A stretch of 64,000 nucleotides of DNA from Pristiophorus japonicus. Its lineage: Eukaryota. Location: NCBI RefSeq assembly GCF_044704955.1, contig NC_091992.1:82646001-82710000 (forward strand). Reading direction: 5' to 3'. Positions 1 to 64,000 of the stretch are shown here, one piece after another (the stretch's first letter is position 1; the number at the start of each line of letters is the position of its first letter). The notes beneath the pieces are model-generated. The model had not been told where the DNA came from. It saw nothing but the letters and a program-made list of their open reading frames with translations, and did no database searches. Made by a program: the position numbers and the translations under genes.

Positions 1-340
1 AGGAGGGTCTTAAAGGAGGAGAAAGAGATGGACGGACAGAAAGCAGATTAGCCATGATCTAATTAAATGGTAGAACAGCCTCGAGGGGCTGAATGGCTTA
101 CTCCTCTTCCTTTGTTCCTATAAAGGCTCGAGTGGACCATAAACACCTGGTTGGGCTGACTGGCCTGTTTCTGTGCTTATATATTCCATGTAATTCTATG
201 TAAAAGATTTAGGGTGGGAATTCCAAAGCATAGGACCTAGGCAGCCGAAGTGGTGGGGTGAAAAGAGTTGTGGTTGTGAAAGAGCTGGTGGACTGGGAGC
301 CAACGTAGGTCAGACAAAAATCATACAATACAACACCAAT

Positions 341-660
341 AACTTGTATTTATATAGCGCCTTTAATGTAGTAAAATATCCCAAGGCGCTTCACAGGATT
401 ATTTTAAGACAAACGAATAAATTTGACATCAAGCCACATAAGAAGAAATTTCAGCAGATGACCAAAAGCTTGTTCAAAGAGATAGGTTTTAAGGAGCGTC
501 TTGAAGGAGGAAAGAGAGGTAGAGAGGCAGAGAGGTTTAGGGAGGGAGTTTCAGAGCTTGGGGCCCAGGCAGCTGAAGGCACGGGCACCAATGGTTGAGC
601 AATTATAATCAAGGATGCTCAAGAGGGCAGAATTTGTGGAGCACAGACATCTCGAAGAGA
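341..660 (-). mobile_element. L2-type LINE 3' fragment
   Basis: Reverse complement of the tail aaggcgctatataaat(g/a)caagtt seen in the L2 copies ending near 35360 and 49585. Confidence 0.7.
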
Positions 661-969
661 TCACAGACATACAGAAGAGAATGTGCAGCATAACTATAGA
701 GTGTACACTGAATAAGTATACAGACTATTAAGTAAGTATAGATACTGCAATTTGTGACTGTGTTTGCTGTGTACTAAACATAGATGATACTGTAGATATA
801 CTGAGTAAATAGACACTGGCAGCTTGAACCATCTGTCTTGGAAGAGGAAAGAAAATGGAGGGTGGGGCTGCAACAGCCAGACATCAAATTTTCAGTTAGA
901 AATCCTAATTGCTAAAGGGTGGGTGTTGCAGCGGGCAAGACACTTTTCTTCACCTCTGGGACTTGTGTT

Positions 970-1176
970 TGTGGTGTATGAAATGATACAATGAACTCTG
1001 TACTGTGAGCCAGTGACCAGGTGTAACCTGGTCAGTCTTTAATGGCTTCCAGAAGTGAAGATACAAAGGTGAAGTTCAGGTTATATACTGGGCTCAGCAC
1101 GAGTGTACCTATGACCCTACGACCTCCGACGGTAGTGCCCCCTGGTGGTGGGCAGATCTTATGTACATACATTACA
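970..1176 (-). repeat. 3' LTR of the Gypsy element
   Basis: Direct repeat of 5206-5394 with TG..CA termini; minus-strand TATATAA and ATTAAA. Confidence 0.93.
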
Positions 1177-4100
1177 TCATTCTTCCCCCCCCCAGTTCTT
1201 GGCACAAGTCCATTTTACAAGTTCAGACGGTCCGGAGCCCTTCACTCCCTGGTTGACCGTCTCAGTACAATCCCAGTGCTTTCCGAATCTCTCACAACTT
1301 GGGGCTGGGCATTGACCACAGTGGGTTCTTCTGATGGTTGGATGTGAGTTGATTGGTCGTCTAAGCTCACGGTGTCTTCGTCAGTGTGTCGTAGCTTGAT
1401 TTGATCAATGTGTTTCCTGCACATCTGCCCATTCTTGAGCTTAACCGTAAACACCCGGTTACCCTCCTTATCCGTAACATTGCCTGGGAGCCACTTGGGC
1501 CTTTGACCATGGTTAAGTACATACACTGGGTCATTTACAGATATGTCGTGTGACACTGCGGCGCTGTGATACTACTGCTGGCATTGTCGTCGGGTTTCGA
1601 CATGATCATTAAGGTCAGGATGGACTAGAGAGAGCCTGGTTTTGAGGCCTCTCTTCATCAATAGTTCCGCAGGCGGGACCCCGATGAGCATGTGTGGCCT
1701 TGTCCTGTAACTGAGCAGTATGCGTGACAAGCGTGTCTGCAAAGAACCATGAGTTACGCGTTTCAGACTCTGCTTGATGGTTTGAACTGCCTGCTCCGCT
1801 TGACCATTGGACGCGGGTTTGAACGGGGCTGACCTCACATGTTTTACGCCATTGCGTTTCATGAACTCTTGAAACTCTAGGCTCATGAAACACAGTGCGT
1901 TGTCGCTGACAATGATGTCTGGCAGACATGTGTGGCAAACATGGCTCTCAGGTTCTCAATGGTGGCAGTGGAAGTGCTGGATGACATGATCACACATTCT
2001 ATCCATTTGGAGTATGCATCCACCACCACAAAAAACATTTACCGAGGAAGGGGTCCACAAAGTCGATGTGGATTCTAGACCAAGGTTTGGATGGCCATGA
2101 ACACAGACTGAGCGGAGCTTCCTTTGCGGCATTGCTCAACTGCATGCAAGTGCTGCACTGATACACGCATGACTCTAAGTCCGAGTCAATGCCAGGCCAC
2201 CAAACATGAGACCTGGCGATGGCCTTCATCATGACAAAACCGGGATGCGTACTATGTAACTCCCATACAAATCTCGCCCTGCCTTTCATGGGCATTACCC
2301 CACAGTAAACAGTTGGACTGAATGGAAAGCTCATCTTTGCGACGGCTGTATGGTTTGGTTTCATCACCCATTTCCTTGGGGATGGTCGACCAGTCCCTAT
2401 TAAGAACACAATGTTTTACAACCAATAGGGTCGGATCCTGGTTGGTCCAGGTCTTAACTTATTAGCAGTGACAGGCGGCCCATCACTTTCAAAGGCATCC
2501 ATGACCATGAGTAGCTCTGCGGGCATTGGCGTTTCCACCTCCGGTGTGAGCAACGGTAATCGGCTCAATGCATCTGCACAGTTGTCGGTGCCTGGTCTAT
2601 GGCGAATGACATAATCATAGGCAGATAATGTCACTGCCCAGCTCTGGATGCAGGATGACTTGTTGGTATTGATACCTTTGTGTTCCGAGAGCAACGATAT
2701 AAGCAGCTTGTGATCGGTTTCCAGCTCGAAGTGAAGCCCAAACAGGTGCATGGTGCATTTGTTTTACCCCTTAAACACATGCTAAAGCCTCTTTCTCTCC
2801 CATGCGTAGGCTCTTTCCTTCTTGGACGGGCTTCGAGCCGCGTATGCAACTGGTTGTAGTTTGCCTGACTCGTTGGCTTGCTGGAGTACGCAGCCGACCC
2901 CATAGGATGACGCATCATAGGTCAAAACTAGACGCTTGCATGGGTCATACAGTACCAACAACTTGTGGGAACACAACAGATTTCTAGCCTTCTCAAGGGC
3001 TCTGTCTTGAAGTTCACCCTACACCCAGTCATCTCCTTTCCTGAGCAGCTTGTGCAAAGGCTCTAATACTGTGCTCAATTTGGGTAAGAAGCTACCGAAG
3101 AAGTTGAAAAGACCCAGGAACGAATGCAGCTCCATCATATTCTAGGGCCTGGGCGCATTTTTGATGGCCTCTGTTTTCGCGTCTGTAGGCCTGATTCCAT
3201 CTGCAGCAATCTTTCATCCAAGGAATTTGACCTCTGGTGCCATGAAAACGCACTTTGAATGTTTCCGCTTGAGTCCCGTTTTGTTCAGACGACGCAGAAC
3301 CTCTTCCAGATTTTGCAGGTGTTTGGCGGTGTCATGACCTATGACTAGGATGTTGTCTTAGAATACCACGGTCCTGGGGACGGATTTCAATAAGCTCTCC
3401 ATTTTTCTCTGAAATATGGCTGCTGCCGAACGAATGCCAAAAGGGCACCTGTTGTAAATAAAGAGTCCTTTGTGCGTGTTGATGCACGTAAGTTTCTTTG
3501 TTGATTCAACCAGTTCCTGTGTCATGTCGGCCGACGTTAGATCCAATTTGGTGAATGATTTTTCCCCGGCTAGCATTGCAAACAGGTCATCAGCTTTCAG
3601 TAGTGGGTACTGATCTTGTTTCGAAACTCGGTTGATCGTGACCTTGTAGTCTCCACAAATCCTGACCGTGCTGTCGCTCTTTAACACCAGAACAATGGGG
3701 CTGGCCCATTCACTAAATTCGACCTGTGAGATGACACCTCGCGTTGTAGCCTGTCCAGTTCGAGCTCGACCTTTTCTCTCATCATGTACGGGACCGCTCT
3801 GGCTTTGAGATGGATAGGCCTTGCGTCTGGGCCTAGGTGAATCTGCACCTTGGCTCCCTTGAAGCTGCCAATTCCCGGTTCAAACAGTGAGGGAAATTTG
3901 CTCAGCACTTGAGCACACAAATCATCATCCGCTGATGACAAAGCTTTGATATTGTACCATTTACATTTTATTTTCTCGAGCCAACTCCTGCCGAATAACG
4001 ATGGGCCGTTGCCCAGGATAATCCATAATGGTAGATCATGAACCGCTCCCTCGTATGACTCTCTTACTGCTGCACTACCGATCACTGGTATGAGCTCTTT

Positions 4101-5205
4101 GGTGTAGGTACGCAACTTTGCATTTATTGGACTCATCTTGGGTCTCTCTGCTTGGTCTCCCACAGCTTTTCGAAAGTCCTGTGACTCATTATCGATTGAT
4201 TCGCACCCGTGTCTAATTGCATGGATACCGGCACGCCGTTTAATTTTACCTCCATCATTATCGGTTGGCTCTTTGTTAGGAATGCAAGTACACTATACAT
4301 TTCCTCCTCGGAGCTCTCAAATTGGCATCGCCAGGTCCACGCTGAATTGATCATCATCCACGTGGTGTGTCGCAGCTCACCCGCAATGCCAACACGTTGA
4401 GCTCGGATTTGCGCCCGATAGCGGGCTTTGAGCAGCTCCCATTCTCAAATTTGCAGTTAAGTAGGCCCTCGATGGAGAACTTTGAGCAGCTCCCGTTCTC
4501 GCATACGCAGTCGAGTAGGCCCTCAATAGCAAACTTTGAGCAGCTTCCGGTCTTACAGATGTAGTCGAGTAGGTCCTGCCATGTGCAGCTCTGCCGGCCG
4601 TGATGCAATTTTGTGTACAGTAATTGCCGTGGAGTTTCTGTTTTGTCGCAATATCTGCTTCGTGCTTTTCTGCGTGGACATGCAAGCCTGGGCGATGGTG
4701 ATGACCTTGCTGAGGTCCGGCGTCTCCGCAGCCAGCAGCTTACTTAAGATCGCCTCGTGGTTGACCCCGATCACAAAAAAGTCACGCAGCATGTCTTCCA
4801 ACACAGGCCCAAATTTTCAAGGCCCTGCAAGACGTCTCAGGTCAGCAACAAATACCACTACGTCCTGGACGAACGTGCGTATAGAAGCGATATCTGGATA
4901 TGAGGATTCCTTCCGTGAGTTTAAGGTGTTCTGGAACTAGAGCACACAGTTCTTTGTAATCCTTTTCTGTAGGAAGAGTAGGTGAGAGCAGATTCTTGAT
5001 GAGTGCATAGATCGTGGGGTCACAGACGGTGAGAAGAACTATACTTGTCTTTGTTTAGGTCATTTGCCACGAAATACTGGTCAAGACGATCTGTGAAATC
5101 TCCCCAATCCTCTCCCTCATTGAATCTCTCAAGAATTCCAACATTACTCGATCATGCTGTGCTCGCCATACTTTTGCATGGGTTCGTATTTGCCTCGTCG
5201 CCAGT

Positions 5206-5394
5206 TGTGATGTATGAAAAGATACAATGAACTCCATACAATGAACTGGTCAGTCTTTAATGGCTTCCAGAAGTGAGGATACAAAGGTGAAGTTCAGGTT
5301 ATATACTGGGCACAGCACGAGTGTACCTGTGATCCTAGGACCTCCGATGGTAGTGCCCCCTGGTGGTGGGCAGACCTTATGTACATACATTACA
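5206..5394 (-). repeat. 5' LTR of the Gypsy element
   Basis: Direct repeat of 970-1176 with a few substitutions and one small rearrangement; adjacent to the PBS. Confidence 0.93.
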
Positions 5395-5949
5395 GTGTTT
5401 CTAGCCCAACCTGTACTGAAAGTTTACCTTGGCTGTTTGGGCCCAATGTAAAATGTGCCTGTGTAATCTCTATTTATTTCTTGGTGGATGCTTCTCCATA
5501 CCACAATACTACTCCTAGTTTGATAATCTTAAAATCTAAAAGAGTTCAAAGTTAGAAGCTGAGAAATATTGTCATGTTCTATGCCTATTGCTACACATAC
5601 AGGTGTACTGCAATTCTGAAATTCAAACATGTCTATATTAATTAAGAAATCCAGTATGAAGGGCCAAGGCCTATCAGTTACCAATGCTGGAAGGAGCAAC
5701 AGAGCAGACAAGATGCCTCGGAAAAAAGTGATTCGGTGGCAGCCGTGATAAGCGTGGGTTGTAAAAGGCTTCTGATTGTAGGAAGAAGACAAGACCAAGG
5801 GAAGTAAGGAGTTCCCACTGTTCTAAGGACTTGGGAAAGAAGGAGTTTGAGTAGGAAACTGTGCAACGAATTTTGATTTTAATGTCAGGAGGAGAAAGAG
5901 GGTGTAGGATGGCATATTAAGAGCTTGGAGAAACAAGAAACATTTGCGA

Positions 5950-7195
5950 ATGGCACTGAACACTGCAATCATCAGCGAACATCTCCATTTCTGACCTTAT
6001 GATAGAGGGAAGGTCATTGATGAATCAGCTGAGGATGGTTGGGTCTACGATATTGCCTTGAAGAATTCCTGCAGCGATGTCCTCGGGCTGAGATAATTGA
6101 CCTCCAACAACCACAACCAACTTCTTCTGTGCTAGGTATGACTCCAGCCAGTGGAGAGCTTACCCCCTGATTTCAATTTTACTAGAGCTCCTTGATGACA
6201 TACTTGGTCAAGTGTTGCCTTGATAGCATGGGCAGTCACTCTCACCTCACCTCTGGAATTCAGCTCTTTTATCCATGTTTGGACCAAAGCTATAATGAGG
6301 TCTTCAGCTGAGTGGTCCTGGTGGAACCCAAACTGAGCATCATTAAGAAGGCTGTTGGTGAGTAAGTGCCACTTGATGGTGCTGTCGACGACACCTTCCA
6401 TCACTTTGCTGATGATTGAAAGTAGACTGATGGGGCCGTAATTGGCTAGATTGGAGTTGTCTTGCTTTTTGTGGACAGGACATACTTGGGTAGTTTTCCA
6501 CATTGTCGGGTAGATGCCACTGTTGTAGCTGTACTGGAACAGGTTAGCTAGAGGCATGGCTAGTTCTGGAACACAAGTCTTCAGCACGACAGCCGGGATG
6601 TTGTTGGAGCCCATAGCCTTTGCTGTATCCAGTACGCTCAGCCGTTTCTTGAAATCACGTGGAGTGAATCTAATTGGTTGAAGACTGGCTTCTGTGAGGG
6701 TAGGGACCTCAGGAGGAGGCTGATATGGATCATCCTCTCGGCACTTCTGGCTGAAGATGGTTGCAAATGCTTTAGCCTTGTCTTTTGTACTTGCGTGCTG
6801 GGCTCCACCATCATTGAGGATGGGGATATACATGGAGCCTCCTCCTCCCACTGGTTGTTTAATTATCCACCATCATTCACAACTGGATGTTGCAGGACTG
6901 CAGAGCTTTGATCTGATCCATGGATTGTGGGATCACTTAGCTCTGTCTATAGCATGCTGCTTCTGCTGTCTAGCATGTTGCCTCCCCAGGTCGGTACCTC
7001 ATTTTTAGGTACGCCTGGTGCTGCTCCTGGCATGCTCTTCTGCCCTCCTCATTGAACCCGGGTTGGTCCCCTGGCTTGATGGTAATGGTAGAGCAAGGGA
7101 TATGCCAGTTGTGCTGGAATATAATTCTGCTGCTACTGATGGCCCACAACGCCTCATGGATGCCCAGTTTTGAGCTGCTAGATGTGTTCTTTTAA
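5950..7195 (-). mobile_element. Non-LTR retrotransposon (LINE) RT fragment, CR1/L2-group
   Basis: ORF 6132-6851 carries LINE RT motifs PVHKK..NYGPISLLSIISKVME and QFGF. Confidence 0.8.
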
Positions 7196-7279
7196 TCAGT
7201 TCCCACCAATTTTACCCTCTCTGTTGCAGGTACTAACTCTTACTGCGGTACTGTACCACAGTTGCTAGATGCCCTCTGT

Positions 7280-7535
7280 TACCTTGCCCCAATGATACCT
7301 TATTCCCGTCTGAACACAATGAATGCCAGCAAGCTGTTTGACCTTGGGTGTGGAGTATTACAATCAAGACCAATCCAAATCTTGACCAACATCCACACAG
7401 TTGCATTTTCAGCAGGGTTACTAAATAGGAGTAAGGAGCAGGAGCCCTGATGAATTTCCCCCTACCTATCTCAGGAGCAATTGTAGCACTCCTAACATCG
7501 CCATAGCTGAGATCAGCTACCTCGGCACAGAACAC
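7280..7535 (-). mobile_element. Highly decayed ancient SINE-like repeat
   Basis: Visible similarity to 29520-29945 and 59940-60130 (cagcaggctatttga..., ctgagatcag...gcac). Confidence 0.45.
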
Positions 7536-9372
7536 TGCCTGACTAACTTGATTGTATTTTTTGAGGAGGTAATAAGGAGGATCAATGAGGGTAGTGCGTT
7601 TGATGTAGTGTATATGGATTTTAGCAAGACTTTTGATAAGGTCCCACATGGCAGACTGGTCACAAAAGTAAAAGCCCATGGGATCCAGGGCAAACTGGCA
7701 AGTTGGATTAAAAAATTGGCTCAGAGGCAGGCTGTTTTCAGTGGGGTTCCACAGGGCTCAGTACTAGGTCCCTTGCTTTTTGTGGTATATATGGATGATT
7801 TAGACTTGAATGTAGGAGGTATATTTAAGAAGTTTGCAGATGATACTAAAATCGGCTGTGTGGTTGATAATGAAGAAGAAAGCTATAGACTGCAGGAAGA
7901 TATGAATGAACTGGTTAGGTGGGCAGAACAGTGGCAAATGGAATTCAATCTGGAGAAGTATGAGGTACTGCATTTGGGGAGGGCTAACATGGCAAGGGAA
8001 TACACATTAAATGGTAGGACACTGAGAAGTGTAGAGGAACAAAGGGACCTTGGAGTGCATGTCCACAGATCGCTGAAGGCAGGCCAGGTAGATAAGGTGG
8101 TTAAGAAGGCATACGGAATACTTGCCTTTATTAGCCAAGGGAGGTTATGCTTGAAGTATATAAAACATCAGAGCAAGGAGATGTCCATGGCCGAATGTTG
8201 CAGACTGGCAGAATCCACAGTCCAGGAGTACGTGCTGAGGAACGCACTAAAGATTGGTGCAGCCACCGCAAAGGCACGATGGGGAAGAGCCACAGTTTAA
8301 GGCCCTTCCGCCATGGTAAACCCAGGGGATGGAATCAGACCCCCCTCGAGCTGTAATTGTTAATCTGCTTGTATACATAGAGCACCATATACTGAAAACC
8401 ACCTGTGTTGTGCCATATATAATGAAAGTCTCTGCACTGTTTAGTAACTTGTAAAGAAATGTAAATGTATCCCCATCCGTTCCGTGTACTGCATTCATCT
8501 GCATAGTGCTACATGTAATGAGATTCGTGATTGGTATTGAAATGTATCCTGGAATGTAATGTAAACCTGTTTTCAGCTGCTCCATGTAATACCCTTATTT
8601 GCACAGTACTACATGTAACGTGATTTACGGATTGTACTAAACTGCACAATTGAAATGAAATGCACGGTAGTGCATTGTATGGAACTGCTGTCAGCATCCA
8701 AATGAATTGTATGGAATTGCTGACCGCAAAGTACTGAGCTATTTTCCAATGTATTGTGAAAATTTTATATGAATAAAGCAGATTTTTGAAAAAAAAATAA
8801 AACGCCAGTTAGGCCACAGCTAGAGTACTGCGTGCAGTTCTGGTCATCACATTACAGGAACGATGTGATTGCACTAGAGAGGGTACAGAGGAGATTTGTG
8901 AGGATGTTGCCTGGACTGGATAATTTTAGCTATGAGGAAAAATTGGATAGGTTGTGTTTGTTTTCTTTGGAACAGAGGAGGCTGAGGGGAGACCTTATTG
9001 ATGTGTATAAAATTATGAGGGGCCTAGATAGAGTGGATAGGAAGGACCTATTTCCCTTAGCCGAGTGGGTCAACAATCAGGAGGCATAGGTTTAAAGTAA
9101 TTGGTAGGAGGTTTAGAGGGGACTTGAGGGGAAATGTCTCCACCCAGAGGGTGGGGGCGTCTGGAACTCACTGCCTGAAAGGGTGGTAGAGGCAAAAACC
9201 CTCAACACATTTAAAAAGTACTTGGATAGGCACTTGAAGAGCTGTGACCTATAGGGCCTCGGACCAAGAGCTGGAAAGTGGGATTAGGCTGGATAGCTCT
9301 TTGTCGGCCGGCGTGGACACGCTGGGCTGAAATGACCTCCTTCCGTGCTGTAAATTTTTTATGATTCTATGA
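7536..9372 (+). mobile_element. 5'-truncated CR1 LINE interrupted by a nested LINE insertion
   Basis: RT motifs GVPQGSVLGP and KFADDTK; C-terminal LEQRRLRGDLI; 3' tail ..atgattctatg. Confidence 0.9.
8167..8796 (+). mobile_element. 3' end of a polyadenylated L1/Tx1-like LINE nested in CR1
   Basis: ORF end ECCRLAESTVQEYVLRNALKIGAATAKARWGRATV*, AT-rich 3'UTR, AATAAA at ~8772, A-tail, and 7-bp TSD ATAAAAC (8160-8166, 8797-8803). Confidence 0.8.
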
Positions 9373-9387
9373 ACACGGATCAAACCT

Positions 9388-9647
9388 ACAAGGATTTTAA
9401 CCCCAGATGGATTCCGTACTCAGTTAAAATTACAATCGAGTCTCAATGATGTCATCGGGCCGCAATATGCATATATAAAGAAGGATCCTGTTGGTTCTGG
9501 GCGCCTGTCCTTGCTGCCTGCTCAGGAGAGCAGGTAAAAATTGCAGATGTTGCGATCATGGCGGCTTGCAGACAGGCAAGAGCCAGGGGGATTTTAACTG
9601 TCCACCCGCCAGTATTCTGCTGAGTGAGTTGGGTTAAAATCGCCCCC
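9388..9647. mobile_element. Degenerate Harbinger-like MITE
   Basis: Imperfect inverted ends gattttaaccc ... gggttaaaatcgccccc. Confidence 0.4.
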
Positions 9648-10130
9648 ACTATTACTCGGAAACATTCTTGATAAACTCACTGACCTATTGGGAAGCCAAG
9701 GGTGATGCATGAAAACTTTCATACCAGCTAGAATAATTACTCATATGAGAAAATTTCAGTCAAAGATAGGAGACCATATAAGCAGATTGTGGTAGTGTAT
9801 TATCTTTCTAATGCAGTGGTTTTAAACTTTACTTTGGGGGGATGGGACTGCAGGTATTGACATATTCCCAAAGATGACCCTCTGTCCTAAATTCTGGCAT
9901 ACAGTGTTTACTTCCAAAAATGAAACAGGGATATGATTACAGAAAATATTTTTTTATTTGTATACAATGACAGAACTAATAGCAAAGAATACTGAAGAAA
10001 TATAGAATAATCTCTGCTGATACTGAGCTTGTGCATGCAAATGGTTGGAATCTGATTATCTCATGTATCTCCTAGGATTCTCTCATAGACCCCCAGGATC
10101 CCATCGACAACCAATGGATTAATTTTTTAA

Positions 10131-10510
10131 AATTTGTTCATTGGATGTGGGTGTCGTTGGCAAGGCCAGCAGTTATTGCCCATCCCTAATTGCCCTTGAG
10201 AAGCTGGTGGTGAGCTGCCTTCTTGAACCGCTGCAGTCCGTGTGGTGAAGGTACTCCCACAGTGCTGTTAGGGAGGAAGTTCCTGGATTTTGACCCAACG
10301 ACGATGAAGGAATGGTGATATATTTCCAAGTCAGAATGTTGTGTGACTTGGAGGGGAACTTTGAGGTGGTGGTGTTCCCATGTGCCTGCTGCCCTTATTC
10401 TTCTAGGTGGTAGAGGTCATGGGTTTTGGGAGGTTGAAGAAGCCTTGACAGTGCACCTTGTAGATGGTACACATCGCAGTCACGATGGTGAGGGAGTGAA
10501 TGTTTAAGGT
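10131..10510 (-). mobile_element. LINE 3' fragment (same tail family as 37865-38130 and 56131-56300)
   Basis: Shared tail gggatgggcaataa(a)tgctggcc...cccacatcc..tgaacaaat. Confidence 0.7.
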
Positions 10511-10683
10511 TTGCTAATGGGGACCTGTACTTGTCAGTGTTTAATGTTGGCAAGATCACGTGATGATTATGGATGAGGAAGGGCATTCATCTCATCTTTA
10601 TTCATCTATTCACTTTTTCTGATGCTTGAGTGTCACCCTTGTGTCTCAGTGATCAGAACTGGGCAGAATACCCAAGGTACAGT

Positions 10684-13600
10684 CATAGAAACATAGAAAC
10701 ATAGAAAATAGGTGCAGGAGTAGGCCATTCGGCCCTTCGAGCCTGCACCGCCATTCAATAAGATCATGGCTGATCATTCCCTCACTACCCCTTTCCTGCT
10801 TTCTCTCCATACCCCTTGATCCCTTTAGCCGTAAGGGCCATATCTAACTCCCTCTTGAATATATCCAATGAACTGGCATCAACAACTCTCTGCGGCAGGG
10901 AATTCCACAGGTTAACAACTCTCTGAGTGAAGAAGCTTCTCCTCATCTCAGTCCTAAATGGCCTACCCCTTATCCTAAGACTATGTCCCCTGGTTCTGAA
11001 CTTGTCCAACATTGGGAACATTCTTCCCGCATCTAACCCGTCCAGTCCCATCAGAATCTTATACATTTCTATGAGATCCCCTCTCATCCTTCTAAACTCC
11101 AATGAATAAAGGTCCAGTTGATCCAGTCTCTCCTCATATGACAGTCCAGCCATCCCTGGAATCAGTTTGGTGAACCTTCGCTGCACTCCCTCAATAGCAA
11201 GAACGTCCTTCCTCAGATTAGGAGACCAAAACTGTACACAATATTCCAGGTGAGGCCTCACCAAGGCCCTGTACAACTGCAGTAAGACCTCCTTGCTCCT
11301 ATATTCAAATCCCCTAGCTATGAAGGCCAACATACCATTTGCCTTCATCACCGCCTGTTGTACCTGCATGCCCACTTTCAGTGACTGATGAACCATGACA
11401 CCCAGATCGCGTTGCACCTCCCCTTTTCCTAATCTGCCGCCATCCAGATAATATTCTGCCTTCGTATTTTTGCCCCCAAAATGGATAACCTCACATTTAT
11501 CCACATTATACTGCAGCTGCCATGCATTTGCCCAATCACCTAACCTGTTCAAGTCAACCTTCAGCCTCTTAGCATCCTCCTCACAGCTCACACCGCCACC
11601 CAGTTTAGTGTCATTCGCAAACTTGGAGATATTACACTCAATTCCTTCATCTAAATCGTTAATGTATATTGTACAGAGCTGGGGTCCCAGCACTGAGCCC
11701 TGCGGCACTCCACTAGTCACTGCCTGCCATTCTGAAAAGGATCCGTTTATCCTGACTCTCTGCTTCCTGTCTGCCAACCAGTTCTCTATCCATGACAGTA
11801 CATTACCCCCAATACCATGTGCTTTGATTTTGCACACCAATCTCTTGTGCGGGACCTTGTCAAAAGCCTTTTGAAAGTCCAAATACACCACATCCACTGG
11901 TTCTCCCTTGTCCACTCTGCTAGTTACATCCTCAAAAAATTCCAGAAGATTCGTCAAGCATGATTTCCCTTTCATAAATCCATGCTGACTTGGTCCGATC
12001 CTGTCACTGCTTTCCAAATGCGCTGCTATTTCATCCTTAATGATTGATTCCAACATTTTCCCCACTACTGATGTCAGGCTAACCGGTCTATAATTACCCA
12101 TTTTCTCTCTCCCTCCTTTTTTAAAAAGTGGTGTCACATTAGCTACCTTCCAGTCCATAGGAACTGATCCAGAGTCAATAGACTGTTGGAAAATGATCAC
12201 CAATGCATCCACTATTTCTAGGACTACTTTCTTAAGTACTCTGGGATGCAGACGATCAGGCCCCGGGGATTTATCGGCCTTCAATCCCATCAATTTCCCG
12301 AACACAATTTCCCGCCTAATAAGGATATCCTTCAGTACCTCCTTCTCACTGGACCTACTGTCCCCTAGTACAATCGGAAGGTTATTTGTGTCTTCCTTTG
12401 TGAAGACAGAACCAAAGCATTTGTTCAATTGGTCTGCCATTTCTTTATTCCCCATTATAAATTCACCTGAATCTGACTGCAAGGGACCTACGTTTGTCTT
12501 CACTAATCTTTTTCTCTTCACATATTTATAGAAGCTTTTGCAGTCAGTTTTTATGTTCCCTGCAAGCTTCCTCTCGTACTCTACTTTCCCCCCTCTTAAT
12601 TAAGCCCTTAGTCTTTCACTGCTGAATTCTAAATTTCTTCCAGTCCTCAGGTTTGTTGCTTTTTCTAGCCAAATTATATGCCTCTTCCTTGGCTTTAACA
12701 CTATCCTTAATTTCCCCTGTTAGCCATGGTTGAGCCACCTTCCCCGTTTTATTTTTACTCCAGACAGGGATGTACAATTGCTGAAGTTCATCCATGTGAT
12801 CTTTAAATGTTTGCCATTGCTTATCCACCGTCAACCCTTTAAGTATCCTTTGCCAGTCTATTCTAGCCAACTCACGCCTCATGCCGTCGAAGTTACCTTT
12901 CCTTACGTTCAGGACCCTAGTTTCCTGTGTCACTCTCCACCTTAATAAAGAATTCTACCATATTATGGTCACTCTTCCCCAAGGGGCCTCGCACAACAAG
13001 ATTGCGAATTAGTTCCTTCTCATTACACATCACCCAGTCGAGTATAGCCAGCTCTCTAGTTGGTTCCTCGACATATTGGTCTAGAAAACCATCCCTAATA
13101 CACTCCAGGAAATCCTCTTCCACCGCATTGCTACCAGTTTGGTTCGCCCAATCAATATGTAGATTAAAGTCGCCCATGATAACTGCTGTACCTTTATTGC
13201 ACACATCCCTTATTTCTTGTTTGATGCTGTCCCCAACCTCACTACTACTATTTGGTGGTCTATACACAACTCCTACTAGCGTTTTCTGCCCTTTGGAATT
13301 CCGCAGCTCCACCCATACCGATTCCACATCAACCAGGCTAATGTCCCTCCTTTCTATTGCATTAATTTCCTCTTTAACCAGCAACGCCGCCCCGCCTCCT
13401 TTTCCTTTCTGTCTATCCTTCCTAAATGGTGAATACCCCTGGATGTTGAGTTCCCAGCCTTGGTCACCCTGGAGCCATGTCTCCGTGATGCCAACTACAT
13501 CGTATCCGTTAACTGCTATCTGCGCAATTAATTTGTCCACCTTATTCCGAATACTCCTCGCATTGAGGCACAGAGCCTTCAGGCTTGTCTTTCGAACACA

Positions 13601-14935
13601 CTTTGCCCCTTTAGAATTTTGCTGTAATATGGCCCTTTTTGTTTTTTGCCTTGGATTTCTCTGCCCTCCACTTTTACGATTCTCCTTTCTATCTTTTGCT
13701 TCTGTCTCCATTTTATTTCCCTCTGTCTCCCTGCATAGCTTCCCATCCCCCTGCCATATTAGTTAACTCCTCCCCAACAGCACTAGCAAACACTCCCCCT
13801 ACGACATTGGTTCCGGTCCTGCCCAGGTGCAGACCATCCGGTTTGTACTGGTCCCACCTCCCCCAGAACCAGTTCCAATGCCCCAGGAATTTGAATCCCT
13901 CCCTTCTGCACCACTGCTCAAGCCACGTATCATCTGAGCTATCCTGCGATTCCTACTCTGACTAGCACGTGGCATCAGTAGCAATCCTGAGATTACTACC
14001 TTTGAGGTCCTACTTTTTAATTTAACTCCTAGCTCCTTAAATTCATCTCGTAGAACTTCATCCCATTTTTTACCTATATCGTTGGTACCTATATGTACCA
14101 CAACTACTGGCTGTTCACCCTCCGAGACATCCTTGACCCTTGCACCAGGGAGGCAACATACCATCCTGGAATCTCGGTTGCGGCCGCAGAAACGCCGATC
14201 TATTCACCTTACAATTGAATCCCCTATCACTATTGCTCTCCCATTCTTTTTCCTGCCCTCCTGTGCAGCAGAGCCATCCACGGTGCCATGAACCTGGCTG
14301 CTGCTGCTCTCCCCTGATGAGTCATCCCCCTCAACAGTACCCAAAGCGGTGTATCTGTTTTGCAGGGGGATGACTGCAGGGGACCCCTGCACTACCTTCC
14401 TTGCACTGCTCTTCCTGCTGGTCACCAATTTACTATCTGCCTGTGGGCCCTTTACCTGCAGTAAGACCAACTCACTTAACATGCTATTCACATCATTCTC
14501 AGCATCGTGCATGCTCCAGAGTGAATCCACCCGCAGCTCCAGTTCCGCAATGCAGTCCGTCAGGAGCTGGAGGCGGATACACTTCCCGCATATGTAGTCG
14601 TCAGGGGCACCGGACTTCCCACATAGTACAGGAGGAGCATAACACGTGTCCGAGCTCTCCTGCCATGACTTAACCCTTAGATTAACTTAAATTGGCAACA
14701 ACAATGTTAAAGGTTACTTACTGATACAGAAAAGAAAACCAAAAACTACTTACCAATCACCAGCCAATCACTTACCCCCCTTGGCTGTGACGTCACCTTT
14801 CGATTTCTTTCTGCTTCTATTTTGCCTTCTCTCCCTGCTGCAGCTGCACAAGCACGTCTCCACGAACTCCCGAGCCTCTCCGATGCGTTGGGCCTTTTAT
14901 AGGCCGCTCCTCCTCGCACCTCCCGAGTCTGACCA
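10684..14935 (-). mobile_element. Near full-length CR1 LINE (ORF1 zinc finger + esterase; ORF2 APE endonuclease + RT), frameshifted
   Basis: 3' (TTTCTATG)n tail; RT ORF 10785-12521; endonuclease ORF 12917-13711 (CLNARS, GITETW, MGDFN, SDH). ORF1 starts at ATG 14666 (MAGELGHVLCSSC..CGKC) and includes SGNH motifs VIGDSIVR and HIGTND. 5'UTR has a TATA-like cctataaaag. Confidence 0.95.
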
Positions 14936-14944
14936 GAACACTGT

Positions 14945-16205
14945 ACAAAAATAAAATACTGTGGATGCTGGAACCTGAAATAAAAACAGAAAATGCTGGT
15001 AATCTCAGAGGGTCAAGCAGCATCTGTGAAGAGAAAAACAGAGTTAACGTTTCAGGTCGATGACCCTTCGTCAGAACTGGCGAATGTTTGAAATGAACAG
15101 ATTCTTAAGGAGCACTGAAAGGGGGAGGGGAGGAAAAAACAAAAGGGAAGGTATGTGATACGCTGGAAGACAGGAGAGATTATAGAGACAAAAGGGATGA
15201 TGGGCCGACTTGAGATGGTAATGGCAGAAGTTAGAAAAAGGTTAGTTTAGATAGGGTGTGAATGGTGGAATAACTACCAGCTGCCATGGGAGATAAAGAT
15301 CATTTTTTTTACATAATATTGGGAGGGGGCAGTTTAAAAAAGTACGAAGGGGAGCTAAATATGGTCAGAGGTTATAGTCTGAAATTGTTGTACTCGATGT
15401 TGAGTCCAGAAGGCCGTAAAGTGCCTGAATGCTGAGGTGCTGTTCCTCGAGCTTGTGTTGAGCTTCATTGATACAATGTAGGAGGCCAAGGACGGAGATT
15501 GCGGAATGGCAGTGGAGCGGGGAATTAAAGTGACAGGCAACCAGAAGCTCGGGGTCATGCTTACGGACTGAACGGAGGTGCTCCGCAAAGCGGTCACCCA
15601 ATTTACACTTGATCTCTCCAATGTAGAGGAGACCACATCATATACTAAATTGAAAGATGTACAAGTAAATCGCTATTTCACCTGGACAGTGGGATGGGAG
15701 GAAGTAAAAGGGCAGGTGATGCATCTCCTGCACTTGCACGGGAAGGTGCCGTGCTGGGGGTAACTGCAGAATGAACCAGGGTGTTGCGGAGGGAGCGGTC
15801 CCTTCGGAATGCTGAGAGGGGAGGGGAAGATGTGATTGGTGGTGGGATCATGCTGGATGTGGCAGAAATGGCAGAGGATGATCCGTTGAACGTGGAGGCT
15901 GGTGGGTGAAAAGTGGGGACAAGGGGAACCCTGTCATGGTTCTGAGAGGGAGGGGAAGGGGTGAGAGCAGAGGTGCGAGAAATAGAACGGACACGGTCGA
16001 GGGCCATGTTAACCACGGCGGAGGGGAAACCTCGGTTGAGGAAAAAGAAAGACATATCAGAGGCATTACTGTGGAAGGTGGCGTCGTCAGAGCAGATGCG
16101 ACGGAGACGGAGAAACTGGGAGAATGGAATGGAATCCTTACCGGATGCGGGGTGGGAGGAAGTGTAGTCCAGGTAGCTGTGGAGTCAGTGGCCTGTATAA
16201 TTTGG
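14945..16205 (-). mobile_element. Penelope-like element 3' fragment (RT C-terminus, GIY-YIG endonuclease, terminal repeat region)
   Basis: Fragments DSIPFSQFLRLRRICS, FLNRGFP, GDRFAEHLRSVR...VACHFN; hammerhead core in the terminal region. Confidence 0.85.
15042..15078 (-). ncRNA. Minimal type I hammerhead ribozyme of a Penelope-like element
   Basis: Minus strand AGTT-CTGACGA-AGGGTC ATC GACCT-GAAAC-GTT-AACT: CUGANGA and GAAA cores, stem II GGTC/GACC, stem I AGTT/AACT, loopless palindromic stem III. Confidence 0.7.
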
Positions 16206-16424
16206 ACATGAGTTCTTCTGACTTGTATTCCATTGTTTTGGCTACACAATTCAGTATTCTGTTGGCTTTGTTAATTGCTGATCTGCATCAGCTGGATATG
16301 TTGAGTGTTGAGCCTCCTAAAAGAGACTTCTGTGTCTCTTTCAGTTTTGTCCTTGGCATGTTTCCAGTCTACCGATACTTCCCCAGTGTCCATTCACTCC
16401 CTCATAATAATTGTCAGTGCTTCA

Positions 16425-16540
16425 AGAACACAAGAAATAAGAGCAGGAGTAGGCCATTTGACACCTCGAGCCTGCTCCGCCATTTAATAAGATCGTGGCT
16501 TCCCTGCTTCCCTTCCACTTCTCTGCTCGCTCCAGCTTAG
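16425..16540 (-). mobile_element. CR1 3'-tail fragment
   Basis: aagaaca.aagaaata.gagcaggagtaggccatt tail shared with the 18594, 49848, 51516 and 56370 copies. Confidence 0.65.
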
Positions 16541-17596
16541 TCTCCCTTAGCACTCTGGAATAAATGTCATATATTTTTGGAGATTTATTTGTTTTGAGCC
16601 CTTTTTAACCTGCCTGGGACTTCTATCTCATTAATATTAAAAACTTGATTTTGCTTAGGTTAACTCCATTTGGGAGTGCTATGTTGCTCATATAAATACT
16701 TGGAGGAAGTAATTATTCAAACTATTTACTATTTTGCACTCATCTTCATTTTCAAGCCTGTTTTACATATTTTAAGGTGTTCATCTCTTGTCTGACTGCC
16801 CTTTTACTGTTGTGGTACTGAAAGATTTTTAAAATGATTATTGTCACTATATTTTTTCTAGGTCCCTGTTTGCCCCTCTGCTCACACTTTTAACAACTTT
16901 CTGTATTTTCTTATATTTATCCCAGTGATCAACTTCCCCTTTCTCCCCGCAGGATCTGTGAAGGTAAATTTTTCTCTTTATTTCACTTTTAATTTGTTGA
17001 AATGATTTTGTTTGACAAATTTTAATTTGACGTTCTTGAAAATTCACAACTTATTTGAAAATTCAGAATACTTTATTAAGTTGACCCATAAAAATAATTT
17101 GATGATGGATAAATAATTTTATTTGTATTGGAACAGTTACTTCTTGCAAGACATAAGCATTAGATTAACAACATTGTTAATAATTATTAATTTGGCACAG
17201 TCAGGCAGTAAGTCACTGATTTTTTGGGGGTCTTTTTATAATTTAACTGAAAGCATCCCAAGTCAGATAGTAATTTTTGAATCCTCAAATGATACACTGT
17301 TTGCATAAAAACAGCAAAAGCAGACCTTGGTAGTGTTCTGCAGCACTGATCTTGGCCCTTCACCTATCTCAATAAAGAACTGTGAAGGTAATAGAGTATC
17401 TGCAATCAGCAGGCTTCTTCGTCCTTGAATCTAGTTTCCTTATTCGGTGTGACACATATTTCAGTTTAAAATACAATTGTATTTTGATCAGGTCACTCCT
17501 TAAAAAAAAATACCCGTAGCTTCATATGTTTAAAATCATGTTTTAATCAAGATTTATCATTAATCTAACTCATGCTGTTGGAAGAAATGTTTTATA

Positions 17597-18378
17597 CAAG
17601 TACAACTTTTGAAATCCGGAATCCTCGGGACCGAGGCCATTCGGTTTTTGGTTTTTTTCGGATTTCGGAGACGAAATCCGAAGTCCCGAATCCGGAAACT
17701 CCTGAGCCGAGTTTCGGCTATTTCTGGATTTCGGAGACAGGGACAGTGGCTGTGGGTGATTCAAAATCAGATAAGGGCAAGGACAGCGGCTGCAGGGGTG
17801 ATTTAAAAAAAATCATTTTATTATGCTTAACCTTGTTTTGGATTACTATTGATTCGGATAAATCTTGCGCCAGCGGTTTTTAAGTACCGCTAGGGAGCGG
17901 ACCGCCATGATGTCACCAAAAATTTAGCTCACAGCGCACCCGTAGTTAGGAAGAAAAAAAACGGCCAGGAAAAACCTGCTTTGCATTCCTTGGAACAGCA
18001 GTAGGTATGAAGACCTGCAAAAAAGGTAAGTTAAAGTTTTTATTTTTTAATTCTTTTACAGCGATTAGATAAATAAGTGTCTCGTGAATGTTTTGTGATC
18101 ATTTATTTTTTGTTTTTTGCAATTTTGTTTTGGTGTGTGTCTGTGCGTGTGGGGGGGGGGGGGGGTATTATTTACAGAATACTGATCAGAATACCAAATA
18201 TCCATTTCTGAAATTTTACCACTTTCATTTTATACCATTTAGATCATTATTGTGAAAAAAATATCCGGTTTTCGGAACAGATTTCTGGATTCCGGACGTC
18301 GACTTGTGCGAGCTGCACGGTGTCTGGTTTTTGGAACATTCTGGTTTTTGGAACTTTGGATTGCGGATGCTGTACCTG
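17597..18378. mobile_element. Tc1/mariner (Tigger/pogo-like) MITE
   Basis: TA on both flanks; imperfect TIRs CAAGTACAAC..GAAATCC / CAGGTACAGC..CAATCC; subterminal tccgga/ttcgga repeats. Confidence 0.55.
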
Positions 18379-18593
18379 TAACACTAAACAGAGCATGCCA
18401 ACTGTAATATTGAACTTTTTTTTTGCAGGGTTGTCAGTTCCACCTTGTTCCATACCAGTGTTGGGATGTCCACTTTGTCCTATTTGATGCACCCATCTCC
18501 CTTTCATTTGTAAAATATGTAACAGGTGGAACATTTGAGGATGGAGTCTGACTGAAATTAGGTGGGTCTGGTTTTTTCACAAGCTTTTCATTT

Positions 18594-19750
18594 AAGAACG
18601 TAAGAACATAAGAAATAGGAGCAGGAGTGGGCCATTTTTCCCCTCGAGCCTGCTCCGCCATTTAATAAGATCATGGCTGATCTAATCTTGGGCTCAGCTC
18701 CACTTCCCTGCCCACTCTCCATAACCCTTCACTTGCTTATCATTCAAAAATCTGTCTATTTCCACCTTAAATATATTCAACGACCCAGCCTCCACAGCTC
18801 TCTCGGGCAGAGAATTCCACAGATTTACGACCCTCTGAGAGAAGAAATTTCTCCTCGTCTCAGTTCTAAATGGGTGGCTCCTTATTCTTAAACTCTGCCC
18901 GCTAGTTTTAGATTCCCCCACGAGTGGAAACATCCTCTCTACATCTACCTTGTTGAGCCCCCTCAGTATCTTATATGTTTCAATAAGATCACCTCTCACT
19001 CTTCTAAACTCCAATGCATATAGGCGCAACCTGCTCAACCTTGCTTCATAAGTCAACCCCTTCATCTCAGGGATCAATGTGAACATTCTCTGAATTGCCT
19101 CCAATGCAAGTATATCCCCCCTTAAATAAGGAGACCAAAACTGCACACAGTACTCTAGGTGTGGCCTCACAAATACCCTGTACGGTTGTAGCAGGACTTC
19201 CTTAGTTTTATACTCCATTCCCACTGCAATAAAGGCCAACATTTCATTTGCCTTCCTGATGTCTTGCTGTACCTGCATGCTAACTTTTTGTATTTCATAT
19301 ACAAGAACACCCAGGTCCCTCTGTACTCTTGCATTTTGAAATTGCTCCCCATTTAAATAATAATTTGCTTTTTTATTTCTCCTACCAACGTGGATAACCT
19401 CACATTTTCCCACATTATAGTCCATCTGAAGTTGCATGATCAGCCATGATCATATTGAATGGTGGTGCAGGCTCGAAGGGCCAAATGGCCTGCTCCTGCA
19501 CCTATTTTCTATTTTTCTATCTGCCAAATTTTTGTCCACTCACTTAGCCTGTCTATATCCCTATGCAGATTGTTTGTGTCCTCCTCACAATTTTCTTTCC
19601 CACCCATCTCTGTATCATCAGCAAACTTGGCTACATTACACTCGGTCCCTTCATCCAAGTCACTAATATAGACTGTAAATAGTTGAGGCCCCGGCACCGA
19701 TCCCTGCGGGACCCCACTAGTTACCGTTTGCCAACCGGAAAATGACCCAG
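18594..19750 (-). mobile_element. 5'-truncated CR1 LINE (second subfamily) with a nested 90-bp CR1 tail
   Basis: ORFs 18694-19437 and 19509-19823 carry CR1 RT motifs (GVPQGSV, KFADDT, VRPHLEYCVQFW); aagaacataagaa tail. Confidence 0.9.
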
Positions 19751-19799
19751 TTGGATATGAAGCACAGTCAGAAATAGTGTGCAATGGAGCGGCTGATTG

Positions 19800-20590
19800 T
19801 GTTAGAAGTTTGAAACTCTGCATTTCTCACTGCACGCCAATCATTGTCACCACCAGCAGCAACACCAGCAAAGCAGGAACAGCAGGCCGAGCCTGTCGCT
19901 GCCATGGCGACCGCCGCCTGATTGACAGCCGCCCTCGCCGTTGCCGGGGAGACCGCCGGCCTGAGTGACAGCCGCACCGCCCGGCTTACACAGCGCTAAA
20001 GCAGGGTGGCTTCAGGTAAAAGAGTGTGTGTGGGTGGGGGGGGAAAAGACTCCCCCCCCCAAAAAAAAACCTTTGCCCAATAGTGAAGGGAAGGGAACGT
20101 CGGCCGAGCCGGGCCCTGCCTCCCCGCTCGGCACTTCCCGTCCTTTGTTCCCAAACACCGCGAGGCCTAGCGGCGGCCTACACAGCCTGGGACTGGAGTG
20201 AGTGAGTCAGCGAGCGTGTGTGGCTCCGCCTTGGTGTGGTTGTGTGTGTTAAGGGAGGGGAGGGAGAGATTTATTTTTTATTAAACGCTGTGTTTGTGGC
20301 GAGTGTGTGAAGCGGGAGTTTTACAGGCGGCCGGGAGCCAGGGTTGGCTTGTGACGGGCGGCGCTTCCCTTTGTTTGGAACAAACCCCTTTCTCCATGTG
20401 GACTGGCCATTGTAGCGCGATGTTGATTTTAAACCACCGCAGCCAGACGTTCAGAGGGGGCCAGGCAGAGCCGTGCCCTCGCTGATCCACCCCGACCTAG
20501 GCCGCGGGGCAATGCTCACATTTCTTCCACCCTTGGAAGTAAAAGTCTGATCCTCCTCCAGCCTTCATTGATGAGCCTTGGTGAGAGGTA
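19800..20590 (+). promoter_or_regulatory. CpG-island promoter and probable non-coding first exon(s) of the RAI1/TCF20-like gene
   Basis: GC/CpG-rich, non-TE-like sequence ~3 kb upstream of the coding exon. Contains CCAAT (gccaatca ~19837), two X-box-like motifs and two TGA.TGACAG motifs. Candidate donors: CAG|GTAAAA after 20015, GTGAGT near 20198-20207 and GAG|GTAATG ~20587. Confidence 0.7.
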
Positions 20591-21652
20591 ATGTTTTGAT
20601 GATTTTTTTTTGCACTTTGGTTCTTTGCATACAAGGATTTTAAAAACGTGTGGTTATCTCTGCGGATATAATATAAACGCGAAAATATAATGTAGCTCTC
20701 TAACTACTTCTGTTCAAATCACAAACTCTTTGTTCTAGATCACGGCCCCCTGCTTTCAAACTGGATTGCTGTGTGTGCTGGGCTGCGAAGTGGTGACTTG
20801 TGCATTTTGTCATAATCTTGCATTTATGTCGACCATCCCGCAGGCTTGTACGATGTGATTTGTTTCGATTCGAACTCTTACTTGTGTATCTGATTTCAGA
20901 GCTGAAATACCTTTTTTTAAAGAAAATTAAGATAGCTTTGACTGCATCACGGCTACAGTAATAAAACAATAAAATAATCACATCATATCAGCTGGACTAT
21001 AGCACCACATGTATTACTGTGAGATTTATATATAAAGGGACAACACCAAAGGATTCAGGCTCAGAGTTTATAACTAAATTGCTGATTCACTATTGTCACT
21101 ATGTACTTTGGTATGAAGCAGATTAGCAGTTATAATTTCACCAACAATAATTCAATAATAAATTAGTTAAAGACTGTTATAAGTTACAAGAGGAATTGAA
21201 TAGGTTTATTTTGATTGTCCAAGAAATCAGCTTCATTATAAGTTTTACAATTATATTTTGGTTCCCCCCCATCCTATTTATTGCAATAGCGCATTTAATA
21301 AAACTTTCTGCTAGCCAAGTTAAAATATAAATTGGGTCAAAAAGTGAGAAATCCCCTTCTACCTCACCCCAGCCCAACTCCCTTATCTCCAGATGCAATT
21401 TCATTTCCTGCTCTATGTCGCACATGTACTTCTTGTCTGCTGTGAGATCACGTGTGCTGCCTTGTTCCATCCACTTAGGCTGCGGCTCTTCAGTGTGCTA
21501 TGGTAATTAGTAGAAATGAATGAGACTCTGCATGCAGCCCTAACTGAAGCGACGGTCTTTGTGTCTTATGAAGCTCCTCCTAAAGACAAAGGATAACGGC
21601 TAAGCGGTGTGTTTTTGTTTCACAGTCCTGCTATTTAAACACTAGTAATCTT

Positions 21653-21676
21653 TATATATATATATATATATATATA
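21653..21676. repeat. (TA)n microsatellite
   Basis: Run of TA dinucleotides; similar runs at ~36219-36242 and ~57010-57028. Confidence 0.9.
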
Positions 21677-22639
21677 CACCAAAAATCGGGTGTTAAAGTT
21701 TGAGTCTTAACTGTGCTGATGACTATTTTTTGACGTTCTGTCTTTGTCTGGTATTATGTTATGCTTTCGGTATTGCTGGAGTATAATGTGGTGTGTAACA
21801 CTGAATAATGTTAGCTTCCATCAAGTGTTGTTCGTGTAAAGGTTATTGGGGATCTGCAGTTGGGGCAGGGAATTTTTCATTGACTTTTATTCATTTTTAC
21901 TGATTATATTTCCAGTAAGAGCATGTATCTATTTGGAGTATTTTCCAAAATTAAAGTAAGCAGGTAGTTTTTAATGTATATTTCTAAATAAATTTATGTT
22001 TTGAAAGATGAATAGTTGGTAAACTGTAGATGAATGTTTGCAATAATCTTGCAGAATATTTGTGTTGCTTAAAAATCAATTTACAACTTCCATGTGTCAC
22101 CGTTTTTAAAAACACATTTTTATAAAATGTGGATTTTTTTCTTTTGAAATCTTGAGGTGCATTTTTACAAGTCCACTGAATCTTAGCTCCAGACATTTAA
22201 TGATGCATTTTGTTGTATGTTATGGGACACTCCTAACATGCAAATGATTGTTTCTGCAAGGACAGTTTTATGATGAGGCTTGAAATAAGGGGCTAACAGA
22301 CAGCAAGCTGGTATTTGATAGAAGTTATTGGTTCACTCTTGTGTTTAAAAACTCAAAATATGGCATGATACTGATGGTTTAATAATTGCCTATGAAATTA
22401 TCTCAGTATAAGGTCTGTCTTGAGAGGAGAGGTAATAGAAGAAAATCAAAAAGAAAATGGGAGATAGTAAACGGTTGCATTGCACATAAATGGAATGTAT
22501 GACTGGTTAATAATGGTATTTAGATACAATGAATGGAGTCAGACCATCTAGATCGCCCTCACTTTAAAAAAAATCATATTCCACACTTGGTGCAAGGCCA
22601 CAGAAAAGTTCTTGACCCTCAAGGAAAGTGGTAGCTTGG

Positions 22640-23010
22640 CTCAATTTCTTCTGAGCAAAATATTTATTTGAAGCCCTGCTCGAGTACATACAGTTGGTTG
22701 ACAATCCAGGCCAGTATTGAGGGAGTGTTGCATTGTCAAAATTACTCCTGTACTTTAGAGGCTCTGTTTGCCTGTTTGAAAATTCAGGTGGATATTAAAC
22801 AATATCATAACACTTTTCAAAACAGTGTCCTGGCCAACATTCCTCTCCAGCAACACCATGAAAAAAATAGATTAACTTGTCTTTTGTCTCATTACTGTTT
22901 ATGGGATCCTGCTACACACTAAATAGCTGCAGAATTTGCCTACTTAATAACTGTATTTCAAAATAATTAATTGTATGTGTAGTGCTTTTAGGTGTTTCTG
23001 AGACACGATG
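22640..23010 (+). mobile_element. Decayed Deu-domain SINE just upstream of the first coding exon
   Basis: Similar to 58037-58465 (cagtattgagggagtgttgcattgtc, caggtgga, gtgtcctggccaacatt, ctgtttatggga). Confidence 0.6.
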
Positions 23011-23207
23011 ATGTGTTATGAATGTACTTTTACAAATTGTTTTGTAGGGACATCTCTTTATGTAAGACTGCATATTTTTGTGAAATAGATTTTCTAACTT
23101 TATATGCAAGCACAATGTTGATGCATATTTATTGATACTATTAAATAGTTATAAACTGCTTGTTTTCTTTCTCTCAAGAAGCAGAGTGAAGCAAAGAAAG
23201 TCCTGTA

Positions 23208-26200
23208 ATGGAGTCAGGACAGGACCAGGCGGATGGGTTACATAACAGAAAGGATGACTTAATTAATTTCAGCATCCCTGTGGATTATTCCGTTGATTGC
23301 ACAAGAAATGAAAGAGAAGAGCTACAGGAAAACGACCCTTTAGAACTATTGCATAGTGGGACCATGGATACCCAGTACAGCTTGTGTACTAAAAACGCAG
23401 CTGGTGACCTGGAGACCAACACTGGGCCGACTGTACCTCAGACTGACCTGGTGCACCTGGACGATGCCATCTCAAGTACCACAGTCACTGTCTCTTATGT
23501 CAATCGGCCTCACCTGTTCTCTTCCCAACGGATATTGCAGCATTCCTTGCATGAGCAACCATTGCCATCGCTCTTTATTCCATCTGTTTGTATGCAGTCA
23601 CAGCAGATGTTGCCAGCCTCATTTGATTCATCCATACCTGCTGATTTTGTTGACTCATCATTTGAGAACTCCGTGTTGGCACAGCCTGGTGATTTGGACT
23701 CTATTAGAAGAGGCCTTGAAAATGGAATTGACTGTAGCATTGTGAGCCAGCACAGATTGCAGGTGCTGGACTTAGATTTACCAATAGTTGCTTCTCCTGT
23801 CCATGAACCTGGATCATGTGTTAGGCCACTCGAACCGACATTAGACACTGCAGAGGAAACCTTATATGAAATATCTAGTGCTTCATTTGATGTGGAAATG
23901 CATGACTCTGTGTGCCAGTTTTCTGAAGTAATGCATCAGGAAAGTGAGTGGAGTGATATTGTAAGTCCTGCTGAAACTGTAGTTCAAAACTCTGAAGTGC
24001 TTGTAATAAAACTGACTGGGTCTTCATCGCCAGAGAGCAGACCAAACAACAAGGAACAGTGTGAAAGCAAAAACCTGCTGGGCAGGATGGACCACTGTGA
24101 AACACAAAATGGTACTGGTGTCTTCACTAAAAGCTTAAGTAGCCAGTATACGGAGAGGAAGCTTCAGTCTGTGTGTGACTTAAACAGGAATTACAAAGAC
24201 CAGGCCACAATGACAATAAAAACAGAAAATACCATTGACTTTTTAGAGGCAGCAGTACCAGCTGAATCTGAGGAAAGCCTGAGTGAGGACACTTTTGGAC
24301 AAACATGTCCAAAAGACTTAACAGAAGGGGAGCATAATGTTTCACCAGCTTGTGATAGAAGTAGAGCATCTACAAATTCCATACAACCGTCACAAAGTTT
24401 AATAAATCCAGATGGTTACCAGGGGGCATACACGGAAAGTGTCGGGACCAACATGTCATCAAGTTACAAAGTAGCCCCCAATGCATGTGACCTGCTGCAG
24501 GATTCAGAAGGGAGACGCACTCCAAGTAACATTGCAGTCCTTCAGCATATGCAAAAAACTGATATATTATCACTGCAGGGTACAGAAACTGAAGAGTGGT
24601 CACATGACCCAGAAGTAGCTTTAACATCTGTCCTAAAGAACGAGAAAATGCATTGTTCAGGGTGGGATGCTAAAGGCACCCAAAATAACAGTTCAGTGAA
24701 GGTCAGTTGCAAGTCAGAAGATACCTGTAGTATGGTTTTTCCATGCAGTGGAGATCTGACACCAAATATCCAAGTAACCGAACAGTCTCTGAGTAATGAA
24801 AATAGCTGCAGGGAAGCCCGAAAACAAATTTCTACTCGTGATGCAACCAGACCGAATTTGAAGGAGATCCCTGACTCGGTGCAGGTAGTTAACGATGTGT
24901 GTGAAAACAGCAGAGGTTCAGCTTCATTCAGCAATCAAACGTTTCCTTCCTTGCAGAAGCCATCAGCTACAGAGAGTAACCATCCCAGGATAAAGCCTTG
25001 CTCTCTTGAATTGCATAAACTAAACGTTCTTGAAACGGAGGGGAAATGTGACGTTCGAGGATATGTGTTAGACCTGAAAAGAAATAATGTTGCATCGATG
25101 TCTTGCAGCATTTCTATGAGTCTCTCTCTAGCCAAGTCTGGCAAAAGCGTTGATCATGGAGAGGAGGCAGAGCCTGGTGAGAACTGTGATGGAAATGATG
25201 ACCAGAGCCCCAGTAGTGACAATGTATGCAAAGTTTTGTCTGTCCAGGCAGGGCCACAAATCCCTAACCGGAGAAAGCAGACCTTGGTGGCCAAGTACGA
25301 AGACAGTGAGGTAGTCTGCATCTCTGACGAGGAGATTGTTAGCTGTCCGGTTGCAAAAACTGATGTGCACCAGGACCGAGCTCCAGCTCAGGAGAATAAG
25401 AAACGGAGGACGCCATGTCATCAACACGCGAATCAGAAGAAGTTTGAAGATAGACCGCTCCAAAATGACAGCAGCACTAAGCCCAAGCATTTTGAAAGGA
25501 AGATTCTTCCGCCAAGGCAAAGGGGAATGAGGCTGGAGCAGATCGTGCAAAATATGGTAGCACAGCCCAAGTCAAGAACTCCGAGCGGACTCAGTGAGAG
25601 ACTGAGAAGAAGCAAGGATACACCAACTCCTACTCCCACCAGGTTTCAACCACCAAGGCGCAAATCATCCAGCTCTGTTGCAGAACAGAAGTCCAAGGGC
25701 AGTACTGGGCTCTCTCCTTATGTCCGGGATTCCTCACAAAAAACAATGACTTCGGAATGTAAAATGCAAGAACAGAAAGAAGCAGGCACAATAGCTGCAG
25801 AGAAACCGAACACAAATAAATCTACCTCAATTTCAGGCTCTTGCCATGAACATGCAACAAAACTGAGCACTCCTGTTTCCCCTGCCAAGTCTTTCTGCGG
25901 CACCTCTTCGTCTTCAAAGCAGTTGGTCGAGATCTCCCGGGAGGTGCATACTTCGGGCAGTAAGCAAACGTTCAGCGACCCTGGCCTCAAATGTCTAAAC
26001 GGGAACAGAAGGAAGCAGGCAGCAAATACTAAGAATGCCACGCAGCCGAGGAGGGGGGGCACGGCCAGGAAGAAAATACGGAAACCGGCGGGTAAAAAGC
26101 GGCAGACACAGCGGGGACAGGCCTCGTCATTCTTTGCACCCGAAGAGCCAGAGATAAAACTAAGAGCATTGACTCTTAAGGCCGAGGACCGACGAGATAG

Positions 26201-26867
26201 ATACGATAGTTTTACACCATACGTTCGGGTAGAGGCAAAGGGTTATTCAATGTGTACTGTAGTAAACTATTCTGAAGAGGATAATAACAATCTCAAGCGA
26301 AAGAAACATTCCCAGCGGCAGTCACATGGTGCCGTTCCAAAATCATCTTGCTTGACATTGGGCCCTACAATTAATGAGGCCACTCACAAAAGCTTTCTAG
26401 TCTGCTGTCTTTGCGGCCAGTCTGCAAATGCTATGGAGCAAGGTGATCTTTTTGGACCTTTCTATCCTGGAGGATATACACCTTCAAGTAACCAAACTGC
26501 CCGGTCAAAAGAGGCCAAGATCGAGCAAGCTAGCACCGTTGTCTCCAGCCCTAATTGTACTTCCATTAGGAATGCAGTAAATAAAACTCCAGGACAAAAT
26601 CAGGAATTGAGAACGAGGGAAGGGGCAACAACCCGTGGCCAGAAGCGCAGAAGTTTGGACGGTGTTGAAGAGGCCACGAAATATTCCGATAATAAGAAGC
26701 CGAGGAGTGAGCCATCTTTAGAAGAGTGGTACCAACCCCCATTGGTCCCAATGGACACTAATGAATACTGGATGCATGAAGACTGTGTGACGTGGTGTGC
26801 TGGTGTATTTCTTGTAAGAGGAAAGCTATATGGTTTGCTGGAGGCTATCAATGTTGCACAGGAGACG
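23208..26867 (+). CDS. First, very large coding exon of a RAI1/TCF20-family extended-PHD (ePHD) chromatin-binding protein
   Basis: 1220 uninterrupted codons from GTAATGG (strong Kozak context; in-frame TGA upstream at 23187). Acceptor tttctctcaag at 23178 and donor ACG|GTAAGT after 26867 (phase 0). Family motifs: LPPRQRGMRLEQIVQ (cf. RGLKLEAIVQKI), EPEIKL, FTPYVRV, CCLCG..GDLFGPFYP, EYWMHEDCVTWCAGVFLVRGKLYGL. Confidence 0.92.
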
Positions 26868-29519
26868 GTAAGTAAGACGAGGAATTGTAGTGTATTGTAC
26901 AGGCATTAATCACATTTTCATTGCGGAACATGTAAACCTTATAAATCCTGAGCTTTTGATCTTTAGTGAGGGTGAATAAATGGTCATTTGTTAGGATTTC
27001 AGACTTTCAGAAATGAGCAAGGAGAGGAAAATTACATGTTAACAATCTCTTATTTTCACTTTAATAATTTCAACAGTGCAGGTGGAAATAAGGGTATTTT
27101 TTCTTTTAAAGTTGGGTTTGATTAAAAAGTAGAGCGATCCCAGATCTCCGAACCGTTAATCACCTTGTGTCATAAGATCGAAGGAGGTGTGCTGCAGAGG
27201 TCCAGTAAACTTACATAGCTTGGTTTGCAATTTCCAGTAAGGGAGCTTGGGAAAGGAAAAGAAGACGAACCTGTGGATAACATATAAGTTTCACTTGTAC
27301 ACTAAAATTGGCTAACCCACTTTCAACAACACGGTAGCGTAGTGTGTCGGTACTTAAATGAGAATTTTAAGAAAACCGTGGTTTCAGTTTGGGGCGGGGA
27401 AACTTCCTTTTTGAAATCTCTTTGCCCATTCTACTAGAGCAAATTAAACAAGGTGCAGCTGCATGTTCCCAGTTCCTCACACCCTGACCCCTGGCTGCGC
27501 ATTGTCTTGGGACAGGCTTTGTACGTTTGTTTTACACTCCGATTTCTTGCTGTTCCTGATTCTGAATGCCGAGACCCATGCTGACCCATTGCATTACCCA
27601 GTCCGCCTCCATTTGTTTCTTCCTATAATTTCTCCCATATTCCGTCCCATGCCCAGCTGATTCCAGCCATCTCCCCCATAACTTGCTGCATGGTAATACG
27701 CAAGAACAAGCTGGGTGATTCTCACTTCCACATGCCTGCCCATTACTCCTTGACAGATCTGACGTTGTCTAAATTTGTGCCATCCTGTTTCAATCTACTG
27801 CAGGTGACTAATATTAGCACTAAATATTAACTTAAAATGAATACATTTATTCTGTGAAAGCCTAAAATGGACAGTGTTTGGTACTGCTGAAATACGCAAA
27901 ACTGAATGCTCATTTAAGGTGAGATTATTGCCCAAGAGGTGCATATAGGCGCTGCGTTTTAGGACGAAGCTTATCTTGCATCACATTGTACAATTTTGCA
28001 ATGCAGCTTTTAGTTTAATAGAGTGTAACCATATTGTTACAAACCTTATTTTAAGATTTAGTTATAACAGTTGCTCCTGGTTCTAGTAAGAATTTGATTA
28101 TAGTTAGTACAGGAGCTCAGAACCCGATACGCGGGACACGTGATTAGACTTTGGCAGTCCCACAAGGTTGTTGTAATGAGGCTTGACTGTATTCACTTCT
28201 GTGTCATTGTAATTAAACACAGCCACTAGATCAAATTTATCTCCATTATAGGATTACTGAAGTGCATTTTCAGCAGTCCAGAGGTTAAGTTAGATACATT
28301 TTTTTAACACTTGCATTTTTGATTAGTTAACAAAAGAAATCCTGTGACTCTTGCCATCCTTTCATTTGGATTGCAGAATTTCCTATTCATCATTCTGAGG
28401 ACTTGCATTTCATATGGGCAACAAAGAGTTTGATTTCTAAGGTCTATGACCCACATATGATGAGGGCAGTACATCAGGCTTGTGACTGATCACCCTAATA
28501 GACCAGTAGCAAAATGTATTTTGTGCATATAGCTCTAACCTGCCTTCCAAAATGCTGTTTCACTGATCTGCCCTTGGATATCTCTGATGTTTTATTCCCT
28601 CGTGTTATATCAGTATATGCTCTTAATATTTCCTTTTCAGTGTGGGGTTATTTTCATATCTTCACATTCTTAACAGCCCAGCACGTGAGTGCTCCTGTCA
28701 CGGTGGTAGCCATCTTTATACCGGTCCATAGAGTGGTTAGTCCTAAATGCAGGGAGGGCTCTATGGGGTCCCACGTCCCATATGCGAGGGGGGCCCACTG
28801 AGCCAAAGATTCGCTCCAGTGTATGGTGAGTCACAGCCTCTACAGTTGGTCACCTCTGCATCTTGATTTGGTCTCTGCACATTCCACACTCCTCTTCTCT
28901 GCTGCCCCTTTTGCTCTTTCCAATTTCTCTCTGCATGTTTTTACAATCGCTTGCTTCTCAGCTCTTCCGCAACCCCCCCCAGCCCCTTGCTGCAGAGCTG
29001 AGCTTTTTCACTTTCTCCGCAGAGCCGCCTTTTAGTTTCTGATGGTGATGTATGTTTGCTCTTCTCAATTTAAATGTACAGTAATTAATTTTTATGCATC
29101 ACATAATTCAAGATGTATTCGCTGCCCTGTCACAGCACATCCATCATTGAAGCCATCTTGGTAACAGGTTACATTGAATTTTGGTGATTTTGTTTTGGCA
29201 AAATGGCCTCTTCTCCTCAAACTCTGAAGCAGTTTGTCATATTAATTCAAATAGAAAGCAAAACCAAATGGATTAAAATACAATTTTATAGATGTTTTTT
29301 CCTTGAGCCTCTGTGAAGTGCTTTGAAATGTTCTTTTTACATTAAAGGCACAATATAAATTCAAGTTTTATTTCTATTTAAAATCTATATGGCTAATAAT
29401 TCTAATGTAGCATGTAGCTATAACGTAAGATGAAGAGTAAACCAGTTGAGTGAAATCAAAGTGAACACAGCCAAGCTTTATCACTGCAATCTCATGTGGA
29501 CTGATAGAGACATTTTAGC

Positions 29520-29945
29520 CCCTCCTTTTCCTACCAGTTTTCTCTCTCTGACCTCTGCTGACCTGAAGGCAGTGACTCTTGCTGAGGCAGGGCTCTTATG
29601 GATTCTGGTAGCCGTCGGGTGACTAGTCCACATGGTCATTCTGCCTATGTGAGCCTCGGTACTTCAATGAGCATCAGCAGGCTATTGAAATGTGGAGGGC
29701 TTCACATCTGAGTTTGATCCTATTGTTACCCAAGATCTGCACATCCCAAAGGCGACACTGGATAACCATGACCAGGAACCCTAGCCAGTTTTTTTTTCTT
29801 TTCGTCCTCCCTAAATCTTGGTCCTGAAACCTGAACTATGGTGTGCCTACTACCACTATCCCATCTGAGATCAGATAACGCAGCACGGACAAAGGAATGA
29901 GCCTGGCTCCTTCATAATCTGAATGGCTCAGTGTTTACTGTGCTA
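29520..29945 (-). mobile_element. Ancient tRNA-derived SINE-like repeat
   Basis: Similar to 7280-7535 and 59940-60130; minus-strand head cactgagcca...ccaggctcattcc resembles a decayed tRNA-like head. Confidence 0.45.
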
Positions 29946-30229
29946 ACTACGTAAGCCGTCAGGATGAATGACTGAGTGCTTGTGAATCAGGAGTGTGGAG
30001 GTATGCAAGGAAGCACATGCCATTTAGTATACTGAGGCTGTTGCACAGCTCACGTGCAATATACTCAAATCTGCTGAATGTCCTGTAAAAATGCTCTTTG
30101 GGTTCTTGTTTCCCCTGCCCAAAGGCAGTTGAACAGTACTTCAGAATATCAGTCTCAACTTCCATCCTACGTTATTTAATCCTTGGCCACTTTCCTACCT
30201 TTCCAGCAACCCAGGAGCTATCATGCTCC

Positions 30230-30830
30230 ATGTAGCATTTGATCGCATTGTTCTAACTCTCAATCCCACTCCTAACCAGATAGTCAACCAACCTTTTTTT
30301 TTGATTCCTCTAAGGTGCTAATCCTCTAAACTGTTTTAGCTGCTGTTCCATTCCACATATCTGTTACTCTGGGATAGGGAAAATAATTCTTCCTGATCCT
30401 AAATCTTGCTTGAGGCTTGTTAATTTTGTACCCATGTCAACGTTAAATAGCCTACCTACATCTACATTATTCATTCCTCCCAGCATTTTAAAGATTTGGA
30501 TTATATTTTCTATCAGTTTTCGTTAAGGACCAGCAACCTTTTTCAGTTGCAATTGCGTAATCATTTTGGTCCCTGAAAGAGTTGTTTTTGATCCTAATGC
30601 AGGATTAAAGGTAAACCCGAAATGGATCTGACAAGAAAATGTTTCCTTCTCCGTAGGAAGGACCCAGAGGGTAAAACCTTCAGAGAGACAAAAGAGCCCA
30701 ACCACAGTGTGTTTAACTCTTGCATCTTTATCAGAAACACGATGTGGTTTATAGCAAACAGCCCCAACAGCCCAGCAAAGAGTATTGCTGTACGCAGTGC
30801 TCCAAACCATCAGCAGAATTAACTACTGCA
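30230..30830 (-). mobile_element. Old, heavily decayed CR1-like RT 3' fragment
   Basis: Minus-strand remnant ttggagcactgcgtacag (LEHCVQ, cf. LEYCVQ) and FKML-like remnants. Confidence 0.4.
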
Positions 30831-32374
30831 GTCGTAGCCCGGGAGCTTGTTGTGGCAGGCCTTCAATTGCTTCGCGTCACCTAGCTGCCTCCTGGAATTG
30901 CTGCTTTTTAAAAAAAAAACCAGCATATTACATGTTTATATTTAGGGACGTTGTAATTAAACATTTTAGTCTCTGAAAAAGGCTGACTTGAAATAGCCTG
31001 GAGCTTTTGATTTACTTTTTTGGCAAATTTATGTTTTCATTTTGAATTTCGAAATGAACCTGAAAATGAACATTGACGCCAACGTGGCTGCACTTCAAGG
31101 AGATTACATTATTCCCATGTTGTCTGCACTAGCATCGAAACTGTACAGGGTCTGAAGCCAGTTGAATTATTTAGAGAGCAATTGATTTAAAAGCAAATTA
31201 AGCTACCCGGGAGGGTATTGCTCCTGTAGATAGATTTACCCCAACAGTAATATTCCAGTTTAGACAATAGCTACATTTATTCCTTGTTACTTTAAATCTT
31301 CACAAAGATACTAATATTTTTTTCTCACTTCACTTTAGTATGCATGGTTCTCCCAGTCGACTGCCTGGGCACTCGACCTGCTGTGGGCCTCTGTCGAAGA
31401 TGTTTTTAGTTGCTGCCAGGCGTTTTGTGAAAGCTGTCTGGAGTGATTTCCCCCCCCCCCCCCTCCTTTATGTGTGGTGCCTTCCCTCCCCTGGAGAATT
31501 CTGGCCTTTGTTCAATGCCTATCAATGACAATGCGGCAAAGCTCATTGTTTTAGGAATTGTGGATTTAAAACTGCCTGTTATCAATCCGTGGCATAGTGC
31601 GTTGGAACATTGAGCCACAATTATGATTTCTTGATCTCAAATCTTAGAATATTTCACCTACAGAGACATATTTAAATATTCCTACAAAAAGATGAAATGC
31701 CACCGTCCTGAGCATTTCTTTGACCAAAGTGTGCTTATTCCACTGCAGTGGTGTCATGTGTAATTGACCTGATGTTTTTGTGAAGTGATTAATTCAATGT
31801 CATGTGGGTTGGGAAACAAAACTGTTTGTCGAGCACTTTTGCTTGAAGGTGGTGCCCCTTTAAGTTTGCAGACTAAACATAATTCATAAACATGAGTAGT
31901 CTTCATATCAGACCTGCTGCCACATTGCTGACTGCCACTTCCCAATGCTTTCTAGCATTCATTCATCATTCTTTTGTGATCTCACTTCTTTCTTCTCCCC
32001 TGCTATGTTTATCTGAATTGAATTTTTTTACATTGCAGCTTCTGCTGTTGTACATAAAGCACATTCTATGTCGTGTGTATTTTCCACTGACTTCACCAAA
32101 TTTTTAAAAACTCAATCTTCGTTTTAAATATAAATGCGGTGACTTCATTTGATGCACAGAGCTGGCTGGGTGAGAGAGATTCTCTGTTTCTTACTCAACT
32201 AAGCAAAATAGACCACTTATCTCTGTTTCCTGTATGCCTTGTTCTTGACAACCAAATATTCCAAGTAATTTAACAGGAAAATTTAGTTTAACATGCCACT
32301 TTAATGTCCCCTTGACTCAAAATAGGATAACATCTAGGATTGTTTACTGTGTGTTTTTTTAAATTAAAGTCCTA

Positions 32375-33068
32375 GGCCCCGAAATTGCGCACCGGAGCGG
32401 TACCAGCCGCGAGTTCCTGTGCCAGCTGCGAAAGTCCTGCCCCGCGACCCAAATTCAGGTTACCGCTCCAGAGAGCAAGTGGAGCACAAAATATCGCGCT
32501 CCACTTGCTCAGTGGGGAGGGAGTGGGGCAGAAAGACACCGCGAAGGGCGCAGCGTTTTGCGGTGGGACGGGTAATGCTGCCGCATGTGCAGGGCCCCCC
32601 CCCATCTTCATTAAAGGGGAAGGCCAAGCTGCTGACTCTGCGGGCGGGAAACGGGGCCATCACTGGATCACCACGGAGTGGGGTGCCATGACTGCAAGGT
32701 TGTGGCATGGACCCAGCAATCAAGGACAAAGAAGGCCGCGACTGGTAAGTCGGCCAATTTTTCCTTTACTTTCCCAACCTCCCCTTTAATTATCGCCTGT
32801 GAGCAACCTACAGCCTAGGCTTCAAGGGGATATAGACATGACCCCCTGAAGCTGTTGCGGCTTCAGGTGACGCGACTGAATTTTTGCTCCGGGGTGACAA
32901 TGGGTCGCTGCGCACGGTGATGATGCCATTGCCGCAGAGCAGGGCGCTACTGATTGCCGCTGCTAAAGTCGCATGGAGTTTTGCTGGAGTCGGTAACAGT
33001 GCTGCATCCCGGTGAAAAGTAGTTTACAACTAGTTACGGGAGGCGCAATCAGCCCGAATTTCTCCCCC
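32375..33068. mobile_element. GC-rich non-autonomous Harbinger-like element (MITE)
   Basis: Sharp-edged CpG-rich block with imperfect inverted ends GGCCCCGAAATTG / GGGGGAGAAATTC, resembling the TIR of 59136-63107; no clean TSD. Confidence 0.55.
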
Positions 33069-33164
33069 TTTGTTTTTGGTTTGAATATTTTGTGTTACAG
33101 TGCATTTGTGGGGAATGCAGCAGACTTTTACTCTGCATCGACCTTGCAATGTACCTGCTTAGCC

Positions 33165-35362
33165 ATCACCAATTCTCTCCGCATCCCCTTGCAGAATGTT
33201 CATTGCTTGCGAACATGGCCCTTGTCATCCATGAACTTATCGTGGATGATTGCATCGACATCATGGCCTAGACGGAAACTTAGCTGAGGGACGATGACGC
33301 CTTACCTTTAAACAATGTCTCCCTGCCTGGCTGTACCTTCCACCACACTGAGATGGCAGTGTGGCTCTCATCACCAAATCATACCTTGGTCTGTACTCCT
33401 ACTCCTCCGGCATTTTCTGCTCCTTTGAACATCTCGCCTTATTTCACCCCTCACATTTAAAATTCTTGTTCTCTGCTGCTCACCGAAGTATGATAAAAAT
33501 TTTAGCACCGTGATATCTTCACTGCTTTTCTCCCTTGGCCTCTGCTCTGAGCGACTTTTCATCCTCGGTGATTTCAATCTCCATCTCAATTCATCATGCT
33601 CTCTCTCATCTGAGCTCACTACCCTCCTATCCTCCCATAATCTCTAATCTCTCCCTCCATTTGAACTCCCCAACCCATATTCACAGCCACCCCCTTGACT
33701 TTGCCATCTCTCTTGACCTCGCTATTCCTACCGTGTCACTTGCAGATAAGGCTATCCCTGACCATTTCCTTGTATCGCTCTCCACCCACATCCCGCTCTC
33801 CACCCACATCCCCCTCCCCCCACCCGACCCTACTTCCTTCTGCGTCCGCCCCTGGAAAAAAAACTCTCCAAACTCTCTTACAACTGCACTTATCAACTCC
33901 AACCTGTCCAGCCTTTGGCCCTCCATTCCATTCACCATGACATTTCTACAGCCACCTACTTCTCCAGGACACCCTCACCACCACTTTTGATGCCCTAGTC
34001 CCTATTAAAACCATTACTATCTCTCATCCTGGCCATTCCCCCTGGTATGGGCCTCATCTTCGCTCCCTCAAGTCCAAGGGGCGCAGACTTGGATGGATGT
34101 GGAGGACAACTGGTTTAGCCATTCACCGTTTTCAACCTGTCTGCAGCCTTTGACACGGTTGACCACTCCATCCTCTTCCAACTCCTCTCCACCATTGTCC
34201 AGCTGGGTGTCAGACTGCACTCGTCTGGTTCCATTCTTAACTTTCTAATAGCCAGAAAATAAACCTGCAAGGGCTTCTCTTCCCACTCTCGCATCGTTAC
34301 CTCTGGAGTCCCCAAGGATCTATCCTTGGCCCCCTCTTATTTTTCATCTAAATGCTGCCTCTTGGCGACATCATCCGAAAACACAGCGTCAGTTTCCACA
34401 TGTACTCTGACGACACCCAGCTCTACTTCACCACCACTTCTCTCCACCCCTCCACGGTCTGTAAATTGTCAGAATGCTTGTCTGACATCCAGCACTGGAT
34501 GAGCAGAAATTTTCTCCAATTAAATATTGGGAAGACCGAGCCATTGTCTTTGGTCCCTGCCGCAAACTGCATTCCCTGGCCACTGACTCTATCCCTCTCC
34601 TTAGCATCTGTCTGAGGCTGAACCAGATTGTTCGCAACCTAGGTGTCATATTTGACCCTGAAATGAGCTTCCGGCCACTTATCCGCTGCATAACTAAAAT
34701 CGCCGATTTCCACCTCCGTAACATCGCGGGTCTCCGCCCCTTGCCTCAGCTCATCTGCTGCTGAAACCCTCATCCATGTCTTTGTTACCTCTAGACTTGA
34801 CTTCTCCAATGCACTCCTGGCTGGCCTCCCACATTCTACCCTATGTAAACTTGAGGCCATCCAAAACTCGACCGCCCGTGTCCTAACTCGCACCAAGTCC
34901 CGTTCACCCATCACCCCTGTACTCACTAACCTACATTGCTCCTGGTTAAACAATGTCTTGATTTCAAAATTCTCATCCTTGTTTACAAATCCTTCCACGG
35001 CCTCGCCCCTCCCTAGCTCTGTAATCTACTTCAGCCTCACAACCCCCCGAGGTATCTGTGCTCCTCAAATTCTGCCCTTTTGAGCATCCCTGATTATAAT
35101 CGCTCAACCATCGGTGGCCGTGCCTTCAGCTGTTTGGGACCGAAGCTCTGGAACTCCCTGCCTAAACCTCTCCGCCTCGCTACCTCTTCTTTCCTCCTCA
35201 AGAAGCTTCTTAAAACCTACCTCTTTGACCAAGCGGCTGGTCACTGCCATAATTACTTCTAATGTGACTTGGTGTCAAATCTTTTTTGTCTTGTTAACAC
35301 TCCTGTGAAGTGCTTTGGGACGTTTTGCTCCGTAAAGGCGCTATATAAATGCAAGTTGTTGA
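33165..35362 (+). mobile_element. L2 LINE, decayed with internal deletion (endonuclease + RT + tail)
   Basis: Endonuclease remnants (ILGDFNLHLN, PDHFLV), RT FHMYSDDTQLY, FVTSRLD, tail aaggcgctatataaatgcaagttgttg. Confidence 0.88.
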
Positions 35363-37864
35363 TCTGGGTGCATTTGATAGGTCGCAAGGGAAACCTTTCA
35401 TAGTTTGTGGATTTTCCTGGATGGAGAGGTTGTATTCCATACTTCTCCCATCTTATAATCTGCAGGCTTTTAAAACTCTAGCTTGGGGATCACCTAATCA
35501 CTACTTTGTGATTTACCTCGGTTTCCTTCCTATTCTTTTCGGTCTTGACGTCTCTGGTTGTGAGTTGGGTATTCCACTGTTAACCATTTGTGTATCCTCC
35601 ACGTTCCCCTCCAAGTCTCACAATTTACACAACAATGAACACAACATTCTTCCTCTAATTATGAGTACTAGATGTATGCATGCTTGTGCCATATAAGACT
35701 AGTCAGTCTCCACTGGCAGGTAAGACTGAGTGTACTATTAAGTTGCAGTGGAGTTGGAGGCACTAGTCCCTCCAATTTGTTTTCCTGCACGGGCCCTTTA
35801 AATTTGCTGTCCGGTATCCCTTCCAACAGCAGTAGCTGCTGAGCAGCCCTGCGCAGGACCTCGCGATTGATGCGTGGCCATGCGCCTTCGGGGGAACATT
35901 GGTTAGTGCATGGGCGATAATTGGGGCAGGACGTACAGACCCTATTCAGTCCCCACTTTGGAATCCCATTTTGAAGTTCTACATGCCATTCTTATATTTG
36001 TATTTCCATTCTGCTATCCACGTTTAAAATGGCAACTGCCAATGTAAGCTATTCATTCTGTAATTACACCCATCCTCCAGTGGTAGTACCGTACTTCGGC
36101 ACAGCCAACAAAGGGGGGGGGGGGGGCGGGGGGTTAATTATAAACGGGAAGTTTACATAGGCCATTTAAATTATAATAAATTAAAAAACATTTTTTCATT
36201 ACAGCAATCTTTTTAAAAGATATATATATATATATATATATAAGCAAGCAAATCATTTCACAGTAGGACCTACTGACCTGGAGCCTGAAATGTACAAGCG
36301 GCTACAATTGCCCACGAATTGATCTGAGTTTACAAGGAACTACAATATTTAGGGTTTGCCTTTTTATACCAGTTCCTCACACGGAGTACTTGAGCAGTGG
36401 ACTTAATGAAGCCGGCCAGGCTAAACACACCTGTGCTCCAGATCCTTGAGCCCCAGTGACCAATGCCACAGGAGGTTATTAATTCTTAAAGTGGGAATTG
36501 CAGATCTTGGTAAATTTTTATATCAATGTTGCGAAAACAAATGCTTGTAAACGATTTTAGGTAGAGGGCCTTGTTTCTTTTCTCTATTCTCTTCCATCTT
36601 CTCACTCCTTTGCTTTTACCACTGTCCTGTTTGCATGCTTCCTATTAAGCCTTCTGAACTGGCAGCGTTGGTAGTGAAGACTTGAAAGAAGAAACTGCTC
36701 CTTTACTCACTCTAAATAAAGAGCATCCTATAAATCCTCAGACAAGAGTGGCTTTAAAAGCCATATATGTGCCCTTCTTCCTTAGGCCCTCTTGCTGTTG
36801 GTAACTTAACTATTATCTAACATTCTGAGAACAAACCTAATGAGAGTGTCCTCTACTGAAATGGTGTGATTGACAGGAACTCCAGTCAACCAGTGTAGCA
36901 TTATACTGCTGCCAGGATCATTCCAATGAATAGACTACGAGGCCATGTGCCCCGGCAATCTGTCCCACATAGCCCAAGCAACTCCGTTCTATTTGTGCTT
37001 CAATTTTGTTACTTGCTGGTTAGCTGTTTGAATTTTATGTGCTTCCAGGTTTGAAAAAGGTTGCACCATTGTTGGAGAAATCCTAAATCAGAATATCAAT
37101 TGTCAATATCTCTGACTTGAGATAATGCGAATTAATAGGAACATTGTTTGAAACTTTGAGACTCCATGCGCCTAAGCAGCCCATGAAACAAAACGCTGTA
37201 AACCACACACTGCCCGTAGACACTAACATTCGTTTCATCTCCCTGTACATGTGTCCCTTGCTCAATTTGACTGCAGATTTTTATGGTTTCTCCCTTGTAT
37301 CTTTAGGGGATTAGGTGTGAAAGAGAAGTCAATATATTTCACCCCTTGGCGATAAGGAAATACACAAACTTTCCCCCATTTGTCTGAAACCATTGGCTTA
37401 TCCCTGACAACAGTAGGAAATATTTGTTGTATCCTCCAATATGATCTATTCATCAGTGTCTTGAGACTGAATCTGATAGTCAGCTGCAAATATTCACTCA
37501 TTTATTCCTTGATGATGCCAATTTGGTGTTTTTTTTAAAAAAAAAGTAACATTTGTCCTATCCATCCTCCCCCCTCCACACTTGCATTTCCCAGTACAGA
37601 AATGTTTGCAATTTCCGTCCACCTAGTCTTTGGTTTATTTTACTTTTCAAGTCAAATTTTTCTCAATATTTGGTCAGTCCCATGCGAGGGGGGCCCAGTT
37701 ATCTCCTGTCCCACATTGCGAGTGGCCACGTGACATTTGCAGTCCCATGTGATTGAACTGTTGTGTTTTTGTACAAGAATGATGCAGAATTTTCAGTTGA
37801 AATGCCCTTGGGGCTGCTGCTGAGAGTGAAGTAATTCATATTGGATAGTCTACCTCTACTACCT

Positions 37865-38130
37865 AGAGCAGCAGACGCATGGGAACACCGCTACCTCCAC
37901 GTTTCCTTCCAAGTCACACACCATCCTGATTTGGAATTATATCACCGTTCCTTCATCGTCGCGTGGTCAAAATCGTGGCACTCCCTCCCTAACAGTGCCG
38001 TGGGAGTATCTTCACCACATGGACTGCAGCGGTTCAAGAAAGTGGCTTACCGCCATCTTCGCAAGGGTGATTAGGGATGGGCAATAAATGCTGGCTTGCT
38101 AGTGACGCCCATATCCCGTGAACAAATTTT
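37865..38130 (+). mobile_element. LINE 3' fragment
   Basis: KSWHSLPNSAVG...LQRFKKVAYRHLRKG* followed by the shared gggatgggcaataaatgctgg tail. Confidence 0.7.
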
Positions 38131-38179
38131 TAAAAATCCACCAAACATGACGCATGTTCTCCCATTGAGATTAAAATGA

Positions 38180-38502
38180 AACTGAAAAAGGAGGCTTATG
38201 AGGTTCACAATATGGTAGAAAATCGAGCAGAATACAGAAAGTGTCGAGGACTGAAAAGGGAATTAAGAGGGGATAACAGTGTATAGGCGGGTAACATAGT
38301 CAAAAGGGGGTGGGGCTGATTAGAGACCAAAAAGGATATGGTCTTGTGGAGGCAGAGGGCATAGCTGAGGTACTAAATGAGCACCTTCACAAAAGAAGAG
38401 GACGCTGCCAATATCACAGAAGGGAGTAAGGAAATTGGATAGGATAAAAATAGAGGAGGTATTTGAAAAGGTTGGCAGCAGTCAAAGTGGAAAAGTCACC
38501 TG
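38180..38502 (+). mobile_element. Decayed internal CR1 ORF2 fragment
   Basis: Remnants of AEVLNE...FTKEEDA and K.DKSP (gctgaggtactaaatgag..ttcacaaaagaagaggac..aaaagtcacc). Confidence 0.55.
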
Positions 38503-38858
38503 TGGAAGGAGGAAAGAAGCTTTCTGCTCATCGAATTCTTCCTTACAAAGCAGTCCCCCAATTTAACTGTGTACTCACTCAGTGTGGGTATCATTTACCA
38601 GTACACAAAATGGAATTGGGTGCAAATCTCTAATGTTTTTATATCCCAGCATTGCTGCTTGTTTTCCAGCCATAAGTGTGTTTATCTTTTTGAATCATTC
38701 ATGGATTATCCCAAAATATAAGATTCAGTGATAATCAGATCCATTTGACTCCATTTTCTGAATCTAAGGTAGATAATGGTAGGACATCAATGTAATTAGA
38801 TTATACAAGCAGACTAATGGCAATTACTTTACTCCCTCCAAACCATATTGGGTGTTAA

Positions 38859-41800
38859 ATAGAAACATAGAAAATAGGTGCAGGAGCAGGCCATTCAGCC
38901 CTTCTAGCCTGCACCGCCACTCAATGAGTTAATGGCTGAACATGAAACTTCAGTACCCCCTTCCTGCTTTCTCGCCATACCCTTTGATCCCCCGAGTTGT
39001 AAGGACTTCATCTAACTCCCTTTTGAATATATTTAGTGAATTGGCCTCAACTACTTTCTGTGGTAGAGAATTCCACAGGTTCACCACTCTCTGGGTGAAG
39101 AAGTTTCTCCTCATCTGGGTCCTAAATGGCTTACCCCTTATCCTTAGACTGTGACCCCCGGTTCTGGACTTCCCCAACATTGGGAACATTCTTCCTCCAT
39201 CTAACCTGTCTAAACCCGTCAGAATTTTAAATGTTTCTATGAGGTCCCCTCTCATTCTTCTGAACTCCAGTGAATACAAGCCCAGTTGATCCAGTCTTTC
39301 TTGATAGGTCAGTCCCACCATCCCGGGAATCAGTCTGGTGAATCTTCGCTGCACTCCCTCAATAGCAAGAATGTCCTTCCTCAAGTTAGGAGACCAAAAC
39401 TGTACACAATACTCCAGGTGTGGCCTCACCAAGGCCCTGTACAACTGTAGCAACACCTCCCTGCCCCTGTACTCAAATCCCCTCGCTATGAAGGCCAACA
39501 TGCCATTTGCTTTCTTAACCACCTGCTGTACCTGCATGCCAACCTTCAATGACTGATGTACCATGACACCCAGGTCTCGTTGCACCTCCCCTTTTCCTAA
39601 TCTGTCACCATTCAGATAATAGTCTGTCTCTCTGTTTTTACCACCAAAGTGGATAACCTCACATTTATCCACATTATACTTCATCTGCCATGCATTTGCC
39701 CACTCACCTAACCTATCCAAGTCACTCTGCAGCCTCATAGCATCCTCCTCGCAGCTCACACTGCCACCCAACTTAGTGTCATCTGCAAATTTGGAGAGAC
39801 TACATTTAATCCCCTCGTCTAAATCATTAATGTACAATGTAAACAGCTGGGGCACCAGCACAGAACCTTGCGGTACCCCACTAGTCACTGCCTGCCATTC
39901 TGAAAAGTACCCATTTACTCCTATTCTTTGCTTCCTGTCTGACAACCAGTTCTCAATCCACGTCAGCACACTACCCCCAATCCCATGTGCTTTAACTTTG
40001 CACATTAATCTCTTGTGTGGGACCTTGTCGAAAGCCTTCTGAATGTCCAAATATACCACATCAACTGGTTCTCCTTTGTCCACTTTACTGGAAACATCCT
40101 CAAAAAATTCCAGAAGATTTGTCAAGCATGATTTCCCTTTCACAAATCCATGCTGACTTGGACCTATCGTGTCACCATTTTCCAAATGCGCTGCTATGAC
40201 ATCCTTAATAATTGATTCCATCATTTTACCCACTACTGAGGTCAGGCTGACCGGTCTATAATTCCCTATTTTCTCTCTCCCTTCTTTTTTAAAAAGTGGG
40301 GTTACATTGGCTACCCTCCACTCGATAGGAACTGATCCAGAGTCAATGGAATGTTGGAAAATGACTGTCAATGCATCCGCTATTTCCAAGGCCACCTCCT
40401 TAAGTACTCTGGGATGCAGTCCATCAGGCCCTGGGGATTTATCGGCCTTCAATCCCATCAATTTCCCCAACACAATTTCCCGACTAATAAAGATTTCCCT
40501 CAGTTCCTCCTCCTTACTAGACCCTCTGACCCCTTTTATATCCGGAAGGTTGTTTGTGTCCTCCTTGGTGAATACCGAACCAAAGTACTTGTTCAATTGG
40601 TCTGCCATTTCTTTGTTCCCCGTTATGACTTCCCCTGATTCTGACTGCAGGGGACCTATGTTTGTCTTTACTAACCTTTTTCTCTTTATATACCTATAGA
40701 AACTTTTGCAATCCGCCTTAATGTTCCCTGCAAGCAGCTTCTCGTACTCCATTTTCTCTGCCCTAATCAAACCCTTTGTCCTCCTCTGCTGAGTTCTAAA
40801 TTTCTCCCAGTCCCCGGGTTCGCTGCTATTTCTGGCCAATTTGTATGCCACTTCCTTGGCTTTAATACTATCCCTGATTTGCCTGGATAGCCACGGTTGA
40901 GCCACCTTCGCTTTTTATTTTTACGTCAGACAGGAATGTACAATTGTTGTAGTTCATCCATGCGGTCTCTAAATGTCTGCCATTGCCCATCCACAGTCAA
41001 CCCCTTAAGTATCATTCGCCACTCTACCCTAGCCAATTCACGCCTCATACCTTCAAAGTTACCCTTCTTTAAGTTCTGGACCATGGTCTCTGAATTAACT
41101 GTTTCATTCTCCATCCTAATGCAGAATTCCACCATATTATGGTCACTCTTCCCCAAGGGGCCTCGCACAATGAGATTGCTAATTAATCCTCTCTCATTAC
41201 ACAACACCCAGTCTAAGATGGCCTCCCCCCTAGTTGGTTCCTCGACATATTGGTCTAGAAAACCATCCCTTATGCACTCCAGGAAATCCTCCTCTACCGT
41301 ATTGCTTCCAGTTTGGCTAGCCCAATCTATGTGCATATTAAAGTCACCCATTATAACTGCTGCACCTTTATTGCATGCACCCCTAATTTCCTGCTTGATG
41401 CCCTCCCCAACATCACTACTACTGTTTGGAGGTCTGTACATAACTCCCACTAACGTTTTTTGCCCTTTGGTGTTCTGCAGCTCTACCCATATAGATTCCA
41501 CATCATCCAAGCTAATGTCTTTCCTAACTATTGCATTAATCTCCTCTTTAATCAGCAATGCTACCCCACCTCCTTTTCCTTTTATTCTATCTTTCCTGAA
41601 TGTTGAATACCCCTGAATGTTGAATACCCCTGGATGTTGAGTTCCCAGCCCTGATCATCCTGGAGCCACGTCTCTGTAATCCCAATCACATCATATTTGT
41701 TAACATCTATTTGCACAGTTAATTCATCCACCTTATTGCGGATACTCCTTGCATTAAGACACACAGTTTTCAGGCTTGTTTTTTTTTAACACCCTTTGTC

Positions 41801-42685
41801 CTTTTAGAATTTTGCTGTACAGTGGCCCTTTTTGTTCTTTGCCTTGGGTTTCTCTGCCCTCCACTTTTCCTCATCTCCTTTCTGTCTTTTGCTTTTGCCT
41901 CCTTTTTGTCTCCCTCTGTCTCCCTGCATTGGTTCCCATCCCCCTGCCATATTAGTTTAACTCCTCCCCAACAGCACTAGCAAACACTTCCCCTAGGACA
42001 TTGGTTCCGGTCCTGCCCAGGTGCAGACCGTCTGGTTTGTACTGGTCCCACCTCCCCCAGAACTGGTTCCAATGCCCCAGGAATTTGAATCCCTCCCTGC
42101 TGCACCACTGCTCAAGCCACGTATTCATCTGCGCTATCCTGCGATTCCTACTCTGACTAGCACGTGGCACTGGTAGCAATCCCAAGATTACTACTTTTGA
42201 GGTCCTACTTTTTAATTTAGCTCCTAGTTCCTTAAATTCGTTTCGTAGGACGTCATCCCTTTTTTTAACCTATGTCGTTGGTACCAATGTGCACCACGAC
42301 AACTGGCTGTTCTCCCTCCCTTTTCAGAATGTCCTGCACCCGCTCCGAGACATCCTTGACCCTTGCACCAGGGAGGCAACATACCATCCTGGAGTCTCGG
42401 TTGCGGCCGCAGAAGCGCCTATCTATTCCCCTCACCATTGAATCCCCATCACTATCGCTCTCCCACTCTTTTTCCTGCCCTCCTGTGCAGCAGAGCCAGC
42501 CACGGTGCCATGAACTTGGCTGCTGCTGCCTTCCCCTGATGAATCATCCCCCCCCAACAGTACTCAAAGCGGTGTATCTGTTTTGCAGGGGGATGACCAC
42601 AGGGGACCCCTGCACTACCTTCCTTGCACTACTCTTCCTGCTGGTCTTCCATTCCCTATCTGGCTGTGGACCCTTCTCCTGCGGT
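38859..42685 (-). mobile_element. CR1 LINE (same family as 10684-14935), 5'-truncated within ORF1
   Basis: 651-aa RT ORF 38950-40905 (KFADDTK), endonuclease ORFs 40926-41764, esterase ORF1 remnants, (TTTCTATG) tail. Confidence 0.95.
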
Positions 42686-44532
42686 AGGAGGAAATATTTA
42701 CCAAGTTAAATGGTGCAAATTGAATGCCAGACTGGGTTCCAGAATTTGGCAAACAATCTGCTCCCTTTCATTGACCCTTTAGCTGACCCCTCAATCTTTA
42801 GCTCTCTTTCCCAACTACCTTCTAGTAAAACCAACCCCCTCTAGTTTTTTATGATAAATCTATTCTACAGGATACAAGAGAACCAATAGCTGAACATGGG
42901 TGTGAACATGGGGTCGTACCATTGAAAGAGAGGTAACTTTTCCATACTTGTCTTGATCCTAGAAGTCCAAAGGAGAAACTTGTACTCCAATGTGCAATGC
43001 ATTGAGGCTGACATTACCATGTTGTATGTCTGCTCCTTCCTCTCCATTTAAACAGGGGAGGGGGTGAAGGTTTGCGTCTCTTCATATCGCCAGTCGCATA
43101 AACCCACAACCTCCGGTTTGGCCCCCTAACCCTGTATCCTGCTATTTTTCTTACTCCCAAAAGTCTTGCTCACGGAGGGTTGACGTTTCTGCCTTCTGTG
43201 AAAATGATAGGTCATCTGCATATGGAGTTGGCCTGTAGGATACTTCCCTTGATCGAAGGTCTTGTATTCCGGGGTCTGTTCTAGGTGCTCCTCTCAGTGA
43301 CCTGATGGCCAGAAGAAAATTGGTGCTAAAGGGTTTGCAAGTCTAGTGCCCCTGACACTCTTAAAGGGGGCAAGAGAAAGGCATTCTGCTACTGTGAGTG
43401 GTGTAAATAGTCTATCCACCTGAAGGAAGGGCAGAGTACAACTTGTGTTCTGTTCAATGAGATGCCTCTTTACAACCAGTTACTGGATCTCATTCTTCTT
43501 CTGCTCTATAAACACAAAATACTAGTCTGATTTATTAGAATATATTCTAGCTTGAGTAAAGTTTTCATTCATCCTGAGTGGTTGAGACGGAGACCATTGC
43601 ATCTTTTTTTTTAAAGTAGACAAATATTTGAAGCAGAGGAAGTTAAAGGGCGGTGGGAAAGGAGCAGGGCGGTGGGAAAGGAGCAGGGCGGTGGAATTGG
43701 TTTGGATTGATGTAGCAAAGAGTTGGTACTGATCCATGGGGACAAATGGTCGCCTTCTGTGCTGTTATTCTAAGGGCATCATTCACTAAGCTGAAGCAGA
43801 CTCCAAACTGAGAAAATCAGTGGCTTATGTTCACTGTAATGATATTTTCCATCAGTACTTTGTCCCACAGAAACGGGGATAACTTTCGCAATACTTACTG
43901 TTCTGCATTCTCCAAACTGTAGAAACAATGCAAAATATTTGTAAACACCAAAAAAACAATTTCTGGGGGCAAACAAGTTAGCAAGCTGACAGAAAGCTGT
44001 ATTTGTAACATTGGATTATGTTTTTTAAATGCATGGAAACTTGGCTAGAATGTTTATTTTTTGCAAACCTGCAGCCATATCCTTTATTTTTCACCAATGA
44101 TCCCAAGTCTTTTAATAAAACATGTTGAACAGGTTCATGTATATTCCTCTCGTTTACCAAGTTAGATCGGCTTGTGGTAGTGCAGCTGCCTTGATGCTCT
44201 AACAATTAGCAGAGAACTGATGTCTCAACTTGTTAGACCTGTCAAGCCAAACTGCCAACACATGAACTGGAAGACTATCTTGTGTCTGAGAAACCGATAA
44301 ATAAAGGGAAATGGAAGGGAAACCAAATTTTAATGTGATTTTTAAGAATTCAATTTAATTAATTGATTTCTACGTTCTAAACATGGGACATAGGTTTTCT
44401 TTTGGTGAGTATGTCACTGAACACATTACATGCCCATTGGGTTGATGCGATGATTGATGTCTTGGCAGCTTTGTTGGATTGCTGCAATGTGATGTGCTGC
44501 TAATGTGTCACAAAACAAAATCAGATGATTGT

Positions 44533-44690
44533 AGAAAATAGGAGCAGGAGTAGGCCATTGGCCCCTCAAGCCTGTTCAGTCATTCAATAAGATCATGGTT
44601 GATCTGAACTTGGGCTCCACTTCTCTACCCACTCCCCATAACCCTTCACTCCCTTATTGTTCCAAAATCTGTCTATCTTCTCCTTAAATG
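44533..44690 (-). mobile_element. CR1 3'-tail fragment
   Basis: aaataggagcaggagtaggccatt...ccccataacccttcac tail shared with other copies. Confidence 0.7.
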
Positions 44691-44818
44691 AGAAGAGTTA
44701 ACAGTGCAGCTGTTTACTCCCTGCAAATTTCTATCCTGATTTATACACCCCTTTCAGTAGTGCCTCGGGATGAAGTATCTTTTTGTTGAGGTGGGGGGGT
44801 AGTTTGAAAAGAGTTGTA

Positions 44819-45143
44819 CAGGTTAAACCTCTCTTATCCGGCACCCTTGGGACCTGGCCTGTGCCAGATAAGGGATTTTGCCGGGGGGGGGGGGGCACGT
44901 TAAATTGGATAGTACAGGGACTGGGCAGGGGGATATTGGGGCTGGGAGTGCGTCAGGGAGGTTGTGGGGGGTGGGGGTGAGGCGGTGGATCGCGGGGTCA
45001 GGCCAGTGATTGCGGGAGTCGGCAACGAGGAAGGACTTCAATTTGTTCAAGCCGGAGTTCTGTGCATGCGCCACCCGGTGGCCGGGAATGGTCCGGAAGA
45101 GGGGTGGTGCCAGATAAGGGAGCCCGGATGGGAGGTTCAACAG
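44819..45143. mobile_element. Tigger-like MITE
   Basis: TA-preceded CAGGTTAAACCTC..ATCCGG with inverted CCGGAT..GAGGTTCAAC at the right end; internal gtgccagataaggga repeated. Confidence 0.55.
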
Positions 45144-45481
45144 GTCATGTAACTTGCATTGTTTGAAGTCCCTCAATCAGGTGAAATAACAGCGAAAGTC
45201 ACATTTTTAAAAATACATTCTATCCAGGGAGACTTTAGAGGTCCTCCCAGCACAGCTGTTTTTTTTTTGCCTCTCAGCATCAGGTATGGCAGCAAGTGAC
45301 TCGTGTATTGGAACAAGCCCCGCTGTGCCTTCCCTTGAGGTTTCAGAGAATCAGTACAGTGGAAGAATTGTGAAATCTGGTTGTGCTGTCCTGTAAGATT
45401 TTACCTAACTTGTACTTTTATTTCTGTGAAATGCCGTTTTGTTTTGCAAAAGTCTTTCTGACGTTGACCTTGTTTCTACAG

Positions 45482-45575
45482 CTCTGTTCCATGTGTCAGA
45501 GAACTGGTGCCACTCTAGGCTGCTACATTAAAGGCTGCCCTCTTAAGTACCACTATGCCTGTGCTGTAGATAGTA
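45482..45575 (+). CDS. 94-bp coding exon of the RAI1/TCF20-like gene (PHD finger)
   Basis: Acceptor ttgtttctacag and donor A|GTGAGT. Encodes [31 protein letters not shown] in frame with the large exon, matching the CxxC...GATLGC...C...YHY.CA PHD pattern. Confidence 0.93.
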
Positions 45576-47416
45576 GTGAGTATCTCTTCAGTTATTTTTG
45601 GTTATGATCAAGAAGGTAAAATGTTTGTGGAGTTGTGTACAGACCTTTGCTTTACGATGAAGTAGCTTTTTGATTGTTACATAATTAAATATGAAGAGCT
45701 GAATACAACCATTTTGTTCCCTGCAAATAATGATCTCGCTGTGGTAATGCTTTCTGCATTGGAAAGGACACTGGTGATTTAAATTGATGAACACTAGTGC
45801 CATGTGAGCCAGTAAAAGTAATTACCCAATTTTATTCTGGGACCACACTCCCCTGATAATTCAAAGTCATTTATTTTGCACCCCCACAAATTTGAATTAT
45901 CTAGAAATTCAAATGAAGCAATTGTATTAGAATGGCCTTTAGCATAAATCGAATTATTCAAATTAACAGGAATGGGCTGTGTATAATTTATTCCATCATT
46001 TTAAATAATGTTCAGGTTCAATTTGATGTAACTGTGGAAGTAGTGCAAAGCGGAGTCAGTATTTGCTGAAGCCCATCGAGCTGCTTAACACTAGTTTGAA
46101 GTACTGGGTCGTTGCTGCCTTGTTTAGTATATGGGTACTAATATGCTTCAGGCAGAATTGTACTTACGCCAATGTACTTTCATGGTGTGCGATATGTTCT
46201 TGTGTGATACTGTTAATTCATCACCTCTTTGTTCTCACCATTGCCCCATCAGCAAAGACAAGTCAGTACTTCATCCTAGTGTTCGACAGCTCAAAAATGT
46301 TCTCTCCAGACACCGCCCCAATTTAGACAAACAAGACTTGCAGTTGTATGGCTGGCTATGGTGAACCTCGTATGATAATTTCATATTCCCATTGCACTGT
46401 GCTGAAATCTCTGACAATGCTGATAAGATGTATATTCAATTCCCTAGATGAATTAATCATTTTTTGGGGAGTGTATGGGTTAGGAGAAGAATAGAAAGGG
46501 CAAAGGAGGCGGGCGGTGGAATTTTCTTCAGTGACACACAGGAAAAAGCAATTAAAGCACAGCGAGAGAGCTTGGTCCTGTACTGAAAGGCTCTGCATTG
46601 TCCCAGTAGGCTGGTGAATGGTTAATGGGATCTGTCAGCCGATAGTGTTTGATGCATTGGCTGATGGATCCATTATCCTGCTATTGACCTTTATGTACTG
46701 AAGACTTCTCATGTTACGAAAAACTGTGGTGTCATTGCTTTTTTTCCCTCTTAAAAGGGGAAGGAAAGTATAGCAGCCGAGCACATCATCACATTAATGC
46801 ACTAAAAATCATCCGTTATAACCAGCAGCACAGACAGATGATTGCCAGCAGTTTAGGGAGGAAAACTTGAGTTGCCTTCCCGTAATAAACATCACCATAA
46901 CTATGGTGTCACCAAATTAAATGGCAGCACCAAAGCCAACAGTGATAGGACATTTATGTGGGCAAGTGTGCTTGTTCCTGGGTTGTCGTTCCTCTTTAAA
47001 TGGAATTATGACACAATGCTCATTATTATAACCATTGTCACTTGCTATTGGTTCCAGGTTATAGAATCTTACAGCACAGAAGGAGGCCTCTTGGCCCGTC
47101 GTGCCAGTGCCGGCTCTTTGAAAGAGCTGTCCAATTAGTCCCAATTCTTGGGTATTGATTAAAGAATATGGGAATGAAGCTGGCAAATTACTATTCAAAA
47201 ATAAGTATGCGGTTGGATGTTGTGTTTGCATTACCAGAGTCTGAGTTAACAGTGCTTGCACATCCAATGGTGGAGCGGTGATTGTTATCCACTGCTAGGG
47301 GTCTCGCAGTCTATGTTTTGAGTCTTTGTTAATTGGGTTTAAATTGATTTCTGCTGTCTGAATGTGTAATTAAAAGTGAGGAATCCTGGTTGACCTGCAT
47401 TTGCTCTTTATTCCAG

Positions 47417-47466
47417 AATGTTTCCTAAATGAAGATAATTTCTCAATGAAATGTACAAAACACAAG
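47417..47466 (+). CDS. 50-bp coding exon of the RAI1/TCF20-like gene (end of PHD finger)
   Basis: Acceptor ctctttattccag and donor AAG|GTAC; phase-compatible with the previous exon. Encodes (K)CFLNEDNFSMKCTKHK, cf. EENFS.(K/R)CPKHK in RAI1/TCF20. Confidence 0.92.
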
Positions 47467-48321
47467 GTACAGCAATAGTACATCTTTATATTTCCGAAAT
47501 CTTTTACCATGTACAAGTTGTGCATTCATTTGATCAATTTTCAGAGATCAAATCTTAATGCTTTTCACACATTTGTTAATTTTTTTTGTCAACCAGTATG
47601 TAGACAGATTGTGTGCGGTAACAATCACTGTCAGATATCCTTATCGTTCTGATTTGCTGTCACATTCACGGGTTCCCGCTCATGGAAAATATATGTAAAA
47701 GTTATGCCCAATATACTGTATGCCAGGTTTAATTATATTTTTAATAAGTAACACGGCTATATAAATATTAAAAACAATTAAATGGTTAGAAATGCTTAGT
47801 GAAGATCTCATCTCCTGATTCAGATGATAAATTGCTCTTGTTGGTTTACGATGACCTTTGAACCACTTACTGAGATGGTTTCTCTGTGATCCATTGTTAT
47901 TTTCTACCTACGATAGTAACACCTCCCAGCATTATTGTTTGCTAATTTTTATGTGACACAGAAACATTGAACATCTAGTCGTCGGAAAGTCCGTCTAACT
48001 GATGGCATGCAATTGGTGGTGATTATTTAGATAAGTTTTAAAATCAGCAGCAGTGTGACCTCAGTTTTAATTGGAATTCCATGTCTGCGGATATCTTTAT
48101 CCAGTCAGCGACTTGCTGAATTGTTGCTGGGAAACAAACATAGTTTTAAACATCATATACAATCTGGCTGCAAATCATGTCTGCGCATGTGCTGGGGTAT
48201 ACTTCCCTGGCCTTGTTGAATTTTGTTTTGTAGGGAGAGGAGAGAAATCTGTACTTGCTACTTTTGTTTAGCACGCAAACAATTTTCTGCCACTCCCTTA
48301 AATTTTTAACTTTGTTTCAAT

Positions 48322-49585
48322 GGTTATCCTTTGTGACTGTGACAAAGGCAAACAATCCCTCCTTGTCCTTCTTGACCCATCTGCAGCCTTTGACATGGTT
48401 GACCACTCTATCCTTCTCCAACACCTCTCCACTGTCATTCAGCGGAGTGGGATTGCACTCGCCTGGTTCCATTCTTATCTATCTAATCGTAGCCAGAGAA
48501 ACACCTGCAACAGCTCCTCTTCTCACCCCCGCATCGTTACCTCGGGTGACCTCCAAAGATCTATCTTTGGCCTCCTCCTACTTCTCATCTACATGTTGCC
48601 CCTTGGCGACATCGAACACACAGTCAATTTCCACATGTACGCTGATGACACCCAGCTCTACCTCAGTACCACTTCTCTCGACCCCTCCACGGTCTCTAAA
48701 TTATCAGGCTGTTTGTCCGACATCCAGTTCTGGATGAGCAGAAATTTTCTTCAATTGAATATTGGGAAGGCTGCAGCCATTGTTTTTTGCCTCTGCCACA
48801 TCCCTGTTCACTAGCCACTGACTCCATCCCTCTCCCCAACTCCTATCTGAGGCTGAACCAGACTGTTCGCAAACTTGGTGTCATATTTGACCCTCAAAGG
48901 AGCTTTCGACCACATATCTGCAACATAACTAAGACTGCCTATTTTCACCTCTGTAACATCGCCCGTCTCCAACCTTGCCTCAGCTCATCCGCTGCTGAAG
49001 CCCTCATCCATGCCTTTGTTACCTCTAGACTTGACTATTCCAATGCACTCCTGGCTGGCCTCCCACATTCTACCCTACGTAAACTGGAGATGATCCAAAA
49101 CTCGGCTGCCTGTGTCCTAACTCACACCAAGTCCCGCTCGACCACCAACATTGGCTTCCAGTTAAGCAACGCCTCGATGTCAAAATTCTCATCCTTATTT
49201 TCAATTCAGATCCCTCCATGGCCTCGCCCCTCCCTATCTCTGTAATCTCCTCCAGCCCAACAACCCCGCCTCTTTCCCCCCCCCGAGATATCTGTGTTCC
49301 TCTAATTCTGCCCTCCTGAGCATCCCTGATTTGTAATTGCTCAACCATTTTTGGCTGTGCCTTCTGTTGCCTAAGCCCCAAGTTTTGGAATTCCCTACCT
49401 AAATCTCTCCGCCTCTCTACTTCTCTTTCCTTCTTCAAGACGCACCTTAAAACATACCTCTTTGACCAACCTGCGCTAATTTCTACTTATGCGGCTTGGT
49501 GTCAAATTTTTATTGCATAATACTCCTGTGAAGTGCCTTGGGACGTTTCACTACGTTAAAGGCGCTATATAAATAAAAGTTGTTA
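48322..49585 (+). mobile_element. L2 LINE 3' half
   Basis: LLDPSAAFDMVDH, YADDTQLY, FVTSRLDYSN; L2 tail aaggcgctatataaat. Confidence 0.9.
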
Positions 49586-49847
49586 CCCTAATGTTTCCCC
49601 CAACAAATTACATTTAATCTTTGTTAAAGGGGAAACTTGGCACAAAATGTACTGGTTACAATTTTTAAAACTGGAAAAATCACTTCACAAACCAATTCAA
49701 ACTATTGCATGGGCAGTGGATGCAGAAATGCTTCCATAGTGGGATCGAGTTGCCACAATTTTAAGGTTAATGTGACAATGAATTCTCCCATTTCTGGGAA
49801 AAGTAACTGATTTGCCTCCATGAAGACCTGTTGACCTGTCACAATTT

Positions 49848-50880
49848 TAAGAATATAAGAAATAGGAGCAGGAGTAGGCTATTTGGCCCCTCAAGCCTGC
49901 TCTACCATTCAATAAGATCATAGCTGATCTGATCTTGGACTCAGCTCCACTTCCCTGCCTGCTCCCCATAACCCTTCACTTCCTTATCGTTCAAAAATCT
50001 GTCTATCTCCAACTTAAATTTATTCAATGACCCATCCTCCTCATCTCAGTTCTAAACGGGTGACCCCTTATTCTTAAACTATGCCCCCTAGTTCTAGATT
50101 CCCCCACGAGTGGAAACATCCTCTCTGCATCTACCTTTTCGAGCCCCCTCAGTATTTTATGTTTCACTAAGATCACCTCTCATTCTTCTAAACTCCAATG
50201 AGTACAGGCCCAACCTGCTCAACCTTTCTTCATAAGTCAACCCCTTCATCTCAGGAATCAGAATCAATCTAGTGAACCTTCTCTGAACTGCCTCCAATAC
50301 AAGTATATCCTTCCTTAACTAAGGAGACCAAAACTGTACGCAGTACTCTACCAATACCCTGTACAGTTGTAGCAGGACTTCCCTGCTTTTGTACTCCATG
50401 CTCTTGCAATAAAGGCCAACATTCCATTTCCTTCCAAATTACCTGCTGTACCTGCATACCAACTTTCTGCATTTCATGCACAAGGACTCCCAGATCCTTC
50501 TGTACAGCAGAATTTTGTAATCTCTCTCCATTTAAATAATAATTTGCTTTTTTATTTTTCCTGCCAAAGTGGATAACCTCACATTATACTCTAATCTGCC
50601 AAATGTTTGCCCACTCACTTAGCCTATCGATATCCCGTTGCAGATTATTTGCGTCCTCCACACAACTTGCTTTCCCACCTTTCCCCATCTTTGTATCATC
50701 AGCAGACTTGGCTACATTACACTCGGTCCCTTCATCCAAGTCATTAATATAGATTGTAAATAGTTGATGCCCCAGCGCGCATCCCTGTGGCACCCCAATA
50801 GTTACTGTTTGCCAACCGGAAAATGACCCATTTATCCTGACTCTGTTTTCTGTTAGTTAGCCAATCCTCTCCATGCTATT
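49848..50880 (-). mobile_element. 5'-truncated CR1 LINE (second subfamily)
   Basis: PQG..LG..LFTIYINDLDEG..ADDTK fragments and aagaatataagaaataggagc tail. Confidence 0.85.
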
Positions 50881-50889
50881 ATCCCAAAT

Positions 50890-51200
50890 GATAGGCTGAC
50901 ACTTCAGTGCAGGAATGCGACACTGTTGAGGGTGCCGTCTCTCACTGTTGAAGGTGCATGCCTTGACCTGCCATTCATGGGTGGACATAAACGATCGACC
51001 AGAGCAACGAGTTCTCCCATTATCATGGCCAACATTCCTCCCTCAAGTAACAACACCAAAATCAGATTGTCCAGTGATTCATTTATTTGTTGTTTACGGG
51101 AGCTTGCTGTGTGGCTGTTGCCTATCGAACAACAGGGGCTGCACTTCAAAAGTAAAGTGCTTTGGGATGTCCTGAGGGCATGAAGGGTGTTATTTATCTG
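50890..51200 (+). mobile_element. Deu-domain SINE fragment
   Basis: ggctgacacttcagtgcag..ggtgccgtct..gccaacattcctccctcaa..aaagtgctttgggatgtcc matches 58037-58465. Confidence 0.65.
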
Positions 51201-51515
51201 CATCTTCTTTCTATCACCATGAGACATTTGTTGTGATATTGCACAATAAGTTATTGTACTGATTTTTATACAAATACTCCCTGCAGCTAATGTCCCAGAC
51301 ACACGCAGCAATTTGTGGAGCAGTGAGAGGGGTTAGTGTTTGCCTTTAAAAACACCATGTTTATAATTTTGTTTTATAATTGTTTAAAAAAATTGCAGTC
51401 ATAATTTCATAATTTGCGATTTTTTTTTTAATGGATTGGATAGTCCACGGACATGGTGTCAAAACATTCACGGAAAATTGGCCTTTCTTTCAAAAGGTTC
51501 TTTAAGTCCTGTAAT

Positions 51516-51870
51516 AAGAACATAAGAAATAGGAGCAGGAGTAGGTCATACAGCCCCTCGAGCCTGCTCCGCCATTTAATACGATCATGACTGATCCAAT
51601 CATGGACTCGGCTCCACTTCCCTGCCCGCTCCCCAAAACCCCTTATCCCCCTATCATTTAAGAAACTATCTATTTCTGTCTTAAATTTATTCAATGACCC
51701 AGCTTCCACAGCTCTCTGAGGCAGCGAATTCCACAGATTTACAACCCTCAGAAGAAATTTCTCCTCTTCTCAGTTCTTCTAAGATCATGCCCTCTAGTTC
51801 TAGTCTCCCCTATCAGTGGAAACATCCTCTCTGCATCCACCTTGTCAAGCCCCCTCATAATCTTACGCAT
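51516..51870 (-). mobile_element. CR1 3' fragment
   Basis: aagaacataagaaataggagcagg tail plus the ORF2 C-terminus (EAGSLNKFKTEID). Confidence 0.8.
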
Positions 51871-52227
51871 TTCTGCAATACTATGTTCTTGTTATGAGAG
51901 GCTTCTAGTGATTTGTGTAGACAAAGGTTTTTCTAGTAGTAGATAAGTACTGTATCATTTCAATTCACTTTGTAGGTCCAATGATTTTAAGAAAAAATTC
52001 ATTTAGAAAATTTAGTTTCAGCACCTCTGGACATCTCCCTCCAAAAACACAATCTTGTGCTTTACAGTGTTCAGTACTTCTCTGAACAGAACTCTACGTT
52101 AGAGAGAGTTTTTGTGATCCTTCCTTACTGCTTTTTAATGGGAGTGGTCTAGCAAGTTGGAAGTGACAATGAAAGGATCCCATCCCATGTCCTGTAGTTT
52201 TCAGGTCTCCTCAAATAGCAGGATGCA

Positions 52228-55200
52228 GGAGAGGAGGAAAGAACAAAAGGGAAGGTCTGTGACAGGATGGAAGGCAGAAGAGATTAAGAAACAAAAGGGA
52301 TGATGGTGCAAGGCAAAAGGAGATGGTAATGGGACAAGTTAAGAAACAAAAGATGATTCCAAATAGGATGGAAATGGCAGAATCATCTTGCCATGGGAAA
52401 GAGAAAAAAACTAGGTGCAGGGGTTACGATCTGAAATTGTTGAACTCGATGTTGAATCCAGAAGGCTGTAAAGTGGTAAACGAAAGGATGAGACGCTGAT
52501 CCTCGAGCTTACGGTGAGCTTCATTGGGTGACACAGTTAATTCAGAAACTAGGGTCCTGAACTTAAGGAAAGGTAACTTCAATGGTTTGAGGCGTGAATT
52601 GGCTAGAATAGACTGGCAAATGATACTTAAAGGGTTGATGGTGGATAGGCAATGGCAAAATTTAAAGATCACATGGATGAACTTCAACAACTGTACATCC
52701 CTGTCTGGAGTAAAAAATAAAACGGGGAAGGTGGCTTAACCGTGGCTAACAAGGGAAATTAGGGATAGTGTTAAATCCAAGGAAGAGGCATATAAATTGG
52801 CCAGAAAAAACAACAAACCTGAGGACAGGAAAAAATTTAGAATTCAGCAGAGGAGGGCAAAGGGTTTAATTAAGAGGGGGAAATAGAGTATGAGAGGAAG
52901 CTTGCCGGGAACATAAAAACTGACTGCAAAAGTTTCAATAGATACGTGAAGAGTAAAGGATTAGTGAAGACAAACGTAGACCCCTTGCAGTCAGATTCAA
53001 GTGAATTTATAATGGGGAACAAAGAAATGGCAGACCAGTTGAACAAATACTTTGGTTCTGTCTTCACAAAGAAAGACACAAATAACCTTCTGGAAGTACT
53101 AGAGGACCGAGGGTCTAGTGCGAAGGAGGAACTGAAGGATATCCTTATTAGGCAGGAAAATGATGGGATTGAATACCGATAAATCCCTAGGGCCTGATGA
53201 TCTGCATCCCAGAGTACTTAAGGGAGTGACCCTAGAAATAATGGTGCATTGGTGATCATTTTCCAACAGTCTATCAACTCTGGATCAGTTCTTATGGACT
53301 GGAGGGTAGCTAATGTAACACCACTTTTTTTTTTAAAGGGAGGGAGAGAGAAAACGGGTAATTATAGACCGATTAGCCTGACATCAGTAGTGGGGAAAAT
53401 GTTGGAATCAATTATTAAGGATGAAATAGCAGTGCATTTGGAAAGCATTGACAGAATCGGTCCAAGTCAGCATGGATTTATGAAGGGAAAATCATGCTTG
53501 ACAAATCTTCTGGAATTTTTTGATATAACTAGTAGAGTGGACAAGGGAGAACCAGTGGATGTGGTGTATTTCGACTTTCAAAAGGCTTGACAAGGTCCCA
53601 CACAAGAGATTGGTGTGCAAAATCAAAGCACATGGTATTGGGGGTAATGTACTGGCGTGGATAGAGAACTGGTTGGCAGACAGGAAGCAGAGTCGGGATA
53701 AACGGGTCCTTTTCAGAATGGCAGGCAGTAACTAGTGGAGTGCTGCAGGGCTCAGTGCTGGGACCCCAGCTCTTTACAATATACATCAGTGATTTGGATG
53801 AAGGAATTGAGTGTAATATCTCCAAGTTTGCAGATGACACTAAACTGGGTGGCGGTGTGAGCTGTGAGGGGAACGCTAGGAGACTGCAGGGTGACTTGGA
53901 CAGGTTAGGTGAGTGGGCAAATGCATGGCAGATGCAGTATAATGTGGATAAATGTGAGGTTATCCACTTTGGGGGCAAAAACGCGAAGACAGACTATTAT
54001 CTGAATGGCGGCAGATTAGGAAAAGGGGAGGTGCAACGAGACCTGGGTGTCATGGTTCATCTTTGCTGTACCTGTATGCCAACTTTGAAAGTTGGCTTAC
54101 AGGTACAGCAGGCGGTGAAGAAGGCAAATGGTATGTTGGCCTTCATAGTTAGGGGATTTGCGTATAGGAGCAGGGAGGTCTTACTGCAGTTGTACAGGGC
54201 CTTGGTGAGGCCTCACCTGGAATATTGTGTTCAGTTTTGGTCTCCTAATCTGAGGAAGGACGTTCTTGCTATTGAGGGAGTGTAGCGAAGGTTCACCAGA
54301 CTGATTTCTGGGATGGCAGGACTGACATATGAGGAGAGACTGGATCAACTGGGCCTTTATACATTGGAGTTTAGAAGGATGAGAGGGGATCTCATAGAAA
54401 CATATAAGATTCTGACGGGACGGGACAGGTTGGATGCGGGTAGAATGTTCCCGATGTTGGGGAAGTCCAGAACCAGGGGACACAGTCTTAGGATAAGGGG
54501 TAAGCCATTTAGGACTGAGATGAGGAGAAACTTCTTCACTCAGAGTTGTTAACCTGTGGAATTCCCTGCCGCAGAGAGTTATTGATATCAGTTCATTGGA
54601 TATATTCAAGAGGGAGTTAGATATGGCCCTTACGGCTAAGGGGATCAAGGGGTATGGAGAGAAAGCAGGAAAGGGGTACTAAGGGAATGATCAGCTATGA
54701 TCTTATTGAATGGTGGTGCAGGCTCGAAGGGCCGAACGGCCTACTCCTGCACCTATTTTCTCTGTTTCTATGTAACAGTGTAGGAGACCGTGGACGGAGA
54801 TCAGAGTGGGAGTGTAACGGAGAATTAAACGGGCAGGCGACTGGAAGTTCGGGGTCATGCTTATGGACTAAACAGAGATGTTCTGCAAAGCGGTCACTCA
54901 ATCTGCATTTGGTCTCCCCAATGTAGAGGCGACCACATCGTGAGCAGTGACTACAGTATACTAAATTGAAAGAAGTACAGGTGTTTGGGGCCCTGGACAG
55001 TGGGAAGAGAGGAGGTGCTGGGATGATTGAGGAGTGGACCAAGGTAGCGGTGGGGGGGAGGGGGAGGTCAGGGGGTGGGGTGGAGGTCAGGGGGTGGGGG
55101 GGAGGTGGAGGTCAGGGGGAGTGGGAGGGGGAGGGGGGAAGGGGAGGAGGGGAGAGTCCTGGCCGAAGAAGTGGGCACGGAGACAAAAGCATCGTGCCAA

Positions 55201-55600
55201 GCTTGAAATTGAGGTGGGGGCATAAGAGGATGAGGACTGATCATTTGGGGTCAGAGAGGGGATCGTGAAAACACAGCAGGGGGTGAGATTGGAAGAAGGG
55301 ATGGGATGAGAGGGGAGTGAAGGGGAAGAAGGTTCCAGAGGGGCATTGGTGTCCAAGAGTTGTTGAAGGTTACGATCCTTTCCACCTGAAAGGAAGGGAA
55401 AAAGTTTTTTGTTGAAGCGCCAGATGAGATGAAGGATGAAATGGAATTGCGGGCCAGGACGGCTCCAAGATAATGATTCGTTGCTGCTGGAGAGAGATTG
55501 AGAGCATGAGTGGCATTGAGGTGTGGGTGGTGTCATTATTTTCCTATTGTGCAGCTCCTCAGTCTTCACAATCTGTACTTGCAGCTCTGAAGATATTTTG
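52228..55600 (-). mobile_element. Penelope-like element fragment split by a CR1 insertion (Penelope parts 52228-52526 and ~54774-55600)
   Basis: NEAHRKLEDQRLI...QPSGFNIEFNNF on the left; NLVYCSHCSRCGRLYIGETKCRLSDRFAEHL (GIY-YIG) and RCFCLRAHFF on the right; similar to 14945-16205. Confidence 0.8.
52528..54772 (+). mobile_element. 5'-truncated CR1 LINE (same family as 10684-14935) nested in Penelope
   Basis: Frameshifted ORF2 fragments nearly identical to the 10785-12521 protein; ends in the tttctatg tail. Confidence 0.93.
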
Positions 55601-55897
55601 ATCATTTGTCAGTTTTTTGCTCTGTGACTTACTGAAACTAAATATTACAGAAATATAACCGTTAACGTCGCAAGAAGGTGTGATCAGTGAGAATCCTCTA
55701 CTCCTCCAATATTGCAGTTTATAAGATATACTGTGTCGAAATTACTCCAAAGGACCATTGTTCTGTTGGATTACTGGTGCCTCATAAAAGAACACTATGC
55801 CATCACATGTGTAAGGATTTCAGATAGCCAAGAGTAATGAAAACTCAGGAAATGTACAGTTGACAATGCATTATAATTTCTATTAATGGACTATTCA

Positions 55898-56105
55898 GGG
55901 GACTGGTTGGTGCAGTGGCCTATAACTCTGGGCCCTGTGATCGAATCCAGCATAAACTGATGGGATGAAAGTCTCCTGTGCTTACTGATTGCAAGGGTCC
56001 GATATGGAATGCCTTTGGGCAGTCTCTCGTTCCTGGTGCGGATGAGCCCACAGCACACAACCATCTCTACTTTAGGACTAATTGACAATCTCACTCAGAA
56101 GCAAC
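55898..56105 (+). mobile_element. LF-SINE-like tRNA-derived SINE fragment
   Basis: Collinear similarity to the recalled LF-SINE consensus: GGGACTGG.TGG..CAG, TCGAATCCAGC, GAAAGTC, GTTCCT.GTG, CCACA.CACA.AACCA, ACTAATTG.CA. Confidence 0.55.
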
Positions 56106-56130
56106 AGACGGCACATGTGATAAATTATGA

Positions 56131-56300
56131 TTCATCGTTGCTGGGTCAAAATCCTCCCTAACAGCTCTGGGAGTACTTTCACCACACGGACTGCAACAGT
56201 TCAAGAAGGCGGCTCACCACCACCGTCTCTGGCAACTAGGATGGGCAATAAATGCCTTGCCAGTGATGCCCATATCTCGAGAATGAATCAATTAAAAAAA
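56131..56300 (+). mobile_element. LINE 3' tail fragment
   Basis: Same tail as 37865-38130. Confidence 0.7.
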
Positions 56301-56369
56301 ATAAATTGCACTGGTCTCCAACAAACTCATCATTCCATAGCTACCTGCCATTGTCATTATATCTTGCAT

Positions 56370-56980
56370 AAGAACATAAGAAATAGGAGCAGGAGTTGAC
56401 CATTTGGCCCCTCGAGCCTGCTCCGCCATTCAATATGATCATGGCTGATCTGATCTTGGGCTCAGTTCCACTTCCCTGCCCGCTCCCCATAACCCTTCAC
56501 TCCCTTATCGCTCAAAAATCTGTCTACCTCTGCCTTTAATATATTCAATGGCCCAGGCTCCACAGCTCTCTGGGGCAGAGAATTCTACAGATTTCCCACC
56601 CTCAGAGAAGAAATTCTTCCTCATCTCAGTTTTAAATGGGCAACCCCTTATTCTGAAACTATATCCCCTAGTTCTAGATTTCCTACGAGTGGAAACATCC
56701 TCTCTGCATCTACCTTGTAGAGCCCCCTCAGTATCGTGTATGTCTCAATAAGATCACCTCTCATTCTTCTAAACTCCAATGAGTATAGGCCCAACCTGCT
56801 CAGCCTTTCTTCATAAGTCAACCCCTTCATCTCGGGAATCAATCTAGTGAATCTTCTCTGAACAGCCTCCAATGCAAGTATATCCTTCCTTAAATACGGA
56901 GACCAAAACTGTACACAGTACTCCAGGTGTGGCCTCAACAATACCTTGTATAGTTGTAGCTGGACTTCTCTACTCTTACA
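56370..56980 (-). mobile_element. CR1 3' fragment (second subfamily)
   Basis: ORF 56648-56941 (LRPHLEYCVQFW...RMRGDLIE) and aagaacataagaa tail. Confidence 0.88.
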
Positions 56981-58036
56981 TCTTGAACCATATATGTTAT
57001 AATATATATTATATATATATATATATATTTTCCAGTTAGAGATGATTCACACACTGACGGATGAAAAGTAAATTATGCTTTTCTGAGGGGACTGAGGACT
57101 ATACTTGGGGCAGAGTAGAGGGCATTTTATTCTGCGTCTGACCATGGTATACTGTATGCCCAGAATATTCCATTCCCCAGTAATATCACAAAACTCTCAA
57201 ACAAAAGTAATTTGTTTTGAAAATTGGTGAAGCTATTGCCTTCTAACTTATTGCTGTGAAATGAGTTTATTCTGGGAACATCCCGATTCTGCCTATCGGG
57301 AAACGATGGCTTCTGTAATTAAACTGAGATCAATATCCGAGTCTGAAGAGAGTATTCTTTTGGGAGAAGGTTATATGAGCTGTGTTTGCCTTGCCTGCTG
57401 TCATATCTCCTCTTACTATTTTGTTTGCTCACTTACTAGGACAAAGCTCTGAAAGTTTCAGTAAAAGGGGACAGCAGGTGACAGTGAAACTGAGGCTCAA
57501 GTCTGCTGAACTGTAAGTAGATTCAGTCTATCTAAATAATTAATTTTGCACAACATGATGTTTCTTTTAATGTAGCAGCAATGCCGACCTGGAAATGCAG
57601 CATTTGTGGCTTGTAACCCATGCTTGTCTGTTACGTTTCACGCAGCCAATCTATTTGTGTGGCACGGTGTTGGAAGTTAATGAAGCTGTTATTTTCTCAG
57701 ACTCTTGCCAATAAACCTACTGATTTCTGCAATTAACATGATAATGAACCCCCTAAAGATGAATCCTAAATCTAGGGCAAAACCTGGAGACATCAGCCTG
57801 CAGTAGTTCTGGAGAGGTGCATGCACCTCTTCCTGTGTGTAGCACAGGGAGTACCTCATCGAAATAGAAGGCCTCTTCAGTCACCTGGGTCACATACAGG
57901 AAGGTGGGCGGAGTTCCATGGGAGAGGAGGTGCTAATGATGCAGCCAGTGTGCTTTGACACTGTCTTTTAGGAAGATAGCTGGTAGATTTTATTATTTAC
58001 TTAATGTCTTTTATTTATTTCTTCCAAATTTGTGCA

Positions 58037-58465
58037 TCAGCTGTGGCTCAGTGGAAGCACACTCATCTCCGAGTCAGAAAGTCATGGGTTCAAGTTCTAC
58101 TCCAAAGACTTAAGCACACAATCGTGACTGACACTTCAGTGCAGTACTGACGGAGTGCTGCACTGTCGGATGAGACGTTAAACCAAGGCCCTGTCTACCC
58201 TCTCAGGTGAACAGGAAAGATCCCATGGAGCTATTTGAAAAAGAGCTGGGGGGGTTATCCTCAGTATCCAGACCAATATTTATCCCTCAACCAACATCAC
58301 TACAACAGATTATCTGGTCATTTATTCCATTGCTGTTTGTGGGAGCATGCTGTGCGCAAATTGGCTGCCGGGTTTCCTACATTACAACATGACTACATTT
58401 CAAAAGTTGGCTGTAAAGCACTTTGGGAGGTCTTGCGGTTGTGAATGGCACTATATAAATGCAAG
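58037..58465 (+). mobile_element. Near full-length tRNA-derived Deu-domain SINE
   Basis: A box TGGCTCAGTGG, B box GGTTCAAGT; Deu core GGATGAGACGTTAAACC.AGG...AAAGATCCCATGG (recalled from AmnSINE1/SacSINE1); L2-like tail CTATATAAATGCAAG. Confidence 0.8.
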
Positions 58466-59135
58466 TTTTTATTTGTTGCAGAAATAAGCCTAATTCTGAG
58501 TGCAAACATTCGGTTTAATTTTTTTACCTGCACAAAGTGATTTGCTCACTGCTGATTTCACCCAATTTTTGTTGTTTTTTACTTTAACTCAGGAAAAATG
58601 AAATCTGAAAGTCAGAAGGTCACTTAATGAATAGAGTTTTAGGCAGTGGTGGCTTTGGTCAGCAGCGAAGATATGATAAATGGAACTCCTGGTACTTTAC
58701 TTTCTGCTCCGCCATCCCAGTTAACAGATTGGAGCTATACGGTTTTGGAGGTGCTCACTGCACCGAGCTCCTTCATTTCAGGAGGAAATAGATCCGCTTA
58801 AAAACCCCAGGTGTCGAAAGATGGGACGAGGGTTTGAGTTCACATCCATATTTGTGTTGCACAGAGAGTACAACAACAACTTTTAAAAATTTGTTCATGG
58901 GATGTGGGCTAGCATTTATTGCCCATCCCTAATTGTCCTTCAAATGGTGGTGGTGAGCTGTCTTCTTGACAACTGAGTGCCTTTCTAGGTCATTTCAGAG
59001 GGCAGTTAAATGTCAACCACATTGCTGTGGGTCTGGAGTCACGTATAGGCCAGATCGGGTAAGGACGGCAGATTTCCTTCCCTAAAGGACATTAGTGAAC
59101 CAGATGGATTTTTACGACAATCCGGTAATTTCATG

Positions 59136-62100
59136 GGGCTAGAATTTCCACTGGGATCGCCGGATTACCGCCCAGTTACCGCCTGTTTTTACCAAAAAGG
59201 CGAATTAACTGCCTGTTTGACGCCGGTTTTACTTCCGATTATCGGCGGTGTTAATTTCGCCCTACGATTAACATCGCCAGCCCACGTTTCTCGCCCAAAA
59301 ATCGTTGAAAATTCCTCTGCAGCGCTAATTTTCCTAAACATGTTGTTTTTGCCGCCGCTATCACTCAGGATTGGCACCGCCCACTTTTTAGGTACTTGCC
59401 TTGCTTTGTCCCAGCGTTATGCCTCCATTTTGGTTTTTTTTCTCTGTGGGGGGGGGAAAAGGCTGCATTTTTAGTTTATCTTTCACTCCCAATGTATTTG
59501 AACGAGGACAAGAAGAAACAGGGGCATTTGATCAGAAACAAACTATAATCAGTCGGCCCAGCAATCACGAGGCCTCAGAAAATATAACATTCAACAAATA
59601 AGCAAATGATCCAAGATCCCCTCCTCCACAGATAACAAGAAAGGTCCAATTTGGGAGGTGTTTTTCGAATAGTGCATGAAAACAATTGGCGAAACTGTCT
59701 AATTTATGGCAACGCTCCACATAAAACAAGGGCTCCGAAACAATTGCAACGTCAATACCTTTCCATCAGTTTCACAATTTTCAGATAGTATCTTTAGAAC
59801 TTTTCCCACGAGTGTCTCGTTCAGTAAAATTCTATTGCTTCAAAATATTTCCTGAATAAAGATAAGTTACTACCATGCAACTGCACCCCCCCCCTCTTTC
59901 CCCCCCCCCCCCCCCCACTTTTTCTGTTCTGAAAATGTTGGATCTTGCTGGAGTATGGCCCCGGGGGTACAGTGAACCGTCTACTGCCTCAGCCAAGAGG
60001 ACATTCTCATGTCTAAGCCTCGATAGTCAGTGTTGACAGGCTATTTGAGCATTGGTGGGTGGAGAGGAGTTACTGGACACGAGTTGAAGCCTTGACAAAT
60101 GTCAATCTGCAGATAGTTGCCAGAAAATACTAGACCTTATGGAAAAAAAGAAAAATGTTTAAACTTATTTTTCAGTTCCAGTGACAAGCACACATCCAAA
60201 GCACAATAAACTATCTTTGCAAATTTTCACTGACTCTTGCGTTTTTCCCACATTTTCTGTTGTATTTTGGAATTTTTCACCCCACTGGTCGTGGGTTGGT
60301 TTCTAATAAATGCATTAAAAACTTAAGATGTGGCAAACAGTAAAACCCAAGAGTACAATTACCAGGGACACCGACAATCACCCATTTAAAGTTGTGTTAG
60401 CTAAAATTTGTCATATGGGACATATTTTCCCCTAGGAAATGCCTATGTTTAGATTATATCTATATATCAGGAAAATTTAAATTATAAGACAACTATGGGT
60501 CACTACAGTTAAGAGATTCAATTAGTTTGCAGGCAATGTATTTTTTTTAGTGATTTTCATTCATTTTGAATAATTTCTGGAGTAGTTTTGAATATATTGT
60601 GGATAATTGCTTTAAAACAAATGGGGCCTGTAGTTTCAATGCCAATATTGCTGACCCTTACAATGATTGTTACTCATTATTTCCCAGACGTGAGTGAGAC
60701 ACAGTCCAAGAATGGTTTAGTTGAATGCATTTTTTTAATAAAAGTTGTAATTTCTATTAAACTTTAACAATGTAATAAAATAAAATAATTCTTCGGAATG
60801 AAAATTTTACAAAATAAAACATTAACAACAGTAAAAACAACACTCAAACGTGGAGGGTTCCACGTTTCTACATGTGGCCACCTTTCCCAACACCTTTCCT
60901 CCCCAATCTCCCCCTGAACTTGGCCCTGGCCACGTCGGGACCAGTATGTCGTGCAACAGAGCACTTCGAGCGTGACTGCTGAGGGGGGTGGGGGATGTGC
61001 TATGTGTGGGGGATCTGGAGAAGCTGGGGGTGCTGAGGACCCATTTTCAAAGTCGAAAGAAACTAGTTCTTCCCAACGATCAGGTGCTGTCACCATTGAT
61101 GGTGTCCCATATCCCACGACCGTTAATTGCCGCATAGCATTTGGATTGGCGGTCTGGGTATTCTCCCTCACCACTGCAATCAGCTCCGCCATGTCCTCCA
61201 GTTGACGGGCTGCTAAAGCGGCGATGTTTGCAGACAGCCCAGCAATGGCCTGGAGGAGCTCTTGACTTAAGTCGATGCTCATCCTAGACAGTCCCACCAT
61301 GTCCAGGTTTGCATCTGCCTGTCTCGCAGCATTCCCACCTTGCTGGATCAGCCGCCGCGGGTTCATCATCGGGGTCGGTGTGCGCCGTTGCATGCCGCTT
61401 GGTCCCGTTTCCTCGGACCGGAATCCAAGAAAGTTGGATTCCAACGAGGATCTGGTGGCCGCAGGTAAAAAGGACCCTTCAAGTCCCGCCACCCCTCCCT
61501 CCTCCTGCACCACTACCGTGACAAAGTTTTGAGGAGTGTTCTCCTCCTGCTCCTCAACCATCTGTTCCAGCACCGTCTCTTCCATCCTCATTTCCTCCAA
61601 TGACTCCTCTCTGGGAGGGGCAGGCGGCTCCTCCTGTGCAACTGTAAAAACATAACATTAATGGTTGGTGACGGGAGGGGAGGGGGGGTCAGAGGTAACA
61701 TGAGAGCAATTCATTTTGCGCAGGCTGATGTGGAGAACAAACATATTATCGAGAATCATTACATGAGACTATCATAAGCAAAGTAGACAGAAACTACATG
61801 ACATAACAAAGCTCGAGTCCCAGTTTGTTGCTTTCCAAGTGGTAGTGTGTGATCAACCAAAAATTCATGTCAGAACTAACAACATTTCGTGCTCCCAGTA
61901 TTACATTATATTCTACATTATATTGACATAACATTGAATTACATGACCGCAGTACAGCCCAGGGATTATGCAGACTTACCCTCCATGAGAACTGGTTCGG
62001 CACCAACACATGAGGCGGTGCGATCATATGCTCCAGTCAGGTCTGCAGCGCGTTCTTCTTGATCTGTTAATTCAAGAATTTTGGCGGACCTCCGCCCGTT

Positions 62101-63107
62101 TTGCGGAGCTCCGCCCTATTGCCGGCTAATTTTTTTCTGCAAAGGTGACAAAAATATGTGTAAACTAATTTCACAGCTATTAATACCGGACCCACACACA
62201 TACACATATACATATATAGGTAGACATCCCCAATTAGCCGTCCCCAGTCCTTTTCGTCAACGAGTGCACCGTTTAAGTTCTGTTAGCACGCAAGTGTTGC
62301 ATGACGAACACATGAAAATACAGAGAACGAACCCATGAAAATGCAGAGGACTAACACAATGAGATCACTGATGGGAAATAAAAATGTCATCAAGCTTTAC
62401 AACATAATAAAATGTGGCACTACCTAAAAGTAATTAGTCAGTGCATGATAAAAGTTATTACTTGCTCTCGCAGACCCAACGATGTCATTCCACCGTTTGC
62501 GGCACTGGTTCGGCCCCGCATCACGGGCGTGACGGACAACACCGCCTCAGCAATCTCTCGCCATAACCTCTGATACACATTTGGTGCCGGTTTTCCTCGC
62601 CCACCCCCTGTGTTAATTGATCCCAGCGGGCCTTCACTTCGTGGACCAACAATTCCTGGGCTTCTTCGGAGAAATGAACGGCCCTCCTACTGCCATCTAC
62701 CTCCCCCCTCCACTTCCAACTTATTTATACTGATTTTTATATTTAAATATTTTTTAGGATGTACTATTATTAAAAGTTATATTATCAATTAATAATCTTC
62801 CAAATCCTTTTATATACAGATCTTAAATAACTCCCCTCTCTCTCAATTGATCCCCACCTCTGCACTCTCAAAATGTCAGACACTCTGTCTTCTCTGCGCA
62901 TGCGCAGGGTCACCTTTGACCCCGAAATCACGGGAGAAAACAGATCACCGACTCCAGTCCGCTACCGCTACACACCGCCGCCGCCGGGAATCGACCATCG
63001 AAAATCGCGGGAGAGCGCAGCAGCGGTATTCCGTCGGTTCAAAAGACGCAACCGCCGGAATACCGCTAAGAATCGGACGGCAGCGATCTCAATGGAAATT
63101 CTAGCCC
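59136..63107 (-). mobile_element. PIF/Harbinger DNA transposon derivative (Myb/SANT gene retained, transposase not seen)
   Basis: 25-bp TIRs GGGCTAGAATTTCCA(C/T)TG(G/A)GATCGC (2 mismatches); 3-bp TSD ATG (59133-59135, 63108-63110); GC-rich subterminal regions. Confidence 0.88.
60870..62720 (-). pseudogene. Spliced, frameshifted Myb/SANT-like (NAIF1/MSANTD-type) gene of the Harbinger element
   Basis: Exon ~62720-62466: RRAVHFSEEAQELLVHEV...LWREIAEAV...QCRKRWNDIV. Exon 62136-61980: NRAELRKTGGGPP...EERAA, with tttgcag acceptor and GTAAGT donor. Exon from 61641 (ttttacag) runs into the acidic/coiled-coil ORF 60764-61600. Confidence 0.75.
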
Positions 63108-64000
63108 ATGGTCACCATTACTGATACTCGCTTTTTATTCCAGATTTTACTTAATTAACTGAATTCCCCAGCTGCCGTGGTGGGATTTGAACTCATGTCT
63201 CTGGATCATTAGTCTAGGCCTCTGGATTACTAGTCCAGTGACATAATCACTATGCTACCGTTCCCATACTTGTAGTTATATAGCACCTTTAACATAGTAA
63301 AACCTTATCGTTACAAGACTGGGAGCCAGTGTAGGTCAGCGAGCAAGTAAGAGGGACTTTGAGCAATTCTTGTCCCCCCTCGGTGTCCGAGCTTATAGAT
63401 GAAACAAAGCTGTTTTTGCATTGGTGCTGTTGTAATTCGGATTCTAAAAGATGGTTGTTTGTCTGCTGCTAGGCTAAGGGAGCCAGGATTGGGAACTTAA
63501 AGACTGAAAGAAGCCATTCTTTGGGAATCCAAATTAAAAAGTTGCTACTATAACAGCAGCTTTTGACAATGGCCTGGGAGCTGATCACCTCCCTATTCTA
63601 CAGGTTCAGGATTGTGCACAACACAGAGAAAGAAAGTGAGTGAGGGGTAAAGCCATCAATCCCCGTGACATTATTTAGCTGAGCCGTTGAGATATATGTT
63701 TGACTTGGATAACTAATGAATATTAATTCTATTGTCAAGCTGCACTAAACAGCATTAATTCGGCATCGAATCTTGTGTGCATGCTGCAATTAAATAAACA
63801 TGTTGGGTGTGATAGAAAACCTTACCAGTTTGGTGGATTAGTCATATTCATATACACAGTATGTTACTATCCCATAAATAAAAATGCTGTCATGTTCTCA
63901 TTTCTCAAAACCTGTAGATACCCACAACCCCATCTTGCTTATAGATAGCAGATGGTTTGTGGCTCATGATCCAAAACGCTGTCAGTAAATAGTGGTTATA

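What the first reader, a model, noticed from the sequence alone, without database searches (positions are those of the whole stretch)
23179..47478. Probable third RAI1/TCF20 paralogue with a replaced, shorter N-terminus
Seen: ~1270 codons to the end of the PHD, a start ATG preceded by an in-frame TGA (23187) inside the same exon, and an acidic, non-conserved-looking N-terminus (MESGQDQ...). Recalled knowledge: RAI1 and TCF20 are ~1900 aa, start MQSFRE, and share RGLKLEAIVQKI, EPEI(K/R)LKY, a split ePHD and small 3' PHD exons. All the C-terminal hallmarks are here, but not the N-terminal region or an obvious GRP AT-hook, and the PHD mixes RAI1-like and TCF20-like residues. Inference: an uncharacterised whole-genome-duplication paralogue with no mammalian counterpart that I know of, possibly a nucleosome reader lacking the canonical activation domain.
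Basis: partly seen in the sequence, partly recalled or inferred. Interest (0 to 1): 0.7.

Follow-up and report, generated by a model that had tools for sequence, protein, structure and literature searches.

The report
Third RAI1/TCF20 gene kept in fishes
Sharks, ray-finned fish, coelacanth and lungfish carry a third, spliced relative of the human neurodevelopmental-disease genes RAI1 and TCF20, likely lost in four-limbed vertebrates; it keeps their chromatin-binding end but has a different front end, and likely acts as an alternative subunit of the same chromatin complex.

Summary
Confirmed, with corrections. The window (a shark) holds a five-exon gene: one non-coding 5' exon and four coding exons giving 1281 aa. 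Spliced transcript contigs put the TGA in the 5' UTR, so no upstream exon supplies an MQSFRE start. The genome has separate RAI1 (C15, beside an SREBF-type exon) and TCF20 (C19) loci, and one neighbouring gene family has copies near all three. The protein falls in a third clade (100/99) with chimaera, coelacanth, lungfish and ray-finned members; AU tests reject placement inside RAI1 or TCF20. It is the orthologue of zebrafish-named si:dkey-94l16.4, often mislabelled TCF20 or RAI1, and no paper on it was found. No tetrapod member turned up in capped protein searches. The C-terminal module is intact (12 zinc ligands; 64 of 67 RAI1/TCF20-conserved sites). The Q/Y-rich N-terminal two-thirds is not detectable; an acidic region with its own conserved motif stands there, so it is not 'non-conserved'. 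Function is inferred: a nucleosome/PHF14-binding adaptor with a different effector arm. A real but familiar kind of finding: a whole-genome-duplication paralogue apparently lost in tetrapods.

The parts
19991..20587 (+). 5' non-coding exon in a CpG-rich stretch; holds four upstream ATGs (three close before the main start, one out-of-frame uORF of 26 codons overlaps it)
   Evidence: transcript contigs X18 (19991-20587), X19 (from 20061) and X20 lie here with 0 mismatches; the X18 and X19 records are the ones that continue into 23182; GT donor at 20588; CpG scan; uORFs
23182..26867 (+). large exon: 26 nt of 5' UTR with in-frame TGA at 23187, ATG at 23208, codons 1-1220
   Evidence: junctions 20587/23182 and 26867/45482 in contigs
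23460..23522 (+). clade-specific N-terminal motif, aa 85-105 (DDAISSTTVTVSYVNRPHLFS), predicted disordered; likely a short linear binding motif
   Evidence: alignment shark to teleost, coelacanth, lungfish; conservation peak; pLDDT under 50 in the paddlefish orthologue model
25521..25553 (+). RGMRLEQIVQN box (RAI1/TCF20 RGLKLEAIVQKI box)
26043..26049 (+). site where all four laid transcript sets carry 39 more bases (13 codons) than the window, flanked by a 7-base direct repeat
   Evidence: table 5c; 9 of the 10 other shark/ray orthologues shown carry about 11-13 extra residues here, one (Pristis) only about 8
26074..26400 (+). basic stretch, EPEIKL and FTPYVRV/CTVVN block: counterpart of the RAI1/TCF20 nucleosome-binding region
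   Evidence: alignment; region definition from PMC3799622; boundaries approximate
26403..26867 (+). split ePHD: ligands 1-2 (CCLC), 120-aa loop ending in a clade-specific EEWYQPPLVP motif, ligands 3-4 (WMHEDCVTW)
   Evidence: Pfam PF13771/PF13832 over cut-off on the full protein
45482..45575 (+). coding exon 2 (94 nt), PHD ligands 5-10
   Evidence: 5' junction in transcript contigs; same intron positions and phases as the genome's RAI1
47417..47466 (+). coding exon 3 (50 nt), PHD ligands 11-12

Best explanation
This is a spliced third member of the RAI1/TCF20 family (orthologue of si:dkey-94l16.4), likely born in the early vertebrate genome duplications and likely lost in tetrapods, that likely binds nucleosomes and the PHF14-HMG20A complex through its conserved C-terminal module and would bring a different, acidic N-terminal arm in place of the Q/Y-rich activation region. 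Shown: gene structure, splicing of the first two introns, third clade, triplicated neighbourhood, intact ePHD, absence of the RAI1/TCF20 N-terminal boxes and AT-hook, a conserved new N-terminal motif. Inferred: origin by whole-genome duplication, loss in tetrapods, replacement (rather than primitive absence) of the N-terminus, and every binding step. The swap would have happened inside the one large exon, since the start codon and 3' introns are laid out as in RAI1.
For: Clade of 11 rows at 100/99 whose inner order follows the species tree; AU rejection of RAI1 and TCF20 membership; three family loci in this genome. One exon of the downstream PH/coiled-coil gene has three copies among 8 candidates scored, 0.1 Mb from this gene, 0.67 Mb from RAI1 and 3.9 Mb from TCF20. 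A T-type calcium channel exon 100 kb upstream has its paralogue on C15, and VHS genes lie on all three contigs; CACNA1 and TOM1 are among the families of a described 2R paralogon (PMC3560075, passages). 64 of 67 sites conserved in at least 15 of 17 RAI1/TCF20 rows are kept; the module is predicted to fold like PZP/ePHD domains. RAI1 ePHD binds the PHF14 PZP domain, and cross-links to PHF14-HMG20A map to the C-terminal region of TCF20/RAI1 (10.1101/2021.10.12.462922); the homologous region binds nucleosomes in RAI1 and TCF20 (PMC3799622). RAI1/TCF20 N-terminal profiles hit 0 of 23 third-clade proteins.
Against: No binding, localisation or transcription assay exists for this protein, and the PHF14 interface is not mapped, so conserved sites may only hold the fold. 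The clade has 17 specific substitutions in the module, which could change partners. Which of RAI1 or TCF20 is its sister is unresolved (p 0.11 and 0.15), and RAI1 itself had only 75/76 support. The RAI1/TCF20 N-terminal profiles also miss all invertebrates tested (7 of 7), so replacement rests on composition and on one unnamed lineage (P0132). Tetrapod absence rests on capped protein searches; no tetrapod genome was searched.
Confidence: 0.55

Rival explanations
1. Same origin, but the protein works as a competitor: it occupies the RAI1/TCF20 slot on PHF14-HMG20A or nucleosomes with no activating or condensate-forming arm and so damps RAI1/TCF20 output.
For: Q/Y-rich prion-like start and AT-hook are absent; RAI1 and TCF20 may be mutually exclusive subunits; one teleost duplicate (si:ch211-165g14.1 type) is about 700 aa and lacks even the LEAIVQ box in 3 of 3 examined.
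Against: The N-terminal motif has been kept from sharks to teleosts, coelacanth and lungfish, which argues for a partner of its own; acidic regions with hydrophobic residues often activate (general knowledge).
Confidence: 0.2
2. Same origin, but it has left the PHF14 complex and reads chromatin or binds a different partner through its altered ePHD and new motifs.
For: 17 clade-specific sites in the module, including a Trp motif before ligand 3; only 35-47% identity to RAI1/TCF20 over about 247 core columns; ePHD-type folds serve other complexes.
Against: It keeps 64 of 67 sites shared by RAI1 and TCF20, which are about as far from each other in the tree and both bind PHF14.
Confidence: 0.2
3. 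It is a diverged RAI1 or TCF20 orthologue, a lineage-specific duplicate, or an incomplete gene model.
For: Many database entries of this clade are named transcription factor 20 or retinoic acid-induced protein 1; this genome's TCF20 has a frameshift.
Against: AU tests; separate RAI1 and TCF20 in this genome and in coelacanth and lungfish; spliced non-coding 5' exon.
Confidence: 0.03

Closest known systems
RAI1 (Smith-Magenis syndrome gene)
   Same: LE.IVQ box, EPEI.L/nucleosome-binding block, split ePHD with long loop, 3' introns at the same positions and phases, start codon near the 5' end of one huge exon, no AT-hook.
   Different: No match to the first ~1250 aa; acidic rather than Q/Y-rich start; separate clade and chromosome; 35-43% identity over the core.
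TCF20/SPBP
   Same: Same C-terminal module, 43-47% identity over the core.
   Different: Lacks the GKK[KR]GRP AT-hook (13 of 13 TCF20 have it; this protein does not), the ER[KR]SVICD box (12 of 13 TCF20) and the N-terminal boxes.
si:dkey-94l16.4 (and teleost duplicate si:ch211-165g14.1)
   Same: This is its shark orthologue: records so named from sawfish, chimaera, coelacanth and teleosts fall in the same clade.
   Different: Only a clone-based name; no text found that describes it.
Invertebrate single-copy genes (CG5098-like, echinoderm and mollusc PHD proteins)
   Same: Split ePHD; outgroup to all three vertebrate clades.
   Different: Q/Y-rich, low-acid N-terminus (D+E 3.9%) like RAI1/TCF20 and unlike this clade.

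Membership tests
RAI1/TCF20 (SPBP) family | ePHD with 12 Cys/His ligands and a loop over 100 aa between ligands 2 and 3 (PMC3799622) | tested here: met
   CCLC, HEDC, CSMC, CYIKGC, HYAC, CTKH; loop 120 aa; Pfam PF13771/PF13832
RAI1/TCF20 (SPBP) family | Trp two before ligand 3 and Trp three after ligand 4 (PMC3799622) | tested here: met
   WMHEDCVTW
RAI1/TCF20 (SPBP) family | Conserved nucleosome-binding region before the ePHD | tested here: met
   sequence block aligns; binding itself untested
RAI1/TCF20 (SPBP) family | Clade with RAI1 and TCF20 to the exclusion of invertebrate genes | tested here: met
   100/99
RAI1/TCF20 (SPBP) family | Conserved N-terminal boxes and Q-rich transactivation region, ~1900 aa | tested here: not met
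   0 of 23 third-clade proteins hit; six-frame window best E 0.76. Shared by the two known paralogues; invertebrate members miss these profiles too
RAI1 orthologues | Groups with RAI1 and lies beside SREBF1/TOM1L2 | tested here: not met
   AU p 1e-40; the SREBF-type bHLH exon and a VHS gene lie beside the C15 gene instead
TCF20 orthologues | Groups with TCF20; AT-hook present | tested here: not met
   AU p 1e-5; no AT-hook; C19 gene groups with TCF20
PHF14-HMG20A complex subunits | C-terminal ePHD binds PHF14 PZP | not testable with these tools

The most novel reading that the evidence does not exclude
Jawed vertebrates began with three, possibly four (P0132 lineage), RAI1/TCF20 genes; the third swapped its whole effector arm within one exon and gives fishes a PHF14-HMG20A complex of a kind that tetrapods lost, wired through an undescribed N-terminal motif to a different cofactor, and able to buffer or oppose rai1/tcf20 in zebrafish disease models.
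Probability: 0.35. Interest if true: 0.62.

Novelty: new variant of a known kind. Interest (0 to 1): 0.42.

Why it matters
The one phylogenetic study found describes two vertebrate genes only (PMC3799622), and its selection used protein size, which would drop most members of this clade. A third gene changes the family's history and offers a natural experiment: the same chromatin-binding end with another front end, useful for separating what the ePHD and the Q/Y-rich region each do. In practice, fish records of this clade are often named TCF20 or RAI1, so expression and knockout studies in fish can be assigned to the wrong gene, and teleosts carry two further copies that could mask phenotypes in Smith-Magenis or TCF20-syndrome models. 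Paralogues kept in fishes and lost in tetrapods are a familiar pattern, which limits the surprise.

Tried and rejected
Upstream coding exon with an MQSFRE start: rejected. Mouse LOC105590, Apodemus and Otolemur short proteins as mammalian orthologues: they nest in mammalian TCF20; the Nomascus fragment P0291 was not put in a tree. A fourth copy in this genome: a search with the P0132-type C-terminus found only the three loci with both halves of the ePHD; four further hits (C36, C5, C2713, C11) cover the PHD core only and were not examined. Resolving the sister group: neither RAI1+third nor TCF20+third is rejected. MFS-type gene fused to one teleost model (P0177) as a synteny marker: its match is on C15 at 111.7 Mb, not informative. 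ESM Atlas on residues 1-135: no usable hit, which shows nothing. Run search: no RNA holder listed on record; the contigs were judged RNA-derived from their splice joints. Laying 2000-21500 was swamped by repeats apart from the 5' exon. Pfam on the large exon alone gave 0 families because the PHD is split. The names MPRIP/TRIOBP for the downstream gene are recalled; tools showed only a PH exon (E 3.5e-5, just under cut-off) and coiled-coil exons. No complex prediction was run. Two look-ups in earlier findings returned nothing.
Full report
Observation. The + strand holds an open frame of 1239 codons at 23190-26909, with ATG at 23208 and an in-frame TGA at 23187. Joining 23208-26867, 45482-45575, 47417-47466 and 57440-57481, all with AG/GT ends, gives 1281 aa identical to stored protein P0002, whose source label names a sawshark and calls it 'serine-rich adhesin for platelets'. 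That record may derive from the same assembly and is not independent support. The two 3' introns compared sit at the same positions and phases as in this genome's RAI1, as does the end of the large exon.

Transcripts. No run was on record as RNA, but contigs of 4 of 4 laid runs (X18, X19, X20, and X1 from a related organism; two studies) stop at the exon ends and continue with the next exon's letters at 26867 and with a 5' piece at 23180. That piece maps to 20562-20587; the same X18 record covers 19991-20587 without mismatch. The junction is 20587/23182. The 623-nt leader has four upstream ATGs; the only one in frame with the main start closes after 12 codons. So the TGA lies in the 5' UTR and MESGQDQ is the start, which agrees with orthologue starts (METGQDQ, MEPPPPDQ, METPAPEQ, MEAAEDQ).

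Three loci in this genome. A search with the C-terminal 247 aa matched this gene, C15:177.89 Mb and C19:70.21 Mb (28 candidates scored). C15 starts MQSFRD in an 1878-codon frame; C19 starts MQSYRE and has a frameshift near codon 1340. An SREBF-type bHLH exon lies 48 kb and a VHS gene about 108 kb beyond the C15 gene, the arrangement recalled for RAI1-SREBF1-TOM1L2; the exact pattern found no such exon on C19. Around the window gene lie an adrenodoxin reductase exon, the last exon of a T-type calcium channel closest to alpha-1G about 100 kb upstream, and a PH/coiled-coil gene downstream (the name MPRIP-like is recalled). One exon of that gene has three matches among 8 candidates: C16:82.77, C15:178.57 and C19:74.07 Mb, that is, near each of the three family members. 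The channel exon has a paralogue on C15. CACNA1 and TOM1 are among the families analysed for a 2R paralogon in PMC3560075 (passages only; RAI1, TCF20 and MPRIP do not occur in its main text). Origin by genome duplication is inferred from this and from the tree.

Phylogeny. Three homologue searches (289 hits, 120 listed; 115 of 115; 99 of 99) and one profile search (1581 hits, 150 listed) gave relatives from sharks, rays, chimaera, bichir, sturgeons, gar, bowfin, teleosts, lungfish and, after look-up, coelacanth. A careful tree of 36 chosen rows and 249 columns gives the third clade 100/99, TCF20 100/99 and RAI1 75/76, and the third clade's inner order follows the species tree. Forcing the window protein into RAI1 or TCF20 is rejected (p 1e-40, 1e-5); the groups had been chosen from earlier trees. 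Which is the sister is open. Teleosts have two copies, named si:dkey-94l16.4 and si:ch211-165g14.1; 49 of 159 rows were dropped from the tree by a motif filter and were read separately. Of 396 proteins sorted by best match to 45 references, only two coelacanth isoforms and one unnamed lungfish-like protein matched the lobe-finned members best. Named tetrapod hits were TCF20, RAI1 or short TCF20-derived copies. Loss in tetrapods is therefore likely (my estimate about 0.8) but rests on capped searches.

Anatomy. The C-terminal module is whole: 12 ligands, both diagnostic Trp, a 120-aa loop, Pfam zf-HC5HC2H over cut-off, and 64 of 67 sites conserved in at least 15 of 17 RAI1/TCF20 rows; 17 sites are specific to the clade. 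A model of the paddlefish orthologue, used because the window protein exceeds the length limit, is confident only over about 641-735 and 821-915 (mean pLDDT 50.6) and matches JADE1/BRPF1 PZP and PHF6 ePHD. Profiles of the RAI1/TCF20 N-terminal 650 and about 1250 aa hit held-out RAI1/TCF20 and P0132 but 0 of 23 third-clade proteins and none of the invertebrates tested. The first 300 aa average 13.6% D+E, 6.2% Q, 2.0% Y in the third clade, against 5.6/14.9/7.5 in RAI1, 4.2/16.2/6.5 in TCF20 and 3.9/10.5/5.4 in 7 invertebrates. The third clade has its own motif near residue 85-105; its profile hits the 21 proteins it was built from, one of two held-out teleost duplicates weakly, and 0 of 26 RAI1/TCF20. 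The TCF20 AT-hook (13 of 13) is absent; 2 of 23 third-clade proteins have an RGRP elsewhere. Because invertebrates and P0132 resemble RAI1/TCF20 at the N-terminus, replacement in the third lineage is the simpler reading, but homology does not prove the direction.

Mechanism. [quoted passage not shown] RAI1 ePHD needs the PHF14 PZP domain to bind, bound no histone tails in that study, and cross-links to PHF14-HMG20A lie at the C-terminus; RAI1 and TCF20 have prion-like N-termini and may be exclusive subunits (10.1101/2021.10.12.462922, passages and section 9; reviews PMC11728296 and PMC13541444, passages). The third protein keeps the part that docks and lacks the part that activates or condenses. 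I infer an alternative subunit of the PHF14-HMG20A complex with another effector arm (0.55), against a competitor (0.2) or a protein with new partners (0.2). That it is a true third paralogue I put at about 0.95.

What is known. PMC3799622 reports two vertebrate clusters and selected on size; its supplement lists two zebrafish and two coelacanth proteins, TCF20- and RAI1-sized (term search). Full-text searches for the clone names gave 0 relevant papers, and searches joining RAI1/TCF20 with shark, ohnolog or fish-specific terms listed none on a third gene (listings only). Subscription journals, bioRxiv supplements and gene-tree databases were not covered, and supplementary tables of genome papers may list the gene. 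It is present in sequence databases, often under the names TCF20 or RAI1.

Verdict. Real, correctly read in the main by the first stage, undescribed as far as these searches reach, and of a familiar evolutionary kind with one unusual trait, the exchanged N-terminal arm. Interest 0.42.

Noticed in passing
window 26043-26049: Transcript contigs that are otherwise identical to the window carry 39 extra bases here, between two copies of a 7-base repeat, and most other sharks have the 13 residues; the window holds either a deletion allele or an assembly slip.
   Followed up: partly
L006:7099-7147 (G000:C19, TCF20): The genome's TCF20 has a frameshift in a GC-rich stretch near codon 1340; both sides are well conserved, so an assembly error is likely.
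   Followed up: partly
protein P0132 (unnamed, 1815 aa; cluster of 4): A vertebrate-type family member outside RAI1, TCF20 and the third clade, with RAI1/TCF20-type N-terminal boxes and an RGRP; could be a fourth duplicate or a jawless-fish gene. Weakly joined to the third clade (74/48).
   Followed up: partly
G000:C15:177.89 Mb (P0150) and other records: The RAI1 protein of this genome and of several sharks is labelled 'transcription factor 20', as is bichir's third-clade protein P0030 beside its true TCF20.
   Followed up: yes
proteins P0281, P0282, P0284: Short mammalian proteins (mouse LOC105590 and others) hold only the TCF20 C-terminal module and nest inside mammalian TCF20; likely retrocopies that also lack the activation region.
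   Followed up: partly
window 20571-23245: An out-of-frame upstream ORF of 26 codons spans the first junction and overlaps the main start; the related organism's contig has one base fewer here, so it may not be conserved.
   Followed up: partly
window 6100-19500 and 38950-41650: Several LINE-type reverse transcriptase and endonuclease remnants upstream and in the long intron.
   Followed up: no
G000:C16 about 82,594,900-82,601,300 (45-51 kb before the window): Broken open frames resembling gag, pol and env of an endogenous retrovirus on the minus strand (resemblance judged by eye).
   Followed up: no
window 60764-61657 (-): A 297-codon acidic open frame with no Pfam match, in a CpG-rich, partly repeated stretch past the last exon; probably transposon-derived.
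   Followed up: no
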